In this document: positions 1 through 64,000 of the stretch, one piece after another | How positions within the stretch are numbered: position 1 is the stretch's first letter | Layout: the number at the start of each line of letters is the position of its first letter | Assembly: GCA_045538755.1 (NCBI GenBank) | Contig: JAZQEC010000002.1 | Location: 117,740-181,739 of the forward strand | From: Clostridia bacterium | GTDB lineage: Bacteria > Bacillota > Clostridia > UBA1381 | Direction: 5' to 3' | DNA length: 64,000 nucleotides | The notes under the pieces: generated by a model | Told to the model about the DNA's origin: nothing | Seen by the model: the letters and a program-made list of their open reading frames with translations, nothing else | Database searches by the model: none | Program-made: the position numbers and the translations under genes

Positions 1-7
1 GGCGAAT

Positions 8-1957
8 GTGGCGGCGATGGCAGCAGCTCTTGCCCCTTATTTAGCTATTGTTGCAGCAGTTGCGGCGGTTATTGCAATCGGTGTTCTGCTGTATAAGAAT
101 TGGGACGAGATAAAGGCAAAATGCATAGAGTTAGGGAAGAACTTAAAAGAAAAATTTACGCAGATAAAGGATAATGTTGTCAATAAGGTGACAGAGCTGA
201 AAGACAAGGCTGTGCGGAAATTCAACGAAGTAAAAACAAAAATTGTGGATATATGCAGCGGCGTTGTAAATTGGGTAAAATCAAACTGGAAGTCAATCTT
301 GACATTCTTTATCAATCCTTTTGCTGGTCTTTTTACTTACTTCTATCAAAATAGCTCAAAATTCCGTGAATTTGTTGATAATGCCATAAATGCAATAAAA
401 CAGTTGCCGTCTAAGGCTTGGACATGGCTACAAAATACAATAGCAAAAGTAACAACCTTTGCTTCTAACCTTGCAAACAAAGGAAAACAAGCAGGGGTAA
501 AGCTACTTAACAATGTTGTAAACGGGGTTAAGAGTTTACCGTCAAAAATGTCGAGTGTCGGAAAAGATGTTGTTCAGGGTATTTGGAAAGGTATCACGAA
601 CGCAAAAGACTGGCTCTTGAACAAAATAAAAGGCTTCACAAAAACCATAACGCAAGGAATTAAGGACTTTTTCGGCATAAAATCACCGTCCCGTGTGATG
701 CGTGACGAAGTCGGAAAAATGCTTGCAGAAGGTGTTGCGGAAGGTATTGAAAAAAATTCGGATGCAGCCGAACTTTCGGCCGAAGAAATGGGTAAAAAGA
801 TTGTCGATGCTGCACAAAAGCGGCTTGATGATTATAAAGTCTATAACGATTTGACACTCGCTGACGAGATGGCATATTGGGATAAGGTAAGACAACTTTG
901 TGCAGAGGGTACGGATGCAAGAATTAACGCCGATAAAAACTACCTAACGGCAAAGAAAAATCTTGATGCGGAAGTTTTGGCGGCTGAGGAAGAATTGCAA
1001 AACTCATTAAACGCCGTTTACGAGAAGATTGCAGCACGCAAAAAGGAAATTTTGAATTCGCTCGAACTGTTCGAGGACGATGACGAAAATTTGTTTGACG
1101 TAGGGTTGGGCTGGTATAGCGACATCAAGAATTTAGAAGAATACCTTGCAAATATCGAAGTACTTGAAGGACGAATAGGCGGCACAGATTTATTCGATGC
1201 AGTACGTGAACAGGGTTTAGATGCTTTCGGCTGGGTTAAACAGCTAACTGAAGCTTCCGACTCACAGCTACAAGGATATATTAATCTGTATGACAAGCGT
1301 TCTGAACTTGCTGGAAAACTTGCAGAGGATGACTTGAAAGACGAAACCTTGAAAGGCGTTGCAAAAGCTTACGAAACCTTTTATAACAAGTGTTCTGGGC
1401 TGGGTGTTTCCATTGTTGAAGATACAGCAGCTATGGAAACAAGTATGACAACATCGTTTACCTCAATATCAGAAATGGCAGTCGCAAAATCGACTGAAAT
1501 TGTGGGTACTGTGCAGACATTCCTTGCAGACTTAAAAGCAGCGTTTGAGAGCTTTGCACCAAAACTCAAAATGCCACATTTTACAATATCCGGCTCGCTT
1601 GACATTGAAAATGGTACTGTTCCGACTGTTGCGGTTGAATGGTATAAAAAGGCTGTGAACAGCCCGATGTTGTTAGATAATGCAACAATATTCGGTTATA
1701 ACAGAGCTACGGGCAATTTTATGGGCGGCGGCGAAGCCGGAAGCGAGGTTGTTGCTGGTGCTAATACCTTAATGGGAATGATTAAAAAAGCCGTTGCGGA
1801 AGAAAATAGCGGTCTTGTGGATATTCTTGCAAAGATTTTAAGTGCTATTGTCAGAATGGACAGCAATATGGGTATTCATTTGCGTGAAGCTCTTGAAGAT
1901 ATGGGGCTTGAAATCAACAACAGAGAATTTGTAAGACTTGTAAAGGCGGTGAATTAA
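8..1957 (+). CDS. Phage tail tape measure protein (5' end outside window)
   Basis: ORF open at the window edge. Hydrophobic Ala/Val-rich N-terminal stretch, then a long K/E/A-rich helical body. Followed directly by tail genes. Confidence 0.75.
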   Translation: MAAMAAALAPYLAIVAAVAAVIAIGVLLYKNWDEIKAKCIELGKNLKEKFTQIKDNVVNKVTELKDKAVRKFNEVKTKIVDICSGVVNWVKSNWKSILTFFINPFAGLFTYFYQNSSKFREFVDNAINAIKQLPSKAWTWLQNTIAKVTTFASNLANKGKQAGVKLLNNVVNGVKSLPSKMSSVGKDVVQGIWKGITNAKDWLLNKIKGFTKTITQGIKDFFGIKSPSRVMRDEVGKMLAEGVAEGIEKNSDAAELSAEEMGKKIVDAAQKRLDDYKVYNDLTLADEMAYWDKVRQLCAEGTDARINADKNYLTAKKNLDAEVLAAEEELQNSLNAVYEKIAARKKEILNSLELFEDDDENLFDVGLGWYSDIKNLEEYLANIEVLEGRIGGTDLFDAVREQGLDAFGWVKQLTEASDSQLQGYINLYDKRSELAGKLAEDDLKDETLKGVAKAYETFYNKCSGLGVSIVEDTAAMETSMTTSFTSISEMAVAKSTEIVGTVQTFLADLKAAFESFAPKLKMPHFTISGSLDIENGTVPTVAVEWYKKAVNSPMLLDNATIFGYNRATGNFMGGGEAGSEVVAGANTLMGMIKKAVAEENSGLVDILAKILSAIVRMDSNMGIHLREALEDMGLEINNREFVRLVKAVN

Positions 1958-1959
1958 AA

Positions 1960-2784
1960 ATGCTTGAAAAGTTAAGGTACATAAACCATATAAACGAAAC
2001 GCTTGATTTCGGCACAGATAAGCTGTTTGTAAATGAGAATGATTTGCGTGATTTTGAGTGGTCTGTAACGAGCATTAACGATAAAATTTCGGGCTTTAAA
2101 AAGGGGATTGTCACAAAGGCAATCCCCATTATTATTAAATGCAATTCAGTGTCAGAGGGTACAGAGATAAGAAACAAGCTCTTTGAGGTCTTTGAAAAGG
2201 ATGTAAGAGCAAAGAAACACGGCAAATTCATAATTGGCGATTATTATTTGAAATGCTTTGTTACGGGCAGCAAAAAAGCTGAATACCTTATAAGCAAATC
2301 ATATATGGAGCTTACATTGACCGTGCAGGCAGATTATCCCGAATGGATAAAGGAAACAACAACGGCTTTTCGTGGCAATTCCTCCGGCGGTGATGCTTAT
2401 CTTGATTATTCTTTTGACTATCCTTTTGACTACAAAAACGGGCTGGAAATCAAAAACATTAATAATACTGATTTTGTCGCTTCAAATTTCCGCATTGTCA
2501 TTTATGGAAAGGCTGAAAATCCGGCAATCTTTATCGGCGGACACGAATATTCCGTTGAAGTCGACATCGGGCAAGGGGAATTCCTGACGATTGACAGCAT
2601 TGAAAAAACCGTTATTTTAACAAGAAACAACGGCGAAAAAGTCAACTGCTTTAATTTAAGGAATAAAAACTCTTACATTTTTGAAAAGATACCGCCGGGA
2701 AACTCTTTTGTAACAACATCAACGGAAGGGCTTCTTTTTGATATAACACTCCTTGAAGAAAGGAGCGAGCCAAAGTGGACTTGA
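1960..2784 (+). CDS. Phage distal tail protein (Dit-like) by position
   Basis: 274-aa ORF starting 3 nt after the tape measure stop; the position is conserved in siphoviruses. Confidence 0.55.
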   Translation: MLEKLRYINHINETLDFGTDKLFVNENDLRDFEWSVTSINDKISGFKKGIVTKAIPIIIKCNSVSEGTEIRNKLFEVFEKDVRAKKHGKFIIGDYYLKCFVTGSKKAEYLISKSYMELTLTVQADYPEWIKETTTAFRGNSSGGDAYLDYSFDYPFDYKNGLEIKNINNTDFVASNFRIVIYGKAENPAIFIGGHEYSVEVDIGQGEFLTIDSIEKTVILTRNNGEKVNCFNLRNKNSYIFEKIPPGNSFVTTSTEGLLFDITLLEERSEPKWT

Positions 2785-3740
2785 TTTATACAAACGCAGC
2801 CCGTGAGGATTTAGGGGTTTTGCACGATTACACATTCGACCTTGCTTTCGGATCTGATGAGAACAATTTTGAATTGACTGTTGACAGCTATAATAATTGT
2901 TGTGTGACGGACGCTTTTGTCTACATAGAGGGTACAGAGTACGGCGGCATTGTGGACGGCTTGAAAGTTGTTACAAAGGATAATAAGCTGATATATTCCG
3001 GTAGAACTTGGCACGGAATACTTGAAAAGAAGGTGTTGAAACCGGACGAAGGCAGCGACTATTTGACTGTATCAGGGGAAGCAAACGAAGTGATTGCAGC
3101 CTTGCTTGAAAGAGTGGGGCTGTCTGAACTCTTTTCCGCTTCCTCTGATGATTCAGGGCTGACAATAAGCAATTATAATATGCATAGGTATGTAGATGCT
3201 TATACAGGCATTACACAAATGCTTGAAACTGTGTCGGGAAAACTGCACTTTGAATATCAAAGCGGAACAGTCACGCTGTCAGCATTGCCAGTTGTGGACT
3301 ACTCACAATGCGAGCAATTTAACAGCGACCAAGTGAAAATGGAAATCACAAAGCAATACAGAAATGTAAATCATCTTGTATGTTTAGGTGCAGGCGAATT
3401 GTCAGAACGGCAAATAGTACATCTTTATGCAGACGAAAAAGGGGACATAAGCGAAAACCAAACCTTTTTCGGGCTTGATGAAGTTGAGGAAACCTACGAT
3501 AACTCTAACACAGATTCTTTGGAAGAGTTGAAGGAAAAGGGAACTGAAAAACTTAAAGGTTATGCGAAAAGCGGGAAAATAAAACTGGACTTCGCCGCAG
3601 AACAGACGGTCTATGATGTCGGTGACATTGTCGGTGCAAAAGAAATAATCACAGGGGAATTTGTGAAAGAGAAAATCACAAAAAAGATTGTAACAATCAA
3701 TAAAGGACAAACAAACATTGAATATAAGGTAGGTGAATAG
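2775..3740 (+). CDS. Phage tail protein (Tal/Gp37-like position)
   Basis: 321-aa ORF overlapping the previous stop by 10 nt; follows Dit in the tail module. Confidence 0.5.
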   Translation: MDLIYTNAAREDLGVLHDYTFDLAFGSDENNFELTVDSYNNCCVTDAFVYIEGTEYGGIVDGLKVVTKDNKLIYSGRTWHGILEKKVLKPDEGSDYLTVSGEANEVIAALLERVGLSELFSASSDDSGLTISNYNMHRYVDAYTGITQMLETVSGKLHFEYQSGTVTLSALPVVDYSQCEQFNSDQVKMEITKQYRNVNHLVCLGAGELSERQIVHLYADEKGDISENQTFFGLDEVEETYDNSNTDSLEELKEKGTEKLKGYAKSGKIKLDFAAEQTVYDVGDIVGAKEIITGEFVKEKITKKIVTINKGQTNIEYKVGE

Positions 3741-4854
3741 TATGTCTTTACATTTAGTCACAGGCTACAAAGGGGAAGCACATATCAAGCCCGAAGACCA
3801 CGGGGCATATAATGCCGGGCTTTTTGGTACTGGCGAATATGTGTTAAGCTCCGGCAACAAGTTTGCTGCGTCAGTATTATCAAGCAATACCGTCCGAATC
3901 CTTGACGGTGATTTGATGATACAGGGCAGACACATTAATCTGAAAAAAGACACTTATGAGGACATAACAATCAATAACGGCACAATCGGAAAGAACAGAA
4001 ACGATTTGATTGTTATTAGGTACACGCTTGATGCAGCTTCAGGGGTAGAAAATGCAGAATTTGCGGTCATTCAGGGGGAAGCAACGAGCGGCACGGCTTC
4101 TGATCCTGAATACACAACGGGTGATATTCTTTCAGGCGGTTGCACGCTGCACGAAATGCCGTTGTATAGAATACCTTTGACAGAGCTGACCGTGGGAACG
4201 CCTGAGCCACTTTTTAAATTAGCTGGCACAATGGATAACGGTTTGCTGTTTAGAGGTTGGAATCCGATTACATCAAAGGCAGAAGATACGCCGCAAAAAT
4301 GGCGTGAATTAGGCACGGGCTTTTGGATGATTGATATTGCCGACATTATAACAGGGCAACCGTCACAATGGGGATTTTTATACAATACTGTTTGCCTTGA
4401 AGAAGTATCGCAAATATTTGTTGTTCAAGCGAGCGGCGGAACTTACCGCAGAAACGCAAACGGGCGTGGGTGGTATGGTGAAGATTGGAAAGAGGGAACA
4501 TGGCGGCTAATTTCTGATGAAGAAACTCGCCCCGTGGCATTCGGAGAATATTTGGGTACCGGGGACTACGGTCCAGAGCATCCCAATTCGCTCACGTTCA
4601 ATTTTGTGCCAAAATTTGTTTCTATTAAACCAACTTACGGCTATGAATATTGCCACGCCAACTTAGTAAATGGTCAATCGGCTTGCATTGTTGAAGGCGA
4701 TGGGTATTTTAATCATTTGTGTAAGATAAATATTGAATGGACAGGCAAAACTGTAAAATGGTGGTATCCATTTTCGGCAGACAACACAGGTGGATGTGCT
4801 TCTAGTATACAGTTGAATGCGGCGCATAGATATGTATATTTTGCAATCGGGTAA
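3733..4854 (+). CDS. Phage tail fibre / receptor-binding candidate
   Basis: 373-aa ORF overlapping the upstream stop. Gly/Thr/Trp-rich and last large structural gene before the lysis region. No motif recognised. Confidence 0.4.
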   Translation: MNSMSLHLVTGYKGEAHIKPEDHGAYNAGLFGTGEYVLSSGNKFAASVLSSNTVRILDGDLMIQGRHINLKKDTYEDITINNGTIGKNRNDLIVIRYTLDAASGVENAEFAVIQGEATSGTASDPEYTTGDILSGGCTLHEMPLYRIPLTELTVGTPEPLFKLAGTMDNGLLFRGWNPITSKAEDTPQKWRELGTGFWMIDIADIITGQPSQWGFLYNTVCLEEVSQIFVVQASGGTYRRNANGRGWYGEDWKEGTWRLISDEETRPVAFGEYLGTGDYGPEHPNSLTFNFVPKFVSIKPTYGYEYCHANLVNGQSACIVEGDGYFNHLCKINIEWTGKTVKWWYPFSADNTGGCASSIQLNAAHRYVYFAIG

Positions 4855-4866
4855 GGGGGTTAAAAT

Positions 4867-5157
4867 ATGAGAATTGTTGAAATTACAGCATTACCAAACG
4901 GCGGACACAGAAATCAAACAGGAACATTTAACAAAATCCCCGAAGGCTTTGCGGTTATTCCTGATGATATGGAAACACCTAATTTCCCCTTTGGCGAGAT
5001 AGCTGTTAAGAAAATCAACGGCGTTATGACTGTTACAGGGTGGACGGCAGGGAAAATTCCCGAAACGCCGGAAACGGCAAAACCGATTACAACAATCGAG
5101 CGGCTTGAAGCTCTTGAAGCAGCAATGCTTGAAATGGCGTTAGGGGGTGCGGAATAA
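4867..5157 (+). CDS. Hypothetical small phage protein
   Basis: 96-aa ORF with GGGGG RBS-like sequence upstream (4855-4859); co-directional in the phage module. Confidence 0.4.
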   Translation: MRIVEITALPNGGHRNQTGTFNKIPEGFAVIPDDMETPNFPFGEIAVKKINGVMTVTGWTAGKIPETPETAKPITTIERLEALEAAMLEMALGGAE

Positions 5158-5270
5158 TGGTAAAATTTTTAGCATTACAAATCAGACAGGGGAAAATCAC
5201 TCTTGAAGATGTCCCCACAAAATGGCGTGAAGCAGTTGAAAAAGAGCTGAACGGCAGCACCGAAGCATAG
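5157..5270 (+). CDS. Small phage protein (XkdX-like size and position)
   Basis: Hand-translated 37-aa ORF MVKFLALQIRQGKITLEDVPTKWREAVEKELNGSTEA. Its ATG overlaps the upstream TAA. Too short for the ORF track. Confidence 0.35.
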   Translation: MVKFLALQIRQGKITLEDVPTKWREAVEKELNGSTEA

Positions 5271-5287
5271 AAAGTCGGTGCGTAGCT

Positions 5288-5692
5288 ATGGTATTTGAAA
5301 AAATAATTGAATTTGTCACAAATCCGGGTGTTATTGTGGGTGCTATTACTCTTATAGAGGTCGCACCTATTAAAATTAACCCGTGGAAATGGCTTTTCAA
5401 GTGGATAGGTGATGCAATTAACGGGGATATGCGAAAAGACCTTTCAGAACTGAAGCGTGATTTTGAGGAAACAAAGGCACAGGATAAACGCTGGCGAATC
5501 CTTGAATTTGCGAGAAGCTGCCGAAACGGTGCAAAGCATACCCGTGAGGAATGGAAACACGCCATTTCAGAGCTTGCGGAATATGAACAGTACACAGAGG
5601 ACAAGCACATAACAAATGGCGTTATGGAAGAAGATGCGAAGTTTTTGCGTGCATTATACCAAGAAAGGCTTACAAAGAATGATTTTTTATAA
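5288..5692 (+). CDS. Hypothetical phage protein with N-terminal hydrophobic segment
   Basis: 134-aa ORF just upstream of the holin. Hydrophobic N-terminus (GVIVGAITLIEVAPI), then a charged helical region. Confidence 0.4.
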   Translation: MVFEKIIEFVTNPGVIVGAITLIEVAPIKINPWKWLFKWIGDAINGDMRKDLSELKRDFEETKAQDKRWRILEFARSCRNGAKHTREEWKHAISELAEYEQYTEDKHITNGVMEEDAKFLRALYQERLTKNDFL

Positions 5693-5705
5693 GGGGGACT
5701 GAAGT

Positions 5706-5909
5706 ATGAAAGACACACACAAGAAATGGATAAAAGCGGCAGGGGTGCGAGCTGTAAAGACAGTAGCACAGACCTTTGTTGCAACAATCGGAACGGCAAC
5801 CGTTTTAGGGGTTGTTGATTGGAAAACGGTTGTTTCTGCTTCTGTATTAGCAGGGGTTTTGTCAGTCGCTACAAGTGTTGCCGGGCTTCCTGAAGTAAAA
5901 GAAAACTAA
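5706..5909 (+). CDS. Phage holin
   Basis: 67 aa with two hydrophobic helices (VAQTFVATIGTATVLGVV and SASVLAGVLSVATSVAGL); immediately upstream of the endolysin; GGGGGA RBS-like sequence (5694-5699). Confidence 0.65.
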   Translation: MKDTHKKWIKAAGVRAVKTVAQTFVATIGTATVLGVVDWKTVVSASVLAGVLSVATSVAGLPEVKEN

Positions 5910-5967
5910 AAGGAAAGGGGCAAGAAATCGCCCTTTTTCTATTTCCTAAAAAAGAGAGGGGAAAATT

Positions 5968-6849
5968 ATGAGTAAATATGCAAGTGAGGTTATCAAAAGA
6001 GCTTCAGAGTGGTTAGGCAGAAAAGAAAGCAACGGAACACACCAGCCCATTATTGACACATACAACAGCTTTGAGCCGTTGGCGAGGGGCTACAAGGTGA
6101 AATATACCGACAGTTGGTGTGCGACCTTTGTTTCCGCTGTTGCAATATCGCTGGGCTATACCGACATTATACCGACAGAATGCAGCTGTCAGAATATGAT
6201 TGAGCTATTTAAAAAGGCTGGTATATGGGTAGAAAACGAAAACAGAACACCAACACCGGGCGAAATTATCTTCTATGATTGGGAGGATGACGGCAACGGC
6301 GATAATAAGGGCTGGTCTGACCATGTCGGAATTGTGGAAAAGGTATCAGGCGGAAAAATAACCGTTATTGAGGGGAATTATAGCAATGCTGTAAAACGCA
6401 GAACGCTTGCCGTGAATGGTTTATGCATTCGTGGCTATGGTGTGCCGAAATATAATGCAGAGAATACCACAGAAACGGCAAGACCGAACGCAGAAGCAAC
6501 GGAAACAGAAAAGACAACAAATTACACTACTGCGGACAAATACACGCTAAAAGCCTTTATAAAGGACATACAGGCAGCAACGGGGGCAAAGGTTGACGGC
6601 ATCGCCGGAGCTGAAACGCTGTCAAAAACAGTTACAGTATCGGCAAAGGTCAACCGCAAGCACGCAGTTGTGAAACCTATTCAAAAACGCCTTAACGCTT
6701 TGGGCTTTAATTGTGGCACGGCTGACGGCATCGCAGGGGCAAAATTCACGGCAGCGGTAAAGAAGTACCAAAGAGCGAATATTTGCGTTTCTGACGGTGA
6801 AATTACGGCACGAAATAGAACTTGGCGTAAGCTTTTAGGTATGGCGTAG
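5968..6849 (+). CDS. Endolysin: CHAP-type amidase/peptidase plus two peptidoglycan-binding repeats
   Basis: N-terminal DSWCATFVS (Cys) and SDHVGIV (His) CHAP-like motifs. C-terminal duplicated VDGIAG...T / ADGIAG...T repeats typical of PG_binding_1. Confidence 0.8.
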   Translation: MSKYASEVIKRASEWLGRKESNGTHQPIIDTYNSFEPLARGYKVKYTDSWCATFVSAVAISLGYTDIIPTECSCQNMIELFKKAGIWVENENRTPTPGEIIFYDWEDDGNGDNKGWSDHVGIVEKVSGGKITVIEGNYSNAVKRRTLAVNGLCIRGYGVPKYNAENTTETARPNAEATETEKTTNYTTADKYTLKAFIKDIQAATGAKVDGIAGAETLSKTVTVSAKVNRKHAVVKPIQKRLNALGFNCGTADGIAGAKFTAAVKKYQRANICVSDGEITARNRTWRKLLGMA

Positions 6850-7000
6850 GACAGGACGGAAAACGACTCACAACTCAATCCTGGGCATTTTAAAGGGTAT
6901 CAGTACAAAATTTTACTTGCTTGCAACTTGACTTGTAGTGTGTACTTAAATGGCTTATGATAACCCTTGTAATTAATGACATAGCCGGGATTTATGATTA

Positions 7001-7046
7001 AAAAAATAACTGATGCATTATGAATTTTGCATCAGTTATTTTTTTT
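7001..7046 (+). terminator. Rho-independent terminator after the lysis cassette
   Basis: aaaaaataactgatgca / tgcatcagttat stem followed by T8. Confidence 0.6.
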
Positions 7047-7182
7047 GCTCATTTTTCGTGGTAAGCAACAATAAGCCTGCAGTTATAATTATACAGCATT
7101 TTGCCATCATGGATAAACTGACTAACTTTCTGACAAACTTTTTTATTTAAAATTTGCTAAAAAAGGCTAAAAGTAGAACATA

Positions 7183-7235
7183 TTAAAATAAATAAGATGG
7201 CATAAATACTATGTATTTAAGTATTTATGCCATCT
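7183..7235 (-). terminator. Hairpin terminator downstream of the orphan tRNA-Leu 3' half
   Basis: 16-bp stem agatggcataaatact / agtatttatgccatct, followed by a T-rich tract on the minus strand. Confidence 0.45.
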
Positions 7236-7242
7236 TTAAATA

Positions 7243-7293
7243 TGGTGCGGATGACAGGACTTGAACCTGCACATCGTAGACACTAGATCCTAA
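7243..7293 (-). pseudogene. Orphan 3' half of a tRNA-Leu gene (CCA end to anticodon loop), left junction of the island
   Basis: 51 nt aligned to the first 51 nt of the intact tRNA at 29401-29451 with 8 differences. The match stops after gatcctAA. Acceptor 3' strand is CATCCGC. Confidence 0.8.
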
Positions 7294-7347
7294 TGCTTGA
7301 TACACCTCGGTGAAGAAATAAAATTCTTCATCGGAGGTGTATTTTTT

Positions 7348-8133
7348 ATGAAAATATATACTGAAAACTTTACTATTTTACTGAACAAACACATCACTAA
7401 TAAAGAAATTGATACATACGAGTTTCGAGTGATGTGCTACCTCTTAATGCTGTCAGATGATGAGGGTACTTGTTATCCGTCATATAAAACGATTGCAGAT
7501 AGAATTGGCATAAGCGAAACGAAAGCTAAGGATTCAATAAAGAAACTTATTGACCTTGGACTCATCAAGAAAGAGAAAAGAAAGAAGGCTGATGGCAGCG
7601 CAAGTTCTAATCTCTATGTGGTGTGTGAGAAAACTACCGTTAAGGTTGATGAGGTCGCAGAAGATACTACATCTTGTGTGCAAGACGACCTACCCGCTAG
7701 TGTACAAGAAGAACAAGGTTGTGTGTCAGACGGTTGCAATAAATACTCAAATATAAATAATAATTATTTTATTAATAACCATCTATCATCAATAGAGGAT
7801 GTGATGGACCAAGCGGAAACATATGAACTCGAAGGGTTATCAAAAAAGAATTATGAATCAGCACTTGAAATTATGTTTAATTCAGAGTCAATTTCAGTTG
7901 GCGGTGAAATCATTCCTCGTGAAATTGTTCGTAAGCGATTAGAAAATATCAGTTACGAGCATATCGTCTATGTCGATAATAACATGCCGAGAAAATTGAT
8001 TGACGGCAGAGTTGAAATTCAAGTCAGAAGTCCTATTCCCTATATCATAACTGCTCTATATAATTCATTGCGTTATACGAAAGATGAAATTGCAAGAATG
8101 GAATACGGAGATATGTATTTGAATTCGGAGTGA
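7348..8133 (+). CDS. Winged-helix DNA-binding protein (replication/initiator-like)
   Basis: YPSYKTIADRIGISETKAKDSIKKLIDLGLIKKEKR wHTH-like segment. GGAGG RBS 10 nt before the ATG at 7348, so the upstream part of the ORF is probably not translated. Confidence 0.45.
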   Translation: MKIYTENFTILLNKHITNKEIDTYEFRVMCYLLMLSDDEGTCYPSYKTIADRIGISETKAKDSIKKLIDLGLIKKEKRKKADGSASSNLYVVCEKTTVKVDEVAEDTTSCVQDDLPASVQEEQGCVSDGCNKYSNINNNYFINNHLSSIEDVMDQAETYELEGLSKKNYESALEIMFNSESISVGGEIIPREIVRKRLENISYEHIVYVDNNMPRKLIDGRVEIQVRSPIPYIITALYNSLRYTKDEIARMEYGDMYLNSE

Positions 8134-8534
8134 TACATCCGCAATCATAATCGCATAGATTGAGTTTGATTTTTGTGGTAAGGTAGTTACACCACCCTGA
8201 AAAGTTAATCTCTCGAACCGAAAAGATAAGCCCTATGTTAAGCCCTTAAAATCGATTTGAAAGAACAAACGAAGGTGCGAGAAATCACCTGACGGGGCGC
8301 CCCGAAACGGCGAGGTGTGGTGTTTTAAAAGAAGCAGGATAAAGCTTGGTGCGCTATTCGCCCCAAGCAGGCTTACATCGCCGTGCAAAGCCCGGCGGAG
8401 AGGTTCCCAAAGTGCATCTGCTGGTGATGGTTTGGTGCTGTAATGCGGATTTTCCGCACGGTTGAGCCTTGAAATTGGTGCATATACAGGTATTAATGGT
8501 ATTTAACGATATTTTGAGAAAGGTGAGTGTTATA

Positions 8535-9656
8535 ATGAGTAAAGTTGTATTTAAATCGCCGTATGTTTCCAGCGGCAAAGCTGTCGGCGGAGGTTATATA
8601 AACTATATGGCAAAGCGCGAGAGAGTTGACAAGAGCGTCAACACGAAAAAGGTTGAAATTAATCTGAATTATATTGCAACCAGACCTCGTGTTGAAAAGG
8701 TCGGAGAGCATGGCCTCTTCGGTAGTAAGGACGATATTAATCTGAACAAAGCAAGGAGTGAAATACTAAATCATCACGGAACTGTGTGGCTGTCTATCGT
8801 ATCTTTGAGACGAGAAGATGCAGACAGACTCAGGTTTAACAACGCAGATGCATGGAGAAATTTGATTCGGTCAAAGCAGTTTGAAATCGCAGAAGCGTAT
8901 AATATTCCGGTAAAGGATTTGGTTTGGTACGGAGCATATCACGATGAAGGTCACCACCCTCATATACATATGATTGTGTATAACAAGAACCCTGGAAGCG
9001 AATATCTCTCACGAAAAAGTTGTAATGACCTACGAGTAATGTTTACAAAAACTATTTTCAAAGACGAACTCAAACAACTCTACGATGAAAAACAAACGCT
9101 CCGAGATAAAATTATTGATGAAGTCAAGGAGAAAGTCAGTGGGTTTAAAGTTGACATTGGCGGAGCAAATGATGAATTTGCCCACGCCTTCAATGAGCTA
9201 AAATTTGTTCTCGATGGATACTCCGGCAAGAGGAATTATAAGTTCATTTCACATGAGCAAAAGGAAAAGGTCGATGCAGTTGTAAAAGTTGTCTGCAAGG
9301 ATGATAACCTGCAAGAGTTATATCGTCAGTGGTGTCTGCTGCAGCTTGCAAATCAAAGATACTATCGCAAGCATCCTGAAAAAAGTTTTGATGTCCTTGA
9401 GAAGAACAAAAACTTCGAAAAACGGTTGCAAAATGCTGTGCTTAAATCTGCATTAAAAGATAACCGACAAGGAAATATTTATACAAATAAAATTGATGCA
9501 TCCCCTATCTTCGGTGACATCATTTTCAGTCTCTGTAAAATGTTTGAGCAGTCAATACAGAAAGACATTGAGGAAGGCTTCACGAAATCAATTGTCGACT
9601 CCAAGGAAAGAGCAAAAGAATACAGACGTGATCATGGCATGGGAATGCATATGTAA
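8535..9656 (+). CDS. Mobilization relaxase (MobL/MOBP-like)
   Basis: Histidine-triad-like motif YHDEGHHPHIHMIVY. N-terminal YINYMAKRERV and YIATRPRVEK segments. AAAGGTGAG RBS before the ATG at 8535. Confidence 0.6.
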   Translation: MSKVVFKSPYVSSGKAVGGGYINYMAKRERVDKSVNTKKVEINLNYIATRPRVEKVGEHGLFGSKDDINLNKARSEILNHHGTVWLSIVSLRREDADRLRFNNADAWRNLIRSKQFEIAEAYNIPVKDLVWYGAYHDEGHHPHIHMIVYNKNPGSEYLSRKSCNDLRVMFTKTIFKDELKQLYDEKQTLRDKIIDEVKEKVSGFKVDIGGANDEFAHAFNELKFVLDGYSGKRNYKFISHEQKEKVDAVVKVVCKDDNLQELYRQWCLLQLANQRYYRKHPEKSFDVLEKNKNFEKRLQNAVLKSALKDNRQGNIYTNKIDASPIFGDIIFSLCKMFEQSIQKDIEEGFTKSIVDSKERAKEYRRDHGMGMHM

Positions 9657-9683
9657 ATCTATAAAAGGAAGGTGAATTTTATT

Positions 9684-10040
9684 ATGAAAAGAGAAAAGAT
9701 GACATTCAATGTGCCGCCTGCGGTACGAACTGAAATCAAAAATTATGTTAAACTACTGGGCTTCAAAAGCGAGAGTGATCTCTGCAACAAGGCTATCAAT
9801 GAGTACCTTACCAAGCTGCATTATGAAGCAAACAGTGACAACATAAATAAGATTTTGGTTCAGGCGGTGGACTGTACTATAGAGCATCATGTGGACAGAG
9901 TGTCGGACATGTTCTTCAAACTTGCTGTCAGCATCGAGAAACAAAATCTCATTGCCAGCGGTGAGTATGATGATTACTATGAAAGTTATATTGAAGAGGT
10001 CGCAATCGAAAATGTGCAGAAAAGACATGGAAGGTTGTAA
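9684..10040 (+). CDS. Small accessory protein, possible ribbon-helix-helix
   Basis: MTFNVPPAVRTEIKNYVKLLGFKSESDLCNKAINEYL resembles a beta-strand plus two helices of CopG/RHH proteins; lies directly after the relaxase. Confidence 0.35.
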   Translation: MKREKMTFNVPPAVRTEIKNYVKLLGFKSESDLCNKAINEYLTKLHYEANSDNINKILVQAVDCTIEHHVDRVSDMFFKLAVSIEKQNLIASGEYDDYYESYIEEVAIENVQKRHGRL

Positions 10041-10128
10041 AATCAGGTTGCACATATTTTATGTAAATAATTGAATTTTGTCGCAATATGTGTTAAAATG
10101 TAATCAAGAAGTTATCGGAGGTTTTATT

Positions 10129-11007
10129 ATGGATAATAACGATAAGATACAAATATTTGAAGATAAAAAAATCAGAACTGCATGGAATGAAGAAACTGAA
10201 GAATGGTACTTTTCTGTGGTGGATGTTATATCAGTACTAACTGATCAGGCAACCCCAAGAAGTGCAAGTACATATTGGGCTGTTCTTAAAAAACGTCTTA
10301 AAGATGAGGGTGCCGATGAACTGCTTACAAATTGTAAGCAGTTGAAAATGACTGCAGCAGATGGCAAAAAAAGAATGACCGATGTTGCTGATACTGAACA
10401 ATTGCTCCGCATCATTCAGTCCATTCCTTCTCCAAAGGCAGAACCATTCAAGCTGTGGCTTGCACAGGTTGGAAGGGAAAGAATTGAAGAAACGATTGAT
10501 CCCGAAATTGCTATTGACAGAGCGTTAGAGACCTATCTCAAAAATGGTTATGATGAAGATTGGATTCATCAACGTATACTTTCCATCAGAGTAAGAAATG
10601 AACTTACTGCTGAGTGGCAACAGCGTGGCGTTGAAAAAGGCAAAGAATATGCAATTCTTACTGATGAAATCACAAAGGCATGGTCAGGTATGACAACGAG
10701 AAAATATAAAAATCTCAAAGGTCTCACCAAAGAAAACTTGAGAGATAATATGAGTACAACAGAACTCATACTTAATATGCTTGCAGAAACATCAACCAAA
10801 GATATATCAGAGCAAGAAAAGCCCGATGGGTTTGCAGAGAGTATAAAGGTTGCTCAATCAGGCGGTGAGGTTGCTAAAATCGCAAGAGAAGCCTTGGAGA
10901 AAAGAACCGGAGTTTCTGCAATAACATCAAAAAATGCAACTGAACTTAATCAGGTAGTGACAGATTTAATTGAAGGAATTGCGGAAGATATTGATGATGA
11001 TAAATAG
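10129..11007 (+). CDS. Bro-N domain protein (antirepressor/DinD-like)
   Basis: IQIFEDKKIRTAWNEETEEWYFSVVDVISVLT is a typical Bro-N start; GGAGG RBS before the ATG at 10129. Confidence 0.6.
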   Translation: MDNNDKIQIFEDKKIRTAWNEETEEWYFSVVDVISVLTDQATPRSASTYWAVLKKRLKDEGADELLTNCKQLKMTAADGKKRMTDVADTEQLLRIIQSIPSPKAEPFKLWLAQVGRERIEETIDPEIAIDRALETYLKNGYDEDWIHQRILSIRVRNELTAEWQQRGVEKGKEYAILTDEITKAWSGMTTRKYKNLKGLTKENLRDNMSTTELILNMLAETSTKDISEQEKPDGFAESIKVAQSGGEVAKIAREALEKRTGVSAITSKNATELNQVVTDLIEGIAEDIDDDK

Positions 11008-11024
11008 GCTTAAGGGGATTTTTT

Positions 11025-12572
11025 ATGAGTGCAAATATAACTTTGGGGAAATCAAATTCCACTGTAATTAAAGGGTTTTTAAAAAAGGATGATGCAGAAT
11101 ACCCATTTTTATATACTAATGGAAAATTGGATGTATTTCCTCCTGACTCAAAATCGAAGACATCATTACAATCAGGTTTTTTTGAAGAAATTAATAAACC
11201 TTTCCAAAAGGGAAAAGTTATTCCTCAACTATTTATTGAAGGAGTTACATCTACAGGCCAGAAAATTATATTTGAAACATCAGAACATCATTCTAATAAT
11301 AATGGTTTTTTAACTTATAATATTGATTCAATATACTGCTATGATAAAACCAGTACAAAATACAAACCCAATAATACAGATGATAAAACAAGTATTTCAA
11401 AGCCTGAAGATATAAAATCAGATGCAGATAAAATTGTAAAAAGAATACATAATTGGGATATAGTAACTAATGAAATTGATGGAATGGTTATTTCGGGAGA
11501 ATCTATAGATTTATTTTTCAATCCAGGTTATGCTTTTCAACTTAATAACACATGGAATGAAAATGGTTCATTGGGAGCGTTGTCTATATCTGCTTTACCA
11601 CCTACTGAATATGATTGTGGCTCAATAGAATATGACGGAATAACACTTAATGTAAAGGTAAAAGCTGTTGCTACACAACATACATTTTCTGCGGAACCTT
11701 TTTCTAGTAAAAGTAGTATGATAATAAATTTTTCAAAACCAGTAAGTATTGCAATGGTAAAAGAAGTTAGATTGTCCATAGAACATGTATTGTCATTTCT
11801 CCAAAAAAGACAAAATATCGAATTAAATGAGACGGAGATCTTTTGCACAAATTGTGGATACAAAAGAATTTTCGGATCATTTGTTATTCAAAAAAATGCA
11901 ACTATCCAAGAAATTGATAATAAAAAGAAAAAAAGATTGATTGATTATACCATTATCAAAGATTGTTTTTCCAATCTAGTCTTATTGAGTTTGCAAAACA
12001 AATTGTATTACGAAAACATCCCGAAATGTACTGCTGACTGGAATGTTTACGGACCAGATAGAATCATTTTTAATTTTGCCGCTTTTGATCGTATTAGCGA
12101 ATTATATTATTCTGAGACGATGCGTTCTCAGGATTTTTATGATGTGAGATCTTTATTCTTTGAAATATCAAAAGAACTTCAAATAAAATTTGGAGGCAAA
12201 AAGAAAAAAGCAGCTAAAGAGATAGGAAAACGGATATTGGGATTGGAGAGTAGTTTACAAGATAGATTTGTTAAAATAATTAAAGAACACATTGGTTGTA
12301 TAGATGTGTTTATGGAACTAAACTATGGTAAAACATGGCGTACAAAAATACCATCGATTGGCTCCAGATTGAATACTATTCGCAATGATATTGCACATGG
12401 TCATATGGATTTGCATTACGATGATAATACGATATTAGATTTTGAAACTCTAGAGATATTATTATATGCAATTTGGTTAAGAAAGGCTGATCTTTGCGAT
12501 TATAACATAAAAATTGCAATTGAACAATTGTTTCATTTAGGGGTGCTTATAGAAGACAAAAACAACGAATAA
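11025..12572 (+). CDS. HEPN-motif protein, ApeA-like single-protein defence candidate
   Basis: C-terminal R-x4-H motif in SRLNTIRNDIAHGH. Large N-terminal domain of unknown function. Starts 17 nt after the Bro-N gene. Confidence 0.5.
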   Translation: MSANITLGKSNSTVIKGFLKKDDAEYPFLYTNGKLDVFPPDSKSKTSLQSGFFEEINKPFQKGKVIPQLFIEGVTSTGQKIIFETSEHHSNNNGFLTYNIDSIYCYDKTSTKYKPNNTDDKTSISKPEDIKSDADKIVKRIHNWDIVTNEIDGMVISGESIDLFFNPGYAFQLNNTWNENGSLGALSISALPPTEYDCGSIEYDGITLNVKVKAVATQHTFSAEPFSSKSSMIINFSKPVSIAMVKEVRLSIEHVLSFLQKRQNIELNETEIFCTNCGYKRIFGSFVIQKNATIQEIDNKKKKRLIDYTIIKDCFSNLVLLSLQNKLYYENIPKCTADWNVYGPDRIIFNFAAFDRISELYYSETMRSQDFYDVRSLFFEISKELQIKFGGKKKKAAKEIGKRILGLESSLQDRFVKIIKEHIGCIDVFMELNYGKTWRTKIPSIGSRLNTIRNDIAHGHMDLHYDDNTILDFETLEILLYAIWLRKADLCDYNIKIAIEQLFHLGVLIEDKNNE

Positions 12573-12701
12573 CTTATTACATTTAAAAGTCTGGATTAGT
12601 AGTTTTTAAACAAGAATAAGCCTATGTTTTAAAGCATGGGCTTTTTCTGTACACAAAATTTGGTCTTCATAAACCAAAGAAAAGAATTTTGAAAACCTTC
12701 G

Positions 12702-12730
12702 TGGACTTCCGCTCTCTTCTGTGGTATGCT
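12702..12730 (+). promoter_or_regulatory. Promoter-like element, copy A (TGGACT-17-TGgTATGCT)
   Basis: Part of a 36-nt block (12696-12731) that is 30/36 identical to 26345-26380. Followed by an RBS, a 17-codon ORF (12755-12808) and a hairpin. Confidence 0.35.
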
Positions 12731-12902
12731 TTGTCTCGCAGGAGGTGAAAAAATATGACAAGGCATACAAATGACTTAAGGCGATTGTTAATTCCTTTTA
12801 TGAATTAGCAATCGCCTTTTGAAATTAATACACTGAAACATTGACAACTCTTATATATTTTATCATTGGTGGTAAAATAAAATAAAAAGGAGTTGTTGAA
12901 AC

Positions 12903-13748
12903 ATGAATGAAATTACTAAACGCACTATTGAAGACTACAAGAATTATTTAATCGAGGAAGAAAAAAGTTCCGTCACCATAGAAAAATATATTCGTGACAT
13001 AAATGCATTCGTGCAGTGGTCGGACGGCAGAGCAATGACAAAGATACTTGTGCTTGAATACAAAAACATATTAGTACAGCAATATGCTCCTGCAAGTGTG
13101 AATTCGGTTTTATCTTCTCTCAACGGATACTTTAATTACATTGAAAGATACGATCTGAGGGTCAAGAACTTAAAAGTGCAAAGACAAATCTTCTGTCAGA
13201 GTGAAAAGGAACTGACCAAAGCAGAATACGAAAGACTTCTCAAAGCTGCAAAGAATAAAAAGAATGAGCGCCTCTACCTCATTATGCAAACGATATGTGC
13301 CACAGGAATCCGTGTGAGTGAACTGAAATACATCGATGTAAATTCTGTTATGACAGGTCAGGCTCAGGTTAGGTTGAAAGGCAAAATTCGAATAATAATA
13401 CTTCCAAAGGAACTGTGCCAACTACTGAAAAAATATATAAAGGAAAGGCATATCACATCAGGCAGTGTATTCGTAACGAGAAAAGGTCAACCTGTGGACA
13501 GGCACTCAATATGGAAATCGATGAAACAGTTGTGCGAGACCGCCGGAGTGTCAAAAGAAAAAGTGTTCCCACATAACCTCCGCCACCTGTTCGCACGAAC
13601 CTACTATTCGCTACAAAAAGATATCGTTCGCCTGGCGGATATACTTGGTCACTCAAGCGTAAATACTACCAGAATCTATACCATAGAAAATGGTTCTACC
13701 CACCGCAGGCAAATGCAAAGAATGGGACTTGTACGGATGCAAAATTAA
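12903..13748 (+). CDS. Tyrosine site-specific recombinase (XerC/XerD-like)
   Basis: ATGIRVSEL (Arg), HNLRHLFARTY (H-x-x-R) and LGHSSVNTTRIYT (His and Tyr) catalytic motifs; N-terminal SAM-like domain. Confidence 0.85.
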   Translation: MNEITKRTIEDYKNYLIEEEKSSVTIEKYIRDINAFVQWSDGRAMTKILVLEYKNILVQQYAPASVNSVLSSLNGYFNYIERYDLRVKNLKVQRQIFCQSEKELTKAEYERLLKAAKNKKNERLYLIMQTICATGIRVSELKYIDVNSVMTGQAQVRLKGKIRIIILPKELCQLLKKYIKERHITSGSVFVTRKGQPVDRHSIWKSMKQLCETAGVSKEKVFPHNLRHLFARTYYSLQKDIVRLADILGHSSVNTTRIYTIENGSTHRRQMQRMGLVRMQN

Positions 13749-13753
13749 AAAAC

Positions 13754-13773
13754 CACATAATCAGCATTATGTG
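13754..13773. repeat. Inverted repeat, left copy (cacataatcagcattatgtg)
   Basis: Perfect 20-bp reverse complement of 13984-14003. Each copy has 8-bp palindromic arms around an asymmetric 4-nt centre (cagc versus gctg). Begins 6 nt after the recombinase stop. Confidence 0.75.
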
Positions 13774-13799
13774 GCAAAATAATTAAAATATTTGAATAA

Positions 13800-13828
13800 A
13801 TTATACCACAAAAATACATAAAGGTCAA
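13800..13828 (-). promoter_or_regulatory. Near-consensus sigma-A promoter inside the IR-bounded segment, currently pointing away from the downstream genes
   Basis: Minus strand reads TTGACC, a 17-nt spacer, then TGgTATAAT (extended -10). Confidence 0.6.
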
Positions 13829-13983
13829 TGTTTCAGAGATAAATAGAACGAATTTATAAAATTTGCACACGGCAAATAGACCAATGAAAAAAATCGAACT
13901 CATTGGTCTGAGGCTCTTTTGAATTCGTGGTAACTGCAATCACCTGAGAGGGTGATTTTTTTGTTTCAGCCGTCTTAGTTACA

Positions 13984-14003
13984 CACATAATGCTGATTAT
14001 GTG
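13984..14003. repeat. Inverted repeat, right copy (cacataatgctgattatgtg)
   Basis: Perfect reverse complement of 13754-13773; lies 25 nt upstream of the ATG at 14028. Confidence 0.75.
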
Positions 14004-14027
14004 AGCTAATGGGAGTTGAGTAGAAAT

Positions 14028-14549
14028 ATGCCCGACATAGATAAAGAAAAATCTTGCTGCTTCTTCGGTCACAGAAAGATTACTGAAACAGAAGAATTAA
14101 AAAATAACCTATGCAGAATTATAGAAAATTTAATTGTAAATGAAAAAGTTGATACCTTCCTATTCGGGAGCAAAAGCGAATTTGACAGTTTGTGCCTTAA
14201 AACAGTAACCGAGTTGCGAGAAAAATATCCTCGCATCAAGCGGATATACGTCAGGTCAGCATTTCAACATATTCCCGACTGGTATGAGGATAGTCTGCTT
14301 AAACATTATGAAGGTACATACTTCCCTGAACATATGGAAAACGCAGGCAGAGCATCTTATGTGGAACGCAATCAGGAAATGATTAACCACAGTAAATTCT
14401 GCGTGGTTTATTACGATGAAAACTATCTTCCTCCAAGACGTAGAAACAGCAGACGGGATTTGTTTGACTACCAACCCAGAAGTGGCACAAAGCTTGCTTA
14501 TGAATATGCTGAAAGAAAAAACAGAAGTATTATTAATCTTTTGAGTTGA
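14028..14549 (+). CDS. SLOG-superfamily protein (DUF1273/YpsA-like)
   Basis: N-terminal CCFFGHRKI motif, then an alternating beta/alpha pattern and about 175 aa, typical of DUF1273. Confidence 0.5.
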   Translation: MPDIDKEKSCCFFGHRKITETEELKNNLCRIIENLIVNEKVDTFLFGSKSEFDSLCLKTVTELREKYPRIKRIYVRSAFQHIPDWYEDSLLKHYEGTYFPEHMENAGRASYVERNQEMINHSKFCVVYYDENYLPPRRRNSRRDLFDYQPRSGTKLAYEYAERKNRSIINLLS

Positions 14550-14638
14550 GACATTTTTGAAATATGTCTCTAAAGTTCTTGTATAATATACATTATGCAT
14601 AAAATTTGTCTAAATATAAAGAAAAATGGTGAAACACA

Positions 14639-14668
14639 TTGACAAATCTAACACCAATATGGTAAAAT
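14639..14668 (+). promoter_or_regulatory. Sigma-A-type promoter upstream of the XRE gene
   Basis: TTGACA, an 18-nt spacer, then TGgTAAAAT. Confidence 0.5.
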
Positions 14669-14723
14669 AATGTAAATTATGAATTCATTTAGTTGGTTAC
14701 TCTACGAAAAGAGGTTTGTAATA

Positions 14724-15269
14724 ATGGAAGAGATATCAAGATTTTTTCTAACTGAAGAAGAAAAGAATGAATTTATCGAAGCATTGACACCGGAATTAGC
14801 ACTGCTCCGGGCAAAAGCAGAAATATCACAAGAAGAAATAGCAAATTTAATAGGAGTTTCAAGACAAACGTATGGTTCGATAGAGAGAAAGGCGAGAAAA
14901 ATGTCATGGAATACTTACCTATCTCTTATTCTTTTTTATGATTATAATAAAAAAACGCACAAGATGATTCGAAACATCTCAGCTTTTCCGCATGAGTTAA
15001 TTAAACGTTTTAACGAAGGTGAAGAACCGGTTGACTTTGAGTTAAACATGTTATTTAAGGCGGATACAAAGAACATTATTGATTCGTTAGATGAACAGGC
15101 TATCTCCACACTAAAGACCATTTTAATGGTAGAATATTCTCGTTGTAATAATATTTCTGGTGAAGCGGTTGTTAAGTTCTTTGAGGGTGTTGATTTTACA
15201 AAGAGAGAAATTTCAGAAAAACAAGAAGATACAGCACAAGCATTAAAGAACATTAAAAGGAACAATTAG
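14724..15269 (+). CDS. XRE-family HTH transcriptional regulator
   Basis: ISQEEIANLIGVSRQTYGSIERKARKMSWNTYLSL HTH_3-type motif; AGAGG RBS before the ATG at 14724. Confidence 0.75.
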   Translation: MEEISRFFLTEEEKNEFIEALTPELALLRAKAEISQEEIANLIGVSRQTYGSIERKARKMSWNTYLSLILFYDYNKKTHKMIRNISAFPHELIKRFNEGEEPVDFELNMLFKADTKNIIDSLDEQAISTLKTILMVEYSRCNNISGEAVVKFFEGVDFTKREISEKQEDTAQALKNIKRNN

Positions 15270-15272
15270 AAT

Positions 15273-15950
15273 ATGAGCAAAGCTATTAAGAAAATTACAA
15301 ACCAATTTATAAAACAACATTCAATATCAGTTGTAAATTATTCTACTTTAAGAGACGTGGCAAAAAGAATTGGTTATACAATTATAGAATTCAATAACAT
15401 TTTTAATGATAAAGATGTTGAAACGGTTATACAGAATTTACGACTCAGTGAAGCGGTGTCTCAATCAAGAGGATTTACATATGTAAGTAAAGATTATCGC
15501 CTTATTTTTATAAATGAGGATTTAAGCGATGATGAAAAGACTTTGGTTCTCTCGCATGAACTTGGGCATATTGTTTGCGAACATTTTACAACCACTCCTA
15601 TCATAGGCAAGGATGTCAAAGAGGAATATGAAGCAAATGAATTTTCTCATTATTTATTAAATCAAAACTCTTTGCGTAATTTAAAACTTACGATTACAAA
15701 ACATAAAAAGAAAGTAGCAGTAGTTGCACTGTCTTTTGTTGCCATATTGGTTACGATTGTCACTGTTATCACTATTAATCAAGAACAATCGTATTACGAC
15801 AATTGTTATATCACATCGACAGGAAATAAATACCATAAAAAAGATTGTATTTTTGTCAAGGATAAAACAACTGTAAAACGGTTGACTAAAGAAGAATATG
15901 ATGCCGGCAAATATGAAGCGTGCGACATGTGCTTGCCTGACAAAGAATAA
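15273..15950 (+). CDS. ImmA/IrrE-family zinc metallopeptidase with a TM helix and a C-terminal His/Cys cluster
   Basis: HELGHIVCEH HEXXH motif. TM helix VAVVALSFVAILVTIVTVITI. C-terminal YHKKDC...CDMC. Starts 4 nt after the XRE stop, the classic ImmR/ImmA pairing. Confidence 0.7.
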   Translation: MSKAIKKITNQFIKQHSISVVNYSTLRDVAKRIGYTIIEFNNIFNDKDVETVIQNLRLSEAVSQSRGFTYVSKDYRLIFINEDLSDDEKTLVLSHELGHIVCEHFTTTPIIGKDVKEEYEANEFSHYLLNQNSLRNLKLTITKHKKKVAVVALSFVAILVTIVTVITINQEQSYYDNCYITSTGNKYHKKDCIFVKDKTTVKRLTKEEYDAGKYEACDMCLPDKE

Positions 15951-15982
15951 ACATCTGCATTATGAGGAGAAAGGAAATTATT

Positions 15983-16852
15983 ATGGATAACGAAAAGAAA
16001 GTTATGTCTGCAACAGAAAACATAGAAAGCTCGGAGAATGTAGTTTTAGAAACACCAAATGCAACAGAAGAATCATGTTCCGTTGAATCAAATAGTGAAG
16101 AAAGAAGATGCCCAAACTGTGAAGCACTGATTATTGAAGAGAAATCTTTCTGCACGGAATGTGGTACTTCACTAAAAAGTGCCTGCGCAAAGTGTGGTAC
16201 AGAGTTGCAACCTGGACAACTTTTCTGTCCAGAATGCGGTAACCAAATAACTGAAAGCAACTGCGATGGGAATATAGCACAATATAATAAAGAAATTGCT
16301 GATAAGCAGAGAAAGAAAGGTAAACACAAAAAACTTAAAATCGTTCTAAGTGTAATTTTAGCAGTTTTGGTCGTAGTCGGTGGTTATTTTGGTTATATCT
16401 ATCATTTGAGACAACAAGTTTTAGGATATGCAATAGAAACAGAAAAATATATTGAAGCTATAAATGATACCAAAAGCGATCTCTCGGCTGCTAACGAAGC
16501 CTGGAATATAGTAAACAACGGTGGTTCTTGGCTTTACTATGGAACATTAAAATCTTATGCTAGATCGATGTTTTCAACTAACATTTCAAATGCAAAAACT
16601 GCAAATTCAAAAATAGTAGACCTCTATAATGATATAAAAGAATTTGAAATGGATGATTCATATGTTGATGATATAAAAGCAAAAGCACAAGAAGTGCAAG
16701 ATGTTTATTTGAGCGTGTATGATTCTGTAATTGTCAACGAAAGCGGCTATAGCAGTTCGAGTCTTTCAAATTTATCTACTAAGATTTCAGAACTCCAAAA
16801 AATTGTAGAAAATGTTAAAGATGCGTATGGTAACGCAAATGTGAAAAAATAA
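15983..16852 (+). CDS. Double zinc-ribbon / single-pass TM protein with helical extracytoplasmic domain
   Basis: CPNC-x10-FCTECG and CAKCG-x9-FCPECG, Lys-rich stop-transfer KQRKKGKHKK, TM helix IVLSVILAVLVVVGGYFGYIY. Confidence 0.6.
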   Translation: MDNEKKVMSATENIESSENVVLETPNATEESCSVESNSEERRCPNCEALIIEEKSFCTECGTSLKSACAKCGTELQPGQLFCPECGNQITESNCDGNIAQYNKEIADKQRKKGKHKKLKIVLSVILAVLVVVGGYFGYIYHLRQQVLGYAIETEKYIEAINDTKSDLSAANEAWNIVNNGGSWLYYGTLKSYARSMFSTNISNAKTANSKIVDLYNDIKEFEMDDSYVDDIKAKAQEVQDVYLSVYDSVIVNESGYSSSSLSNLSTKISELQKIVENVKDAYGNANVKK

Positions 16853-16887
16853 ACCGCATAGCGGTATATAGAAAGGAACTTTATATT

Positions 16888-17574
16888 ATGGAAAACGAAA
16901 ACAAAGTTATGCAGGAAGCAACAGTAACCGAAGCGGTTGAAAACGAAGCAAAGCAGCCTACAACAGAAAACAGATGCCCAAATTGTCAGGCTCTGCTTGG
17001 TGAAGGTCAAACCTTCTGTCCCGAGTGTGGAACTCCGCTTAAAAAACTTTGTCAGAAATGTGGTGCAGAACTGCAGAATGGACAGGTGTTTTGCGCAAAG
17101 TGTGGTCAAAAGACGGATGGAACCGTTGTGTTGGATGCTAGCCAAGCCATCAATCAGTTTAATACAAATATGGTAGCTCAACAAAAGAAAAACAAACTTA
17201 TTCCAGTTATTATTGGCGGAGTTTGCGTAGCTATTGCCATTCTACTTTTTGCTAGCGGAACAATCGGCGGTGGAGTGAATTTTGAAAAGAAATTTGCAGA
17301 TATAGCAGATGAATCATGGTGTGACATAGCATCTGATGGAAGTTATATGAAGTTAGATACAAATCCATATGATATTGAGGATAGCTTTGAAAGAGATGCA
17401 TGGAATGCAATTGAAGATACCAATGCAGAATTAGGCTTTTCAGAAGCGTTATTTAGTAAAATGGGTGAAACGCGGTCTATGGATGGAAGACAGTCAGACG
17501 AAAACGATAAATATAAAGTGACTTGGACATATCACCCGGATAAAGGTCTTGAAGTTATGTATGAGAAGAAATAA
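16888..17574 (+). CDS. Double zinc-ribbon / single-pass TM protein (paralog of the previous gene in its N-terminal module)
   Basis: CPNC-x10-FCPECG and CQKCG-x9-FCAKCG; TM helix LIPVIIGGVCVAIAILLFA. The N-terminus MENENKVMQ parallels MDNEKKVMS. Confidence 0.6.
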   Translation: MENENKVMQEATVTEAVENEAKQPTTENRCPNCQALLGEGQTFCPECGTPLKKLCQKCGAELQNGQVFCAKCGQKTDGTVVLDASQAINQFNTNMVAQQKKNKLIPVIIGGVCVAIAILLFASGTIGGGVNFEKKFADIADESWCDIASDGSYMKLDTNPYDIEDSFERDAWNAIEDTNAELGFSEALFSKMGETRSMDGRQSDENDKYKVTWTYHPDKGLEVMYEKK

Positions 17575-17608
17575 ATAACAACAAAAAATTTGACAAGGAG
17601 AATATATC

Positions 17609-18214
17609 ATGGGAAAATTAAATGTAATTATTGTTGACGCAACAGGAAACAAGGAGCAAAAGGTTGGATTACCTGATGATGTAAAAATCGGTATCATTAT
17701 GGTTAAGCTTGTTGAAAAAATCAAATTGCCTTCAACAGGTCCTGATGGTAATCCTATCAGCTATAAATTCATACATAAAGTTTCCGGAAGACAGCTTTTG
17801 GAAACACAGACTTTAGCAGATGCTCATATCAAAGATGGAGATGTATTAAGGCTTCAACCCGAAATTACTGCAGGCGCAGTTTGCACAAAGTGCGGTAAAA
17901 CTATGCAAGATGGAGTTGCTTTTTGCACAGATTGCGGACAGCCGATGAATATTGTACAGCAACCAAATTTTGTTCAACCCAATTATGGAGTATATCAGGT
18001 TAACACAATCAACAAATCTACCCCTGTTAAGGTGTTGGGAATTATTTCGTCGGTAATACATTTTTTGGCGACATTTATATTTTTAATGGTAGCTTTCGAT
18101 TGTTATGATTTTGAATATGCAGCACCATATCTTATGTTTGCGTTTTTCTTTTGTGCCCAGGGGTTTTTAACTTTAGCAATGACTATTTATATGTCAAACA
18201 GAATTAAAAAGTAA
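17609..18214 (+). CDS. Ubiquitin-like beta-grasp domain fused to a zinc ribbon and two TM helices (tethered Ubl precursor)
   Basis: Residues 1-89 have a beta-grasp-like pattern ending GDVLRLQPEITAG (compare ubiquitin LVLRLRGG). Then CTKCG-x9-FCTDCG and two hydrophobic helices. Confidence 0.6.
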   Translation: MGKLNVIIVDATGNKEQKVGLPDDVKIGIIMVKLVEKIKLPSTGPDGNPISYKFIHKVSGRQLLETQTLADAHIKDGDVLRLQPEITAGAVCTKCGKTMQDGVAFCTDCGQPMNIVQQPNFVQPNYGVYQVNTINKSTPVKVLGIISSVIHFLATFIFLMVAFDCYDFEYAAPYLMFAFFFCAQGFLTLAMTIYMSNRIKK

Positions 18215-18224
18215 GGTGAATATT

Positions 18225-19412
18225 ATGTCGACGGAATTAGAATTAAATAAAGAGGATTTTGAAGAAACCAGATATTCACGATTAGAACTTATTCCCTGGT
18301 GGAATCAAGAACTTCTACACAATTCAACAGTAATGGTTGTAGGTGCCGGTGCCATCGGCAATGAACTTATCAAAAACCTTGCCTTGCTTGGTGTGGGCAA
18401 AATCGTTATTGTTGATATGGATAAGATTGAGCAAACAAACCTTACTCGTTCTATTCTTTATAGAATGAAAGATGTTGGCAAATATAAATCCCAGGCCGCA
18501 GCAGAAGCTGCTATGGAGATTAATCCTGATGTTAAAGCAATATGCCTCAATCAGAATATTGTTACAGATATTGGTCTTGGTGTATTTCGCAGTATGGATA
18601 TTGTTCTCGGTGGTCTTGATAACCGTGAAGCAAGACTTGCAATTAACCAGTCATGTTATAAGGTAAACAAGCCCTGGATTGATGGTGCTATTGAGGTTTT
18701 AAACGGTTTTGCTAGAGTGTTTGTTCCGCCCGGTCCGTGTTATGAATGCACAATGACCGAAACAGACTGGAAACTCATCAATAAACGTAAATCCTGTGCA
18801 CTTTTAACGCATGATGAGATGTTAGAAGGCAAAACGCCTACTACACCTACTTCATCATCAATTATTGCAGGTGTTCAGGTTCAAGAAATGCTGAAGATTT
18901 TGCACAATGACAGAAATCTTCCTACGCTTGCCGGCAAAGGGTATGTGTTCAATGGACTTACCCATGATTCTTTTGTCGTAGAGTACCAGCTTAAAGATGA
19001 TTGTATGAGCCATGATTTGTATGACAATATAAGGGAAATGGATTGGTCTGCTCGTGAAGTGTCTGTAAAAGATGTTTTAAATCAGGCAGCAAAAGACCTT
19101 GGTGATGGTGCAATCATTGAATTTGATCGTGATATTGCTACAACTGCAACCTGTGTTTGTGGAGATACAAAAGACATTTTCAATACTGTGAACCGTCTTC
19201 GTGGCAAAGATATTGTTTGCGAAAAATGTGGTAAATCTATGCAATTTGAAACTATACACACAATTAATGGTGAAGAAGATTTTCTTGATAAAAAATTATA
19301 TGAAATCGGTATACCTTTGTATCATATCATTGCAGTGAGGAAAGGTATGAAATATGTTTATTATGAATTATCAAAAGATAAAAACGAAGTGTTAGGAGGT
19401 CTGTTTGAATGA
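18225..19412 (+). CDS. E1-like adenylating enzyme (ThiF/MoeB/UBA family)
   Basis: VMVVGAGAIGNE Gly-loop, DxD at IVDMDKIEQTNLTRS, GGLDNREAR, and two Cys pairs (CYEC, and CVCG...CEKCG). Its stop overlaps the E2 start (ATGA). Confidence 0.8.
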   Translation: MSTELELNKEDFEETRYSRLELIPWWNQELLHNSTVMVVGAGAIGNELIKNLALLGVGKIVIVDMDKIEQTNLTRSILYRMKDVGKYKSQAAAEAAMEINPDVKAICLNQNIVTDIGLGVFRSMDIVLGGLDNREARLAINQSCYKVNKPWIDGAIEVLNGFARVFVPPGPCYECTMTETDWKLINKRKSCALLTHDEMLEGKTPTTPTSSSIIAGVQVQEMLKILHNDRNLPTLAGKGYVFNGLTHDSFVVEYQLKDDCMSHDLYDNIREMDWSAREVSVKDVLNQAAKDLGDGAIIEFDRDIATTATCVCGDTKDIFNTVNRLRGKDIVCEKCGKSMQFETIHTINGEEDFLDKKLYEIGIPLYHIIAVRKGMKYVYYELSKDKNEVLGGLFE

Positions 19413-21334
19413 ATGCAAGAATGAGGAGAATTGCCTCCGACTATGAACAGATTAAGAAGAATTTTTCGAATCATAAGAATATTGTAGTAGAACCAATTGG
19501 TGAAGAACCTGCCGAAAAGTACAGAGTTACATATTATGTAAATGGTATATACCTTTTAGAAGACGGCAGGATCGAAACTCTTGGTAAACACATCGTAATT
19601 ATTACATTACATGCTGAATATCCGAGATATAAGCCGATATGTACTATTGCTACACCTATCTGGCATCCTAATTTTAGAGATGGACAGATTTGTATAGGTG
19701 ATATCTGGGGAGCTGGAGAATCACTCTGCGATATTATTGTAAACATCGGTGATATGATTCAATATAAATCCTGGAACTCCTTTAGTCCTCTTTCTGCTGA
19801 TGCTGCCGAGTGGGCTATTGCAAACAAACACCTATTCCCTGTTGGTAATGTTAATTTGTGGACCGGCGAGGAAGAAGACGGCACAGTAAAAAAAGAGTTT
19901 GATATTGATCTTTTTGATGAAGATGAAGAAACATCATCAACTGAAACTATTCCGGAAGTGGTAGAATCCGCTCCTGTACAGGAAGAAATGCCGGTTGTTT
20001 CAGCAGAAACAACTGTTGAACAAGTTCCTGTAGCTACTGCTATATTGGAAAATGAAGATGAGAATGACTTTGAAATTACTGCTGAAGAATTAGAAGGAAT
20101 TGAATTTGTTCCGACTGCAGTAAGAATGCAAGGCAGCCAATATGGAGCAACTGCAAAAGGTGGCAAAGTTAACTTTAAAACTGTATTAGTCAAAGGCTTA
20201 TTATGGGCTTTAATAGGCGCATTTATTGGCTTTGGTGTTTCAGAAGTTTCTGATGGTTTAACTGGTAATGCCTCCGTTGCAAGAATGTTAGGACATCCTG
20301 AAATTGCTGAATATTATGAATATACAGAGCAAGCAAATGATGTTTTAGCCCCTGTAGATGCAGCATTTGAAAAATACTGCAAAGAACAAGGAATAGATCC
20401 TGAATCAGAAAACGCTTTAACAAATTGGTTGACGAACAATACTTCTAAGTATTCAAGTACTGTCGAAAAATATTTGGAATACAATGAAAAAGCCGAAAAT
20501 GCATTGTATGAAGCCTATGAAAATGATTTTAATTCTAACGAAGACAAACTTGGCGAAGCGATGGAAGGAATATCAAGAACTCATACTGCATTGTGGTCCG
20601 CATTAATCGCTTTATTCATCGGTCTTTTCCTTGGTCTTGGAGAAGGCATATACTATGGTTCAAAGGAAAATGCAATTAAATATGCTTTAATTGGTGCCGG
20701 TATATCAATAGTTGTTGGTGCTGTAAGCGGATATCTTGCACAGTGGATGTATGCTTCGATGTTGACCGATTATTCGTCTGACTTTACCAAAGCTCTCGTA
20801 AGAGGTTTGGGTTGGGCAATAATGGGTATTGGTATAGGCTTATCCGTAGGTCTTATCAAATCTGAACAAAAGAGAATAATTTTCTGTTCTCTCGGTGGTG
20901 TTATTGGTGCATTTATAGGAGGATTCCTATTTAACTATGTATGTGATATCATTCCAAATGACATTGTTGCACGCGGATTTGCAATAGTTATTATGGGCCT
21001 TTTGATCGGTGTTGGCGTAGGTGTACTTGAACAGTTTGCAAAAGCTGCTTGGCTCAAAGTTATAAGAGGTGAATTTGAAGGTAAAGAATATCTTGTATTT
21101 GAAGGTACAACAAGTATTGGTAATAGTGGAAAGAACACTATTGTATTGTTCAAAGATAAACTTGTTGCACCAAATCATTGCGATATTGTTCAAGAAGGTA
21201 GCAAATATGTCCTGGTAGATAAAGGCTCACCAATGGGTACTGTTGTTAATGGTATGCGTGTGACTCGCCATGTTTTAAAACAGGGTGATGCAGTTGCTAT
21301 CGGTAACTCTGTACTAGTATTTAACACGAAATAA
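19409..21334 (+). CDS. UBC-type E2 fused to about six Gly-rich TM helices and a C-terminal FHA domain
   Basis: YPRYKPICTIATPIWHPNFRDGQICIGDIW (H86-P87-N88, Cys95). Hydrophobic GxxxG-rich segments between about residues 258 and 545. C-terminal IGNSGKNTIVL...VVNGMRV...GDAVAIGNSVLVF is FHA-like. Confidence 0.75.
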   Translation: MNARMRRIASDYEQIKKNFSNHKNIVVEPIGEEPAEKYRVTYYVNGIYLLEDGRIETLGKHIVIITLHAEYPRYKPICTIATPIWHPNFRDGQICIGDIWGAGESLCDIIVNIGDMIQYKSWNSFSPLSADAAEWAIANKHLFPVGNVNLWTGEEEDGTVKKEFDIDLFDEDEETSSTETIPEVVESAPVQEEMPVVSAETTVEQVPVATAILENEDENDFEITAEELEGIEFVPTAVRMQGSQYGATAKGGKVNFKTVLVKGLLWALIGAFIGFGVSEVSDGLTGNASVARMLGHPEIAEYYEYTEQANDVLAPVDAAFEKYCKEQGIDPESENALTNWLTNNTSKYSSTVEKYLEYNEKAENALYEAYENDFNSNEDKLGEAMEGISRTHTALWSALIALFIGLFLGLGEGIYYGSKENAIKYALIGAGISIVVGAVSGYLAQWMYASMLTDYSSDFTKALVRGLGWAIMGIGIGLSVGLIKSEQKRIIFCSLGGVIGAFIGGFLFNYVCDIIPNDIVARGFAIVIMGLLIGVGVGVLEQFAKAAWLKVIRGEFEGKEYLVFEGTTSIGNSGKNTIVLFKDKLVAPNHCDIVQEGSKYVLVDKGSPMGTVVNGMRVTRHVLKQGDAVAIGNSVLVFNTK

Positions 21335-21345
21335 TATAGAAGGAG

Positions 21346-22200
21346 ATGAGTGGTATGAAATATAGAATTATCAGCATAGCGATTGTGTTCATACTGCTTA
21401 TCTCTTTTTCTGCATATGCAATTAACTTTACACCTGAAGAGACATATAATTCGGTGGTTGTTGTATATACAGATACAGGGGTTGGCAGTGGTTTTTCTAT
21501 TAAAGAAAATATAATAATAACAAACGCACATGTTGTGGGATACAGTAAAAAAGTTGCAGTTAATTTATACGATGGAACGACAATTAAAGGCAACGTTATA
21601 AAAACTGATATTGAAAAAGATTTGGCGTTGATTGAGGTTGATAAAACAATTACACCATTAAGTATAAATTCAAACAATTTAAGTATAGGTCAGGAAGTAT
21701 ATGCAATAGGCGCACCAAAAGATATGCCTTACACCATGACCAAAGGAATCATATCAGCACTTGACAGAAAACTTGGACAAAACACCTACATACAAATAGA
21801 TGCATCTGTAAATTCCGGAAACAGTGGCGGTCCGCTTGTTGATGACAATGGAAATGTGATTGGAATCATTACTCTAAAAGCATCTGATGCGGAAGGAATT
21901 GGCTTTGCAATTAACACAAAAGATATCAATAATTTTATTGAAGGTGTAGAAGTCCCTGAGCAACAAGTTTCTTCTGAAACCGAAAATGGAGAAAAAGATA
22001 TATTGCCAAACGAAAATAATGCTGAAACAAATGAAATGCAAAAGACTCTTATGGCAGAAAACGATGGATTAAAAATAGCACTGTGTATGTCTGTTATTTT
22101 TAATATTATATTAGGATTGTTATACCTTCACATATTGTTTAAAAAACGTTCCAAGAAAGAAAAAGACGAGTTTGATTTTGAAATTGAAATTGAGGAGTAG
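21346..22200 (+). CDS. Trypsin-like (S1/HtrA-type) serine protease, exported, with C-terminal TM anchor
   Basis: Signal-like MKYRIISIAIVFILLISFSAYA. Triad motifs TNAHVV, DLALIEV and GNSGGPLV. C-terminal helix LKIALCMSVIFNIILGLLYLHILF. The start may be the ATG at 21355. Confidence 0.8.
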   Translation: MSGMKYRIISIAIVFILLISFSAYAINFTPEETYNSVVVVYTDTGVGSGFSIKENIIITNAHVVGYSKKVAVNLYDGTTIKGNVIKTDIEKDLALIEVDKTITPLSINSNNLSIGQEVYAIGAPKDMPYTMTKGIISALDRKLGQNTYIQIDASVNSGNSGGPLVDDNGNVIGIITLKASDAEGIGFAINTKDINNFIEGVEVPEQQVSSETENGEKDILPNENNAETNEMQKTLMAENDGLKIALCMSVIFNIILGLLYLHILFKKRSKKEKDEFDFEIEIEE

Positions 22201-22205
22201 CGATT

Positions 22206-23177
22206 ATGAAGAAGAAAAAAACTAAGGCAAGGGTTTCTCATAAAAATATTACACCCGATTTGCCACAAAATATAGTTCCTGTAGGAGAAAGAGTTTTTGA
22301 TGATAAAAACATTTATATTCATCAAAAAGTTTATGCACAAATACATAAATTTGCTGCCAATAAAACAGAAAATGAGCATGGTGGAATCTTGGTTGGCAGA
22401 ATTCTAAATGAAATGGGTAAAGAAAATACAATTATAGAAGGCTTTATTGAAGCGAAATACAATGCAGCTACGCCTACTACTTTAACATTCACCCACGAAA
22501 CATGGGATTATTTCCATTCTGAAATGGATAGAAAGTATAAGGATAAAAAAATTGTGGGATGGATTCATACTCATCCTAATTTTGGAATATTCTTGTCTGA
22601 AAATGACCGATTTATACAACAAAATTTCTTCACTGATGCTAATCAGGTAGCCTATGTAGTCGATCCAATTCAAAATGATGAAGGCTTCTTCTTTTGGGTG
22701 AATGAAAAATTAGAACGTTGCCCTGGTTTTTACTTGTTTGATAAAAACGGAGTTAAAATAAAACAAAAGGCATGGTCAACTGATCCGGATGAACTTAATG
22801 AAGATGTAATTGTAAAACATAGTAAGATACATCCTATTCTTACAATTGCACTTGTTCTTGTTATACTTGTAAATCTTTTTGTGATAATGCAACAATCTAG
22901 GAGAATAGACACGCTTGAAAGGCAGGTTGAGGATCAGGAATTGGTACTTCGGTATGGTGTTCTTGGCATTTATGGTAATCCTGAAATATCGGATGTTGCT
23001 GATAATATAAGACAGCAAATAGAAGCACAGGAAAAATCTAAAAAACAAGCGATTCAGGATGCTATGAAACAACAAAAAGAACAACAAGCGACAGAGGCGA
23101 ACGAACAAGAACAAAAAGAAGAAAAAAATACTGAAGAAAATGAAACAAACACAGAGAATAACGGAGGTACAGAATAA
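22206..23177 (+). CDS. JAB/MPN (JAMM) metallopeptidase with TM helix and E/Q/K-rich tail
   Basis: ENEHGGILVG (Glu) and HTHPNFGIFLSEND (H-x-H-x7-S-x2-D); TM helix IHPILTIALVLVILVNLFVIM. Confidence 0.8.
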   Translation: MKKKKTKARVSHKNITPDLPQNIVPVGERVFDDKNIYIHQKVYAQIHKFAANKTENEHGGILVGRILNEMGKENTIIEGFIEAKYNAATPTTLTFTHETWDYFHSEMDRKYKDKKIVGWIHTHPNFGIFLSENDRFIQQNFFTDANQVAYVVDPIQNDEGFFFWVNEKLERCPGFYLFDKNGVKIKQKAWSTDPDELNEDVIVKHSKIHPILTIALVLVILVNLFVIMQQSRRIDTLERQVEDQELVLRYGVLGIYGNPEISDVADNIRQQIEAQEKSKKQAIQDAMKQQKEQQATEANEQEQKEEKNTEENETNTENNGGTE

Positions 23178-24022
23178 TGGATTTTATAGGTAAAATTTGT
23201 CCCTATTGCAAAACTGAATTTAAAGAAGGCGATGATGTCGTTGTATGTAGCGTTTGCGAAATGCCACATCACAAAGAATGTTGGATAGAAAATAAAGCAT
23301 GTACTACATTTGGATGCACAGGCACAATTGTTGGTGCAGAGCAATATGCAGAAGCTGTAGATAATAAGACATTCTGTTCTAAATGTGGAGCGCCTTTAAG
23401 TGAAGGGCAAAAATTCTGTGCTTCATGCGGAACACCAGCAGGAGCAACAGGTGAACCACATTTTCAGGTTGCTGGAGCATATGCGGCAAACCAAAGTTAT
23501 CAGCAAAATACATATACTGCGCCTCAGCCACAGTACACACCTCAATATTCTGCTCCGCAGTATAATGCTGGTTATAATCCTTATGGTCAACAACAGGTCG
23601 ATCAGGATTTATATACATTTATACAGTCTAATCAGCCATTCTATATATCAAAGTTCCAAAAAATGCAGATGAGTAACAGTAAAACATCATGGAATTGGTG
23701 TAGCTTTTTATTCAGTGCATATTGGTTGGCATATAGAAAAATGTATGGTATAGCAGCGGCATATGCCGGAATCTCCTTCGTATTAGGGTTGATTCCTGGT
23801 CTTGGTTCTATTTTAGGATTAGCAATGTCTATCTGTGCTGGTATATTTGGAAATCATTTTTATAAACAATATATAGACGGAGAATTACAGGTAGCTAAGA
23901 GTATGGATGCGATGAATAAAACCGCCTATATAGCCAAGAAAGGTGGAACAAGCGCAGGTGCAGTTTGGGTTGTTATAGGAATAATGACTGTTCTTGGAAT
24001 GATAATAGGCAGTAGCATGTAA
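23177..24022 (+). CDS. Prok-RING-like C4HC3 finger + zinc ribbon + Q/Y/P-rich linker + DUF2628-like TM domain (E3 candidate)
   Basis: C8-x2-C11-x12-C24-x2-C27-x4-H32-x2-C35-x6-C42-x4-C47 in ICPYCKTEFKEGDDVVVCSVCEMPHHKECWIENKACTTFGC. Then FCSKCG-x9-FCASCG, and WNWCSFLFSAYWLAYRKMY. Confidence 0.6.
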   Translation: MDFIGKICPYCKTEFKEGDDVVVCSVCEMPHHKECWIENKACTTFGCTGTIVGAEQYAEAVDNKTFCSKCGAPLSEGQKFCASCGTPAGATGEPHFQVAGAYAANQSYQQNTYTAPQPQYTPQYSAPQYNAGYNPYGQQQVDQDLYTFIQSNQPFYISKFQKMQMSNSKTSWNWCSFLFSAYWLAYRKMYGIAAAYAGISFVLGLIPGLGSILGLAMSICAGIFGNHFYKQYIDGELQVAKSMDAMNKTAYIAKKGGTSAGAVWVVIGIMTVLGMIIGSSM

Positions 24023-24033
24023 GGAGGCTTATT

Positions 24034-24996
24034 ATGGATGATACAAATATTGAAATTTTAGAAACCGAAAGTGTTGTTATCGAAAGTTCAGTAGTTGCAT
24101 TACCTATGAATTTTGTGTCTGTAGGAACTGTGGAACACGATAGTGTTCAGGTTTATATCAAACAAGATGTTTATAAACGAATAGAGAAATTCGCTAAAGA
24201 AGAAATGTCAAAAGAAGTTGGAAGTATTTTAATTGGCGACTATGTGGATGAAAAAGACAGAAAAACTATAATAATTTCAAATTACATTGAAGCAAAATAT
24301 ACCGATGCTTCTGCCTCTACTCTTACCTTTACACATGAAACATGGGATTATGTATATAGAGAAAAGGATAAAAAATATCCGGACAAAAAAATAGTTGGCT
24401 GGCAACACACTCACCCGGGATATGGAATTTTCCTATCAAATTATGATATTTTCATACAGGAAAATTTCTTTAACCTTCCTTGGCAGATTGCATATGTTGT
24501 AGATCCTATTGCAGATACAAGAGGATTTTTTGAGTGGAAAAATGATAAAGTTGCCAAAATGTCAGGCTTTTATGTTTATGATGAAATTGGCAGAGAAATA
24601 AAAATTTCAGAAAAAGCCAAGCCTGTTAAAAAACATTTTTCCATTACAACTATTATTTTGTCGTTCTTGCTACTTGTTTCGCTATTGGTTTCAGTTTCGT
24701 TTGGGATTGAGAAAAACAATGTTATGGATAGGCTCAACGAAGCACTTGCAACGATAAGCCAGCAATCCAACATTCAAATGGATGAAACACCAACGGTAGT
24801 AGAACAAGAACTGCCCGAAGATGTTGAAGCATTTAAGGTGTATGTAGTACAGGAAGGTGATTATCTAGAAAGTATATGCGAGCAATATGGTTTAGATTAC
24901 ATGAGCAATATACAGAAGATAATGAGAATCAATAGCATAACAGATGTAAATAAAATCTATGTAGGTCAAAAATTGTACTTGCCTATAAACGAATAA
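24034..24996 (+). CDS. JAB/MPN (JAMM) metallopeptidase with TM helix and C-terminal LysM
   Basis: SKEVGSILIG and HTHPGYGIFLSNYD JAMM motif. TM helix ITTIILSFLLLVSLLVSVSFGI. LysM: YVVQEGDYLESICEQYG...INSITDVNKIYVGQKLYLP. Confidence 0.8.
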   Translation: MDDTNIEILETESVVIESSVVALPMNFVSVGTVEHDSVQVYIKQDVYKRIEKFAKEEMSKEVGSILIGDYVDEKDRKTIIISNYIEAKYTDASASTLTFTHETWDYVYREKDKKYPDKKIVGWQHTHPGYGIFLSNYDIFIQENFFNLPWQIAYVVDPIADTRGFFEWKNDKVAKMSGFYVYDEIGREIKISEKAKPVKKHFSITTIILSFLLLVSLLVSVSFGIEKNNVMDRLNEALATISQQSNIQMDETPTVVEQELPEDVEAFKVYVVQEGDYLESICEQYGLDYMSNIQKIMRINSITDVNKIYVGQKLYLPINE

Positions 24997-25008
24997 AGAG
25001 GTGTTTTT

Positions 25009-26283
25009 ATGATAATATGCTCTCGTTGTAAAACAGAAAATGAAGACGATGTGAAATTTTGTAGAGAATGCGGAAACGATTTGATAACAAATGTTGATGC
25101 ACCGGCGAATGAGGATCTAAAAAGCTTGGCAGACTCATTAAATGAACAAGCAGTACATACAGAAAAACAACCATTTAATCTTAATAAAGCTATTTCTGAA
25201 GTGCCAAAAAAACTTTGGAGCGGAATAAAGAAATCTATATTTTTTAGAAAAAAGAAAAATACAATTATCACCTGTTCTTCTCTAGTAGTCATGATATTGT
25301 TGATAATTGGAGTTTTAAATAGCGGTTATATTGCGTTTACCATGGCATACAACATGGGTAAATACGATGCAGCAAAAAATATTCAAGGATGGTCGTTTAA
25401 TAGTAATGGTGTGAAATCTAATATAGAGAAATTTGTCATAAATAAAACTGAATCTTACTATGCTGATTTCTCTTCCGAGAAGATAACGTATGAGGAAGCT
25501 AATGAAAAGTTTGATATTGCGGAGGATTTCAGCAGCAACAAGGATGCAAAAAATAAGGCTGATAAATTACAAACTTCAAGAACATCTTATACAAAAGCAG
25601 AAGAATACGAGAAGAACGGCGATACCTTTAGTGCTGTATTGGAATATCTTAAAGTAATCGAAGAAGATAAAAACTATAATACAGCAAAAGAAAAAATAGA
25701 AAAGAATAAGCCAACTGTAAAACAACAAGCTATTTCACAAATGGATAACTGTGTTGCAGTAAATGATTTTAATACTGGTTTAAAAATTGTATCCGATATG
25801 GAAAAGATATTCTCTAACGATGCTGATATTAATAATTATAAAAAGGATTTTGAAGCACGTAAAGAAGCACATAGAATTCAGGAATTAAAAGATAATCAAA
25901 AAGTCAAAGTTACAAGCGTAAGATCATTTAACGATGGTTATTATATTGTTTTTAGAAAAGCCCAAGCAATATTGAAAAATTGCAGCAATAATGTTTTAAA
26001 AGAAGCAACAATTGTGTTCTTGTTGTTCGATAGTAACGGATATCCTGTAGATGCAGATTATTCGATGTACTCAGAAAGTGGAGTAGACAATAGTGAACGA
26101 TGTGGTACGGGAAGCATGAATCTACAACCTGGTGAATCTTGGGGGTACGGCAAGGCGATGGATATTCCGGATAATGCAACGCAAGTTAAAGCCTGTGTAA
26201 AATCTGCTGAATTTTATGATGGCGGTACATGGACGAATCCGTATTACGAACATTGGCTTAAAACTGAAAAAGACAGATATTAA
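25009..26283 (+). CDS. Zinc-ribbon / single-pass TM protein with large extracytoplasmic domain
   Basis: CSRCK-x9-FCRECG at the N-terminus, FFRKKKNT stop-transfer, TM helix SSLVVMILLIIGVLNSGYIAF, about 320-aa external region. Confidence 0.6.
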   Translation: MIICSRCKTENEDDVKFCRECGNDLITNVDAPANEDLKSLADSLNEQAVHTEKQPFNLNKAISEVPKKLWSGIKKSIFFRKKKNTIITCSSLVVMILLIIGVLNSGYIAFTMAYNMGKYDAAKNIQGWSFNSNGVKSNIEKFVINKTESYYADFSSEKITYEEANEKFDIAEDFSSNKDAKNKADKLQTSRTSYTKAEEYEKNGDTFSAVLEYLKVIEEDKNYNTAKEKIEKNKPTVKQQAISQMDNCVAVNDFNTGLKIVSDMEKIFSNDADINNYKKDFEARKEAHRIQELKDNQKVKVTSVRSFNDGYYIVFRKAQAILKNCSNNVLKEATIVFLLFDSNGYPVDADYSMYSESGVDNSERCGTGSMNLQPGESWGYGKAMDIPDNATQVKACVKSAEFYDGGTWTNPYYEHWLKTEKDRY

Positions 26284-26290
26284 TTGATTT

Positions 26291-26331
26291 AAAGAGATAT
26301 AGCAGCATTTGGTTGTTATATCTCTTTTTTC
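26291..26331 (+). terminator. Rho-independent terminator closing the Ubl operon
   Basis: aaagagatata / tatatctcttt stem followed by a T-run. Confidence 0.65.
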
Positions 26332-26350
26332 GTTCAAAAAAATTCCTTCG

Positions 26351-26379
26351 TAGACTTATGCCATCTTCTGTGGTATGTT
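26351..26379 (+). promoter_or_regulatory. Promoter-like element, copy B (TAGACT-17-TGgTATGTT)
   Basis: The 36-nt block 26345-26380 is 30/36 identical to 12696-12731. Confidence 0.35.
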
Positions 26380-26424
26380 TGTGTTGCTAGATAAGGTAAA
26401 TACAAAAATCAGGAGATGAATATT

Positions 26425-26979
26425 ATGAAGAAAAAAGTATTATGTACGGCATTGGCGGTAATGATGCTGATGACAACCACGGCATCGGCAACTGCAAAAC
26501 CTTGGTGGCTCAGTAAATACCGAGTGACCTTCGACAATGAACTTGGAATCGTAGGAAATGTGACCTTAACCTTCGCATCGGACGGCGGAAACTTTATCAG
26601 ACCAAAAACCAAACGATACGGCGAGAGCATCAGCTTGGAGAGTTATATACCAACAAAATACGGATATACATTCAAGGGATGGTTCACTGATCCCCGAACA
26701 AAGCAAAATCAGGTAACAACATTCAAATTTACAAAGCCTGATGTTCTTTATGCGAAATGGGAAAAGAATCCGGAAGAACCCATAAATCCAAATGATGAAA
26801 TTATGGCAAAAGATACCTGCTACCTCACCGATGAGGAAACCAAAATAAGAAATGAAATCATAGAGGGAAAAAATAAAGCCTACATAGATGGATTTGGATA
26901 TGTGGCACCATCCAAAACAAAGACCATCATCGTAGACTCGGATGGTGATATAAATAAAATGGTCGGAACAATGGAATAA
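26425..26979 (+). CDS. Secreted protein with a Listeria-Bacteroides (Flg_new) repeat
   Basis: Signal peptide MKKKVLCTALAVMMLMTTTASATA; YGYTFKGWFTDPRTKQNQV...VLYAKW repeat signature. Confidence 0.6.
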   Translation: MKKKVLCTALAVMMLMTTTASATAKPWWLSKYRVTFDNELGIVGNVTLTFASDGGNFIRPKTKRYGESISLESYIPTKYGYTFKGWFTDPRTKQNQVTTFKFTKPDVLYAKWEKNPEEPINPNDEIMAKDTCYLTDEETKIRNEIIEGKNKAYIDGFGYVAPSKTKTIIVDSDGDINKMVGTME

Positions 26980-27128
26980 AATCAAATTTAAATGCAAATG
27001 TAACGGCAATAAAAGCCCGTTACAGAGCAAATCTACTGCAGGTAGGGTAACTTACCCCACCTGCACTTTTTATGCAAAGGAAAAGGCATTACATAAAGCG
27101 GTGTGCAGTATGTAATGCCTAATTTAGT

Positions 27129-27836
27129 TTAGATGGATTCAAGAAAGTTTTGGAACTTGTCTGGTGAAATTTCAGCTTTTTTATATTTCATACGATATTC
27201 CATAAGCATTTTGAGTTTAATGTGCAGTTCATTTTTTTGTTTTTCATCAGCACACTTCTTATGCTTGTAGTAGGTTGCCTGATATACTTTATCATATAAT
27301 AAAAGAAGATTGTCTGCTTGTTTGGTTTCTTTTGAGCGCTTCTTTGCTCCGTACTGCCTGCAGGCTTCGTTATCGCAATATTCCATAGTAGGATTATCCG
27401 CAAGGAAGAATTTTGAGCAACTTCCGCATTTTACGATAGGCATATTATTTGTCAGGGCATACATCATTTCCAAACGAAGAAAATCAAAAAAATCACTCAA
27501 ATAATACATATCAATGAATTGTATTGTTCCATCGTCATCGATGTTGCCTATGGTCTTAGTTACAGAGAATTTTGTTTTGCTTAATTTAAATTCCTCATCG
27601 CACAATAAATAACCCTCTATCCTTTTCTTCTTATCCTTGCTTGAAAAACAACGCTCAAGCATTTTAGTTGCTTCATCCTTTACTTTTTTCATATCAAGAT
27701 CTGGAAAGATTGTTTTTAGGTGTGTAGGAGCATCATTGGAAAGAACGCAAGCCGCTCCACCAATTGGTACAACATACGAGCCTTTTTCTGTAATGATTTT
27801 TTCTTCTCCATGACCAAATATAACTTCAAAATTCAT
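27129..27836 (-). CDS. Hypothetical protein with a Cys cluster (CGSC...CDNEAC)
   Basis: 235-aa ORF on the opposite strand with a hairpin terminator at 27084-27120; no enzymatic motif recognised. Confidence 0.5.
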   Translation of the reverse strand: MNFEVIFGHGEEKIITEKGSYVVPIGGAACVLSNDAPTHLKTIFPDLDMKKVKDEATKMLERCFSSKDKKKRIEGYLLCDEEFKLSKTKFSVTKTIGNIDDDGTIQFIDMYYLSDFFDFLRLEMMYALTNNMPIVKCGSCSKFFLADNPTMEYCDNEACRQYGAKKRSKETKQADNLLLLYDKVYQATYYKHKKCADEKQKNELHIKLKMLMEYRMKYKKAEISPDKFQNFLESI

Positions 27837-28173
27837 TTTTTATTCCTCACAATATTACAATATAGTTACAAAATCAAAAATACTTGACAAGATAATTTTA
27901 ATATGTTAGAATATCTTTACAAGATAATTGACGAACATATAATCCTGTAATTAGTATACCACAGAAAAGGATTGTTCGTCAAGAGTTTTGTGTATTTCTT
28001 TTGGAAGGAGAGGTTAAAATGTGGAATCAAAAATAAACAGTATTCAATTTTGCATTTACTTATTATCTTAAATTTAAATAGTTAACTTTCGAACCATCAT
28101 ATAGAAATCATCAGTAGGAGTATTTACAGAATTGATATATCAAAAGCCAAATCTATAAGAAAGGAGCAGCAGA

Positions 28174-28332
28174 ATGGCAAGAACAGAAAGGGAGTTGCCC
28201 ATAAACAATATATCTTATCAATTTGTGGGAACTGAAGAAGATTTGATTAAATTTTTGAAGGCAATTACCTTTGAGTATTTGACAGCAAATTATCCTGACA
28301 CAGAGGATGAAATGCACAAAGTAAGTGCATAA
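28174..28332 (+). CDS. Small hypothetical protein (52 aa)
   Basis: Hand-translated MARTERELPINNISYQFVGTEEDLIKFLKAITFEYLTANYPDTEDEMHKVSA. AAAGGAG RBS 6 nt upstream. TTGACA-17-TAGAAT promoter at 27884-27912. Confidence 0.4.
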   Translation: MARTERELPINNISYQFVGTEEDLIKFLKAITFEYLTANYPDTEDEMHKVSA

Positions 28333-28413
28333 CTTTGGTTAGGTATTGCGGCTGGATATATCAAAATGTTTGTGGTAATGTTGTCTTCAGAAAAAATCTG
28401 GAGGTGATATTAA

Positions 28414-29213
28414 GTGAGAGGATTTGCATATGGTCGTCTATCAAGAGACGAAGACAGCGAACAGGAATCCCTGAAAAATCAGGAAGATTTGGTCGTTGGA
28501 TTTATGAAGAAAGGGAACCATATAGTTATCGAAATAGGAATGGATGATAACTATACAGGAATGGATTTTGACAGACCGGGAATTAAGCGAATGTTTGAAC
28601 TGGCAAGAAACGGCGAGATTGATGCAGTATTCGTGAAAGACTTAACTGCACATCTCATAGAATTCGAGAGGAAATGCTTGACAAGATAGTACAAGCCGAG
28701 CTTGAAGGAATACGATTAGTATTCGATGACCTATGGGAGAATGTAGAGGCTGATGTCAAGAAATGGGCAGCAGGAAAATCTACAACAGAGAAAAGGCTCG
28801 AAAATCTTAAGCAAAGCATTTCGGATACAGAGCTTGAAATCCAGAAAATCCTTATGGAAAGGATTGAGGATAAACAGAATGCTGATATGTATGACAAGAT
28901 GATTGAGACAAGGCGAAATGACATTGAGAACTTTAAAAAGGAAGTTTATGAGATAGAAAACCTTGATAAAACAATCAAGGATAGAAAATCTACTCTCAAA
29001 CATTCCATAGAGTTACTCGATGATATCATAGCCGAAAACAACATCAGTAATGCAAACCTGCACCTGATGTTTGACAAAATCATCATTGAAGAAACGGGCG
29101 AAGGATTAAATCTTGACCTGAGATTAAAATCCCCGTTTATCAGCAAAGCAAAAGAGTCATTACTCAAGAAATATATGATAGTAGATAACCAAGTTTTACA
29201 GGAAGGAGCGTGA
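28414..29213 (+). pseudogene. Large serine recombinase remnant (internal deletion plus frame change)
   Basis: The N-terminal 77 aa look like a resolvase domain (FAYGRLSRDEDS nucleophile Ser; IDAVFVKDL), then read out of frame to a stop. ORF 28674-29213 in another frame is the coiled-coil C-terminal part. The recombinase and zinc-ribbon domains are missing. Confidence 0.65.
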
Positions 29214-29400
29214 GAATATGACAAGAAGAAATGATATGAAATCAATAATTATTGAGATGGCAGACAAGCTGTATCGTGAAGATACTAGCAGAAAAATCAA
29301 GCCGAGCAAAAAAGCGAACAAAAAATAATTGTTCGCATAGCGATACATAAACACCTGAAACAACAAAACACTTATAGGGAAATCCTATAAGTGTTTTGGG

Positions 29401-29485
29401 TGGTGCGGCTGAAGGGACTTGAACCCCCACGTCATTGACACTAGATCCTAAGTCTAGCGCGTCTGCCAATTCCGCCACAGCCGCA
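29401..29485 (-). tRNA. tRNA-Leu (anticodon UAG), CCA encoded, carried inside the island
   Basis: The reverse complement folds as a class II tRNA. Acceptor GCGGCTG/CAGCCGC, D arm GGCGGAATTGGCAGACGC, anticodon stem-loop CTAGA-CTTAGGA-TCTAG, long variable arm, T arm GGGGG-TTCAAGT-CCCTT, then ACCA. Confidence 0.9.
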
Positions 29486-29612
29486 TATTAAGTTTTACCT
29501 CTTAATTTTTACACGGTAGAGGTTACCCGAGGAGGAGCAAAAACGCTTAATCCTCATCTATGAAAACGGAAAAACCGTAATCAACAATTCTTTCACCGAG
29601 GTGGATGAAGCA

Positions 29613-29648
29613 AAGTCTAGCGCGTCTGCCAATTCCGCCACATCCGCA
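29613..29648 (-). pseudogene. Orphan 5' half of tRNA-Leu (acceptor, D arm, 5' anticodon stem), right junction of the island
   Basis: Differs at 1 of 36 positions from 29450-29485. Acceptor 5' strand GCGGATG pairs with CATCCGC of the left half at 7243-7293. Confidence 0.8.
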
Positions 29649-29764
29649 TTGATGCACCCCTTAAGGCACTCGTCTATTATAACAATTAAAGTGCAGTTTG
29701 TCAAGAGTTTTTCCGAAAATTTATATATTGTACTTGTATATTTTCAAAAATCATTTAAAATATT

Positions 29765-29938
29765 TTATTCAAATCTATTATTTTTAGGATTATATTCATA
29801 TCCAATTCCCAAAAGCTTTTTGCGGAGTTCATCTTCGTTTTCCGAAAGGTCATCGCATAGCTCGGAAAGCGATGAATAGAAGTCTCTTAATTTAGTGTTT
29901 ACAACACTTAAAAGTATTACTGGGTCTTTAGGAAGCAT
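29765..29938 (-). CDS. DUF4250-like small protein
   Basis: Hand-translated 57 aa MLPKDPVILLSVVNTKLRDFYSSLSELCDDLSENEDELRKKLLGIGYEYNPKNNRFE; starts 3 nt after the transporter stop. Confidence 0.6.
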   Translation of the reverse strand: MLPKDPVILLSVVNTKLRDFYSSLSELCDDLSENEDELRKKLLGIGYEYNPKNNRFE

Positions 29939-29940
29939 TT

Positions 29941-30822
29941 TTATTCTCCTTTTTTCTTGAGCTGTGAAATTATTATTCCGGCAAAAATCAAAATACAGCC
30001 GATATATCCTCGCATGGTAAATGTTTCATTTAAGAATAATGCACCGCCGACAGCACTGAACACACACTCTGTTGAAAGAATAATTGCCGCATAGTTAGGG
30101 TCTGCATCCTTTTGACCGACAACTTGACAGGTATATGCAACGCCTGTTGACATAAGTCCTGTATAAAGAATAGGAAAGGCGGTAAGAACAATGCCGCTCC
30201 AGGTTATGTTTTCGGTAAAGAGTGCAAAAAGAATATTTAGAAGACCACATACAGCAAATTGCATACTTGAAAATGTAATTGGGTTGATGCCGGAAACGTT
30301 TTTATCTACAACAAGAATATGTATTGTCCAGAAAAATGCACCGATTAAAACTACGACATCGCCCGCCTCGACAGTATCAAATCCTTCACCTGCACTTAAA
30401 AGGAAGAGTCCGGCTACGGCTAAAAGAGCCGCAAGCCATGTTTTAAAGCCTGTTTTGTTTCTCCATATAATCCATCCGAAAATTGGTACTAAAACTGTGT
30501 AAAGGCAAGTAATAAAACCGCTTTTTCCTGCATTGTGGTTCATACTGATTCCCTGTTGCTGGAGCGCTGATGCGACAAAAAGCGCCGTGCCTGCAAAAAG
30601 CGAAGCGGTAAGTGTTTTTTTTAATTTTTCTTTATCGGGCTTTTCTCGCTCAAAAAGTAAAATTACGGGAATGAGCGACAGAGAACCTATTAAAAATCTT
30701 ATACCGTTAAATGTGAAATTACCTATCACTTTGTTATCAACAGCAACTTGCGCAACAAACGCAAAACCCCATATAATTGCGGCTGTTAACATTATAAAAG
30801 TTGATTTTAGCTGTTTGCTCAT
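29941..30822 (-). CDS. DMT-superfamily (EamA-like) transporter
   Basis: 293 aa with about ten hydrophobic helices in two repeated halves. Confidence 0.75.
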   Translation of the reverse strand: MSKQLKSTFIMLTAAIIWGFAFVAQVAVDNKVIGNFTFNGIRFLIGSLSLIPVILLFEREKPDKEKLKKTLTASLFAGTALFVASALQQQGISMNHNAGKSGFITCLYTVLVPIFGWIIWRNKTGFKTWLAALLAVAGLFLLSAGEGFDTVEAGDVVVLIGAFFWTIHILVVDKNVSGINPITFSSMQFAVCGLLNILFALFTENITWSGIVLTAFPILYTGLMSTGVAYTCQVVGQKDADPNYAAIILSTECVFSAVGGALFLNETFTMRGYIGCILIFAGIIISQLKKKGE

Positions 30823-31029
30823 TTTTTATTATCTCCATATATTTTTAAATCATTATTTTTTATGTATAAATACACACTTCTGTCATTATAACACAAATTC
30901 TCCCAGATTTCCACCTTTTAGGCGGATTTTTGGACAAAAAACCTAACAAAAAAAGAATACATTTTATTTGTTCTTTTATAAATATTCACAAAAATGCATA
31001 AATATTTAAAAAGAGCACTAATTATTCGC

Positions 31030-31058
31030 TTGACAAATGCGGAATAATATGCAATAAT
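31030..31058 (+). promoter_or_regulatory. Sigma-A promoter of the arg operon
   Basis: TTGACA, a 17-nt spacer, then TGcAATAAT. Confidence 0.5.
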
Positions 31059-31103
31059 GGTATTTGTGGCAAATTGTATATTTATACATTGAGAGGTATT
31101 TTT

Positions 31104-32036
31104 ATGAAGAAAGTGTTTGTGGACGGAAGTGCCGGAACAACGGGTCTTAGAATTTTCGAGCGTTTAAGCAAAAGAGACGATATTGAATTGATTAAAATAA
31201 GTGAAGAAAACAGGAAAGATATAAGATACAGAAAAGAAGCTATCGAAAGTGCTGATGCGGCATTTTTGTGTTTGCCTGACGATGCAGCAAGAGAAATTGT
31301 CGCAGCAGTTGAAAGTGACAAGGTGAAAATTCTTGATACATCAACCGCACACAGAACCGATAAGGATTGGGCTTATGGCTTTGCAGAGCTTTCGTCAGAT
31401 TTTAAGGAAAAGATTAAATCTATGCAAAAAATTGCAGTCCCTGGCTGCCACGCAAGCGGTTTTGTATCTGTTGTATATCCGCTGGTTAGCGTAGGAATTT
31501 TGCCTAAGGATTATCCGCTCGTATGTTATTCGGTTACAGGTTATTCCGGCGGTGGTAAGAAGATGATTGCGGAATATGAAAATGAAGAAAGAGATAATGA
31601 GCTTTCTTCGCCACGTCAGTATGCACTTACTCAAAATCACAAGCATTTGAAGGAAATTAAAGAGATATGCTCACTTTCTAATAATCCGATTTTTGCGCCG
31701 ATTGTGGCTGATTTTTACAGCGGTATGGTGGTATCTGTTCCGCTTTTTGCAAGTATGCTAAAAGGAAATCCAACTGCCCTCAATATACATAAAATTTTCG
31801 AGCAGCACTATAAAGGACAAAAGGTTGTAAAAGTTATGCCTTTTGGAAAAGAAGGATTTTTGGGAAGTAATAATTTATCAGGTAAAGACTCTCTTGAAAT
31901 TGAGGTCACGGGAAATGACGAACGCATACTTATTGCTGCAAGATTTGATAATCTCGGAAAAGGCTCGTCGGGAGCGGCTATACAGTGCATGAACTTGGCT
32001 CTTGGATTTGAAGAAACAAAAGGACTTGATTTATAA
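31104..32036 (+). CDS. argC: N-acetyl-gamma-glutamyl-phosphate reductase
   Basis: MKKVFVDGSAGTTGLRI NAD-binding start and PGCHASG active-site Cys region; first gene of the argCJBDF cluster. Confidence 0.85.
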   Translation: MKKVFVDGSAGTTGLRIFERLSKRDDIELIKISEENRKDIRYRKEAIESADAAFLCLPDDAAREIVAAVESDKVKILDTSTAHRTDKDWAYGFAELSSDFKEKIKSMQKIAVPGCHASGFVSVVYPLVSVGILPKDYPLVCYSVTGYSGGGKKMIAEYENEERDNELSSPRQYALTQNHKHLKEIKEICSLSNNPIFAPIVADFYSGMVVSVPLFASMLKGNPTALNIHKIFEQHYKGQKVVKVMPFGKEGFLGSNNLSGKDSLEIEVTGNDERILIAARFDNLGKGSSGAAIQCMNLALGFEETKGLDL

Positions 32037-32060
32037 TACGTAGGAAGGATTGAATTTACT

Positions 32061-33275
32061 ATGAAAAAAATAAGCGGAGGAGTTTGTGCCGCAAAGGGAT
32101 TTTCGGCGGCTGGAATTCACGCAGGAATACGCAAAAATAAAACAAAGCTTGACCTTGCACTAATCGTAAGTGAAACACCGTGTACAGCGGCAGGCTGTTA
32201 CACACAAAACCTTGTTAAAGGTGCACCGATTTGTGTGACCAAAAATAATATTGAAGACGGCGTGGCACAGGCGATTGTCTGCAACAGCGGAAATGCAAAT
32301 ACCTGCAATGCAGACGGTATTGAAGTTGCGGAGAGGATGTGCCGTATAGTTGCGGATAATACTGATATAAAGGCAGAAGATGTTGTAGTCGCATCAACAG
32401 GCGTAATCGGACTTCCTCTTGACACAACACCAATTAAAAATGCAATGCCTGAGCTTGTAAGCATTTTAAAGACTGACGGAAGCCAGCAGGCGGCAAATGC
32501 AATTATGACTACCGATACAGTTCCAAAAGAAATTGCATTTGAATTTACTGTGGGCGGAAAGTCATGCCATATCGGCGGAATTGCAAAAGGCTCAGGTATG
32601 ATTCATCCCAATATGGCTACAATGCTTGTATTTATTACAACCGATGTAAATATTTCGTCGCAAATGCTTAATAAAGCACTCTCCAGCGACGTCAAGGATA
32701 CATTTAATATGATAAGCATTGACGGCGACACATCAACTAATGATATGGTGGTAGTGCTTGCAAACAAGCAGGCAGAAAACGCAGAAATTGACAGCGAAGG
32801 CGAAGATTTTGATGCATTTTGCGCAGCTTTAAACGCCGTTACAAAAGACCTTTGCCGCAGAATTGCAAAGGACGGCGAAGGTGCTACAAAGCTTTTACAA
32901 TGCCATGTTACAGGCGCAATTACAGAGCGTGATGCAAAAACGGTTGCTAAAAGTGTAATTACTTCATCACTTTTTAAGGCGGCGATGTTCGGTGCCGATG
33001 CTAACTGGGGAAGAATACTTTGTGCAGTCGGCTATTCAGGTGCAAATCTTGACATTACAAAGATTGATGTTTCACTATCTTCTAAGGCTGGTACAATTTT
33101 GGTTTGCAAAAACGGAAGTGGAGTGGAGTTTTCAGAAGAGATTGCAAAAACTATTTTGGTAGAAGACGAAATAGGAATTGAAATTGTGCTTGGCGACGGA
33201 GATTTTGAAGCAACTGCATGGGGCTGTGACCTAACTTATGACTATGTAAAAATTAATGGCGATTACCGTACTTGA
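32061..33275 (+). CDS. argJ: Bifunctional ornithine acetyltransferase / N-acetylglutamate synthase
   Basis: HPNMATMLVFITTD autoprocessing-site motif, 404 aa, arg operon context. Confidence 0.9.
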   Translation: MKKISGGVCAAKGFSAAGIHAGIRKNKTKLDLALIVSETPCTAAGCYTQNLVKGAPICVTKNNIEDGVAQAIVCNSGNANTCNADGIEVAERMCRIVADNTDIKAEDVVVASTGVIGLPLDTTPIKNAMPELVSILKTDGSQQAANAIMTTDTVPKEIAFEFTVGGKSCHIGGIAKGSGMIHPNMATMLVFITTDVNISSQMLNKALSSDVKDTFNMISIDGDTSTNDMVVVLANKQAENAEIDSEGEDFDAFCAALNAVTKDLCRRIAKDGEGATKLLQCHVTGAITERDAKTVAKSVITSSLFKAAMFGADANWGRILCAVGYSGANLDITKIDVSLSSKAGTILVCKNGSGVEFSEEIAKTILVEDEIGIEIVLGDGDFEATAWGCDLTYDYVKINGDYRT

Positions 33276-33297
33276 TTGATGAAAGGATTTTGGGAAA

Positions 33298-34149
33298 ATG
33301 AATATTGAAAATAAAGATCGCGCTAAAATTCTGATTGAAGCACTTCCGTATATACAAAAGTACAATGATAAGATTATTGTTATCAAATACGGCGGAAATG
33401 CCATGATTAACGAAGAACTTAAAAATGCCGTTATGGGCGATATTGTGCTTTTGTCACTGATTGGTGTTAAAGTGGTGCTTATTCATGGCGGTGGCCCTGA
33501 AATTACAGGAATGCTCAATAAAATCGGAAAGAAAACAGAGTTCATTGACGGACTTCGTGTTACCGACCGTGAAACAGTTGATGTGTGCCAAATGGTTTTA
33601 TCAGGCAAGATTAACAAAGGTCTCGTAAACCTTATTCAGAATATGGGCGGAAAAGCTATGGGACTTTGCGGCTGTGACGGTCATATTATAAAGGCTGAAA
33701 AGCTTGACGACAAGCTTGGCTATGTCGGCAAAATTACAGAGGTAAATATCCAGCCTGTTTTAGACGTTCTTGATAAGGGATATATCCCTGTCATCTCAAC
33801 AATCGGCTGTGATGATGAAAATAATATTTACAATATCAATGCAGATACTGCAGCATCAAAGATTGCAGGAATGCTTAAGGCTGAGTGTCTTATCTCTATG
33901 ACAGATATCAGAGGCCTTCTCCGTGATAAGGACGATGAAAATTCACTTATTCCTGTTGTTCAGGTGAGTGAAGCTCCACAGCTTATGAGTGAGGGAATTA
34001 TTTCCGGAGGAATGATTCCAAAGGTGGATTGCTGTACAGAAGCGGTGCGTCAGGGAGTGAACAAGGTATTTATGATTGACGGACGTGTACCGCATTCAAT
34101 TTTATTAGAAGTTTTAACAGATGAAGGTATCGGGACGATGTTCGTTTAA
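33298..34149 (+). CDS. argB: Acetylglutamate kinase
   Basis: VIKYGGNAM and LIHGGGPEI motifs. Confidence 0.9.
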   Translation: MNIENKDRAKILIEALPYIQKYNDKIIVIKYGGNAMINEELKNAVMGDIVLLSLIGVKVVLIHGGGPEITGMLNKIGKKTEFIDGLRVTDRETVDVCQMVLSGKINKGLVNLIQNMGGKAMGLCGCDGHIIKAEKLDDKLGYVGKITEVNIQPVLDVLDKGYIPVISTIGCDDENNIYNINADTAASKIAGMLKAECLISMTDIRGLLRDKDDENSLIPVVQVSEAPQLMSEGIISGGMIPKVDCCTEAVRQGVNKVFMIDGRVPHSILLEVLTDEGIGTMFV

Positions 34150-34169
34150 TTGGCGAAAGGATTGATTTG

Positions 34170-35327
34170 ATGAATACAAAAGAGCTTGACAAAGAATATG
34201 TCGCAGGCACTTATGCAAGGTTTGATGTAGCGATTAAAAGTGGCAAAGGCAGTACGCTTTATGATGAGGACGGTAAGGAATATGTTGACTTTGGAAGCGG
34301 TATCGCTGTAAATGCGTTTGGTATATGTGATGATGAATGGAAGCAGGCAATAATATCACAGCTTGACAAAATTCAGCATACCTCAAATCTCTACTATAAT
34401 GAAAACGGCGCCCAACTGGCTGAATTGCTTTGCACAAAAACAGGAATGAGAAAGGTGTTCTTTTCAAATTCAGGAGCAGAGGCAAACGAATGTGCAATAA
34501 AGGTTGCAAGAAAATACGGAACCGACCAAAATCCTGAAAAGAATGTTATAATTACTCTTGAAAACAGCTTTCACGGAAGAACAATAACTACTCTTTCTGC
34601 AACAGGACAAGAGGTTTTTCATAAAAACTTCACTCCGTTTACCGAAGGATTTATACACGTGCCTGTAAATGATGTTTCAGCGCTTTATAATGCGATTTCT
34701 GACAAGGTTGCCGCAATTATGATTGAAACGGTGCAGGGTGAAGGCGGCGTAAATGTTCTTGAAAAGGAATTTTTAGCTGCGATTGAAGAAATCACAACGA
34801 AAAATGATATTCTTTTAATCGTAGACGAAGTACAGACAGGAAACGGCAGATGCGGAGCAATGTATTCTTATATGAAGCTCGGAATTACTCCTGATATTGT
34901 CTCAACTGCAAAAGGATTAGCAGGCGGACTCCCAATGGGTGCAACACTGCTTGGCGATAAAGTGGAAAATACACTTACTGCCGGAACACACGGCTCGACA
35001 TTTGGTGCAAACCCTGTTTGTGCGGCAGCGGCAATTAGTGTTGTTTCAAGACTGGACGACGAATTTTTAAAGGCTGTAAGCCAAAAAGGCGACTACATAA
35101 AATCAGAGCTTGAAAAAATAAACGGCGTTAAGTCTGTAAGCGGTATGGGACTTATGATAGGCGTTGAAGTAGAAAAAACAGCGTCGGACGTAGTGAAAAA
35201 ATGTATCGAAAAAGGACTTTTGGTGCTTACTGCAAAAACGAAGGTACGTCTTTTGCCGGCACTTAATATAACAAAGGAAGAAATTGACAAGGGAATTGCA
35301 ATTTTGAAGGAGGTAATTGAAGAATGA
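34170..35327 (+). CDS. argD: Acetylornithine aminotransferase
   Basis: SNSGAEANE, DEVQTGNGRCG and STAKGLAGG (PLP Lys) class-III aminotransferase motifs. Confidence 0.85.
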   Translation: MNTKELDKEYVAGTYARFDVAIKSGKGSTLYDEDGKEYVDFGSGIAVNAFGICDDEWKQAIISQLDKIQHTSNLYYNENGAQLAELLCTKTGMRKVFFSNSGAEANECAIKVARKYGTDQNPEKNVIITLENSFHGRTITTLSATGQEVFHKNFTPFTEGFIHVPVNDVSALYNAISDKVAAIMIETVQGEGGVNVLEKEFLAAIEEITTKNDILLIVDEVQTGNGRCGAMYSYMKLGITPDIVSTAKGLAGGLPMGATLLGDKVENTLTAGTHGSTFGANPVCAAAAISVVSRLDDEFLKAVSQKGDYIKSELEKINGVKSVSGMGLMIGVEVEKTASDVVKKCIEKGLLVLTAKTKVRLLPALNITKEEIDKGIAILKEVIEE

Positions 35328-36229
35328 AGCATTTACTGAAATTATCAGATCTTACAAGTGAAGAGATTGTTGAAATTTTAAATCTTGCAGATCAACTTAA
35401 ATACGAAAAGAAAAACGGAATTGAACATAAGCATCTAAAAGGAAAGTCGCTTGGTATGATTTTTGAAAAGTCGTCTACAAGAACCCGTGTTTCTTTTGAA
35501 GTGGGAATGTATGAGCTGGGAGGAAATCCGATGTTCTTAAGCTCAAACGACCTGCAAATCGGAAGAGGCGAGCCTGTGGAGGATACAGCAAGAGTTTTAT
35601 CACGTTTTGTTGATGGAATTATGATAAGAACTTTTGCACAAGAGGAAGTTGAAGCACTTGCAAAATACGGCAGTATTCCGATTATTAACGGACTTACTGA
35701 CTATGCACATCCGTGTCAGGTGCTTGCGGACCTTTTAACAATCCGTGAGCATAAGGGTAAACTTGCAGGGTTAAAGCTCTGCTTTGTCGGAGACGGAAAT
35801 AATATGGCAAACTCGCTTATCGTCGGCTGTATCAAGAGCGGTATGAGTGTTGCAATCGCTTGTCCTGATACTAATAAGCCGGATAGTGATATTATGGCTT
35901 GGGCAGCAGAAAACGGTGATTTTGTATGCACTTCGGATATTAAGGCTGCAATTTCAGGTGCAGATGTTGTTTATACTGACGTTTGGGCATCTATGGGTCA
36001 GGAAGCTGAAGCTGAACAGCGCAAGAAAATTTTTGCGGGATATCAGGTTAATGAAGAAAATATGGCTCTTGCAAATGACGGTGCAATGGTGCTTCATTGT
36101 CTGCCTGCGCACAGAGGCGAAGAAATAACAGCTGAAACATTTGAAAAGCACGCCGATGAAATTTTTGATGAGGCAGAAAACCGTCTGCACGCACAAAAAG
36201 CAGTGCTTGTTATGCTAATGAAGGATTGA
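35324..36229 (+). CDS. argF: Ornithine carbamoyltransferase
   Basis: SSTRTRVSFE carbamoyl-phosphate motif and HCLPAHRGEE. Confidence 0.9.
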   Translation: MKHLLKLSDLTSEEIVEILNLADQLKYEKKNGIEHKHLKGKSLGMIFEKSSTRTRVSFEVGMYELGGNPMFLSSNDLQIGRGEPVEDTARVLSRFVDGIMIRTFAQEEVEALAKYGSIPIINGLTDYAHPCQVLADLLTIREHKGKLAGLKLCFVGDGNNMANSLIVGCIKSGMSVAIACPDTNKPDSDIMAWAAENGDFVCTSDIKAAISGADVVYTDVWASMGQEAEAEQRKKIFAGYQVNEENMALANDGAMVLHCLPAHRGEEITAETFEKHADEIFDEAENRLHAQKAVLVMLMKD

Positions 36230-36233
36230 TAAA

Positions 36234-37106
36234 ATGATAGATATTAAAGTAACAGACGTGCGTGAAACTCCCGGAGACAGTGCATTTTTAATTGATGACG
36301 GAAAAACTGCGATTATGTATGATTCGGGCTTTGCATTCACAGGCTATGCAGTTGCCGATAAAATAAAAAATATTCTTGGTGATAGAAGTCTCGATTATAT
36401 TTTTCTCACGCATTCGCATTATGACCATGCGCTGGGCTCTGTATATGCGCTTAAATACTGGCCAAAGGCAAAAGTTGTTGCAGGCGAATATGCAGCAAAG
36501 ATTTTTGAAAAAGCGTCGGCAAAAAGCTTGATGCGGGATTTGGACAAAAAGTTTGCTGCCAAATGCGGAGTAGACGAATACGAAGATTTGATTGATGATT
36601 TAAGAGTGGACATCGCCGCAAAAGAGGGTGACGTTATCTGTGCCGGAGATATGAAATTTACTGTAATAAATCTACCGGGACATACCCGTTGCTCAATAGG
36701 GTTTTATATGAAGGAAAATAAGCTTTTGTTAAGCTCAGAAACTATTGGCGTTTTTGATGGTGATAAAACTGTATTGCCGTCATATCTTGTGGGTTATCAG
36801 ATGGCACTTGATTCAATCTCAAAGGTGGAAAAGCTTGACATTGAGAATATACTTATTCCGCACTATGGAATTTTGGATAAGGAAAAAACATCGGAATATT
36901 TGAAGGCTGCAAGAAAGAGTGCTGAAGACGCAGCTATGGAAATTGTGGATGTTCTTAAATCAGGCGGAACAAAAGAGGAAGCTATCAAGCTTTTTAAGGA
37001 TAAGTATTTTAACGAAAATGTAAAAAAAATCTATCCTATTGACGCAATGAATTTAAACACTGAGATTATGGTTAATCTCATAGAAAGAGAACTCGTATGT
37101 GGGTAA
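36234..37106 (+). CDS. MBL-fold metallo-hydrolase
   Basis: LTHSHYDHALG (HxHxDH) motif. Confidence 0.75.
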   Translation: MIDIKVTDVRETPGDSAFLIDDGKTAIMYDSGFAFTGYAVADKIKNILGDRSLDYIFLTHSHYDHALGSVYALKYWPKAKVVAGEYAAKIFEKASAKSLMRDLDKKFAAKCGVDEYEDLIDDLRVDIAAKEGDVICAGDMKFTVINLPGHTRCSIGFYMKENKLLLSSETIGVFDGDKTVLPSYLVGYQMALDSISKVEKLDIENILIPHYGILDKEKTSEYLKAARKSAEDAAMEIVDVLKSGGTKEEAIKLFKDKYFNENVKKIYPIDAMNLNTEIMVNLIERELVCG

Positions 37107-37110
37107 AATG

Positions 37111-37146
37111 CAGGAAATCGGACAACTTTGCCTGATTTCCTTTTTA
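37111..37146 (+). terminator. Rho-independent terminator
   Basis: aggaaatc / gatttcct stem followed by T5. Confidence 0.5.
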
Positions 37147-37259
37147 TGTAATAAAAAGTCCCTAATTGAAAATAATACAAATAAAGACATTTGTTAGCAA
37201 ATTGTTGTTGAAAAATGTGCAGAATAATAGTATAATAAACGGGAACGGAGGCGATAACT

Positions 37260-38381
37260 TTGAAAAGTAGAGAAATGCAGCAAATCAAGGGACATGATAA
37301 TGTTTTGTTCATAGTAACATTGATTACTGCTATTATCGGGATAATTATTATATACAGCGCAACTCTGTCGATGAATACATATTCGAATGTAATTGTGCAG
37401 ACTGGCTCTTTTGTTATAGGAATTGCACTAATGCTGATTATAAGTAAAATTGATTATCAGTTTTTTGGGCATATATCTGTGCCAATATATGCGGTCTGCA
37501 TTTTGCTTTTAGGAGCTGTTTTGGTTATTGGCTCAACAGGTAACTGGGGTGCAAGAAGCTGGATAAGGTTTGGACCTATTGGAATTCAGCCTTCAGAAAT
37601 TTGTAAAATAGGATTTACCATTACATTTGCACGGCATTTATCGCTTGTTAAAGAACGGATAAATAAATTAGGCACTCTGCTATTTTTGTTTGCACATTTG
37701 GCTGTGATTCTTATACTGATTATGCTTCAGCCAGATGCAGGAAGTGCAATGGTTTTCTGCTTTATGTTCGCAACTATGGTATTTACGGCAGGGCTATCAT
37801 TTAAATATATCATTCCTGCAATTATCGGAATTGCAGCATCAACACCACTTGTATATCTCTTTCTTTTAAGTGATTACCAAAAGCACAGAATACAAGTATT
37901 TTTCAATCCTGAAATGGACAAGCTTGGGAGCGGGTACAATGTAATTCAATCAAAGATTGCAGTTGGCTCAGGTCAGCTTTTCGGAAAGGGATATTTAAAA
38001 GGTACGCAAAACCAGATGGGTTTTTTGCCGACAAAACACACTGACTTTATTTTCAGCGTGATTTCAGAGGAATTTGGATTTATAGGCGCGGTTTTGGTGA
38101 TACTTCTTTTGTTTTTAATTATTGCAAGATGCATTAAAGCGGCGCAGGACGCAAACGATTTGTTTGGAAAATATATCTGCGTCGGAATTGCTTCAATGCT
38201 AATATTCCACACCTTTGAAAATGCAGGAATGTGTATCGGACTTATGCCTGTTACAGGGATTCCGCTTCCGTTTATAAGCTACGGCGGAACCTCACTTATG
38301 ACTAATATGATTGCAATCGGGATTGTTCTTTCGGTAACAAGGCATTCTCGAGGAACAAAAATAGCATTTGGGGAACGATGA
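37260..38381 (+). CDS. FtsW/RodA/SpoVE-family peptidoglycan polymerase
   Basis: QPSEICKI, LQPDAGSA and PLPFISYGGTS SEDS-family motifs. The start may be the ATG at 37275. Confidence 0.85.
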   Translation: MKSREMQQIKGHDNVLFIVTLITAIIGIIIIYSATLSMNTYSNVIVQTGSFVIGIALMLIISKIDYQFFGHISVPIYAVCILLLGAVLVIGSTGNWGARSWIRFGPIGIQPSEICKIGFTITFARHLSLVKERINKLGTLLFLFAHLAVILILIMLQPDAGSAMVFCFMFATMVFTAGLSFKYIIPAIIGIAASTPLVYLFLLSDYQKHRIQVFFNPEMDKLGSGYNVIQSKIAVGSGQLFGKGYLKGTQNQMGFLPTKHTDFIFSVISEEFGFIGAVLVILLLFLIIARCIKAAQDANDLFGKYICVGIASMLIFHTFENAGMCIGLMPVTGIPLPFISYGGTSLMTNMIAIGIVLSVTRHSRGTKIAFGER

Positions 38382-38384
38382 TGA

Positions 38385-38419
38385 AAAAAGCAGAACGAGT
38401 AAACTCGCTCTGCTTTTTA
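38385..38419. terminator. Bidirectional hairpin terminator between convergent genes
   Basis: aaaaagcagaacgagt / actcgctctgcttttt. Confidence 0.6.
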
Positions 38420-38432
38420 GTTGTTTTGATTT

Positions 38433-39509
38433 TTATAACCAACCCTGCTCTTTCTGATACTGAACAATCAATTTTGCATTATAATCTTCAATCTCGTTAA
38501 GGGTCATATCTGCTGAAGGATTTGGTGTGTACCAAGCTTGTGACTCGAAATATTTCTTCAGTGTAGGATTTGTAAACACACGTCCTTTTCTCGCATAAAT
38601 TTCATTTCTCAAGAGGTCTAAGTCATATTTTGAAAGACCTGTTATATCAGCTGCTGTCAAACGCTGTGTATCGCTTGGGAATAGAATTTTATTTTGTGTT
38701 ATTGCTCTTGGAGTTGGAGTCGGCTTTGGCGTTGGTGTGGGTGTTGGTTTTGGGGTAGGTGTTGGAGTCGGAGTTGGTTTTGGAGTCGGCTCAACGGTCG
38801 GCTCAACGGTCGGCTCGATTGTTGGTTCAACGGTCGGTTCAACGGTTGGCTCAACGGTTGGCTCAACAGTTGGTTCGATTGTTGGCTCTGTTATGCCGCT
38901 TGTCATAATATCTTTTGTTTGATTATAAGTGGAAATTGCACTTACACCAAAGTAAATAACTGCACATACACATACGGCTACTATTGCTATGCCGATAGGT
39001 TTCTTGTGAGAAGGCGAGCTTTTTTCGGTGCTCTGATTTCTCTTTTCAATATGCTTTGCATTCTTTTCAGCAGCCTTTTTCTCTTTTTCAGCAATATCAG
39101 CTAATCTCTGTCTCTCTTTTTCGAGGATTTTTTCTTCTATGGCAGCCGCGGCCTTTTGCGCGTCTGCTTCCTTTTCGGCGAGCTTATCGGCTTTTTCCTG
39201 TTCCTTTTTTGCTAAAAGTTCTGTTTTAGCTGTTTCGCGTGCCAATCTATCAGCTTCTTTTTGCTCCTGTTTTTCGCTGGCTAACCGCTCTTTTTCAGCA
39301 AGTTTATCAGCTTTTGCCTGAGCCTTTGCTTTTTCTTCTGCAATTCTGTTGTACTCAAGACGCATTTTTTTCTCTTTTTCACGGATTTCCTTTGCAGAAA
39401 GATGACGCTTCTCTTCCTGTTCCATTACACGCAAAAGGACCGGTGCTCCGCATTTAGGACAGCGTTTATGTTCGGTTGTTACTTCTGCGCCACATTTTCT
39501 ACACTTCAT
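38433..39509 (-). CDS. Zinc-ribbon / coiled-coil / TM / Pro-Thr-repeat protein with C-terminal YARHG domain
   Basis: MKCRKCG-x11-CPKCG, K/E/A coiled coil, TM helix IGIAIVAVCVCAVIYFGV, (EPTV)n(PTPK)n repeats, NEIYARKGRVF YARHG signature. Confidence 0.75.
   Translation of the reverse strand: MKCRKCGAEVTTEHKRCPKCGAPVLLRVMEQEEKRHLSAKEIREKEKKMRLEYNRIAEEKAKAQAKADKLAEKERLASEKQEQKEADRLARETAKTELLAKKEQEKADKLAEKEADAQKAAAAIEEKILEKERQRLADIAEKEKKAAEKNAKHIEKRNQSTEKSSPSHKKPIGIAIVAVCVCAVIYFGVSAISTYNQTKDIMTSGITEPTIEPTVEPTVEPTVEPTVEPTIEPTVEPTVEPTPKPTPTPTPTPKPTPTPTPKPTPTPRAITQNKILFPSDTQRLTAADITGLSKYDLDLLRNEIYARKGRVFTNPTLKKYFESQAWYTPNPSADMTLNEIEDYNAKLIVQYQKEQGWL
38709..38890. repeat. Tandem 12-nt-unit coding repeat (EPTV/EPTI, then PTPTPK)
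   Basis: Repeated ggttggctcaac / ggtcggctcaac units visible in the sequence. Confidence 0.8.
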
Positions 39510-39778
39510 TTTTCACTGCTCCTTTGTAGTTCTTATGGTATTTTCTCAAATATATTATAGCAGATTTTTTTTTCGTGGACAGAGAATTTATGCATTTGTT
39601 AGGGAATTGTAACTAAAATACAATTTTGCCGTAATGTAGCAGACGTTTTTGCAGAAATAGCATAGAATAAAAAATGGATTTTATGAAATTTTGACAAAAT
39701 AGCATAAAAGAGGCATTTACATTTTAAAATGAATGTGATATAATTATAGTATCGCATATTAGCGAGGGGGTGACCTTT

Positions 39779-40264
39779 GTGTTTGAAATCGGGGACAAGA
39801 TTCTTTATCCTATGCATGGCGCAGGGATAATCGAAAGAATAGAAGAACAGACTGTGCTTGGAAAGAAACAGTCATATTTTATTGTGAAAATGCAACCCGA
39901 GGGAATGAAGGTTATGATTCCAACAGAAAATTGTGAGGAAATAGGTGTCAGATGCATTATTTCAAAAGATGAAGGCATGAAGGTTTTAGAACAGTTCAGA
40001 AAGGAACCTCTTGTCTGCGATGATAACTGGAATAGACGTCACCGTGAAAATATGGCAAAAATAAAGTCAGGCGATATTTTAAAGGTTATGTCTGTTGTAA
40101 AAAACCTAATGTTCCGTGAAAGAATTAAGGGACTTTCAACAAGCGAAAGAAAGATGCTCAGTGTGTCTCGACAAATTCTTGTAAGCGAGCTTGTTTTATG
40201 CGGTGTTGCCGACAAGTGTGATGTAGAAAGCATTATGGCGGACACTATTGAAGAAATGATATAA
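39779..40264 (+). CDS. CarD/CdnL-family transcription factor
   Basis: FEIGDKILYPMHGAGIIERIEEQTVLGKKQSYFIVKM RNAP-interacting domain signature; GAGGGGG RBS before the GTG at 39779. Confidence 0.8.
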   Translation: MFEIGDKILYPMHGAGIIERIEEQTVLGKKQSYFIVKMQPEGMKVMIPTENCEEIGVRCIISKDEGMKVLEQFRKEPLVCDDNWNRRHRENMAKIKSGDILKVMSVVKNLMFRERIKGLSTSERKMLSVSRQILVSELVLCGVADKCDVESIMADTIEEMI

Positions 40265-40325
40265 AGGATTGCTTGTGTACGGCTTTAAAGCCTTTGTCGG
40301 GCAGTCCTTTTTTAAGGAGAATGGT

Positions 40326-40988
40326 ATGAAAATTACGGCTGTTATTGTTGCCGCAGGTCGTGGCACTAGGATGGGTGCAGATAAAAATAAAGTTTTTTTG
40401 GAGCTGTCAGGAAAAACTATCCTTGAAAATACCGTAGAGGTTTTTGAAAACTGCAGCGCAATAAATGAAATAGTGGTGGTAACTAACGATATTGAGGAGT
40501 GTAAACAGCTTTTAAGCGGCTTTTTGAAGGTAAAAAATATCGTAGAAGGCGGAAGCACACGTCAGGAGTCAGTAAAAAACGGACTTTTAAGTGCAGATTG
40601 TGACATAGTTGTCATACATGACGGTGCAAGAGCATTAATAAGAGAACAGGAAATTTTGGCGGCAATATCGCAGACTAAAAAATACGGTGCGGCGGCAGTT
40701 GGCGTTAAATGTAAGGACACCCTGAAAAAAGCCGATAAAAACGGATTTATTACAGGCACAGTGGACCGAGAATTTATCTATAATATTCAAACACCGCAGG
40801 TTTTTAAATTTAAAGAAATTAAAAGAATGCATAATTTGGCAGACAATAATTCCTTTACTGATGACTGCGCTTTGGCAGAAAGTTTTGGCGTTAGGATTAA
40901 GATTGTGGACGGAAGCTATGACAACATAAAGATTACCACGCCTGAGGATTTGCAGGTTGCTGAAAAGATACTCGAAAAAAGGAGATAG
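40326..40988 (+). CDS. ispD: 2-C-methyl-D-erythritol 4-phosphate cytidylyltransferase
   Basis: AVIVAAGRGTRMG motif; AAGGAG RBS; followed by ispF. Confidence 0.85.
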   Translation: MKITAVIVAAGRGTRMGADKNKVFLELSGKTILENTVEVFENCSAINEIVVVTNDIEECKQLLSGFLKVKNIVEGGSTRQESVKNGLLSADCDIVVIHDGARALIREQEILAAISQTKKYGAAAVGVKCKDTLKKADKNGFITGTVDREFIYNIQTPQVFKFKEIKRMHNLADNNSFTDDCALAESFGVRIKIVDGSYDNIKITTPEDLQVAEKILEKRR

Positions 40989-40991
40989 ATT

Positions 40992-41459
40992 ATGAGAATA
41001 GGACAGGGTTTTGATGTACACGCATTTGAAAAGGGACGAGAGCTATTTTTATGCGGAGAAAAGGTTGAGTATGAGCTTGGTCTTTTGGGACATTCTGATG
41101 CAGATGTGGCACTTCATGCGCTTTGTGATGCACTTTTGGGTGCAGCGGCTTTAGGTGACATAGGAAGGCATTTTCCTGATACCGACCCTAAATACAAAGG
41201 CATTTCAAGCATTATTCTTCTAAAGCACGTTTGCGAACTGGTAAGAGAAAAAGGTTTTGAATTTGAAAATGTCGATATTACTATCGTTGCTCAAAAGCCT
41301 AAACTGATGAACTATATTCCAAAAATGTGCAAAAATGTGGCAAAAGCAATGGAAATAGATGAGGACAGAGTGAATGTAAAGGCAACAACGACAGAGCATC
41401 TTGGTTTTGAAGGAAGAGGCGAAGGCATTTCATCAACAGCTGTTGTACTTTTAAAATAA
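40992..41459 (+). CDS. ispF: 2-C-methyl-D-erythritol 2,4-cyclodiphosphate synthase
   Basis: [12 protein letters not shown] and GHSDADV motifs. Confidence 0.9.
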
Positions 41460-41469
41460 GCAATTCTCA

Positions 41470-41497
41470 AAAGAAGGCAGTAGCCTTCTTTTTTTTA
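41470..41497 (+). terminator. Rho-independent terminator after ispF
   Basis: aagaaggc / gccttctt stem followed by T8. Confidence 0.6.
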
Positions 41498-41549
41498 TGT
41501 TCTATTTTTATGTAAACGTAAATATGATAAAGGGAAAGAGGTGGACAAA

Positions 41550-42419
41550 ATGTTAACTTTGGCAAAAGAAGAATTTATATCAGGACAGGAAGTCCTTTCG
41601 GCAATTCCAGAAAGAATAAGAGCAAACCTTTTGAAAATGCCATTGGACAAGGTTATGGAAGTGCGTTTAAGATGTGGTGTGCCTCTGTCTTTGGTATGCA
41701 CAGACGGGATATTTTATGTAACGCATCGTGGTGCTGTTACGGTAAACTATAAGGAAGGTATTTGTGTAAATACAGGGGATATACGCAGAGGAATGGAGCT
41801 TATAACACGATCATCAGTTTATGCATTTGAAAATGAAATCCGAAACGGATATATAACTTTGCCGGGAGGGCATAGAGTTGGTATCAGCGGAGACGCCGTT
41901 TTTGAGGACGGCAAAATTTCGCATATAAAGACAGTTCAATCGTTAAATTACCGCTTTGCGCGTGAAATTATAGGTGCGGCAAATTCTGTGATGGAAAGAA
42001 TTTTTGACGGAAAATCTGTTAAAAATACTTTGATAGTTTCGCCGCCGATGTGCGGAAAAACGACGATGCTCCGTGATATTGCAAGACAGCTCTCGGAAAA
42101 CGGTAAAAAGGTATCAATTGTGGACGAGCGCAGCGAAATTGCAGCAATTTCATTTGGAATATCGCCATATCGCCTTGGCGCAAACTGCGATGTACTCTCT
42201 GGAGTAAATAAGGCAGAGGGTATGCTGGTTATGCTTCGATCTATGTCGCCTGATGTCATTATCACTGACGAAATCGGTGATGAAAAAGATTTTGCCGCAA
42301 TTCGTGAAATTAAAAAGCGTGGCGTAAAAGTAATAACAAGCCTGCACGGTGATGATGCTGAAGTTGATGGCTTTGAAAATATTATCAGGCTTGGAGGCAT
42401 AGGAAAATGCTTAAACTGA
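41550..42419 (+). CDS. spoIIIAA: Stage III sporulation protein AA (ATPase)
   Basis: Walker A SPPMCGKTT and Walker B VIITDEIG; heads an eight-gene spoIIIA-like array. Confidence 0.85.
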   Translation: MLTLAKEEFISGQEVLSAIPERIRANLLKMPLDKVMEVRLRCGVPLSLVCTDGIFYVTHRGAVTVNYKEGICVNTGDIRRGMELITRSSVYAFENEIRNGYITLPGGHRVGISGDAVFEDGKISHIKTVQSLNYRFAREIIGAANSVMERIFDGKSVKNTLIVSPPMCGKTTMLRDIARQLSENGKKVSIVDERSEIAAISFGISPYRLGANCDVLSGVNKAEGMLVMLRSMSPDVIITDEIGDEKDFAAIREIKKRGVKVITSLHGDDAEVDGFENIIRLGGIGKCLN

Positions 42420-42898
42420 CAGGTGCTGTAATTATACTGATTGCAACTACTATATGGGGGTTTTTGGAATCAGATAAATTAAAAAAAAGATATGCAGGAA
42501 TTAAAAAAATAATTTCAGGGCTTGTACTTTTGGAAAACGAAGTCTCTTATGGTAAAAGGGACATAAAAACTGCGCTTATGTCAATCGGCGAAATTCAGGA
42601 TATTGAATTGTTTAAAAATGCCGCCATATATACTGAAAGTTCTGGTATTAAAAAAGGATTTTGCAGAGCACTTGAAAAAGAAAAATGCATATTGGGGACA
42701 GATAAAGAAACGCTGCGAATTCTTGCGGAAAACTTGGGAATGACAGATTCGAATGCGCAAATAAACAGTATAAGACATACAAAATGCCTGCTTGAATCGG
42801 CGGAAGAGTCGGCTGCTTGCGAATATGAAAAATCAGGCAAGCTATATAAAAGTGCAGGATTATTGGGTGGGTTTGCGGCAGTAATTCTTTTGCTTTAG
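42407..42898 (+). CDS. spoIIIAB: Stage III sporulation protein AB
   Basis: 163 aa with an N-terminal TM helix; position after spoIIIAA with overlapping start. Confidence 0.7.
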   Translation: MLKLTGAVIILIATTIWGFLESDKLKKRYAGIKKIISGLVLLENEVSYGKRDIKTALMSIGEIQDIELFKNAAIYTESSGIKKGFCRALEKEKCILGTDKETLRILAENLGMTDSNAQINSIRHTKCLLESAEESAACEYEKSGKLYKSAGLLGGFAAVILLL

Positions 42899-42910
42899 CG
42901 GAGGTAAAAA

Positions 42911-43105
42911 ATGAATGTTGATTTGATATTTCGTATAGCCGGAGTGGGAATTGTTGTAGCAGTTTTAAATCAACTGCTCATACGTTCGGGTAGAGAAGAA
43001 CAGGCACTTTTAACAACAATAGCAGGACTGGTAGCGGTTCTTTATGTACTTACAAAAGAAATTGGGAACTTGTTTGATACAATCAAGCAAATATTTGGCT
43101 TATAG
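42911..43105 (+). CDS. spoIIIAC: Stage III sporulation protein AC
   Basis: 64-aa two-TM protein, IFRIAGVGIVVAVLNQLL...; conserved order. Confidence 0.8.
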   Translation: MNVDLIFRIAGVGIVVAVLNQLLIRSGREEQALLTTIAGLVAVLYVLTKEIGNLFDTIKQIFGL

Positions 43106-43107
43106 AT

Positions 43108-43500
43108 ATGGAACTCACAAAAATTATTGGCATTGGGATAATCGGTGCATTTCTATCAGTAACGGTCAGAACATATCGCCCTGAACTTGGAATAGGTATT
43201 GCTGCTGCGACAGGTCTTGTGATTTTTTCTATGATTGTCCCTGAAGTTAGCAGCGTAATTTCCGATTTGCTTTCTTTGTGTGAAAACACAGGAGTAAATG
43301 TGGAATATTTTAAGGCAATCATAAAAATAATTGGTATTGCTTATATAACACAGTATGCAGGCGAGCTGACAAAAGATGCAGGCGAAAGAGCTATTGCGAA
43401 AAAGCTTGAATTTGCAGGAAAGGTAAGTGTTCTGGTTTTAATGATGCCGATTGTGAAAAATTTGCTCAATACTATAATAAGTACACTTATGAGCTTTTAA
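43108..43500 (+). CDS. spoIIIAD: Stage III sporulation protein AD
   Basis: 130-aa multi-TM protein; conserved order. Confidence 0.8.
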   Translation: MELTKIIGIGIIGAFLSVTVRTYRPELGIGIAAATGLVIFSMIVPEVSSVISDLLSLCENTGVNVEYFKAIIKIIGIAYITQYAGELTKDAGERAIAKKLEFAGKVSVLVLMMPIVKNLLNTIISTLMSF

Positions 43501-43512
43501 AAGGGACACAAA

Positions 43513-44574
43513 ATGAAAAGACTGTTTATTTTTCTGATTTTATTTATATTTTGTATGCCGGTGCACGCAGAAGAAATCACAATTTCGGGCGAAAATTTTT
43601 ATAATGAAACGGCGCAGAACATAGTAAGCGGAGAGCTTGATCTAAATCCGATAACAATTATTAATAATTTCCTTAAAAGTGTTTTTGATGAAATCACAAG
43701 GACAAAAACGCTGCTCAAATCAATCCTTTTAATTGCGGCTGCGGCAGGCCTTTTAAGAATTTTATCCGACTCTTTTGGAGAAGGTGAAGCAAGTAGTGCT
43801 GCGACCTTTGCCTGTCTTGTACTTATGACGGGTTCTGCTGTCAAAATATTTGCAGAGGTTATAGGATATGGAGTTGAAGTAATTCATACGATGTGCGATT
43901 TTATAACAAAATTCGAGCCTGTATTCATAGGTCTTTTGGCAACTGCAGGAGCTGTAACGCAGGCTGCAGCTTTTCAGCCGGTACTTATGGCAAGTGTTTA
44001 CATATTAAGTCTTATTGTTGATAAATGTATTCTGCCGATGACTTATTTTTCGGCAGTTTTAGGGATTGTAAATAATATTGGAAACAGATTAGAAGTGGGG
44101 ACACTAAATAAACTTTTGCAGTCAACAGCAAAGTGGTTTTTGACAGGTGTACTTACGCTTTTTTCGACAATTTCAGCACTTTACGGCTTTGGAACTTCAG
44201 CAATGAACACGGTGACTTTAAAGAGTATTAAGTTCGCTGTGGGAAGCTTTGTTCCGGTTGTGGGCGGGATTTTGTCGGACACTATCGACACGGTTTTATC
44301 GGGTACCAATCTTTTAAAAAATGCGGTAGGAACGGCAGGAATGATAACTTTAATTACAATGGCATCAGTGCCTATAATAAAAATATGGATAATGATGATG
44401 CTTTTAAAAATTACAGCGGCTGTTATTGAGCCGTTTTCTGATAAACGAATTACAGGAATTCTTTTGTCTGTCGCAGAGTCGGTAAGTATTGTGTTTTCAA
44501 TGGTCATTACTTCAGTTATGCTTTTTGTTATTTCGATAGGTATTATTTTGGTTTCAACAGGAGTGAAATTATGA
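43513..44574 (+). CDS. spoIIIAE: Stage III sporulation protein AE
   Basis: 353 aa with a signal sequence plus a polytopic membrane domain; conserved order. Confidence 0.8.
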   Translation: MKRLFIFLILFIFCMPVHAEEITISGENFYNETAQNIVSGELDLNPITIINNFLKSVFDEITRTKTLLKSILLIAAAAGLLRILSDSFGEGEASSAATFACLVLMTGSAVKIFAEVIGYGVEVIHTMCDFITKFEPVFIGLLATAGAVTQAAAFQPVLMASVYILSLIVDKCILPMTYFSAVLGIVNNIGNRLEVGTLNKLLQSTAKWFLTGVLTLFSTISALYGFGTSAMNTVTLKSIKFAVGSFVPVVGGILSDTIDTVLSGTNLLKNAVGTAGMITLITMASVPIIKIWIMMMLLKITAAVIEPFSDKRITGILLSVAESVSIVFSMVITSVMLFVISIGIILVSTGVKL

Positions 44575-45008
44575 AAGGGTATATAATTACGGTTGCTGTG
44601 GTTGCAGTCTCGGCAGCTTTAACAGATATAATCGCACCTAAGGAATGGAGTAAATATATCAAGGTAATCATAGGATTTTTGGTTTTGTCAGTTATTGTTG
44701 CGCCTATTGCAAAGTTTAAAAAAATCAACATTCCATCTTCTTTGGATACATATAATGTGAGTGATGAGCCGCTAAAGGATAAGGTTTCTAAAACACTTGG
44801 AAATAATATTGAAAAGGATATTGAGGAGCGAATTTTGGATGAATTCGGCATAGAAGTAGAGGCAAAAGTGAAAATAGAAACAGATGAAAAGCATAACATA
44901 AAGGGTGTTAATGCAATCGAAATAAAAACTCGCAAAAATCCCACGGGAATGATTGACAGGTTAAGGAATATTTATGGGTGTGAACAAATTGAAATTAGAC
45001 TTAAATGA
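44571..45008 (+). CDS. spoIIIAF: Stage III sporulation protein AF
   Basis: 145 aa with two N-terminal TM helices; conserved order. Confidence 0.65.
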   Translation: MKGYIITVAVVAVSAALTDIIAPKEWSKYIKVIIGFLVLSVIVAPIAKFKKINIPSSLDTYNVSDEPLKDKVSKTLGNNIEKDIEERILDEFGIEVEAKVKIETDEKHNIKGVNAIEIKTRKNPTGMIDRLRNIYGCEQIEIRLK

Positions 45009-45489
45009 AATTTTTAAAAAATATGCGAATAATAAGAGCCTGTATATAATAATTATAATTGGGATTATTTTTATGCTGATGCCGCAGGGCGGACAAAGGC
45101 AGAAAGATGATGAAAAAACGCAAAACTATAACAGCTATTCCGATGAAGTGCGGCTTCAGGAAATTCTGTCAAAAATAGACGGCGTGGGCGAGGTTTCAGT
45201 TATGATAACCTATTACGGCACTACCAGCTATGATGTGGCATTTGAAAAACGTGCAAGCGGCTCGATTTCGGACGAAGAAACTACTAAAAGTGAAGAAAAT
45301 TCAGTTATAACTGCAAACGGACAGCCGCTTGTAAAAGGCGAGGTGTATCCAAAAGCGAAAGGCGTGGTTATAATTGCGGAAGGAGCCAGAAATGCGTCGG
45401 TTAAAAAGGCAATAACTGATGCTGCGACGGCTGCACTTGAGGTAAGCAGTCATAGGGTTTGTGTTTTAGAAGGAAAGGAAAGGAAATAA
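44974..45489 (+). CDS. spoIIIAG: Stage III sporulation protein AG
   Basis: TM helix, then GVGEVSVMITY...GVVIIAEGA ring-building-motif-like region. Confidence 0.7.
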   Translation: MGVNKLKLDLNEIFKKYANNKSLYIIIIIGIIFMLMPQGGQRQKDDEKTQNYNSYSDEVRLQEILSKIDGVGEVSVMITYYGTTSYDVAFEKRASGSISDEETTKSEENSVITANGQPLVKGEVYPKAKGVVIIAEGARNASVKKAITDAATAALEVSSHRVCVLEGKERK

Positions 45490-45493
45490 GTTT

Positions 45494-46072
45494 ATGATGG
45501 TATTGAAAAAAAAGGAAGTTGTTGCGGGGGCATTAGTGGTTTTGATAGGGGTAGCAGGCTATTTGAACTGGTCATATCAGGATACTGTGCGTGTGACAGA
45601 TGGTGAAAGTTATTTGGAAGAAGTGAAAAAGCTTGGCGAGGCGGAATTTGTAAATTCGGAAAAGGACGATGTTGATGACACAGAAGCGCCTGAAGAAAAG
45701 GCTGAAGAAACAGTTGCACCAACAGCGGAGTATTTTACCGAAGCAAAGCTCTCAAAAGACAACTCACGTTCAAAAGCCCTTGAAATTTTAAATCAGACAG
45801 CGGTTAACGAAAGCTTTGACAGCGAGGTAAGAAAACAAGCGCAGAATAAAATTATTTCAATCGCAGATTCCACTGAAAAGGAAGCAATAATTGAAAATGT
45901 TGCAAAGGCAAAAGGATATAAAGATATTTCCGTGTATATTGATGGCGAAAGTGTGGAAATAATAGTTAAAAAGAGCAACTTTTCAAGTGAAGACGTAAAG
46001 ACAATTAAAGAGATTGTTACCTCTGAACTTGATACCTCCGCTAAGAATATTAAAATTATTGAAGCAAAATAG
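45494..46072 (+). CDS. spoIIIAH: Stage III sporulation protein AH
   Basis: N-terminal TM helix, acidic linker, C-terminal YscJ/FliF-like region; last gene of the array. Confidence 0.6.
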   Translation: MMVLKKKEVVAGALVVLIGVAGYLNWSYQDTVRVTDGESYLEEVKKLGEAEFVNSEKDDVDDTEAPEEKAEETVAPTAEYFTEAKLSKDNSRSKALEILNQTAVNESFDSEVRKQAQNKIISIADSTEKEAIIENVAKAKGYKDISVYIDGESVEIIVKKSNFSSEDVKTIKEIVTSELDTSAKNIKIIEAK

Positions 46073-46165
46073 TTGAATTTTTGTTCGGTATTTGATATAA
46101 TTAGCTAAAGAAGAAAGAAAACTCTTTGTTTTCGGGTTTGCTTTTATGGAAAGGAATGAAGAAAC

Positions 46166-46651
46166 ATGGATGAAAATAAGAATATAATTGAAGAAATTAC
46201 TTTAGAAGAAGATACAGGAAAAGTTAATATTTCGGATGAAGTTGTTGCTACTATTGCGGGAATTGCAGCTACCGAGATTAAAGGTGTAGCAGGAATGTCC
46301 GGAAATGCTCTGGATGTGATTTCTCAAAAGCTTGGTGCTAAAAAAAGCTCTCAAAGAGGTGTTAAAGTTTCCGTTACTCCTGACGGTGCAGTGATTGACC
46401 TTTATATTGTTGTGGATTTTGGCGTAAGAATTCCTGAACTTGCGTGGGAGGTTCAGGAAAATGTTAAAAACAGCGTTGAGTCTATGACTGGGATTGATGT
46501 TATAAAAGTAAATGTCCGCATAGAAGGAGTAAGCTTCGAAAAGGAAAAAGAGAAAAAACCGAAGCAGAAGGAAGAATCAATAGAAGAAATTCCCGAAAAC
46601 AGTGATGAAATTGTAAGCGAGGTCATTCTTGTAGAAGATGATGAAGAATAA
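46166..46651 (+). CDS. Asp23/Gls24-family envelope stress protein
   Basis: ISDEVVATIAGIAATEIKGVAGM and YIVVDFGVRIPE signatures. Confidence 0.8.
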   Translation: MDENKNIIEEITLEEDTGKVNISDEVVATIAGIAATEIKGVAGMSGNALDVISQKLGAKKSSQRGVKVSVTPDGAVIDLYIVVDFGVRIPELAWEVQENVKNSVESMTGIDVIKVNVRIEGVSFEKEKEKKPKQKEESIEEIPENSDEIVSEVILVEDDEE

Positions 46652-46652
46652 T

Positions 46653-46682
46653 AAAAAATCAGCTTTTTAAAGCTGATTTTTT
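46653..46682. terminator. Hairpin terminator (Asp23 side)
   Basis: aaaaaatcagctt / aagctgatttttt. Confidence 0.6.
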
Positions 46683-46687
46683 GATGG

Positions 46688-46719
46688 AAAATGCAAAGCG
46701 ATTGTTCGCTTTGCATTTT
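46688..46719. terminator. Hairpin terminator (clpC side)
   Basis: aaaatgcaaagcg / cgctttgcatttt. Confidence 0.6.
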
Positions 46720-46720
46720 G

Positions 46721-49162
46721 TTAAATCGTAATGAATTCGCCGTCCTTTGCGTCGACAGTTACATTTTTAGAAAGAGAACCGTCAATGATTTTTTCTGACA
46801 GCATATCTTCAATTTTTGATTGTATAGCACGCCTTAAAGGTCTTGCGCCGTAAACTGGGTCAAAGCCTGCACGTGCAATTTCAGCTACTGCTTCTTCGGT
46901 AAATTCTGCAGTAATATCATTTGCTAAAAGACGTTCTTTAAGACCTTTTAGCATAATCTTTGCAATCGCTTTTATGTCGTCTTCTTTCAATCTGTCAAAT
47001 ACAATTATCTCGTCAATTCTGTTTAAAAACTCGGGTTTAAATGCATCCTTGACTTTTCCCATAACCTTTTCCTTGATAGCCGCCGAATCATTTTGGCTGT
47101 CTTTGCTATCCTGTGTGCCAAAGCCCATTTTTGAACCGCCTGTATTAAGAATATCCTTTGCGCCGAGATTTGAAGTCATTATTATAACAGTATTCCTAAA
47201 GTCAACACGTCTGCCTTGGGCATCAGTTAGTATTCCGTCATCTAAAATCTGAAGCATAATATTAAAAATATCCGGATGCGCCTTTTCGATTTCATCAAAG
47301 AGAATTACCGAGTATGGCTGTCTCCTGATTTTTTCGGTTAGCTGGCCGCCTTCGTCATAACCAACATATCCCGGAGGTGAGCCTACAAATTTTGAAACTG
47401 AATGCTTTTCCATATATTCCGACATATCAACTCTTATTATAGCGTCTTCGGAGCCGAATATTGCATCTGCAAGCGCTTTTGAAAGCTCGGTTTTGCCGAC
47501 GCCTGTCGGTCCTAAGAACAGGAAGGAGCCTGTTGGTCTTTTAGGATCTTTAAGGCCTGCTCTGCCACGACGGATTGCGCGTGATACTGCATTTACGGCT
47601 TCATTCTGACCTATAACTCTCTTATGAAGAAGTTGTTCAAGGTTTTTGAGTTTTTCGCTTTCTTCTTCGGCAACCTTTTGAGCAGGTATGTGAGTCCATT
47701 CGGCAATTATGTCTGCAATATCGCTGTCTGTGATAACAAGGTCATTGGACTTACTCTGGTCTTTCCATTTGGTCTTGCCCTTTTCAAGCTCTGCCTCAAT
47801 GGCTTTTTCTCGGTCACGAAGCTCTGCCGCTTTTTCAAAATTCTGGGAAATTATAGCCTCTTGTTTTTCTTTTTTGATTTCTTCTGCCTCTTTTTCCAAT
47901 GTTTTTACATTGTCGGGAGCTGTCAGGGCGCTGAGTCTCTTTTTACTTGCCGCTTCGTCCATTAAATCAATCGCTTTGTCTGGCAGAAATCTGTCGGTTA
48001 TATATCGCTCTGAAAGCTTTGCGGCGGCAATAAGAGCTGTATCGTCAATTTTTACGCTGTGGTGTGCTTCATACTTATCACGAAGACCTTTTAGTATTTC
48101 TATTGTCTCACTAACTGTTGGCTCGCCTACTGTTACAGGCTGGAAACGTCGCTCTAGGGCCGCATCTTTTTCAATATACTTTCTGTATTCATTGAGTGTT
48201 GTTGCACCAATTAATTGAAGTTCGCCTCTGGCTAAGGATGGTTTTAAAATGTTTGATGCGTCTATCGCACCTTCTGCCGAGCCTGCTCCTACAATCGTGT
48301 GGATTTCGTCAATAAAAAGTATTACATTGCCTGCGGCTTTTACTTCCTCAATAGCTTTTTTTAACCTGTCTTCAAATTCGCCTCGGTATTTTGCACCGGC
48401 AACCATTGACGATAAATCCATTGTGACAAGCCTTTTGTTTTTCAATAGCTCCGGAACGTCGCCTTCTGCAATTTTTTGTGCAAGACCTTCTGCGACGGCA
48501 GTTTTGCCGACTCCCGGCTCTCCGATGAGACATGGGTTGTTTTTTGTACGTCTTGAAAGTATCTGGGTAACTCTTGCAATTTCCTCATCTCTGCCAATTA
48601 CAGGATCGAATTTCTTTTCCTCGGCAAGTTTTGTGAGGTCTCTGCCAAACTGGTCGAGAGTTGGAGTTTTTGTGTTTGAATTTGATGTACGACCACGTCT
48701 TTGCGGCTGTTTATTCTCTGAATAGCTTTGTTCGGTCGATGAAATAATATCAGTGTAGATTGCGTTAAAATCAATCCCGCTTGATGAAAGTACATTTGCG
48801 CCTATTCCGTCTCCGTCTTTTATAATCCCTATTAAAATGTGCTCGGTACCAATGTAGTGGTGCCCCATATTTCGCGCTTCCATGGCGGCAATTTCGAGAA
48901 TTCTTTTGCTTCTTGGAGTAAGTGCAAGCTCAACATTTTTATTAAGCGGCGCATTTGTTCCCATAAGCTCCTTTATTCGCTCAATAAGAACATCTTTTTT
49001 TGCGCCGGCATTTTCAAGAATTTTTGCACCAACACCGCTTCCTTCCATTATTATTCCCAAAAGAAGATGCTCGCTGCCTATATATCCATGACCGAGATCA
49101 CATGCTGCGTCATGGGCTTTGTTTATAGCAACCCTTGCTTTTTCTGTAAAATTTGAAAACAT
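46721..49162 (-). CDS. clpC: ATP-dependent Clp protease ATP-binding subunit ClpC
   Basis: Duplicated Clp_N repeats, two AAA+ modules (GEPGVGKT and GPTGVGKT), UVR-like linker. AAGGAGG RBS before the ATG at 49162. Confidence 0.9.
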   Translation of the reverse strand: MFSNFTEKARVAINKAHDAACDLGHGYIGSEHLLLGIIMEGSGVGAKILENAGAKKDVLIERIKELMGTNAPLNKNVELALTPRSKRILEIAAMEARNMGHHYIGTEHILIGIIKDGDGIGANVLSSSGIDFNAIYTDIISSTEQSYSENKQPQRRGRTSNSNTKTPTLDQFGRDLTKLAEEKKFDPVIGRDEEIARVTQILSRRTKNNPCLIGEPGVGKTAVAEGLAQKIAEGDVPELLKNKRLVTMDLSSMVAGAKYRGEFEDRLKKAIEEVKAAGNVILFIDEIHTIVGAGSAEGAIDASNILKPSLARGELQLIGATTLNEYRKYIEKDAALERRFQPVTVGEPTVSETIEILKGLRDKYEAHHSVKIDDTALIAAAKLSERYITDRFLPDKAIDLMDEAASKKRLSALTAPDNVKTLEKEAEEIKKEKQEAIISQNFEKAAELRDREKAIEAELEKGKTKWKDQSKSNDLVITDSDIADIIAEWTHIPAQKVAEEESEKLKNLEQLLHKRVIGQNEAVNAVSRAIRRGRAGLKDPKRPTGSFLFLGPTGVGKTELSKALADAIFGSEDAIIRVDMSEYMEKHSVSKFVGSPPGYVGYDEGGQLTEKIRRQPYSVILFDEIEKAHPDIFNIMLQILDDGILTDAQGRRVDFRNTVIIMTSNLGAKDILNTGGSKMGFGTQDSKDSQNDSAAIKEKVMGKVKDAFKPEFLNRIDEIIVFDRLKEDDIKAIAKIMLKGLKERLLANDITAEFTEEAVAEIARAGFDPVYGARPLRRAIQSKIEDMLSEKIIDGSLSKNVTVDAKDGEFITI

Positions 49163-49185
49163 AATTACTGCCTCCTTTAAGATCA

Positions 49186-50187
49186 CTATATATTTTCACG
49201 TAAATGCTGTGCTCTTTTTTTGTCTCGCGCCTCAGGCGTGAGATTTTCGTCTGCTGAAATAAGTGCAGGTTCGGTTTCTACCATAAGCTGCATTGACGGC
49301 GATTTTTCCTTAATATCTATTATACCCAGGTTTTTCCCTAAAATTACATCTGATAAGAGAGCTTTTGCTTCGGATGAAGAAACAGAACGTGCAAATTTGA
49401 GCGTTCCGTAAGATCTCCAGAGTTTATCAGCTAAAGTATCGCTTGATTTAATCTTTTCTCTTGCTTCTTTTTCGTGATTTTCGATTTGACCTGCGATATT
49501 TTCCAATTTTCCAATAATTTCATCTTCGCTTATTCCGAGTGTAACCTGATTTGAAATCTGATAAAGGTTACCGTAAGCCTTTGACCCTTCGCCATAAAGT
49601 CCGCGAACTGTAAGCCCTAAAGCTGATGCGGAAGAAATGATTTTGTTTATGTTGTTGGTAAGGGTGAGTGCCGGAAGATGCATCATAACCGATGCACGCA
49701 TCCCTGTTCCTGTATTTGTCGGGCAGGCTGTTAGGAAACCAAATTCTTCGGAAAATGCGTAATTTATGCTTTCTTCAATCACATCGTCTACCTTGTTAGC
49801 AAGTTCCCAAGCTTCTTTTAGCTTAAAGCCACCAAAAATTATCTGAAGTCGTAGATGGTCTTCTTCCATAAGCATTATACTCATTGTTTCGTCTGAGTTT
49901 ACAAGAACAGAACCATAATCAGTTTTTGCCATTTCAAAGCTAATTAAATGCTTTTCGGCAAGTCTGCTTTTTTCGCCTTGCGATAAATCCTTCATTTGAA
50001 GAAATGTGAAATCTTTAGAAAGAGTGGAGTTTGAATTTAAAATAGCATTTTTTAGTTCCTCGGTTACTTTTTCCTTTCCTTCTGCATTTAGCATTATAGG
50101 AAATGGATATTTGTCAAGATTTCGTGCAAGACGAATACGTGTGCTGACCATTATATCATTATCATTTTTCGCTTTATACCAAATCAT
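49186..50187 (-). CDS. mcsB: Protein arginine kinase McsB
   Basis: ATP:guanido phosphotransferase motifs (RIRLARN, CPTNTGTGMRAS); lies between mcsA and clpC. Confidence 0.9.
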   Translation of the reverse strand: MIWYKAKNDNDIMVSTRIRLARNLDKYPFPIMLNAEGKEKVTEELKNAILNSNSTLSKDFTFLQMKDLSQGEKSRLAEKHLISFEMAKTDYGSVLVNSDETMSIMLMEEDHLRLQIIFGGFKLKEAWELANKVDDVIEESINYAFSEEFGFLTACPTNTGTGMRASVMMHLPALTLTNNINKIISSASALGLTVRGLYGEGSKAYGNLYQISNQVTLGISEDEIIGKLENIAGQIENHEKEAREKIKSSDTLADKLWRSYGTLKFARSVSSSEAKALLSDVILGKNLGIIDIKEKSPSMQLMVETEPALISADENLTPEARDKKRAQHLRENI

Positions 50188-50190
50188 CGC

Positions 50191-50538
50191 TTATCCCTCC
50201 AGTTCTTTTATACTCTTGTGAAGTTTTGCCGCAAGTTCATAGTTTTCTTCTGAAACTGCCTTTGAAAGCTGCGTTTTAAGGTCTGCGAGTTTACGCTTTT
50301 TTGAAAGTGCGGCTGACTGTTTGGACGGGATTTTGCCTGTATGAGTGCTGCTTTTTTGCATTTGCACTAGTGTTGTGCGTACAGGTGTGGAAAATGCAGT
50401 ATAGCACTGGCTACAGCCTAGTCTGCCTGTTTTTTGAAAATCGTAATAGCTTCTGCCGCAGTTGGGGCAGCGTCTGTCGTCGCGGTAAACCGGAAAAACG
50501 TCGAAGCTGTCAAAAAAATCTGAAAATAAATCGTACAT
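50191..50538 (-). CDS. mcsA: McsA (protein arginine kinase activator; zinc-finger/UVR protein)
   Basis: CPNCG...CSQC Cys pairs and a C-terminal UVR-like ENYELAAKL motif. Start taken at the ATG for MYDLFS. Confidence 0.8.
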   Translation of the reverse strand: MYDLFSDFFDSFDVFPVYRDDRRCPNCGRSYYDFQKTGRLGCSQCYTAFSTPVRTTLVQMQKSSTHTGKIPSKQSAALSKKRKLADLKTQLSKAVSEENYELAAKLHKSIKELEG

Positions 50539-50555
50539 AGTAAATTCCTTCTTTC

Positions 50556-50990
50556 TTAAAGTTGGCATAATGCATTTTTTAATATGTTTGCACGCAGTAT
50601 ATCGCGCTGCGGATTGGGAAGAATTATTGAATTGTCTGATATGGCGGCAAGCAATATCTTAGCTGACTGCTTGGAAAGCTCACCGTTTTCATAAAGGTGG
50701 GTAATGGCAGACTTTGCAGTAGGCATATCACAGCTTTTGCCGATTGCGGAAATGATGTCGCCTGCTGTTCCCAGGCTGACCCTTCTTATTTTAATATATC
50801 CGCCTCCGCCACGTCTTGATTCAACCAAATATCCTTTTTCAGGCCTAAAACGTGTAGAAATTACATAATTTATCTGCGACGGCACACAGCCGAAGATGTC
50901 TGCAAGCTCATTTCGTCCAAATTCCGCATAATCTGCCTCATCCTTCATAAGCTCTATTATAAAGGCTTCTATTTTATCGCTAATTCCCAC
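50556..50990 (-). CDS. ctsR: Class III stress gene repressor CtsR
   Basis: ISDKIEAFI...RGGGGYIKI signature; GTG start with GGAG RBS; heads the ctsR-mcsA-mcsB-clpC operon. Confidence 0.9.
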   Translation of the reverse strand: MGISDKIEAFIIELMKDEADYAEFGRNELADIFGCVPSQINYVISTRFRPEKGYLVESRRGGGGYIKIRRVSLGTAGDIISAIGKSCDMPTAKSAITHLYENGELSKQSAKILLAAISDNSIILPNPQRDILRANILKNALCQL

Positions 50991-51013
50991 TTTATCATCT
51001 CCTCATATCTGAC

Positions 51014-51030
51014 TTTGACTTTCTTTGACC
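51014..51030 (-). promoter_or_regulatory. CtsR operator (heptad direct repeat)
   Basis: Minus strand reads GGTCAAAGAAAGTCAAA, matching the A/GGTCAAA-NAN-A/GGTCAAA consensus, just downstream of the promoter. Confidence 0.85.
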
Positions 51031-51042
51031 TTTGTTGATTTT

Positions 51043-51070
51043 ATTATATCACTTATTTTGCTTTTGTCAA
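51043..51070 (-). promoter_or_regulatory. Sigma-A promoter of the ctsR operon
   Basis: Minus strand TTGACA, a 16-nt spacer, then TATAAT. Confidence 0.65.
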
Positions 51071-51113
51071 TGAAAAAATATGGTATATTTTATGAACATT
51101 TTGTGAACAGCTA

Positions 51114-52508
51114 TTGTCAATATCAGAAAAATGGAGTATAATTTTTATATCGAAAGGACTGATAGTTATAATTCCGGTAGAAAAAAATCACGAATATACA
51201 GTTAAAATAGAAGCGCTTTCGTCTGAAGGAAGTGGAATTGCGAGGGTAAAAGGCTACACTCTTTTTGTGCCGCAGACGGTAACGGGCGATGCTGTTAAGG
51301 TGCTTGTTTTAAAAACAAAATCTTCGTACGGTTATGCAAAAGTGTTGGAAGTTATTGAGCCGTCAACCGAAAGGGTAGTGCCGCCTTGCGAGCATTTTGC
51401 AAAATGCGGCGGATGTCAGCTTATGGCGCTTAATTATGATGCGCAGCTTGAGTTTAAAAGGCAGACGGTAAAAGATGCGCTTTTGCGTATAGGCGGCATT
51501 GATGCTCAAGTTGATATAATAGGTATGGATAAGCCTGAAAGATATAGAAATAAAATGGTATTTCCGATTGATAAAAACGGCGATTGGGGATTTTATCGTG
51601 AGCGAAGCCATGATGTTATTGCTCTTTCTGACTGTCTTTTAGGTAGCAAAATTAATAAAGAAATAATGAATACGATTTCTGGGTTTATTAAAAAATACAA
51701 TATTTCGGTGTATGATGAAATTTCGCATAAAGGAATTATGCGGCGTGTATTTATAAGGAACTCTAAAAACGAAATTATGGTTGTTGTTTCAGCGAATGCA
51801 GATAAAATTCCACACGAGGCAGAGCTTATCGAAGCTTTGACGACGCTTTCTAAAGAAATTACAGGCATAATTTTGAATGTAAATAAAAAACGCACCAACC
51901 TTGTGCTTGGTGATAGAAACATAACTCTTTGGGGAAAGGATACATTGTCTAACACCCTTTGCGGACTTTCGTATGAGATTTCGCCACACAGTTTTTTTCA
52001 GGTCAACTCTGTCCAGACTGAAAAGCTGTATGATACAGCTATTAATTTTGCCGACATTTCATCCTGTGATACTGTTATGGATATATACTGCGGAATAGGT
52101 ACGATTTCGCTTACGGCGGCAAAAAAAGCAAAGGCGGTTATAGGTGTTGAGATTGTACCGCAGGCAATTTGGAATGCAAAAGAAAATGCAAAAAGAAACT
52201 GTATTGATAATGTGGAATTTTACTGTTCGGCTGCAGAGGATATTGTGCCGGAGCTTATTAAAAGCGGAAATTTGCCTGATGTTGTAATTCTTGATCCGCC
52301 AAGAAAAGGAAGCGATGAAAAAACACTTTCTGCAATCGTGTCGGCAAAACCGGAGAGGGTTGTGTATGTATCCTGCAATCCGGCAACTCTTGCACGAGAT
52401 GCGAAATTTTTGACGGAGAATGGATACAACCTGCAAAAGGCAGCGGCTGTTGATATGTTCCCACATACAACGCACATTGAAACTGTTGTTCTTTTGTCCC
52501 AAAAATAA
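51114..52508 (+). CDS. rlmD: 23S rRNA (uracil-5-)-methyltransferase RlmD/RumA family (start uncertain)
   Basis: N-terminal TRAM-like domain, Fe-S Cys cluster (CEHFAKCGGCQ), DPPRKG and SCNPATLARD motifs. The TTG at 51114 coincides with a TTGTCA-17-TATAAT promoter, so the true start is probably a non-canonical codon near 51160-51175. Confidence 0.8.
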   Translation: MSISEKWSIIFISKGLIVIIPVEKNHEYTVKIEALSSEGSGIARVKGYTLFVPQTVTGDAVKVLVLKTKSSYGYAKVLEVIEPSTERVVPPCEHFAKCGGCQLMALNYDAQLEFKRQTVKDALLRIGGIDAQVDIIGMDKPERYRNKMVFPIDKNGDWGFYRERSHDVIALSDCLLGSKINKEIMNTISGFIKKYNISVYDEISHKGIMRRVFIRNSKNEIMVVVSANADKIPHEAELIEALTTLSKEITGIILNVNKKRTNLVLGDRNITLWGKDTLSNTLCGLSYEISPHSFFQVNSVQTEKLYDTAINFADISSCDTVMDIYCGIGTISLTAAKKAKAVIGVEIVPQAIWNAKENAKRNCIDNVEFYCSAAEDIVPELIKSGNLPDVVILDPPRKGSDEKTLSAIVSAKPERVVYVSCNPATLARDAKFLTENGYNLQKAAAVDMFPHTTHIETVVLLSQK

Positions 52509-52527
52509 AAATACGCAAGGAGGATAT

Positions 52528-53232
52528 ATGATTAAGGCAGAAAAGTTAAAAGGTATTTCTTTGTCCGGAAATCAGCTTAAAGTCATTGCTGCGCTGGCTA
52601 TGACTATTGACCACATAGGTGTGCAAATTTTTACAGATATTTCTCTTTTGAGGATAATCGGCAGACTTGCATTCCCGATTTTTGCATATATGATTGCAGA
52701 AGGCTGTTTATACACAAAGAATCGCAAAAAGTATATTCTTACAATGGCACTTTTGGCAATAGGGTGTCAGGTTGTGGGATATATTTTTTCAAAAACTCTG
52801 TATCAGTGCATTTTAGTGACCTTTTCTTTATCAATCCTTTTGATTTATGCATATAGTGGAGCTGTAAAAAAAGGCACTGCAAAAAGCTATGCAGTTTTAC
52901 TGCTTGCACTTTTAGGCACATTTTTTTTGACCGAAGTTCTGCCACAAGTTTTAAAACATACGGATTATGCAGTGGATTATGGGTTTTGGGGTGTAATGCT
53001 TCCGCTGTTTGCGTATATTGGTGCAGATAAAAAACAAAAACTTTTCTATTTTGCAGCAGGCGTGCTTTTGGTTGCGGCAAGTTTTGGCGGGCTTCAGTGG
53101 TTTTCGCTTATTACAATACCGATTCTGGCACTTTATAGCGGAAAAAGAGGTAAGATTAAAATGAAAAAATTTTTCTATATTTACTATCCGGTGCATTTAG
53201 CTGCGATTTATTTAATAAGCTATATTATATAA
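52528..53232 (+). CDS. TraX-family membrane protein
   Basis: LSGNQLKVIAALAMTIDHIG start and a polytopic membrane profile; AAGGAGG RBS. Confidence 0.7.
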   Translation: MIKAEKLKGISLSGNQLKVIAALAMTIDHIGVQIFTDISLLRIIGRLAFPIFAYMIAEGCLYTKNRKKYILTMALLAIGCQVVGYIFSKTLYQCILVTFSLSILLIYAYSGAVKKGTAKSYAVLLLALLGTFFLTEVLPQVLKHTDYAVDYGFWGVMLPLFAYIGADKKQKLFYFAAGVLLVAASFGGLQWFSLITIPILALYSGKRGKIKMKKFFYIYYPVHLAAIYLISYII

Positions 53233-53251
53233 AGTTTTTTTGGAGGAATAT

Positions 53252-53779
53252 ATGAAAACAATAGTAATTTATAAAACAAAGTACGGCTCTACAAAAAATT
53301 ATGCCGAATGGATTGCAGAAGAACTTGGATGCGAGGCTATTGATGCCAAAGCCGTTAGTATTGATATGTTAAAAGATTATGATACCATAGTATATGGAGG
53401 CGGGCTTTACGGCGAGGTGATTAACGGCGTGAGTCTCATCACCAAAAATATTGACAAACTTCGGGGCAAAAAAATAGCTGTTTATACAACAGGAATAACA
53501 CCGCTTTCCTGCCGTGATTATTACGATGCTTATGTCATTAAGAAAAACTTTAAGTCGGGTGTTCCGGAAAATATCAAAATTTTTAACTTTCTTGGGAAAA
53601 TGGTAGTTGATGAGCTTTCTTTGGTACATAAAACGGCAATTAAAACACTGAAAAAGATTATGTCTTCAAAGGAAAATCCGAGTGATATGGAAAAACTTCT
53701 GGTTGAGCTTTGTGATGCTGACGGAGATTTTTCGGACAGAAACGAAATTAAAGAGCTTGTAAGCTATGCAAGAAATTAA
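53252..53779 (+). CDS. Flavodoxin-domain protein
   Basis: MKTIVIYKTKYGSTKNYAEWIA flavodoxin-like start. Confidence 0.65.
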   Translation: MKTIVIYKTKYGSTKNYAEWIAEELGCEAIDAKAVSIDMLKDYDTIVYGGGLYGEVINGVSLITKNIDKLRGKKIAVYTTGITPLSCRDYYDAYVIKKNFKSGVPENIKIFNFLGKMVVDELSLVHKTAIKTLKKIMSSKENPSDMEKLLVELCDADGDFSDRNEIKELVSYARN

Positions 53780-53780
53780 T

Positions 53781-53806
53781 AAAACCCACCTTTTAAGGTG
53801 GGTTTT
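53781..53806. terminator. Bidirectional hairpin terminator
   Basis: aaaacccacc / ggtgggtttt. Confidence 0.65.
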
Positions 53807-53815
53807 AAAGTAAAA

Positions 53816-55246
53816 TTATTCTTTTCCGTCCCAGCAATATGTGCAGAGCTTGCATTTATCAAGTCCGATTGCTTCGATAATGCCGTCTAAAGTCTGGAAT
53901 TCAAGGGAAGCGAAGTTCAGTTTTTCGCAAATTGCTTTTCTGAGGTTTTTGCCACGTTCGGTAGATGAGTTGCTGTATTCATCAAGATGTTTAAGACCTT
54001 CTTCGCCTTCAATTTCCATAATTGTTTTTCTTGTAATAAGCTCCATCGGATCTGTCGCACGTGAGAAGTTTAAATACTTACAGCTATACATAATCGGTGG
54101 ACAAGCAGAGCGCATATGAACTGATTTAGCACCGTTGTCGTAAAGAAAATCGACTGTTTCTTTAAGCTGAGTTCCACGTACAATTGAGTCATCTACGAAC
54201 AAAAGATTCTTGTTTTCAATCAAGTCGTGAACAGGAATTTGCTTCATTTTGGCGATTTTATTTCTGTCGTCCTGGTGAGTAGGTGTGAAGCTTCTTGCCC
54301 AGGTAGGTGTATATTTTATGAACGGACGTGCAAAGGACGCACTGCTTTTGTTTGCATATCCTATTGCGTGCGGAGTCCCTGAATCCGGTACACCGCAAAC
54401 ATAATCAATACCTTCGGCATTTTTTGATTTTTTATCATTTTCTGCCATTATTTCGCCGTTTTTGCAACGCATAACCTCGACATTTATGCCTTCATAGGTT
54501 GAAGTGGGGTAGCCGTAGTATGACCACAAAAACGAACATATACGCATCTCTTTTCCGGGAGGTGAGAGCTGTTTGATTTCATCTGCTGTGATTTCTACAA
54601 TTTCTGCAGGGCCAAGCTCTTTTTCAATTTCATAGCCCAGCTTTTGAGCAGCAAAGGATTCAAATGTAACACAGTAGCCGTCTTCCGATTTTCCAATCAT
54701 AACAGGAATTCTTCCAAGTTTGTCACGGGCCGCAATCAGCTTCCCGTCGCCCTTTAAAATAAGTATTGAGGCAGTTCCTTCAATGGAGTCTTGTGCGAAC
54801 TTAATGCCTTCAGCAAAATCGCTTTTTTGATTTATAAGTGCGGCGATTAAGTCGGTTGAATTTACTGCACCGCCTGTCATTGCATCGAATTGCCCATTTG
54901 ATGCTTCAAGATATTCGTTAATGAGCTTATCTGCGTTATTTATTATTCCGATAGTGCATATTGCGTATGCGCCAAGTTTCGAGCGGATGAGTTTTGGCTG
55001 CGGGTCATAATCGCTTATGCAGCCTATTGCAGAAGTCCCTGTCATTTCATCAAAAACATGGTCAAACTTGGTACGAAACGGAGAGTTCTGAATATTATGA
55101 ATTTCTCTTTGAAGTCCTATTTCTTTGTCATAAGCTGCCATTCCGCCACGTCTTGTTCCTAAATGCGAATGGTAGTCTGTTCCAAAAAATACGTCGGAAA
55201 TCACGTTTCGCTTACTAATTGCGCCAAAAAAGCCTCCCATAGTCAT
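53816..55246 (-). CDS. Amidophosphoribosyltransferase-like protein lacking the N-terminal catalytic Cys
   Basis: PRPP-binding LLFVDDSIVRGTQL and CPPIMYSCKY motifs of PurF. The N-terminus is MTMGGFFGAIS where PurF has CG(V/I)xG. Confidence 0.65.
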   Translation of the reverse strand: MTMGGFFGAISKRNVISDVFFGTDYHSHLGTRRGGMAAYDKEIGLQREIHNIQNSPFRTKFDHVFDEMTGTSAIGCISDYDPQPKLIRSKLGAYAICTIGIINNADKLINEYLEASNGQFDAMTGGAVNSTDLIAALINQKSDFAEGIKFAQDSIEGTASILILKGDGKLIAARDKLGRIPVMIGKSEDGYCVTFESFAAQKLGYEIEKELGPAEIVEITADEIKQLSPPGKEMRICSFLWSYYGYPTSTYEGINVEVMRCKNGEIMAENDKKSKNAEGIDYVCGVPDSGTPHAIGYANKSSASFARPFIKYTPTWARSFTPTHQDDRNKIAKMKQIPVHDLIENKNLLFVDDSIVRGTQLKETVDFLYDNGAKSVHMRSACPPIMYSCKYLNFSRATDPMELITRKTIMEIEGEEGLKHLDEYSNSSTERGKNLRKAICEKLNFASLEFQTLDGIIEAIGLDKCKLCTYCWDGKE

Positions 55247-55381
55247 TACCTCCGGAGTGTAAAGTATGTTTTTATTTTACCATATTTAAAAAAACAGGTC
55301 AATAAAAAAGCGTACAAATTGTCATTTTGTAGGAAAAAATTCATAGAAAATGAGTGATGTATTGTTTAATCTTGCTTTTAA

Positions 55382-55413
55382 AGCAAAACAGACCGCATCT
55401 ATTTTGCGGTCTG
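55382..55413 (-). terminator. Rho-independent terminator after pyk
   Basis: cagaccgc / gcggtctg stem followed by a T-run on the minus strand. Confidence 0.6.
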
Positions 55414-55420
55414 CGCATTT

Positions 55421-56833
55421 TTATACTGTTTCTACCTTTATAATATTGGTATTTCCTGATTTGCCTTCAGCTTTTCCGCCTGTCATAACAATACTGTCTC
55501 CTTCTTTTAATGAAAGAACCTCTTTCGCTTTTTGAAGAGCGTGATAGAACAGCACATCGGTTGAGTCAAATCTCTCGCTAAGCACAGGAGTCACTCCCCA
55601 GGAAAGTGAAAGCTTATACCATACCTTTTTATTTATTGCCATTCCGACTATATCAACAGGCGCTCTAAAGCGTGAAACCATTCGCACAGTCATTCCTGAA
55701 ATTGAGCTTACGACAATCGCTTTTGCTCCAATGTCTATTGCCATTCCGCATGTTGCGTGCGAAATTGCGTCAAGCTGATTTTTTATCTTAAAGTCAGCTC
55801 TATGAAAACGCTTTTTGTAATGGATGTGTTCTTCTGTTTCCTCTACAATTCTTGCCATTGTACGAACTGTTTCAACAGGGTATTTGCCCGCTGCGGATTC
55901 ACCAGAAAGCATTACAACGCTTGTTCCGTCATATACGGCATTTGCTACGTCTGAGATTTCCGCTCTTGTCGGACGTGGATTGTGAATCATAGATTCTAGC
56001 ATTTCGGTTGCGGTTATGACACGTTTTCCAAGCATTCTGCACTTGGTAATAAGATATTTCTGGATTGACGGAAGCTCGGCAAAAGGTACTTCAACACCAA
56101 GGTCGCCTCGGGCAATCATTATTCCGTCACATTCTTCGCATATCTCTTCTATATTGTCAATGCCCATACGGTTTTCGATTTTTGCGATAAGTCCGATATC
56201 TTTTCCGCCGCTTTCGTTAAGAAAGTCACGCATTGACTGAATGTCGGCACGGGTTGAAACAAAGGATGCTGCTACATAATCCACATCGTTTTTTATGCCG
56301 AACAATAGGTCATCTTTATCCTGACTGCTTAAAAATACCTGATTTAAAACCTTGTTCGGAAAGCTCATACTTTTTCGGTTTGAAATTTCGCCGCCAACAA
56401 GCACGGTACAAATGACATCTGTTTCGGTTTTTTCACGTACTTCGAATATTACAAGACCATTGTTTACCTGAACCTTGTCTCCAATCTGTAAATCGTTAAC
56501 AAGTCCTGAATAATTAACAGAAACTCGGGTTTGGTCGCCTTCGATATCCTCGGTGGTAAAGCTGAAAGTGTCGCCTTCGTTTACAATAACTTTCTCTGTT
56601 TTGAACGTTTTTATACGGTATTCAGGGCCCTTGGTGTCAAGCATAATAGCTATTGGAAGATTGAGTTTTTCACGAACTCTTTTTATCATATCAATTTTTT
56701 CCTGATGCTCAGCGTGGGTCCCGTGTGAAAAGTTGAGTCTTGCGACATTAAGGCCTGCCTTGCACATTTCAGTAAAAACCGCCTCATCACTGCTCGCAGG
56801 GCCTATGGTGCATATTATTTTTGTTTTTCTCAT
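55421..56833 (-). CDS. pyk: Pyruvate kinase
   Basis: MRKTKIICTIGPAS, MIARGDLGVE and other PK motifs; 470 aa. Confidence 0.9.
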   Translation of the reverse strand: MRKTKIICTIGPASSDEAVFTEMCKAGLNVARLNFSHGTHAEHQEKIDMIKRVREKLNLPIAIMLDTKGPEYRIKTFKTEKVIVNEGDTFSFTTEDIEGDQTRVSVNYSGLVNDLQIGDKVQVNNGLVIFEVREKTETDVICTVLVGGEISNRKSMSFPNKVLNQVFLSSQDKDDLLFGIKNDVDYVAASFVSTRADIQSMRDFLNESGGKDIGLIAKIENRMGIDNIEEICEECDGIMIARGDLGVEVPFAELPSIQKYLITKCRMLGKRVITATEMLESMIHNPRPTRAEISDVANAVYDGTSVVMLSGESAAGKYPVETVRTMARIVEETEEHIHYKKRFHRADFKIKNQLDAISHATCGMAIDIGAKAIVVSSISGMTVRMVSRFRAPVDIVGMAINKKVWYKLSLSWGVTPVLSERFDSTDVLFYHALQKAKEVLSLKEGDSIVMTGGKAEGKSGNTNIIKVETV

Positions 56834-57100
56834 ACACTGGTACCTTCTCTCAAAGTTTAATTATCATTACATTTTATTATACCATATTTTTGCATAAATG
56901 TAAATATGATATGCACAATTAACATAAAGAATCCGCATAGAAATTCACTGTAATTGTAAGAATTATTGAGTATTCTTTTATAATGCTAGCATAAATATAA
57001 TAATCATAACAAAGAACAGTATAGGTCTTTAAAGTTGCTTGACATTTATACAAATTAGCTGTATAATGAGGCAACAAATTATTAAAAGGAGTGCATAGAA

Positions 57101-57769
57101 GTGACTGAAGTTATAACACAGCAGGTTGTATTTTTTGTACGGCTGTTGATTGCGTGCATATGTGGCGGTATGATTGGCTATGAAAGAACTAACAGAGGAA
57201 AAGGAGCAGGAATCAGAACACATATTATTGTTGCACTTGCATCAGCACTTATGATGCTTGTTTCAAAATACGGATTTGGTGATATGGCCGCAGGCGGCGG
57301 AGACGGCTCACGTATTGCAGCGCAGGTAGTAAGCGGAGTTGGTTTTCTGGGTGCGGGTATGATATATTTTAACGGAAGGCATTCGGTTAAAGGACTTACT
57401 ACTGCAGCAGGAATTTGGGCAACGTCAGGTGTTGGGCTTGCTATCGGAGCGGGACTTTATCTGATGGGTATTTTGACATCGGTATTGATTGTTGCAATGC
57501 AGATTATTATGCACAAGAATTTCAAAATGCTGCAACTACCAAATGAAGAAACTTTAAATGCGGTACTTACGGATGAAAAGGAATCGCTTGAATATCTGCA
57601 CTATATACTTGCGCAGTATGAAATTGTTATTACAAAGTTCAGCTTTACAAGAAGAGACAACTATGAGGTAGAAGTTGAAATGCAAGTTAATGTGCCGCCT
57701 GCTACCAATTATAATGAGTTAATTGAAACATTCCAGCAAAGCAAGTACTTTAAAGCCATAAGCATCTAA
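57101..57769 (+). CDS. MgtC/SapB-family membrane protein
   Basis: RLLIACICGGMIGYERTNRGKGAGIRTH signature. Confidence 0.8.
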   Translation: MTEVITQQVVFFVRLLIACICGGMIGYERTNRGKGAGIRTHIIVALASALMMLVSKYGFGDMAAGGGDGSRIAAQVVSGVGFLGAGMIYFNGRHSVKGLTTAAGIWATSGVGLAIGAGLYLMGILTSVLIVAMQIIMHKNFKMLQLPNEETLNAVLTDEKESLEYLHYILAQYEIVITKFSFTRRDNYEVEVEMQVNVPPATNYNELIETFQQSKYFKAISI

Positions 57770-57827
57770 AGAGTACAATGATTTAGAATAAAAGCAAAGA
57801 GCATATCATATGATATGCTCTTTGCTT

Positions 57828-59375
57828 TTATTCGTCGCTTAAAGATACTTTTGCTGATACAAGGACTTTCTCTTCATAACAAGTGAAGCAAGAGTCTACA
57901 AGTTGTTTATCAGGTGCTTTTGTAAACGCACTGACAATCGGAACGATTATAAATCCTGCCAGCATTGCGATAACCCCGCAGTTAATAGGTGACTGTAAAA
58001 GTGTCGGGAAAGAAGGCCTTATAAGCATATTCAAAATCATAATTCCTGAACCAAAGATGAAGTTTGCCCATACAGCCGCTTTAGTTGCACGTTTCCAGTA
58101 AAGTCCAAACATAAACGGAGCAAGGAACGCACCTGCCAAAGCTCCCCATGAAATACCCATCATATCTGCGATGGCGCTAAGCTTATCTTTATTAAGTGCT
58201 ATAAATGCTGAAATTGCAATAAATAAAACTATCAGCACTCTCATAATAAGAACCTGCTTCTTTTCTGTCATATTTTTAATAACATTGTCCTTCAAAAGGT
58301 CAAGTGTGAGGGTTGAGCTTGACGCAAGAACAAGTGATGAAAGTGTGGACATCGAAGCTGAAAGCACTAAAATTATAACTATTGCGATAAGTACATCAGG
58401 AAGATTAGAAAGCATCGTTGGAATGATTGCGTCAAATCCGCCTTCAATAGCACCGTTTGGAAGGAATGTAAGCTTGTCGGTAAAGAGCCTTCCGAAGCCA
58501 CCGAGGAAATAACATCCGCCCGCAACGATTACTGCAAATATCGTTGAAATGATTGTGCCTTTATTGATGTCTTTTTCGCTCTTTATGGCATAGAACTTTT
58601 GCACCATCTGCGGAAGTCCCCAAGTACCTAAGGATGTGAGGATAACTACAAACGCAAGCCCTAACGGGTCAGGTCCAAAGAAAGAGTTGAACGCACCAGG
58701 CGCTGCACCTTCCATTTCAACTGCAGCAAGACCGTTTAATGAGCCCACAAACCCGCCGTTTTGTGAAAGCACTGCCGCAATAACTGCAACAATACCGATT
58801 ATCATAATTATGCCCTGTATAAAGTCGTTAATGGCTGTTGCCATATACCCGCCGGCAATAACGTAAATTCCTGTTAAAACTGCCATTATTACAACGCATA
58901 CAGAGTAGCTTACACCAGGAAATGCCATTTCAAAAAGACGTGAAAGCCCGTTGTAAAGTGAAGCTGTGTAAGGAATAAGGAACACAAACACTAAAGCAGA
59001 AGCTGCAATTTTTAGAGACGGAGCTGAAAATCTTTTTCCAAAGAACTCCGGCATTGTAGCACTGTTTAAATGGTGTGACATAAGGCGTGTGCGTCTTCCA
59101 AGAACCAGCCAGGCAAGAAGTGAGCCGATAACTGCGTTTCCTATGCCTATCCAGGTAGAAGCAATGCCGAACTTCCAGCCGAACTGACCTGCGTAGCCTA
59201 CAAAAATTACGGCAGAAAAGTATGATGTTCCGTAAGCAAATGCCGTTAGCCAAGGACCGACCGAGCGACCACCTAAAACAAAGCCGTTTACATCTGTGGA
59301 GTTCTTACGGCAGTAGATGCCGACACCAACCATTACACCAAAAAATACAACCAACATAATAAGTTTGAGAATCAT
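57828..59375 (-). CDS. Sodium:solute symporter (SSS) family transporter
   Basis: 515 aa with about 13 TM helices and an SSS-like GGRS/GPW N-terminal region. Confidence 0.75.
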   Translation of the reverse strand: MILKLIMLVVFFGVMVGVGIYCRKNSTDVNGFVLGGRSVGPWLTAFAYGTSYFSAVIFVGYAGQFGWKFGIASTWIGIGNAVIGSLLAWLVLGRRTRLMSHHLNSATMPEFFGKRFSAPSLKIAASALVFVFLIPYTASLYNGLSRLFEMAFPGVSYSVCVVIMAVLTGIYVIAGGYMATAINDFIQGIIMIIGIVAVIAAVLSQNGGFVGSLNGLAAVEMEGAAPGAFNSFFGPDPLGLAFVVILTSLGTWGLPQMVQKFYAIKSEKDINKGTIISTIFAVIVAGGCYFLGGFGRLFTDKLTFLPNGAIEGGFDAIIPTMLSNLPDVLIAIVIILVLSASMSTLSSLVLASSSTLTLDLLKDNVIKNMTEKKQVLIMRVLIVLFIAISAFIALNKDKLSAIADMMGISWGALAGAFLAPFMFGLYWKRATKAAVWANFIFGSGIMILNMLIRPSFPTLLQSPINCGVIAMLAGFIIVPIVSAFTKAPDKQLVDSCFTCYEEKVLVSAKVSLSDE

Positions 59376-59414
59376 AATAAATACCTCCTAAAAAGTTATT
59401 TTTTCTGGAGAACA

Positions 59415-59700
59415 AAATAAAAAAATCCCGTCCTCACCTTATAAGCTGAGGACGAGATGTTATAATCCCGTGTTACCACCTCATTTTACCGCTACTTCAC
59501 AGCATCGGCCTCATTGGGTACTCGAATAAACGGTGATACCCTTACGCTTTAACGGGCGAACCCGTCGCAGCCTACTTAGATTAAAAATCTGTTTGGTGCG
59601 AAGCTCCGAGAATGTATTCACAGATACCGCCGCCACTGCCTTGCACCAACCGACAGCTCTCTTTGGTCAGCTGTATATCGCTACTTGTTTCTCATCATTG
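59415..59700 (-). promoter_or_regulatory. T-box leader (tRNA-sensing riboswitch), probable Tyr (UAC) specifier
   Basis: Minus strand shows AGTA and GAA-TAC-A specifier-loop elements, an AGAGAG box, a GGTGCAA distal loop, the T-box sequence AATGAGGTGGTAACACGGG, and the terminator TCGTCCTCAGC...GTGAGGACGGGATTTTTTT. Confidence 0.75.
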
Positions 59701-59730
59701 CCTTTATTATGTATGGTTTTGTTGTTTTAC

Positions 59731-59759
59731 ATTTTAGCACCGTTTTTTTTATTTGTCAA
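59731..59759 (-). promoter_or_regulatory. Sigma-A promoter of the T-box leader
   Basis: Minus strand TTGACA, a 17-nt spacer, then TAAAAT. Confidence 0.6.
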
Positions 59760-59912
59760 CAGTTTTTTGGAAAAATTTCGTTTTTTAAACATTATGTAGT
59801 ACAGAACGCAATATAGACGGTATATTGACATTAAATTTAAAATATGCTACAATTAATTTGATGATTTATATGAAGATAAAGAGCCTGAACGAGGCTTTTT
59901 TGGAGGAAAAAA

Positions 59913-60365
59913 GTGAAAGATACCATCAAAAAATTTGTATCTGTTTTTTTTGATAAAACCTTTTTAAAATTTATTTTTATAGGCATAATCAATACCGTAG
60001 TTGGCACAACTATAATGTTTGTTTTTTATAACATATTTAATTTTTCCTACTGGATATCGACTGCCTCTAACTACTTTCTTACAAGTATATTGAGCTTCTT
60101 TTTGAATAAGTACTTTACTTTTTCAAATCAAAAATCGTCTTTTATGCAGGTTGTAAGATTTGCAATTAATATATCTGTGTGCTACTTCCTTGCATACGGA
60201 ATTGCAAAACAGCTTGCACTTTATATTTTTGAGTTTGCAGGCGAAAAACTGCAAAATAATATTGCGATGATTATAGGTATGGGTCTATTTACCATTTTAA
60301 ACTATATAGGACAGAGATTTTTCTGCTTTAAAGATACACCAAAAGGAGAAAAAAGTGATGAATAA
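59913..60365 (+). CDS. GtrA-family membrane protein
   Basis: 150 aa with four TM helices; FLKFIFIGIINTVVGTTIMFVFYN start is typical of GtrA-like proteins. Confidence 0.7.
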   Translation: MKDTIKKFVSVFFDKTFLKFIFIGIINTVVGTTIMFVFYNIFNFSYWISTASNYFLTSILSFFLNKYFTFSNQKSSFMQVVRFAINISVCYFLAYGIAKQLALYIFEFAGEKLQNNIAMIIGMGLFTILNYIGQRFFCFKDTPKGEKSDE

Positions 60366-61998
60366 ACTGTTTGATAAATTTAAGCTTAATTCAAAAAATT
60401 ACTATTTGTACACAGGACTTTTTATATTCATTTTTTTGTGCTTGAGGTATGTCTGTTGCGGCTTTGAGTATTATCATCAGCTTGATGACTATATTCAGTA
60501 TTACAACTATGCAAGTTCCTCTGACTACATACAGCTAATTTTGCAGCAGGGACTTTTAAATTCGCGGCCTCTTGCAGGTATAACCGACCTTTATGTGTGG
60601 GCTAAATTTTTTGACTGTATGATTGTTGCCGTCTTTATCATCTCGGCAATGTATGCAGCTTCTGCAGTACTGTTTTTGAAAGTGTTAAAAAAACACTTTA
60701 ACCTGAGCATAATGTTTACTGTTTTTTACGCACTTATGCCGTTTTTCTATGAAGGTGCATATTGGGTTTCTGCATCGTCAAGAATTGTAGTCGGCCTTTT
60801 CTTTGTTGCATTGGCGGCGTATCAGCTTGAGCAATTTATGAAAGCAAAAAAGGCTGTTAATGTTATTGCTTTCGCTTTTTTCCAGTTACTTGCGTTCTGC
60901 TTTTATGAACAGATTCTTATTTTGTCGGCTGTACTTACATTTTTACAGACGTTGCTCAATTTTAAGGAAAACAAAAAGGGTCTTTTGCTTAATTTGATTA
61001 CGATTTTAAACGGAATTATTTATTTTTCAGTAACTACATATTCAAAAAGGTTCGGAACTTCAGCACTTGGAAACCGTATGAAAATAGTCTGGCCGGAAAG
61101 GGGACCGTATTATATCGAGTACTTAAAAAATGTGGCGGAACAGGTTAAAACTGCCTTTGTTACAGCACCTATGGCTATATGCACAAATGGTTTTGTAAAA
61201 GGACTTGACATAATTTTAAAGGGCGGCTGGTGGATGCTGATTCCTATTATAGTTATATTTGTGAGGCTCTATAAAAACGGCGGCCAAGCAGAAAACAAAA
61301 ACAGGAAAACAATAGCAGCAATTTTCTGCAGCCTGTGCTTAATAATTGCTCCTATATCAATATTCTTTGCTCTTGAAAACAGCTATTTCAGTATGCGAAA
61401 TATTCTTCCGTCTTTTGTCGGAGCAGCGATTTTGCTTGATTTAATTTTTGTGGCTGTTGCTAAAAGAAGTATTATTGTAAAATATGCCCTGCCTGTAATC
61501 TTGGTTGCGGGATTCTTTGTATCGTCGCTTGGTGAAACATATGACTATAAGAGAATTAATGAGTTTGACCATAAAATCGGACAGGAAATTGCTCTTATTC
61601 AAAAGCCGGGCAGCACTAACGGAAAAACGGCATTTTTGATTAAAGCTGAAGATAAGCCGCAATCCACTTATAAATTCCATGAGCATGGCATAGGTGTTAT
61701 AGAAAGTAACTGGGCACTTCATGGCTTGTTGGTGTACTTAATTAACGGAGAGCCTGCGGGTGACACTGTACCGATTGAAATTAATAATGACATATATCAC
61801 GAAAGATGGGAACAGTCCCTTAAAACGATGAGCAGCTTTGATACCGTATATCTTTGGGATGCAAAAAATGAAAAATTTGAAAAGCTTAAAAAGAAAAATA
61901 TTTCTGAAGGGGCTTGCGAGTTGGCTTTTGAAAGCGGTGAGCTATTTGCAACAACGGAAGAAATTGATGGTATTGGATATGTATATTTAAACAAGTAA
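60355..61998 (+). CDS. Polytopic membrane protein, possible GT-C-type glycosyltransferase
   Basis: 547 aa with at least ten TM helices followed by a soluble C-terminal domain; translationally coupled to the GtrA gene. No catalytic motif verified. Confidence 0.4.
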   Translation: MMNKLFDKFKLNSKNYYLYTGLFIFIFLCLRYVCCGFEYYHQLDDYIQYYNYASSSDYIQLILQQGLLNSRPLAGITDLYVWAKFFDCMIVAVFIISAMYAASAVLFLKVLKKHFNLSIMFTVFYALMPFFYEGAYWVSASSRIVVGLFFVALAAYQLEQFMKAKKAVNVIAFAFFQLLAFCFYEQILILSAVLTFLQTLLNFKENKKGLLLNLITILNGIIYFSVTTYSKRFGTSALGNRMKIVWPERGPYYIEYLKNVAEQVKTAFVTAPMAICTNGFVKGLDIILKGGWWMLIPIIVIFVRLYKNGGQAENKNRKTIAAIFCSLCLIIAPISIFFALENSYFSMRNILPSFVGAAILLDLIFVAVAKRSIIVKYALPVILVAGFFVSSLGETYDYKRINEFDHKIGQEIALIQKPGSTNGKTAFLIKAEDKPQSTYKFHEHGIGVIESNWALHGLLVYLINGEPAGDTVPIEINNDIYHERWEQSLKTMSSFDTVYLWDAKNEKFEKLKKKNISEGACELAFESGELFATTEEIDGIGYVYLNK

Positions 61999-62004
61999 AG
62001 GAGA

Positions 62005-63897
62005 ATGGTTATGAAAAAAATATTATCAGCTGTACTTGCTCTTATTATGATGCATTTTTCAGTAAATGTATATGCGACATCTTTTGATGAAGCGCAAAAC
62101 AATATTTGGAAAGCATATATTGCAGCTTTTGATTATGAAAAGGCAGGTGACTATGATCTGGCTCTTAATGAGTATAACAGATTTATAAATTATGCAACGT
62201 ATCTTCAGGAAAATGCCGGACAAAGCCATTGGGAAAATATAAAAGGACTGGGTGCGATTGCAAATCATCTTAGTATGAAGCCAGAGCTCTATGTTGAGTC
62301 GACAAACCCTGCTGATGCAAAATACTTTGGTGCAAAATACGAACCGCAGTTTGGCGCATTTTACGGAAAATGTGATACATTCGACAAGGAAAATGAAACT
62401 GCATTTCTTCTTTATGTAAGATTTGGAACAGAAACAATCGGTGGATTTTCCTATATGATTCCTGAGAATGAAGATATTTATCTTGAAATTGCGTGGAATA
62501 CACCAAATCAAAATAAGGCGGAGCTTGACCTTATAAACAGCGGTGCGATGGACGAGTATATAGTTTCAAACCTGCAATATGTATCAACATTAAAACAGAA
62601 GGTGCTTTTGAGATTCGGCGCAGAGGTAAACTGCTGGATGCTTCCATCAGACGAAACAGAACTCGCTGCATTTATAGAAAGTTATAAAGCCGCTTTCAGA
62701 CGTATTGCAGACTTTGCAAGGCAGTATGCTCCAAATGCGGCTATGGTTTATTCGCCAAATGATATCTCTAACTGGTATGTAACTGCAGAGGACTTTTATC
62801 CTGGAGACGAATATGTTGACTGGGTAGGTTTGTCTATGTATTCAAATCTTAACGACAGTGCAAAATTTGAAAGGGCAAACACGTACGATGCGTACTACTG
62901 TCTTGGATATTATGATAACCCGATTGTAAAAATTAAAAATATCGTAGATGCTTTCGGTGACAGAAAGCCTATACTTATAAGCGAATGCGGATTTGCTTAC
63001 GGCGGTGACGGTCTGCAGACCGAGGCTCATGCAATAAAGCAACTTAAAAACTTCTATTCGTATGTTACAATGGTATATCCGCAGGTTAAGGGTGTTATGT
63101 TCTTTAATGCGAACTTCGAAAAGCAGTTCAGTCTGGAACATTCACCAAACCTTATGGCAGCCTACAAGGAAACAACAAAATCCAACATAAGTTTTAATGC
63201 GTTAAGGACAGGTAATAAAAAGGGATATACAAGATTCTCAACCTTAAATGAAAGAATTACAACTTTAAACCTCCACTTATATGCTCAATTCCCTTCAGAA
63301 AACGAAACAAGTGTCGGATATGCACTTGACGGCACGGGTATTCCGCATAAAGGAACATATCCGTACTCGGCTTATATAGATGTTTCACAGCTTTCGATTG
63401 GCAGACACGTTCTTAATGTTGCTGTTTCAAACGGTACGTACTATACTTCAAAAGAATATGTATTCTATGTAGGTCCTGATAATTATGTCGGTCAGACAGA
63501 GGCAGCGCTTAGTCAGCCGGCAAATGATAAAATTACGGTTGCACTTAACGGACTACCGATAGAATTTCCTCAAGATCCGATAATTTATGAAGGAAGAACA
63601 CTTGTTCCGCTTCGTAAAATTTTCGAAAGCTTAGGTGCTAAGGTTGATTGGATTGCCGAAACAAAAACTATTGTTTCTAAAAAAGGAAATAAGCAAATCA
63701 CTATGCAGATTGATAATAACCAAATGCAAATTGACGATGATGTGACTGATGGAGTCAGCCCAAGAACGGAAATACTTGATGTTCCGGCAATGCTTATAAA
63801 CGGAAATACTCTTGTACCTGTACGTGCAATAAGCAACGGCTATGACTGTGGCGTCGGCTGGAATGGCGATACAAGGACAGTTATAATAACTCAATAA
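62005..63897 (+). CDS. Secreted glycoside-hydrolase-like protein (GH26-like TIM barrel) with C-terminal copper-amine-oxidase-N-like domain
   Basis: Signal peptide. RFGAEVNCW and ILISECGFAY segments resemble the GH26 acid/base and nucleophile regions. C-terminal LVPLRKIFESLGAKVDW...LVPVRAISNGY repeats. Confidence 0.5.
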   Translation: MVMKKILSAVLALIMMHFSVNVYATSFDEAQNNIWKAYIAAFDYEKAGDYDLALNEYNRFINYATYLQENAGQSHWENIKGLGAIANHLSMKPELYVESTNPADAKYFGAKYEPQFGAFYGKCDTFDKENETAFLLYVRFGTETIGGFSYMIPENEDIYLEIAWNTPNQNKAELDLINSGAMDEYIVSNLQYVSTLKQKVLLRFGAEVNCWMLPSDETELAAFIESYKAAFRRIADFARQYAPNAAMVYSPNDISNWYVTAEDFYPGDEYVDWVGLSMYSNLNDSAKFERANTYDAYYCLGYYDNPIVKIKNIVDAFGDRKPILISECGFAYGGDGLQTEAHAIKQLKNFYSYVTMVYPQVKGVMFFNANFEKQFSLEHSPNLMAAYKETTKSNISFNALRTGNKKGYTRFSTLNERITTLNLHLYAQFPSENETSVGYALDGTGIPHKGTYPYSAYIDVSQLSIGRHVLNVAVSNGTYYTSKEYVFYVGPDNYVGQTEAALSQPANDKITVALNGLPIEFPQDPIIYEGRTLVPLRKIFESLGAKVDWIAETKTIVSKKGNKQITMQIDNNQMQIDDDVTDGVSPRTEILDVPAMLINGNTLVPVRAISNGYDCGVGWNGDTRTVIITQ

Positions 63898-63946
63898 ATG
63901 ATTAAACGACTGCGATAAAATACATTTTTTGCGGTCGTTATACAAT

Positions 63947-63976
63947 AAAACGCACCCTCAAATCAGGGTGCGTTTT
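63947..63976 (+). terminator. Rho-independent terminator
   Basis: aaaacgcaccc / gggtgcgtttt. Confidence 0.6.
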
Positions 63977-64000
63977 GGCTATTATTTGGTTACATATTTG

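Follow-up and report, generated by a model that had tools for sequence, protein, structure and literature searches.

Serine integrases are the main tools of programmable genome insertion. The elements that are used here for comparison, in which a large serine recombinase splits a host gene, include SPbeta (SprA in spsM), A118 (comK), Tn5397 (TndX), and Tn4451 (TnpX), as well as streptococcal ICEs and IMEs whose large serine recombinases target rumA, traG, maff2, and snf2. In the literature searched, serine integrases are treated as not targeting tRNA genes, and the usual reason given is their 2-bp crossover, which is unable to rebuild a gene. Tyrosine recombinases need an identical overlap of 6–8 bp and leave behind a direct repeat of a tRNA fragment; in Islander-type islands, the tRNA fragment by which the gene is rebuilt is part of attP, and a long direct repeat is left. 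The serine integrases of IMEs in streptococci have been reported in protein-coding genes only (PMC5357655). No description of tRNA gene targets for serine integrases, nor any published description of an element such as the one considered below, was found in the literature searched.

The window, i.e., the whole 64-kb stretch of DNA that was analyzed, contains a 22-kb island (7294–29612) that appears to be an integrative, mobilizable element. Its sequence makes it highly probable that a serine integrase inserted this element into a chromosomal tRNA-Leu(UAG) gene and that the element brought a replacement cargo tRNA with it.

Split tRNA-Leu Gene and Its Empty Site

The island separates two parts of the host tRNA-Leu(UAG) gene:

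7243–7293, minus strand: 3′ part, position 33 through the CCA end, shared dinucleotide 7292–7293 included
29613–29647, minus strand: 5′ part, positions 1–34, shared dinucleotide 29613–29614 included

Read on the plus strand, the 3′ part terminates with ...GATCCTAA, and the 5′ part starts at 29613 with AAGTCTAGCGCG. Only AA is common to both parts, corresponding to U33-U34 of the tRNA (TT at positions 33–34, loop CUUAGGA). When joined via this dinucleotide, the halves yield an 84-nt tRNA-Leu(UAG) recognized by ARAGORN, with the acceptor stem GCGGATG/CATCCGC and the T stem GCAGG/CCTGT. The bases flanking the crossover are unlike (cct-AA-gtc in attB vs. gca-AA-tgc in attP), so that the identity of attP and attB is confined to the central 2 bp.

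An uninterrupted tRNA-Leu gene, the 84 nt of which are the same as the joined halves, occupies the syntenic position in both L006 and L007, sister genomes in which the neighboring EamA protein is 88–89% identical and the order of the arg operon is the same. The 3′ part is 100% identical to positions 11253–11303 of L006 and 3767–3817 of L007. The L006 tRNA maps to 29649–29613 and 7293–7243 of the window, both at 100% identity, with an overlap of exactly 2 nt between the matches. Thus, the sister genomes show the empty site.

These results agree with the preliminary description of this DNA, which had placed the split at U33-U34 with an AA crossover, recognized AA as the only duplicated sequence, assigned the halves to each other by their compensatory stems, and anticipated both the tRNA fold of the joined halves and an uninterrupted gene in related genomes. 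Its account of the tRNA genes stands with two small corrections. These genes lie on the minus strand, and the coordinates on the right-hand side exceed the true ones by one base, the last position of the 5′ part being 29647 rather than 29648 and the intact copy discussed below occupying 29401–29484 (84 nt) rather than 29401–29485 (85 nt).

Attachment Site Arms

The island ends with two arms that are presumably derived from attP:

7294–7312, plus strand: left arm, TGCTTGATACACCTCGGTG
29594–29612, plus strand: right arm, CACCGAGGTGGATGAAGCA

The right arm matches the reverse complement of the left arm (CACCGAGGTGTATCAAGCA) at 17 of 19 positions around AA, and the reconstructed attP is therefore an imperfect inverted repeat centered on the crossover, as had been proposed. 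The CACCGAGGTG motif is located at an equal offset on both arms. A degenerate pattern derived from the arms occurs in these two places only in the entire 64 kb, with 0.01 matches expected by chance.

An arm identical to the left one follows a tRNA 3′ half in a related element (L015), and the right arm is also present in L009, L010, L014, L016, L070, and L080. The left arms of other relatives carry a CACC(G/T)(A/C)GGTG motif at an unchanged distance from the crossover. From one subfamily to the next, the two arms change in concert, which is the expectation for a palindromic attP. A second arm type, ATACAGGACGGAACCT-AA, is devoid of the CACCGAGGTG motif and is not explained by this account.

Serine Integrase Remnant

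The right end of the island, adjoining the cargo tRNA, contains the remnant of an integrase gene:

28414–29213, plus strand: large serine integrase pseudogene (PF00239, 8.6e-9)
28174–28332, plus strand: 52-aa ORF kept directly upstream of the integrase, without a Pfam match, also found in L003, L004, and L015

What remains of the N terminus is a stretch of about 77 residues of the resolvase domain with the YGRLSRDE serine motif, after which the C-terminal coiled-coil part follows in another reading frame. Comparison with the sibling element L009, which shows 96–99% identity along some 3.2 kb and has an intact gene for a 540-aa protein, reveals an 820-bp internal deletion with a frameshift (junction at 28642–28644; the missing segment corresponds to 2377–3196 of L009), by which about 273 codons were removed. 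The identity with P0001 is 98%. The proposal of a serine-integrase element is thus supported by a large serine recombinase gene at the island end, with the amendment that this gene is an internally deleted pseudogene and not a functional integrase gene. Because of the deletion, this copy is unable to move on its own and is stranded.

Intact family members possess the complete domain set of large serine recombinases (Resolvase, Recombinase, and Zn-ribbon/coiled coil). In the 540-aa homolog from L015, these are detected as PF00239 (Resolvase, 1.2e-23), PF07508 (Recombinase, 1.5e-26), and PF13408 (Zn_ribbon_recom, 1.4e-12), and the solved structures that match it best are a putative conjugative-transposon recombinase (3g13), the SPbeta integrase, and TnpX. 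Excision by large serine recombinases requires a recombination directionality factor, for which, one may speculate, the 52-aa ORF is a candidate. A search of JGI metagenomes and IMG/VR for excised attP circles was negative; its power is low, since only six attR junctions exist in the metagenome collection.

Replacement tRNA and Its Expression

The region next to the right junction contains a second, complete tRNA gene and the following associated features:

29401–29484, minus strand: intact cargo tRNA-Leu(UAG) (Rfam tRNA, 57 bits)
29364–29398, minus strand: terminator-like hairpin directly 3′ of the cargo tRNA
29485–29593, minus strand: conserved leader without a promoter, separating the cargo tRNA from the right arm, no Rfam family
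29676–29704, minus strand: host tRNA promoter TTGACA-17-TATAAT (12/12 matches, extended TG)

The cargo tRNA is located 128 bp inside the right junction in the same orientation as the host gene, and confirms that the island carries its own tRNA-Leu with the anticodon of the disrupted one. Its stems are GCGGCTG/CAGCCGC (acceptor) and GGGGG/CCCTT (T stem). Seventy-six of the 85 aligned positions match between the host and cargo tRNAs, and the anticodon stem-loops are identical.

A consensus scan of the interval that separates the cargo tRNA from the host half revealed no promoter-like site. Since the cargo tRNA has no such site of its own and lies downstream of the consensus promoter of the host gene, it is probably transcribed from the latter, and the cell presumably depends on it. 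A homolog of the host promoter also precedes the native tRNA in L006 and L007. The leader of the native gene in both sister genomes is homologous to that of the island, and for this reason their “empty” sites may not be virgin; element-type leaders before “native” tRNA-Leu genes hint at turnover of tRNA genes.

Related Elements in Clostridia

A genome scan of Clostridia MAGs for related integrase loci yielded 75 loci, 63 of which had enough downstream sequence. A convergent tRNA-Leu (UAG or CAG) follows the integrase in 49 of these 63. An intact convergent tRNA is located within 500 bp in 36 loci (35 tRNA-Leu and one tRNA-Pro), a tRNA-Leu is found 0.5–3 kb downstream of the integrase in eight, and the cargo tRNA is itself split in five. 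In 31 loci, between one and three tRNA 5′ halves come next, each preceded by an arm and either AA (UAG) or GA (CAG), and the cut is invariably at positions 33–34; the CAG-targeting relatives thus use a GA crossover at the same tRNA positions. Cargo tRNA and split gene always have the same anticodon, which is UAG where the junction is AA and CAG where it is GA.

Complete elements bounded on either side by tRNA halves with complementary acceptor stems are present in L015 (about 4.4 kb) and L038 (about 8 kb), and neither has a tyrosine recombinase (for L015, according to its ORF list). Host flanks differ from locus to locus, which speaks for mobility. As the preliminary description had foreseen, relatives with intact large serine integrases share the boundaries, the arm motif, and the cargo tRNA. 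Tandem stacks are frequent in the family, and the arrays show the cargo tRNA acting as a new attB. Decayed elements (the studied island, L001, L066, L077, and L081) keep the tRNA-proximal end. The island is therefore not a one-off, but a member of a large family that is widespread in gut Clostridia and also targets tRNA-Leu(CAG).

Other Genes of the Island

The remaining annotated features of the island are as follows:

7297–7334, plus strand: promoter-like site (TTGATA-16-TAAAAT, consensus matches only) and hairpin, overlapping the left arm, immediately 5′ of the first island gene
7348–8133, plus strand: HTH_36/DnaD_N-like protein, putative replication initiator, first core gene of the family
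8469–9656, plus strand: MobL/MobP3-family relaxase (PF18555, 3.6e-22; NF041499, 5.6e-70, above the curated NCBIfam cut-off)
12903–13748, plus strand: Xer-like tyrosine recombinase in the island interior
17609–26283, plus strand: cargo gene cluster encoding a YukD-like ubiquitin-like protein, ThiF-type E1, E2 with an FHA domain, trypsin-like protease, JAB, prokaryotic RING, JAB with LysM, and DUF5780
27129–27836, minus strand: DUF6076 protein, conserved core gene of the family, at the same position in L004 and L015

The minimal element in L015 begins with a homolog of the putative replication initiator. A scan of 27 island ORFs gave no match to VirB4/T4SS or other conjugation-pore genes, and no oriT was identified in the island. 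The ORF list of L015 contains no relaxase, and mobilizability is thus an add-on to the family core.

Alternative Explanations

The tyrosine recombinase within the island could be taken as the integrase of a classical tRNA-targeting island, with the intact tRNA as its regenerated target, particularly as tyrosine integrases are the family known for tRNA gene targets, anticodon-loop sites included (PMC4383910). We consider this origin very unlikely. The recombinase is encoded more than 5 kb from either island end and has no counterpart among the listed ORFs of L015, the minimal relative. The junctions share only 2 bp; such an enzyme would need 6–8 bp of identical overlap and would leave a repeated tRNA fragment. 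The intact tRNA is located 128 bp away from the junction as a complete gene of its own, and its acceptor stem is different. The module conserved in dozens of loci consists of a serine integrase and a tRNA. Still less credible is the absence of any site-specific insertion, with the intact copy as the original host gene and the halves as relics of a decayed paralog parted by unrelated rearrangements. The identity of the two tRNAs (76/85) makes an origin from paralogs conceivable, but this reading is refuted by the empty-site comparison, in which the joined sequence is one gene at exactly that place in the syntenic sister genomes, with a 2-nt overlap of the matches; moreover, the architecture of half, arm, and tRNA recurs in many genomes with differing host flanks.

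A different objection accepts the insertion and concerns the role of the cargo tRNA, which might not be compensatory, serving instead for anti-defense by escaping anticodon nucleases or merely as a device regenerating attB. For phages, tRNAs of mobile elements that evade anticodon nucleases have been documented (PMC10264068), and the tandem arrays demonstrate the use of the cargo tRNA as a new attB. On the other hand, its anticodon stem-loop is that of the host, so that there is no obvious escape from anticodon nucleases, its anticodon matches that of the split gene without exception, and the decayed elements retain the end next to it. We therefore regard a non-compensatory cargo tRNA as unlikely.

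Proposed Mechanism and Implications

According to the favored account, i.e., insertion by a serine integrase with a compensatory tRNA, which sequence comparison supports, a large serine recombinase would have recombined the attP, an imperfect palindrome whose 19-bp arms contain CACCGAGGTG, with the anticodon stem-loop DNA as attB. Strand exchange would take place at the 2-bp overlap AA/TT, corresponding to tRNA positions 33–34. The element carries a complete tRNA-Leu(UAG) because such a crossover is unable to rebuild the gene. Transcription of the cargo tRNA would start at the host promoter, run across the orphaned 5′ half and then the arm and leader, and end at the terminator of the cargo tRNA itself. 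Since the cargo tRNA regenerates a fresh attB, further elements can insert serially, as seen in the relatives. In this copy, the integrase was subsequently lost to the 820-bp deletion, and the island has become fixed.

With moderate confidence, we extend this account to a widespread, hitherto undescribed family of large-serine-integrase elements in gut and rumen Clostridia that uses the anticodon loop of tRNA-Leu (UAG/CAG) as attB and in which a promoterless tRNA copy hijacks the host tRNA promoter while regenerating the target. If so, elements would stack serially, and the arrays of tRNA 5′ fragments in such genomes would be accounted for by serial insertion. The presumed reliance of the cell on the element's tRNA may explain why decayed elements persist and many copies with broken integrases survive. 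The chromosomal tRNA-Leu genes would in time be turned over by element-borne copies, which would provide a route for their horizontal replacement. Carrying a whole replacement gene and placing it behind the promoter of the target would be a natural way round the 2-bp limit. As an extremely conserved attB at which insertion appears to be both tolerated and stackable, the tRNA-Leu anticodon arm is a possible landing site in gut Clostridia that are hard to engineer.

Comparison with Known Systems

The island resembles Firmicutes IMEs in having a relaxase (MobL/MobP3), a putative replication protein, and an integrase (inactive here), and differs from them in the integration target and the tRNA-swap module. 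With the tyrosine-integrase islands (Islander-type, anticodon-loop “A” sites) it has in common the tRNA target and the sublocation in the anticodon loop, a functional tRNA left after integration, and tRNA fragments that mark tandem arrays. Unlike these islands, it has a recombinase of an unrelated family, repeats 2 bp only, orphans both halves, and supplies a separate whole gene; neither a tRNA fragment in attP with its direct repeat nor a tyrosine integrase at the island end was found.

There is also similarity to the group of SPbeta, A118, Tn5397, Tn4451, and the streptococcal ICEs and IMEs, with which the family shares the Resolvase, Recombinase, and Zn-ribbon domains with a coiled coil, the 2-bp crossover, the short, imperfectly palindromic attP, the integrase gene at the element end, and the disruption of a target gene that is restorable by excision only. 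In contrast to this group, the target is a tRNA gene cut within the anticodon loop, a complete replacement gene is supplied behind the promoter of the target, and the replacement regenerates attB, resulting in tandem stacks.

Split tRNA-Leu Gene and Island Ends

A single tRNA gene was called by ARAGORN in the 64-kb window, namely the intact island-borne tRNA-Leu(UAG) on the minus strand (29401-29484), hereafter the cargo tRNA. The host tRNA-Leu gene is present as two parts separated by the island, each adjoined by a 19-bp arm:

7243-7293, minus-strand gene, host tRNA-Leu 3' part (plus strand reads TGGTGCGGATGACAGG...CTAGATCCTAA)
7294-7312, left arm (reverse complement CACCGAGGTGTATCAAGCA)
29594-29612, plus strand, right arm (CACCGAGGTGGATGAAGCA)
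from 29613, minus-strand gene, host tRNA-Leu 5' part (plus strand reads AAGTCTAGCGCGTCTGCCAATTCCGCCACATCCGC)

Joined via their common AA, the two parts are called as an 84-nt tRNA-Leu(UAG), which confirms the split gene proposed in the preliminary description. That description located both halves and the intact copy, although its end points 29648 and 29485 lie one base too far, the tRNA being 84 nt long. The halves do belong together, as it had claimed: after joining, both the acceptor stem (GCGGATG/CATCCGC) and the T stem are self-consistent and distinct from the intact copy (acceptor GCGGCTG/CAGCCGC). Host and cargo tRNAs are identical at 76 of 85 aligned positions. The common AA corresponds to TT at positions 33-34, within the anticodon loop CUUAGGA.

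The right arm and the reverse complement of the left arm agree at 17 of 19 positions, so that the attP obtained by joining the island ends, CACCGAGGTGGATGAAGCA-AA-TGCTTGATACACCTCGGTG, is nearly palindromic, as noted earlier. A degenerate arm pattern matched the window at two sites only, both of them island ends (chance expectation 0.01). A search for the excised attP circle in JGI metagenomes and IMG/VR gave no match; since the control search gave only 6 attR junctions (attR being the right junction, on the cargo-tRNA side), this absence carries no weight.

The left attP arm harbours a promoter-like site (TTGATA-16-TAAAAT), and the ribosome-binding site of the first island gene falls within a hairpin (7297-7334 for both features). 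From this placement, one might speculate that integrase binding could influence the expression of that gene.

Empty Site in Sister Genomes

Sister genomes were located by searching for homologues of the adjacent EamA transporter, and the empty-site comparison is with these sisters, whose EamA proteins are 88-89% identical to that of the window. Exact-sequence look-up of the window EamA, ArgJ and the 100%-identical protein P0027 returned no record. The sister locus L006 (GCA_045580145.1) is collinear with window positions 38375-29746 at 81% identity (argF-argD-argB-argJ-argC, EamA, DUF4250), and beyond this stretch it has an unbroken tRNA-Leu(UAG). The 5' part of this tRNA matches window 29649-29613 and its 3' part 7293-7243, both at 100%, with an overlap of exactly 2 nt between them, in agreement with the earlier claim that AA alone is duplicated. 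The second sister locus, L007, shows the same picture. The uninterrupted tRNA-Leu expected at the syntenic locus is thus found in both sisters and, because they carry the joined sequence, the halves represent a single host gene whose parts now lie 22.3 kb apart.

Integrase Remnant

The right end of the island encodes two pieces of a large serine recombinase in different frames:

28414-28689, Resolvase-domain ORF (match 8.6e-9), beginning with the serine-recombinase motif YGRLSRDE
28674-29213, coiled-coil C-terminus, other frame

The missing middle can be read from database relatives: the 98% identical protein P0001 has Recombinase and Zn-ribbon domains, and P0015 and P0017 have Resolvase and Recombinase domains. 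Compared with a sibling element in locus L009 (96-99% identical, with an intact integrase at 2146-3765), the window copy lacks 820 bp (L009 2377-3196), with the deletion junction at 28642-28644. By its sequence, the window integrase is a frameshifted deletion pseudogene; the predicted serine integrase is therefore present at the island end, but only as a remnant. Among solved structures, the intact homologue in locus L015 best matches a putative conjugative-transposon recombinase (3g13), the SPbeta integrase and TnpX.

Of the metagenomic relatives, many are deletion fusions in which no more than the 3' end of the integrase gene is left (P0003, P0007, P0010 and P0024, as well as 6070-6987 and 10001-10837 of locus L001), and one such fusion joins a relaxase N-terminus to the integrase Zn ribbon.

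Family of Related Elements

The scan for related integrases used a composite full-length query and a single genome for each species; it revealed 75 integrase loci, nearly all in Clostridia MAGs (Congzhengia, Oscillospiraceae, Acutalibacteraceae, Ruminococcus and others). The region downstream of the integrase was as follows:

Downstream context of the integrase in the scanned loci
36/75 loci, intact convergent tRNA at ≤500 bp (35 tRNA-Leu, one tRNA-Pro)
5/75 loci, cargo tRNA itself split (L028, L033 and L046, followed by the left arm of the next element; L011, running off the contig; L013, with a different insert)
8/75 loci, tRNA-Leu at 0.5-3 kb
12/75 loci, contig end at <400 bp
14/75 loci, no tRNA found

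Cargo tRNAs of the UAG type accompany integrases that are >85% identical, and CAG predominates in a clade of about 50% identity. One to three tRNA-Leu 5' halves lie behind the cargo tRNA in 31 loci, every one of these halves being preceded by an arm plus AA (UAG) or GA (CAG), always at tRNA positions 33-34. About a dozen loci show left junctions (3' half, dinucleotide, arm). The arms of both sides contain CACCGAGGTG-like motifs at equal offset, and they co-vary between subfamilies. Locus L015 contains a complete element of roughly 4.4 kb whose left arm is identical to that of the window; besides the cargo tRNA it encodes an HTH_36 protein, DUF6076, a 52-aa ORF and an intact 540-aa integrase (10001-11623) that has the full set of three large-serine-recombinase domains, and the acceptor strands of its host halves match (GCGCCTG and CAGGCGC). 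The complete element in L038 (about 8 kb) belongs to the distant clade. Host flanks are unlike between loci, which indicates that the elements move between genomes. Relatives with intact integrases share boundaries (positions 33-34), the arm motif and a cargo tRNA, which answers a check proposed in the preliminary description, and on sequence comparison the finding generalizes to a large family. No integrase relatives were found among the viral contigs of IMG/VR, and there is no sign there of a phage-borne family.

Successive halves are stacked in seven loci (L001, L010, L012, L015, L016, L027 and L063). Stacks of two or three orphan 5' halves of tRNA-Leu, differing in their acceptor stems, occupy the following positions:

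L001 11264-11471
L010 7445-7640
L015 12060-12575
L016 1694-2051
L063 12872-13066

The stacks are the trace of serial insertions, each into the cargo tRNA of the previous element. A second right-arm type, ATACAGGACGGAACCT-AA, without the CACCGAGGTG motif, was found at five positions:

L001 11422-11437
L012 2733-2748
L013 5086-5101
L016 1678-1693
L052 1140-1155

These arms have the same leader context, and the adjoining integrases are 91-96% identical in the available parts; no left arm matching ATACAGGACGGAACCT turned up when one was sought.

Two further layouts were observed. In L017 (1316-1399) and L018 (1484-1567) a tRNA-Leu directly follows the integrase and has a host-type promoter immediately upstream, with neither arm nor orphan half; homologous recombination of the host 5' half with the cargo tRNA, an event that would erase attR, seems to have produced this layout. 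In L013 (2151-2210) the break in the cargo tRNA lies 6 nt deeper (after GTCTAG) and is caused by an insert of about 2.7 kb whose ends differ; the same tRNA seems to serve another kind of element.

Replacement tRNA and Its Leader

The host tRNA promoter (29704-29676, 12/12 consensus) is the only promoter-like site upstream of the cargo tRNA, and the promoter-consensus scan detected no other in the stretch from host half to cargo tRNA; the latter is followed by a terminator hairpin. We infer that transcription of the cargo tRNA starts at the host promoter and that the host now depends on this tRNA. Such dependence would account for the retention of the tRNA-proximal end in decayed copies, as in this window, L001, L066, L077 and L081 and in the deletion-fusion proteins P0003, P0007, P0010 and P0024; this end appears to be preferentially kept while the remainder decays.

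A conserved leader of about 100 nt precedes tRNA-Leu in both cargo modules and native sister genes:

window 29485-29593
L006 11150-11219
L007 3637-3733

The leader is homologous to the native tRNA-Leu leader over its full length in L007 and over the 3' 70 nt in L006, and the window host half keeps only a short homologous stub. This nested series suggests that the leader is ancestral in the host genus, where the element would have captured a promoterless leader-plus-tRNA module. Alternatively, the seemingly native leader-bearing genes of the sisters may be fixed ex-cargo copies. In an Rfam search of the leader and junction region the tRNA itself was the sole match. The alignment fold of 15 leaders predicts three hairpins; covariation is nearly absent, the copies being too much alike.

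Neighbouring Regions and Island Cargo

A prophage late region (1-7242) adjoins the 3' end of the split tRNA:

8-1957, tape-measure protein
1960-4854, tail and baseplate genes
5968-6849, endolysin with CHAP and PG_binding domains

The DUF2344, radical SAM and ScpA/B genes that follow the tRNA in L006 are missing from the window. The prophage probably lies at or beside the tRNA 3' end, in which case the gene would be a double hotspot. Megablast of this left-flank prophage against a phage collection gave no match.

The island carries a ubiquitin-like conjugation cluster (17609-26283) composed of a YukD-like Ubl with a Zn ribbon, a ThiF-type E1, an E2 fused to FHA, a trypsin-like protease, two JAB peptidases (one with LysM), a prokaryotic RING protein and DUF5780; three Zn-ribbon proteins and an HTH/M78 pair come before it. 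The PADLOC matches, to E1-E2, JAB and BilD, were all weak, and the cluster was not assigned to a catalogued defence system. Further inside the island, a low-GC stretch (0.33; 11025-13748), which may be a separately acquired module, contains two genes:

11025-12572, 515-aa ORF (no Pfam, NCBIfam or PADLOC match)
12903-13748, Xer-like tyrosine recombinase, rejected as the enzyme behind the insertion

Proposed Mechanism and Comparison with Known Systems

Sequence comparison supports the earlier proposal of a serine-integrase insertion into the anticodon loop compensated by a cargo tRNA of the same anticodon, with the integrase here being a deletion remnant. The comparison shows a crossover at a 2-bp overlap within the anticodon loop, a palindromic attP, an integrase of the large serine type encoded at the element end, and a complete replacement tRNA of the same anticodon just inside attR.

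A full-text literature search gave no account of serine integrases that enter tRNA anticodon loops and bring a replacement tRNA; such an account may exist elsewhere. The serine integrases of streptococcal IMEs were reported in protein-coding genes only (PMC5357655), whereas the tRNA-Leu family targets a tRNA gene. Enzyme and chemistry would be those of the known large serine integrases; the difference lies in the target and the compensation device.

Follow-up and report, generated by a model that had tools for sequence, protein, structure and literature searches.

Results

Genes and features at the locus

The window (the whole stretch of 64,000 nucleotides that was analysed, 64 kb) carries the gene of a tyrosine recombinase, a pair of inverted repeats enclosing a short segment and a gene of the SLOG/YpsA family, which follow one another in that order (Table 1). 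The left repeat (IRL) is the 20-mer CACATAATCAGCATTATGTG as read on the plus strand and the right repeat (IRR) is its exact reverse complement, with a total span of 250 bp from IRL to IRR. A search for further copies of the 20-mer, allowing up to three mismatches, returned none in the 64-kb window and none in 100 dinucleotide-preserving shuffles; the perfect repeat pair is far beyond chance. The arms of each copy are palindromic and 8 bp long (CACATAAT and ATTATGTG) and the centre is asymmetric, CAGC in IRL and GCTG in IRR. With arms of this symmetry, only the four central bases make the two copies inverted and not direct repeats. The core site may also be parsed as arms of 7-8 bp around a 6-bp centre (TCAGCA), which we take to be the layout of Xer/dif sites. 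The stop codon of the recombinase gene occupies 13746-13748 and IRL starts at the sixth nucleotide after it, five nucleotides lying between the two. The first-pass annotation, made from the letters of this DNA alone, had described perfect 20-bp inverted repeats, 8-bp palindromic arms around an asymmetric 4-nt centre (cagc versus gctg) and a left copy beginning 6 nt past the recombinase stop, and all of this proved exact, the coordinates of both repeats included.

Table 1. Features of the switch locus, with positions counted from the first nucleotide of the window
Feature	Position	Strand	Remarks
Xer-like tyrosine recombinase gene, 281 aa, presumed invertase	12903..13748	+	PF00589 and N-terminal SAM-like domain
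U-tract (A-run on the plus strand, overlaps the stop codon)	13741..13751	-	Terminator scan, folding; predicted to make the IRL hairpin an intrinsic terminator
IRL, recombinase core site CACATAAT-CAGC-ATTATGTG	13754..13773	+	Inversion boundary in relatives
Invertible segment, 210 bp	13774..13983		Reverse complement in L012 versus L011; flipped relative to SLOG in L082
Sigma-70-type promoter TTGACC-17-TGgTATAAT	13800..13828	-	11/12 match plus extended -10; aims at the recombinase gene (OFF)
Conserved palindrome/hairpin AGACCAATGA-N12-TCATTGGTCT	13878..13909		Folding -13.2 kcal/mol; conserved arms
Intrinsic terminator, hairpin and T7	13938..13964	+	Predicted to block recombinase to SLOG read-through at present
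IRR, same core site inverted, GCTG centre on the plus strand	13984..14003	-	No U-tract after it
RBS (GGGAG, 14011-14015) and SLOG/YpsA-family gene, ATG 14028	14011..14549	+	PF06908; gene directly under the switch

The recombinase ORF is complete and matches PF00589 with an E-value of about 1e-31 to 8e-31. Its best NCBIfam models are XerA (142 bits against a cut-off of 220), XerD (132 against 330) and XerC (118 against 335), and the FimB/FimE-type invertase models NF007370 and NF007371 gave 41.3 and 29.7 bits against cut-offs of 221 and 222; at the level of sequence the protein is Xer-like, yet it falls outside both the FimB/E and the XerC/D families. Aligned to XerD, the protein shows the catalytic motifs ATGIRVSEL, KGK, HNLRH and LGHSS..TRIY at the active site, with the R-K-HxxR-H-Y set intact. 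The protein has thousands of homologues, many of them at 88-94% identity. By exact-protein look-up and the contig index there is no exact match on record to the recombinase or the SLOG protein of the window, the annotated plasmid and phage collections held nothing close (the sole matches, two weak ones to the recombinase gene, came from Subdoligranulum records), and a protein scan of viral contigs gave a single weak and irrelevant match. Upstream of the recombinase gene a 16-codon ORF (ATG 12756) overlaps a 10-bp hairpin (12788-12819) within a conserved leader (12756-12819) that may be regulatory; an Rfam match of this leader to a miRNA was sub-threshold and was discarded as spurious.

Predicted promoter and terminators in the two orientations

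The near-consensus promoter which had been read on the minus strand of the segment was recovered in a promoter scan of 12600-14800, in which it (13828-13800) was among the two best sites. The first-pass annotation further held that this promoter fires antisense into the recombinase gene. This now appears unlikely, as a predicted terminator intervenes: read from the minus strand, IRL folds into a hairpin of 10 bp (-12.5 kcal/mol) with U6AAUUUU (UUUUUUAAUUUU) directly after it, as found by the terminator scan and by folding, and the hairpin and U-tract should stop a transcript from about 13793 after about 50 nt. The plus-strand hairpin and T7, put earlier at about 13938-13962, was also returned by the terminator scan, which extends it by two nucleotides (Table 1). 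Between this internal terminator and the SLOG start codon the promoter scan gave no plus-strand promoter in the present orientation. The orientation of the window would thus be OFF for the SLOG gene by two routes, since the promoter aims away from it into a terminator and read-through is blocked at 13938-13964.

When the segment was inverted in silico the -35 hexamer came to lie at 13929-13934 and the -10 hexamer at 13952-13957, in agreement with the earlier expectation that inversion would bring the promoter to about 13929-13957, reading into the SLOG gene. In this flipped state the same hairpin is predicted to form at IRR, where it is followed by AGCUAAUGGGAG, a stretch that includes the SLOG ribosome-binding site and has no U-tract; on folding, the combination of hairpin and U-tract was found on the IRL side only. 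The palindrome at 13878-13909 could be an insulating terminator or a site for an accessory protein. Rfam gave no match within the invertible segment and only sub-threshold chance matches nearby, so that a reading of the segment as a small-RNA gene is unsupported.

Inversion and other products in related loci

A scan of public collections with the 20-mer yielded 25 metagenome and 60 genome stretches. The carriers are nearly all gut or rumen Clostridia, belonging to the Oscillospiraceae, Acutalibacteraceae, Ruminococcaceae, Monoglobaceae and Lachnospiraceae; the hosts of the loci are Clostridia MAGs, and one isolate, Faecalicatena contorta (locus L073), is among the carriers. In almost all of these loci a recombinase, 46-100% identical, ends within a few dozen nucleotides of one repeat, and across the approximately 110 related loci (numbered L below and sorted into classes, with the window in class A) a recombinase of the same family adjoins the repeat pair in nearly all, L082 having none.

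Both orientations were found between identical flanks. In class A, L012 and L011 encode one and the same recombinase (P0024, 88% identical to that of the window) and have the same 20-mers, a segment 88.6% identical to the window's and an MBL-fold lipoprotein as cargo. The 209-nt interior of L012 (ENA ERZ27248370) is the exact reverse complement of that of L011, the flanks being identical over 1500 of 1500 positions to the left and 2744 of 2745 to the right, and the promoter of L012 aims through IRR at the ribosome-binding site of the cargo gene. The window's orientation is that of eight of the nine listed P0024 loci and of nine further contigs with the same gene calls. Class B has the same 20-mer together with recombinases of about 52% identity, an unrelated segment of 270-273 nt and an HD-domain protein as cargo; its promoter, TTGCCA-17-TGtTAAAAT, aims at the cargo in six loci, and in L102 the segment is inverted, with one mismatch to the reverse complement of that in L034 (272 nt). 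Inversions bounded by the 20-mers are therefore seen in two independent classes and in assemblies from different projects. An assembly artefact seems unlikely because the 20-bp repeat is shorter than the smallest k-mer of the assemblers, so that reads spanning the junctions must presumably exist.

The switch of the SLOG type also appears to have been in the other state at least once, as the class A segment of L082 (7176-7425, reverse strand) is flipped relative to SLOG; this locus is a decayed relic with a decayed -35 and a truncated SLOG gene. The comparison of orientation in related genomes, proposed earlier as a check on the switch, thus returned both states in the pairs L012/L011 and L102/L034 and, in addition, in L082. 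A different product is found in L047 (860-1010), a precise IRL x IRR deletion in which the recombinase stop is followed by one hybrid site and the SLOG ribosome-binding site, as would be expected if the two repeats recombined in the other alignment. Nine contigs (L019, L052, L059, L064, L066, L089, L099, L120 and L122) end at or inside the switch; so many breaks would be explained by mixed orientations, as assemblers break at regions with two configurations. The recombinase genes of L046, L057 and L098 are decayed. Two or three modules with an identical 20-mer occur per genome in JAZNGA01 (L067, L071), JAZNWH01 (L049, L076), JAZOOD01 (L059, L075), JAZRIR01 (L047, L093) and CANRNF01 (L069, L087, L103), and recombination between modules, with large rearrangements, is conceivable in such genomes.

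The two orientations are far from equally represented. Among 57 class A loci the promoter points toward the recombinase in 55 and toward the cargo in one (L012), and has been lost in one (L095). In four other classes of the SLOG type it points toward the recombinase in 34 of 34 loci, whilst class B mostly shows the opposite orientation, with the promoter toward the cargo. Judged against these relatives, the window is in the predominant, predicted OFF orientation, which is the normal resting state. As only one of the 56 scorable class A loci is both intact and flipped, switching to ON must be rare, or the ON state counter-selected. This finding should be read with the cargo in mind: the sole intact flipped class A locus has MBL-fold and not SLOG cargo, and the sole flipped locus of the SLOG type is the relic L082. 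It is possible that the OFF bias arises from convergent transcription, with the recombinase mRNA meeting a strong promoter, by analogy with the orientational control of fimE.

Covariation of the centres and conservation of the segment

More distant members of the family were fetched through their proteins and not through the 20-mer. In these the palindromic arms are kept and the centre is altered, always in both copies together: across five further classes it is CAGC, CAAC or CTGC, in step in the two repeats. The CAGC/GCTG (IRL/IRR) of the window and class A is replaced by CAAC/GTTG in classes P0118 and P0091 (recombinases both 69% identical) and by CTGC/GCAG in classes P0066 (72%) and P0075 (70%). 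Tyrosine recombinases require identical overlap regions in the two partner sites, and covariation of the centres is therefore what is predicted of crossover sites, whereas an operator or a plain hairpin has no need of it. In the P0091 loci L126-L135 (for example L126, 2001-4592) the recombinase, the CAAC/GTTG switch and SLOG are followed by a second recombinase of the same family, which has its own site with the centre CGAT. The IRR of these loci lies inside a longer hairpin with a T-run, and since that hairpin is made of one inner and one outer flank the terminator would exist in the OFF orientation only.

Forty different class A switches were aligned; all 9 positions of the extended -10 and 5 of the 6 positions of the -35 are invariant. 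The palindrome at 13878-13909 has arms invariant at 19 of 20 positions around a loop invariant at 3 of 12, and the terminator at 13938-13964 has stems invariant at 11 of 16 and a loop at 1 of 4. Within the segment, conservation in this alignment is highest at the promoter hexamers, with the hairpin arms and terminator stems also conserved; the invariance of IRL is partly circular, as the loci were fetched with the exact 20-mer. The classes whose recombinases are 69-72% identical keep an equivalent promoter (TTGACC or TTGACT, a 17-nt spacer and TATAAT, mostly with TG) as well as the GACCAATG..CATTGGTC core of the palindrome, and the A-run before IRL is conserved in all classes.

Mobile-element context and cargo

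The usual order of the backbone is an HTH_36/DnaD-like gene, a MobL relaxase gene, an ORF of about 120 aa, the recombinase gene, the switch, SLOG and variable cargo. In the window an additional 2.6 kb (10043-12690) separates the small ORF from the recombinase module; most relatives lack this insert, and in them the relaxase gene and the 122-aa ORF directly abut the module. The insert encodes a Bro-N protein (10078-11007) and a protein of 515 aa that weakly matches HEPN_MAE_28990 (11025-12572). In some loci the module lies beside housekeeping genes with no relaxase. Within the window no other recombinase gene was found in the element, and a search of the 64 kb for a third core site, as a possible att site, gave matches at chance level only. 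Where loci differ in cargo, homology stops 0-9 nt outside IRR (window 14003-14012 against L011, L020, L038, L081, L086, L091 and L100; L115 against L116), a pattern that hints at exchange of cargo by recombination at this very site. Prophage tail and lysis genes, among them those of a Sipho_Gp37-like protein and a CHAP endolysin with a PG-binding domain, occupy the left end of the window (8-6849), and a tRNA-Leu gene on the minus strand (29401-29484) may lie close to where the mobilisable element ends on the right.

A cargo gene starts 5-36 nt after every IRR (5-24 nt in class A), and the ribosome-binding site of the window's SLOG gene lies 12 nt before its ATG. In class A the first cargo gene is usually of the SLOG/YpsA family, of which there are two types, and less often an MBL-fold lipoprotein; the cargo of other classes comprises an HD-domain protein, treble-clef zinc-finger repeat proteins, a helicase and a surface protein. 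Homology between the window and its SLOG-type relatives ends at the SLOG stop (about 14520-14555), and the genes beyond differ. In the window an operon at 14679-26283 follows, with genes for an XRE regulator, an ImmA-like M78 peptidase, two double-zinc-ribbon proteins, a YukD-type ubiquitin-like protein fused to a zinc ribbon, a ThiF E1, an E2 (UQ_con) fused to FHA, a trypsin-like protease, two JAB deubiquitinases (one with LysM), a prokaryotic RING protein and a DUF5780 protein. The predicted domains make up a ubiquitination set of eukaryote-like type, located on a mobilisable element; L093 carries the same operon at about 88-91% identity. The gap between SLOG and XRE contains a 7-bp hairpin with no U-tract (fold z-score -1.5), and the XRE gene has a strong predicted promoter of its own, TTGACA-18-TAAAAT, at 14639-14668; control of the XRE/ImmA/ubiquitin-like operon by the switch is possible. 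PADLOC gave weak matches in the operon, to the E1 and JAB parts only, and none for the SLOG or the 515-aa protein, so that naming the cargo as a known defence system is not justified.

Discussion

The locus is a real feature and a further case of a well-known class of switch. It is very probably a phase-variation switch (inverton), the 210-bp segment of which is flipped by the adjacent recombinase via IRL and IRR. The recombinase encoded at 12903-13748 would recombine IRL with IRR and so flip the segment. In the OFF state the promoter would aim to the left and yield only a transcript of about 50 nt, stopped by the IRL hairpin and U-tract, and the internal plus-strand terminator would halt read-through from the recombinase gene, leaving SLOG without a promoter. 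In the ON state the promoter, now at about 13929-13957, would read through the IRR hairpin, which has no U-tract, into the ribosome-binding site and start codon of SLOG. The original proposal of an invertible promoter, flipped by its neighbouring recombinase and captured OFF, is upheld by flipped relatives with identical flanks, by the covarying centres and by the conserved promoter hexamers. We infer that promoter and terminators behave as the sequence predicts and that the copy in the window still flips; the adjacent recombinase is presumably the catalyst, given its association with the repeats across about 110 loci and the covarying centres, but a trans-acting recombinase may take its place.

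Other explanations have to be set against this model. The recombinase could be mainly the integrase or resolvase of a mobilisable element, its sites serving integration, cargo capture or multimer resolution and inversion being a side effect. The element shows no second recombinase gene, homology ends 0-9 nt outside IRR wherever the cargo differs, L047 demonstrates that deletion is also supported by the sites, and the protein is Xer-like with a site that is presumably dif-like, all of which would suit such a role. We nonetheless consider it quite unlikely, because the 64-kb window has no third site above chance, because the module still has its inverted pair and promoter where it lies away from relaxase genes and beside housekeeping genes, and because every class preserves the inverted repeats, the promoter between them and the U-tract on one side as a single unit. 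It is highly improbable that the palindromes are only operators or ordinary terminator hairpins, with no inversion taking place and the flipped contigs being artefacts of assembly: exact inversions bounded by the 20-mer occur in two independent classes and in assemblies of different projects, the repeat length relative to the assemblers' k-mers implies junction-spanning reads, L047 is a precise deletion product, and neither operators nor hairpins need asymmetric centres that co-vary as reverse complements. These observations outweigh the facts that each copy is a near-perfect palindrome, as would be expected for a dimeric regulator, that IRL resembles a terminator and that one orientation prevails in almost all assemblies.

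That same prevalence (55 of the 56 class A loci that could be scored, together with all 34 from four further classes, have the promoter toward the recombinase) could mean that the common orientation is the functional one, with a short RNA or antisense or convergent transcription repressing the recombinase, and SLOG not the main target; the promoter and the recombinase mRNA would be expected to converge over 13745-13962. As a replacement for the inverton this is rather unlikely, since the conserved terminator directly after IRL would limit antisense transcription, since a cargo gene begins no more than 5-36 nt past each IRR and since the majority orientation of class B aims at the cargo. It is compatible with the inverton model as an extra layer, by analogy with the fimE type of orientational control.

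Several described systems bear comparison with the window. The survey of hCom2, a defined gut community (PMC11892184, Microbiome 2025), brought together 33 invertons from 17 strains as inverton group 139 (invertase group 35), all with a Clostridia host, a tyrosine-type recombinase gene within 5 kb and a previously unpublished repeat motif. The group is strongly associated with a group of tyrosine recombinases, and reads in both orientations and shifts over passages were reported for it; Clostridium sp. D5 (3525576-3525832) has 25-bp repeats with a 206-bp interior and Intestinimonas butyriciproducens DSM 26588 (1750639-1750893) has 13-bp repeats with a 228-bp interior. The window likewise has a Clostridia host and a tyrosine recombinase less than 5 kb away, and spans 250 bp as against 254-256 bp in these two examples. 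The window's family is probably group 139, a match made on host, recombinase and dimensions and not on the motif. The exact 20-mer has no match in the searchable literature text, in which the group 139 motif is given only as a figure, and the description of the group in PMC11892184 has no promoter, terminator logic, centre covariation or cargo.

The fimS element of Escherichia coli, inverted by FimB/FimE, is also a short invertible segment with a sigma-70 promoter between inverted repeats, adjoined by tyrosine recombinase genes and switching downstream genes ON and OFF. However, FimB and FimE are of about 200 aa and of a different subfamily from the 281-aa recombinase of the window, and fimS is chromosomal, not part of a mobile module, with repeats of 9 bp that fall short of complete palindromic core sites. 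In this system the orientation of the switch is known to govern the recombinase as well (fimE). Mycoplasma Xer1 (vpma), Mbr, HvsR and the mpl system of M. penetrans resemble the window in their adjacent Xer-like tyrosine recombinase and site-specific inversions, the likeness to Xer1 being one of description and not of compared sequence. Disruption of xer1 locks the phase (PMC2268961), and a passage of the same paper that cites Horino 2003 has the mpl genes switched by adjacent invertible promoters. At vpma one fixed promoter meets alternative genes, whereas in the window a small promoter cassette flips, and the mycoplasma systems differ in hosts, sites and cargo (surface lipoproteins).

In Clostridioides difficile, likewise a Clostridia host, the RecV switches (cwpV, flgB, pdcB) have invertible segments of 150-200 bp upstream of the regulated genes and a tyrosine recombinase (PMC2784873 and PMC9286219). 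RecV is a single distant recombinase acting on many sites, whereas that of the window adjoins its own pair, and the RecV repeats are imperfect and not palindromic, whereas those of the window are both perfect and palindromic. The cwpV and flgB switches act after initiation, through formation of a terminator, and do not move the promoter. The Xer/dif system is the nearest by recombinase sequence (XerA/XerD/XerC), and the core site presumably has CATAA-N6-TTATGT in common with the dif sites of E. coli and Bacillus subtilis. A dif site is, however, a single site at the replication terminus which serves resolution, and the window has two inverted sites beside a gene on a mobilisable element, arranged for inversion.

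A wider reading, which we offer only tentatively and hold to be less probable than not, is that the recombinase gene, both sites and the promoter segment make up a self-contained and portable phase-variation cassette of about 1.3 kb (about 12690-14008), which would spread between mobilisable elements and chromosomal loci of gut Clostridia and would acquire new cargo by site-specific exchange exactly at IRR, the 4-nt centres acting as 'barcodes' against cross-recombination (as in the CAAC/CGAT tandem). Here it would have brought SLOG, and possibly the ubiquitin-like conjugation operon, under stochastic control.

Among gut bacteria, phase-variable promoters rank with the main sources of heterogeneity, but those of Clostridia are barely characterised. 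The present family of switches is found on mobilisable elements across many families of gut Clostridia, with one site common to recombinases that are only 46-100% identical. Its architecture is clean, in that a full palindromic core site would double as an orientation-specific terminator and the crossover centres co-vary; as a compact and probably self-sufficient switch it might find use as a genetic tool. Of some interest are the portability, the dual-use site, the covarying centres, the strong OFF bias and the place of the switch ahead of SLOG and an unusual ubiquitin-like operon. For the bacteria that carry it, the switch points to SLOG proteins, and perhaps to the ubiquitin-like operon behind them, as costly functions that may be expressed in only a minority of cells.

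Follow-up and report, generated by a model that had tools for sequence, protein, structure and literature searches.

A ten-gene operon in a gut Clostridia genome probably encodes an intact ubiquitin-type tagging machine on the cytoplasmic face of the membrane, carried as mobile cargo under an XRE/ImmA switch and likely to serve in conflict/defence or envelope surveillance. We analysed a window of 64,000 nucleotides, the whole stretch of DNA considered here, and all coordinates refer to it. The features of the operon and its surroundings are as follows.

7243–7293, no strand: 84% copy of the tRNA-Leu 3' half, the left att-like island end
12696–12731, no strand: left copy of a 36-nt imperfect direct repeat (30/36)
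12903–13748, +: tyrosine recombinase (Pfam Phage_integrase, 8.1e-31)
14639–14668, +: sigma-70-like promoter (TTGACA-18-TAAAAT with TG) before the XRE gene, likely the operon promoter
14679–15269, +: XRE-type HTH regulator, CapH-like in kind (Pfam HTH_31/HTH_3)
15273–15950, +: ImmA/IrrE M78 metallopeptidase, CapP-like in kind (Pfam Peptidase_M78, 1.6e-9)
15962–16852, +: g1, cytoplasmic double zinc ribbon, one TM helix and an ectodomain of ~150 aa; variable accessory
16888–17574, +: g2, double zinc ribbon, one TM helix and an ectodomain of ~100 aa
17609–18214, +: Ubl precursor (Pfam YukD, 5.6e-12)
18216–19412, +: soluble E1 activating enzyme (Pfam ThiF, 7.5e-55)
19409–21334, +: E2, 641 aa (Pfam UQ_con, 2.6e-6; C-terminal FHA, 3.1e-12)
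21346–22200, +: exported HtrA/DegP-like serine protease (Pfam Trypsin_2, 1.3e-29)
22206–23177, +: JAB1, cytoplasmic JAMM peptidase, one TM helix and a low-complexity outside tail (Pfam JAB, 2e-9)
23177–24022, +: RING-CH type (C4HC3) finger, zinc ribbon and 2–3 TM helices (Pfam Prok-RING_1, 2.5e-14)
24034–24996, +: JAB2, cytoplasmic Rpn11-like JAMM peptidase, one TM helix and an extracellular LysM domain (Pfam JAB, 6.2e-10)
25009–26283, +: g10, zinc ribbon, one TM helix and an ectodomain of ~310 aa ending in DUF5780 (9.1e-21); lineage-specific accessory
26291–26337, +: intrinsic terminator at the operon end (16-bp stem and T-run)
26345–26380, no strand: right copy of the 36-nt direct repeat, 18 nt beyond the terminator
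29401–29484, −: tRNA-Leu, the right island end

The ten open reading frames (15962–26283) all lie on the + strand and are tightly packed, with intergenic gaps of 1–35 nt. A preliminary description of this DNA had reported this array, with two overlapping junctions and a single closing terminator. Both overlaps were found (ATGA between E1 and E2 at 19409–19412, and TAATG between JAB1 and the RING gene at 23175–23179), as was the terminator, whose stem and T-run lie at 26291–26327, but the transcription unit most likely starts at the XRE gene (14679) and not at 15962. The promoter upstream of the XRE gene scores 11/12 as sigma-70-like. The XRE and ImmA genes had been listed as neighbours; they are more than that, because they are co-directional with the operon, lie 11 nt before g1 and are kept upstream of the module in 16–19 of 41 complete loci (19/41 for the XRE homologue). 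The ImmA product has an HExxH motif (HELGH, conserved among homologues), one TM segment at 148–170 and a conserved C-terminal Cys motif. PADLOC models matched both regulators weakly (a control protein at 7e-6 and capH at 5e-3 for XRE; capP at 5.7e-5 for ImmA). The operon is probably under the control of an XRE repressor/ImmA protease switch, or the pair may control the element instead.

Pfam profiles, motifs and TM predictions agree on a ubiquitin-type conjugation and deconjugation set at the membrane, as originally proposed. YukD, UQ_con and ThiF matches support the beta-grasp, UBC and ThiF folds, and the catalytic motifs described for E1, E2, both JABs, the protease and the RING protein were all found and are (nearly) invariant in 41–74 homologues. 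A hydrophobic-segment scan identified E1 as the only product lacking such segments, here and across the whole gene family, which bears out the earlier statement that every other component carries TM helices. The predicted topology, also family-wide, places all catalytic ubiquitin-type domains in the cytoplasm and has the protease, LysM and ectodomains facing outward.

The ubiquitin-fold domain of the Ubl comprises residues 1–89 (17609–17875) and ends in LRLQPEITAG; beyond it lie a zinc ribbon and a TM hairpin of two helices. Its AF2 model (pLDDT 87.8) has beta-grasp topology, and Foldseek searches with this model returned Caldiarchaeum ubiquitin (E 1.5e-6, TM 0.74) and ubiquitin as top matches, with Bil Ubl, SUMO and NEDD8 among further structural matches. 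The LRLQPEITAG end is invariant in ~70 homologous Ubls, in which ITAG is followed by a stop, by 1–8 variable residues or by a zinc-ribbon/TM fusion. An invariant end with a variable continuation reads as the signature of a processed modifier, and cleavage after Gly89 is predicted to remove the tail. The Ubl had been described as membrane-anchored; the zinc-ribbon/TM tail is indeed present, but most relatives encode a free protein of 89–98 aa, and the tail appears to be a removable extension and not a permanent anchor. The modifier terminus is Ala-Gly, not Gly-Gly, which counts against our main reading.

Public records start the E1 at the ATG at 18225, giving a protein of 395 aa. It contains GAGAIGNE, DNREAR, C175xxC178 and an invariant crossover-loop Cys194 (41–74 homologues), TM segments are absent in 74/74 homologues, and its closest solved relatives are of the Uba1 active adenylation domain (1.7e-30). 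The E2 consists of a UBC domain (1–150), an acidic linker, six TM helices that carry a helical loop (280–390) on the outside, and a C-terminal non-canonical FHA domain. The UQ_con match passes narrowly (27.5 bits against a Pfam cut-off of 27.0) and AF2 modelled the UBC domain with low confidence (pLDDT 45–78). The catalytic HPN86–88 and Cys95 are (nearly) invariant in homologues and both sequence and model match eukaryotic E2s only. The FHA domain is present as reported, but its phospho-Thr contact residues are lost, so a phospho-Thr reader function should not be assigned to it. Docking of a partner protein, perhaps of the YukD-like Ubl itself, is the likelier role, by analogy with the FHA domains of YukB in T7SSb, which YukD touches non-covalently (PMC12637312).

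The HxHx7Sx2D motif is intact in both JABs and (nearly) invariant in their homologues. JAB2 is closest among solved structures to Rpn11 (2.1e-10), followed by the Caldiarchaeum Rpn11-like protein (1.9e-6), and its C-terminus matches Pfam LysM (7.4e-10), with a LysM-like tail in 46/71 homologues. The C4HC3 residues of the RING protein are (nearly) invariant, its TM region corresponds to DUF2628 (7.8e-7) and searches against solved structures returned no significant match; it is a candidate E3. The protease has a (nearly) invariant H62/D92/S160 triad and a signal sequence, is anchored by a C-terminal TM segment and bears an acidic cytoplasmic tail that is conserved; PDZ is absent, and NCBIfam DegP/HtrA models match it under cut-off.

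Loci with the core order Ubl-E1-E2-S1-JAB-RING-JAB were found in 80 species-level genomes, mostly Clostridia. Since these loci belong to different species, the array is more than a chance assembly. Ubl, E1 and E2 are present in all 41 complete loci, the RING-type protein in 40, JAB2 in 39, the S1 protease in 35 and JAB1 in 34. Median identity falls from 86.5% for the 89-residue Ubl through 67% (E1), 62% (E2) and 46–52% (JABs) to 38–39% (RING and S1), as would be expected if one modifier is shared while the specificity factors diversify. All three zinc-ribbon/TM proteins had been counted as parts of the system and are present here, but g1 and g10 are not conserved (homologues in 7/80 and 5/80 loci); g2 homologues occur in 31/80. 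In the position of g1 and g10, relatives encode 1–5 proteins with Prok-RING_1, a zinc ribbon, TM and a variable ectodomain, and g2 corresponds to the RING-DZR-TM-ectodomain proteins of relatives without their RING.

The operon is cargo of an integrative element. The mobile island proposed earlier is supported by recombinases, att-like repeats and low GC, and spans 22.2 kb. Within it, the 36-nt repeat pair encloses 13.6 kb containing the tyrosine recombinase, SLOG, XRE and ImmA genes and the operon, and 8 other loci have a similar recombinase gene 77–1390 bp ahead of the module. A neighbour previously called HEPN (11025–12572) has no profile support, only an RNDIAH motif.

We propose the following mechanism. 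The Ubl would be made as a precursor and cleaved after Gly89, possibly by one of the Rpn11-like JABs, which would free the 89-residue modifier of its zinc-ribbon/TM tail; the invariant ITAG and variable tails point to this step. The soluble E1 would adenylate Gly89 and load the Ubl onto Cys194, as its motifs suggest, and the HPN...C motif is consistent with transfer to Cys95 of the membrane-embedded E2. The RING-CH TM protein would act as E3, bringing E2~Ubl to lysines on target proteins in or near the membrane, and in relatives this role may fall to a set of 1–5 RING-ZnR-TM proteins with differing outside domains. The JABs would take the tag off again, and the HtrA-like protease, LysM and variable ectodomains may link tagging in the cytoplasm with cell wall or envelope state. 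No tagging targets were identifiable from sequence.

The same biochemistry could instead serve a house-keeping-like role, namely ERAD/MARCH-like quality control or regulated turnover of membrane or envelope proteins, in which the TM E2 and RING-CH TM E3s would tag membrane proteins, with completion of the process by the JABs and the HtrA-like protease. Doa10/MARCH with Ubc6 is a parallel for a RING-CH TM protein (C4HC3) with a TM-anchored E2, the operon includes HtrA-like and LysM components, and nuclease, NADase and pore effector genes were absent from it in Pfam and PADLOC searches. Nevertheless, the distribution is sporadic, the contexts are variable and mobile (island-borne here), the accessory RING/ectodomain proteins diversify fast and an XRE/ImmA switch lies above the operon. 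These features are typical of accessory conflict modules and not of core proteostasis, and we consider this alternative to anti-phage or anti-MGE activity possible but rather unlikely. It is very unlikely that the Ubl is a non-conjugated structural subunit of the YukD/EsaB type, as in type VIIb secretion, with E1, E2 and JAB genes that do not serve tagging. Its Pfam match is YukD, NCBI names its homologues 'EsaB/YukD family protein', the E2 has an FHA-like domain, and YukD itself is unconjugated (PMC1779556) and contacts a membrane ATPase through the latter's FHA domains (PMC12637312). However, EssC/YukB ATPase, WXG100 and YukC genes are absent from the operon and 80 related loci, all catalytic residues of E1, E2 and both JABs are kept family-wide, a structural role leaves the invariant C-terminal Gly and removable variable tails unexplained, and the Ubl is structurally closest to conjugatable ubiquitins.

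Membership of a characterised family (type II CBASS with Cap2/Cap3, Bil or Bub) is highly improbable, in line with the earlier view that the locus is neither CBASS nor Bil. PADLOC E1-E2 (Cap2) models match E1 (best 1.3e-21), JAB models match both JABs and BilD matches E1 partially (3e-8), but these generic matches span the shared adenylation and JAB folds alone, and none of the known defence models recognises a specific component. The locus lacks a CD-NTase and an E1-E2 fusion, BilA/B/C matches are absent, and Cys194 and Cys95 are invariant, whereas Bub acts via oxyesters without catalytic cysteines (PMC11601596). None of the three has RING, TM anchoring, an HtrA-like protease or LysM; the parts are nearest to the eukaryote-like kind reconstituted from Caldiarchaeum. 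A sulfur-carrier or biosynthetic pathway of the ThiS/MoaD-ThiF type is the reading we credit least: NCBIfam ThiF/MoeB models match E1, though far under their cut-offs, but the operon contains a UBC E2, RING and Rpn11-like JABs, E1 is nearer to Uba1 than to ThiF, and thiamine, molybdopterin, cysteine and siderophore genes and a rhodanese domain were not found.

The system is less unprecedented than it first seemed. Computational work had described prokaryotic 'RING-CH+2TM' genes by 2011 (Pfam Prok-RING_1), with the suggestion that they may represent an ancestral form (PMC3464245), and complete bacterial E1/E2/E3 operons and RING-CH genes are known from computation (PMC3464245, PMC5654768, PMC10557695). 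The literature searched held no experimental or functional study of this gene family. The system was not found in phage and IMG/VR collections and no defence model matches it, so the case for defence is made by its mobility and regulators. The gene family is common in Clostridia and was foreshadowed by earlier computer predictions, and its role would most likely be inducible conflict/defence or envelope surveillance for the mobile element.

The operon comprises ten open reading frames on the + strand at 15962-26283, exactly where the preliminary description had placed them, and these are separated by intergenic gaps of 1-35 nt. The genes for E1 (398 aa) and E2 (641 aa) are separate and overlap as ATGA, the genes for JAB1 and the RING protein (g8) meet as TAATG, and a strong stem-loop with a T-run at 26291-26327 lies 3' of the array; both junctions and the terminator had also been described from the sequence. 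The transcription unit is larger than originally proposed, as two co-directional genes lie upstream of g1, the first gene of the array:

14639-14668, near-consensus promoter ahead of the XRE gene
14679-15269, + strand, XRE HTH gene, upstream of g1 and in the same direction
15273-15950, + strand, ImmA/IrrE M78 peptidase gene, ending 11 nt ahead of g1

An HTH repressor and an M78 metallopeptidase directly upstream of a system form a CapH/CapP-type architecture, to which the PADLOC matches were weak (5e-3 for capH and 5.7e-5 for capP). Of 41 related loci that are complete, 16-19 have XRE/ImmA homologues ahead of the module.

Profile searches against Pfam supported the beta-grasp, ThiF and UBC folds that had been read from the translations. 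The ubiquitin-like modifier precursor (Ubl, g3) matched the YukD-type beta-grasp family (5.6e-12), E1 matched ThiF (7.5e-55), and E2 matched UQ_con (2.6e-6; 27.5 bits, just above the curated cut-off of 27.0) and, in its C-terminal part, FHA (3.1e-12). The protease matched Trypsin_2 (1.3e-29), the two JAB proteins matched JAB (2e-9 and 6.2e-10), with LysM in JAB2 (7.4e-10), g8 matched Prok-RING_1 (2.5e-14) plus DUF2628, and g10 matched DUF5780 (9.1e-21). Zinc ribbons were found in g1, g2, g3, g8 and g10. All of the catalytic motifs listed in the preliminary description are present, with no or almost no variation among 41-74 homologues. E1 contains GAGAIGNE, DNREAR, C175xxC178 and an invariant crossover-loop cysteine, C194, which is the candidate catalytic cysteine. 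E2 contains HPN86-88 and C95 in a canonical HPNx5GxIC context (invariant in 36-69 sequences), the JAMM motif HxHx7Sx2D is intact and invariant in both JAB1 and JAB2, and the protease has the S1 triad H62/D92/S160. The finger of g8, a candidate E3 judging by its sequence, has C4HC3 spacing as read directly from the translation. Searches with PADLOC and NCBIfam yielded no system-specific or above-cut-off match among the operon proteins. A "Cyclase" match in PADLOC to residues 144-229 of g10 (E 0.0018) was rejected as spurious. Informative names are absent from public records, where the Ubl homologues appear as "EsaB/YukD family protein", a label that is misleading for this operon family.

The AF2 model of the Ubl (pLDDT 87.8) has the element order beta-beta-alpha-beta-beta. 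Its best match among solved structures in a Foldseek search was Caldiarchaeum ubiquitin (E 1.5e-6, TM 0.74, 27% identity), followed by ubiquitin variants, the Bil Ubl, SUMO and NEDD8. Across about 70 loci the Ubl domain spans 89 residues with an invariant end ...DVLRLQPEITAG. The terminal glycine (Gly89) is followed at once by a stop codon in about 15 loci, and in the others by 1-8 unrelated residues or by a long fusion, consisting of either a zinc ribbon and a TM region, as in the window, or a TM helix and an ectodomain. The latter arrangement was observed in three relatives (L002, L017 and L025), where ...ITAG is followed by a TM helix and an extracellular domain of ~300 aa instead of the zinc ribbon. 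The fusions in these three relatives recall the ubiquitin fusion genes of eukaryotes, in which the partner is another protein and in some cases a zinc-ribbon ribosomal protein. Both ubiquitin and Caldiarchaeum Ub precursors have a C-terminal extension that is removed to expose the reactive glycine (PMC6043591), and an invariant glycine followed by a stop codon, a short tail or a fusion is the pattern of these precursors. The components of the operon differ widely in their conservation. Over loci with an E2 <70% identical to that of the window, median identity was 86.5% for the Ubl, 67% for E1, 62% for E2, 52% for JAB1, 46% for JAB2, 39% for the RING protein and 38% for the S1 protease. A strongly constrained modifier with diverging specificity factors is the expectation from a conjugation system. 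Overall, we consider it probable that this system carries out conjugation.

The nearest solved relatives point to the kind of ubiquitin system involved. In sequence searches against solved structures, the best match of E1 was eukaryotic Uba1, in its active adenylation domain (1.7e-30), ahead of ThiF (3.9e-21), E2 retrieved eukaryotic E2s only (best 6.4e-6), and JAB2 was closest to Rpn11 (2.1e-10), then to the Rpn11-like protein of Caldiarchaeum (1.9e-6), CSN5 and AMSH. The full-length AF2 model of E2 has low confidence in its UBC and FHA parts and served only for topology and a weak fold search, in which E2s alone were retrieved, over about 146 residues. E1, E2 and the JAB are nearer to eukaryotic proteins than to any bacterial PDB chain, and the RING protein had no significant match among solved structures. 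These relationships of E1, E2 and JAB2 place the parts in the eukaryote-like class that was reconstituted from Caldiarchaeum (PMC5654768, PMC6043591), rather than with Cap2/Cap3 or Bil. All five features tested for this class, a complete operon with a RING E3 as in Caldiarchaeum and in Burroughs et al. 2011, are present: a ubiquitin-fold modifier with an exposable C-terminal glycine, an E1, a UBC E2, a RING protein and a JAB peptidase.

The ubiquitin operon of Caldiarchaeum subterraneum (Ub, E1, E2, small RING and Rpn11; reconstituted in vitro) clusters the same five functions. Its ubiquitin CsUb (6fno/6fj7) is the best structural match of the Ubl model at 26-27% identity, its CsRpn11 is matched by JAB2 at 1.9e-6, and its modifier, too, is first produced as a precursor that is extended at the C-terminus (PMC6043591). 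However, Caldiarchaeum is an archaeon whose modifier terminates in di-glycine, whereas the modifier here ends in Ala-Gly and all components except E1 are membrane-anchored. The operon also has a second JAB, along with an exported protease, LysM, zinc-ribbon proteins and the XRE/ImmA pair. A soluble bacterial cousin of five genes is located on plasmid pCRI9333.03 of the cyanobacterium Crinalium epipsammum (positions 6248-9725 of locus L081), in the order E1, 82-aa protein, 85-aa Ubl-like protein, UBC E2 and MPN/JAB. Its E1 shares 35% identity over 327 aa and has both the crossover-loop cysteine and the C-terminal cysteine pairs, its E2 is 28.6% identical over residues 1-145, and the 85-aa protein, which ends in ...AEGG, can be aligned over its full length with the Ubl. 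The Crinalium operon is without the E2-TM-FHA fusion, the protease or a Pfam-detectable RING. The cluster adjoins plasmid replication and type IV coupling genes.

Membrane topology was predicted using a hydropathy scan and the positive-inside rule. The proposal that every component but E1 is membrane-anchored holds, with E1 being soluble (0 TM helices in 74/74 homologues). E2 is predicted to have a cytoplasmic UBC domain, an acidic linker, six TM helices (block-mean pLDDT about 70-88 in the AF2 model), a helical outside loop between TM1 and TM2, and a cytoplasmic C-terminal FHA-like domain. JAB1, JAB2, g1, g2 and g10 are predicted to be N-in single-pass proteins, with their JAB or zinc-ribbon parts inside and their LysM, DUF5780 or other domains outside. 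In g8 the finger and the zinc ribbon are predicted to lie on the cytoplasmic side, ahead of 2-3 TM helices. The protease has a predicted signal sequence, an outside S1 domain, a C-terminal TM helix and a short conserved acidic cytoplasmic tail. Family-wide TM counts are 5-6 for E2, 2-3 for the RING protein and 1 for the JABs. The C-terminus of the protease (22117-22200) closes, after the TM helix, with the conserved acidic motif EFDFEIEIEE, a tail that may be a docking site between the outside protease and the inside machinery.

The C-terminal domain of E2 was aligned with the sequence of GarA. GR is replaced by GN572, SRxH by APNH590 and SxNG by SPMG, and these replacements are invariant across the family. 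All three phospho-threonine contacts are thus replaced, and the domain, although its fold is that of FHA, is probably not a reader of phospho-threonine. The FHA-type domains of EssC and YscD are likewise not known to have these contacts. In the T7SSb secretion system the Ubl YukD makes non-covalent contact with the FHA domains of YukB (PMC12637312), and by analogy we propose that the FHA domain of E2 could dock the YukD-like Ubl or another partner.

Homologues of the E2-TM-FHA protein form at least 795 clusters at 90% identity, all full-length, and no homologue was found in the phage collection or IMG/VR. A scan of one genome per species found 80 loci, most of which belong to Clostridia (Oscillospiraceae, Acutalibacteraceae, Lachnospiraceae, Christensenellaceae and Clostridium), with single contigs from Synergistaceae and Roseiflexaceae bins; implausible labels are attached to a few MAG bins among the relatives, whose taxonomy should not be over-read. 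The neighbourhood check called for in the preliminary description revealed that the array order recurs as [XRE-ImmA]-[variable ZnR/RING-TM proteins]-Ubl-E1-E2-S1-JAB1-RING-JAB2. Among the 41 loci with full flanks, Ubl, E1 and E2 are each present in 41/41, the RING-type protein in 40/41, JAB2 in 39/41, the S1 protease in 35/41 and JAB1 in 34/41. Recombinases are the only conserved neighbours in the flanks, suggesting that the module is self-contained and mobile. An ABC-ATPase cluster near 17 loci was dismissed as a partner because its position and strand are scattered. The window's g1 and g10 are lineage-specific (7/80 and 5/80 loci). The upstream slot in relatives holds 1-5 proteins that combine Prok-RING_1, zinc ribbon(s), TM helices and unrelated ectodomains, for example TPR-like repeats. 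Cultured carriers, namely Massiliimalia massiliensis Marseille-P2963, Clostridium weizhouense YB-6 and Lachnospiraceae MC2017 and LC2019, give experimental access to the family.

The operon is located in a mobile island, as had been proposed, with low GC content, att-like tRNA-Leu ends and recombinases. GC content is 0.32-0.37 between 10 and 30 kb compared to roughly 0.38-0.43 in most of the remaining window. The sequences that delimit the island and a possible nested unit are:

7243-7293, tRNA-Leu 3'-half copy (51 nt, 84%), starting exactly at the tRNA 3' end
29401-29484, intact tRNA-Leu, 22.2 kb from the partial copy
12696-12731 and 26345-26380, 36-nt imperfect direct repeat (30/36), spanning 13.6 kb

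The partial copy and the intact tRNA-Leu thus bound a 22.2-kb island and look like the att-type ends of an integrated element. Within it are a HTH_36/DnaD-like gene, a MobL relaxase, a Bro-N protein, a Tyr recombinase, a SLOG protein, the operon and serine-recombinase fragments. The 36-nt repeats bracket the Tyr recombinase, SLOG, XRE and ImmA genes and the Ub operon through its terminator, and the span between them may be a nested integrative unit. Among 81 loci the repeat motif was found on only two contigs (L070 and L074) of one closely related MAG, and mobility of the 13.6-kb unit is therefore not independently proven by it. In 8 other species the module has a Tyr recombinase at 77-1390 bp on its upstream side, which is suggestive of a module that may travel as a small integrative unit.

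Several other features of the island and its surroundings were observed. The neighbour described earlier as HEPN (11025-12572, 515 aa) had no hit in Pfam or PADLOC and so gained no support as HEPN; the protein has an RNDIAH (Rx4H) motif near its C-terminus. The Bro-N domain protein (10078-11007) matches the PADLOC phage-defence candidate PDC-S13 (4.7e-133). The 5' half of the tRNA-Leu (29450-29486) is duplicated 163 nt away at 29613-29649 (97%), and a 26-nt inverted repeat (7294-7319 / 29587-29612) joins the left island end to sequence beside this duplicate; both may be scars of repeated integration at tRNA-Leu. The serine recombinase that adjoins the tRNA (28414-29213) is broken into at least two ORFs and is probably a pseudogene. 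The left flank (8-6849) resembles a prophage late region, with a coiled-coil tape-measure-like ORF, a tail protein and an endolysin-like gene. The coordinates of the latter two and of the recombinase fragments are:

2775-3740, Sipho_Gp37-like tail protein in the left flank
5968-6849, CHAP and PG_binding_1 endolysin-like gene, just before the left island repeat
28414-28689, Resolvase N-terminal fragment of the broken recombinase
28674-29213, its second ORF

Outside the island, a protein encoded at 38433-39509 (- strand) carries a zinc ribbon at its N-terminus and a YARHG domain at its C-terminus, so zinc-ribbon-led proteins also exist apart from the Ub system. A T-box leader (Rfam RF00230, 115 bits) is located at 59445-59707 (- strand), upstream of the gene at 57828-59375.

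Four characterised bacterial systems share parts with the operon, and the preliminary description had already concluded that it is neither type II CBASS nor Bil, which our searches bear out. Type II CBASS shares an E1-like adenylation domain and a JAB peptidase (Cap2/Cap3), but there Cap2 unites E1 and E2 in a single protein, and it is the CD-NTase rather than a Ubl that becomes conjugated. Here E1 and E2 are unfused, and neither a CD-NTase nor a cyclic-nucleotide effector was found in the twelve genes using Pfam and PADLOC. The anti-phage system Bil has genes for a Ubl, E2, JAB and E1 and performs cysteine-based conjugation, the chemistry proposed here, and its Ubl (8tyx) is among the structural matches of our model. 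However, Bil has four genes and no RING gene of its own, compared to ten to twelve genes with a RING and TM anchoring here, and PADLOC returned only a partial BilD match (3e-8) on the adenylation core and no match to BilA, BilB or BilC. Bub likewise is a bacterial E1/E2/Ubl operon that includes a serine protease, but its enzymes lack catalytic cysteines and form oxyester intermediates, and BubE is a beta-sandwich Ser-His protease for which peripheral membrane association has been suggested (PMC11601596). The invariance of C194 in E1 and C95 in E2, together with an S1/HtrA-like protease whose fold is not that of BubE, rules out Bub. The Ubl belongs to the same Pfam family as YukD of T7SSb, and both systems have a membrane-proximal FHA-type domain that probably does not bind phospho-threonine. 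YukD is not conjugated, however, and no EssC/YukB FtsK-type ATPase, WXG100 or YukC was detected in the operon or among the conserved neighbours of the 80 loci, which excludes a T7SSb module.

The closest precedent is computational. Prokaryotic Ub systems with RING fingers were predicted in silico by Burroughs, Iyer & Aravind in 2011, as related in later papers (PMC3464245, PMC5654768, PMC10557695), one of which states that complete bacterial operons exist (PMC5654768), while a 2023 preprint, in its remarks on operon families with RING E3s, describes them as still uncharacterised (PMC10557695). Sequences termed "Bacterial lysM-associated JAMM" were also noticed earlier (PMC6043591). The g8 protein and the accessory proteins of the relatives match Prok-RING_1 (PF14446, "Prokaryotic RING finger family 1"), as in those predicted systems, and g8 combines a C4HC3 finger with TM helices in one operon with Ubl, E1, E2 and JAB. 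Pfam reportedly notes TM helices for bacterial members of this family. By these later accounts the class of system is one foreseen in silico, and this operon family is somewhat more likely than not to be among those listed in 2011. It is clearly a distinct variant against every experimentally characterised system, and no membrane-anchored bacterial E1/E2/RING system, or experimental study of this operon family, was found in the literature searched. By analogy, the pairing of a C4HC3 TM protein with a membrane UBC E2 on the cytosolic face resembles eukaryotic Doa10/MARCH with the tail-anchored E2 Ubc6, a likeness of architecture in which homology is limited to the finger type as far as established. 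No Cdc48 or proteasome partner is evident for the operon.

From the folds, motifs, topology, processing signature and conservation observed, a cycle can be proposed whose chemistry, targets, signal and biological role would be as follows. A JAB would cleave the Ubl precursor after Gly89, E1 would adenylate the Ubl and then carry it on Cys194, and the Ubl would be handed to Cys95 of the membrane E2. The RING-CH TM proteins would act as E3s, steering transfer to lysines of membrane or membrane-proximal proteins, and the JABs would take the tag off again. Coupling of this tagging cycle to the envelope would fall to the outside protease together with LysM and the variable ectodomains, and the XRE/ImmA pair would gate expression of the operon. 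If the system does conjugate, a role in conflict or defence has a little less than an even chance, and envelope quality control of the ERAD/MARCH type is unlikely. On a broader reading, which we offer as a tentative and rather doubtful proposal, gut Clostridia would have a widespread outside-in ubiquitination: arrays of TM RING-CH ligases with fast-evolving ectodomains would sense surface events (phage contact or wall damage) and direct the membrane E2 to tag membrane proteins with the Ubl, which is conserved more strongly than any other component. Such a pathway would be a new way for bacteria to achieve immunity or to survey their envelope, and it would correspond, and might even be related, to eukaryotic ubiquitination of the MARCH/Doa10 type.

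Bacterial ubiquitin-like conjugation has only of late been demonstrated experimentally, in type II CBASS, Bil and Bub. Among the bacterial systems compared here, this operon family is part for part the nearest to eukaryotic proteins, with a Uba1-like E1, an HPN-Cys UBC E2, RING-CH ligases, Rpn11-like peptidases, and a modifier that comes from processed precursors and is more conserved than its enzymes. It is also the only one of them that is membrane-built with wall-facing domains. If conjugation is confirmed, the family would raise the questions of which targets are tagged at bacterial membranes, by what route surface events reach a Ub-type cascade, and whether eukaryotic membrane RING-CH ligases have bacterial roots.
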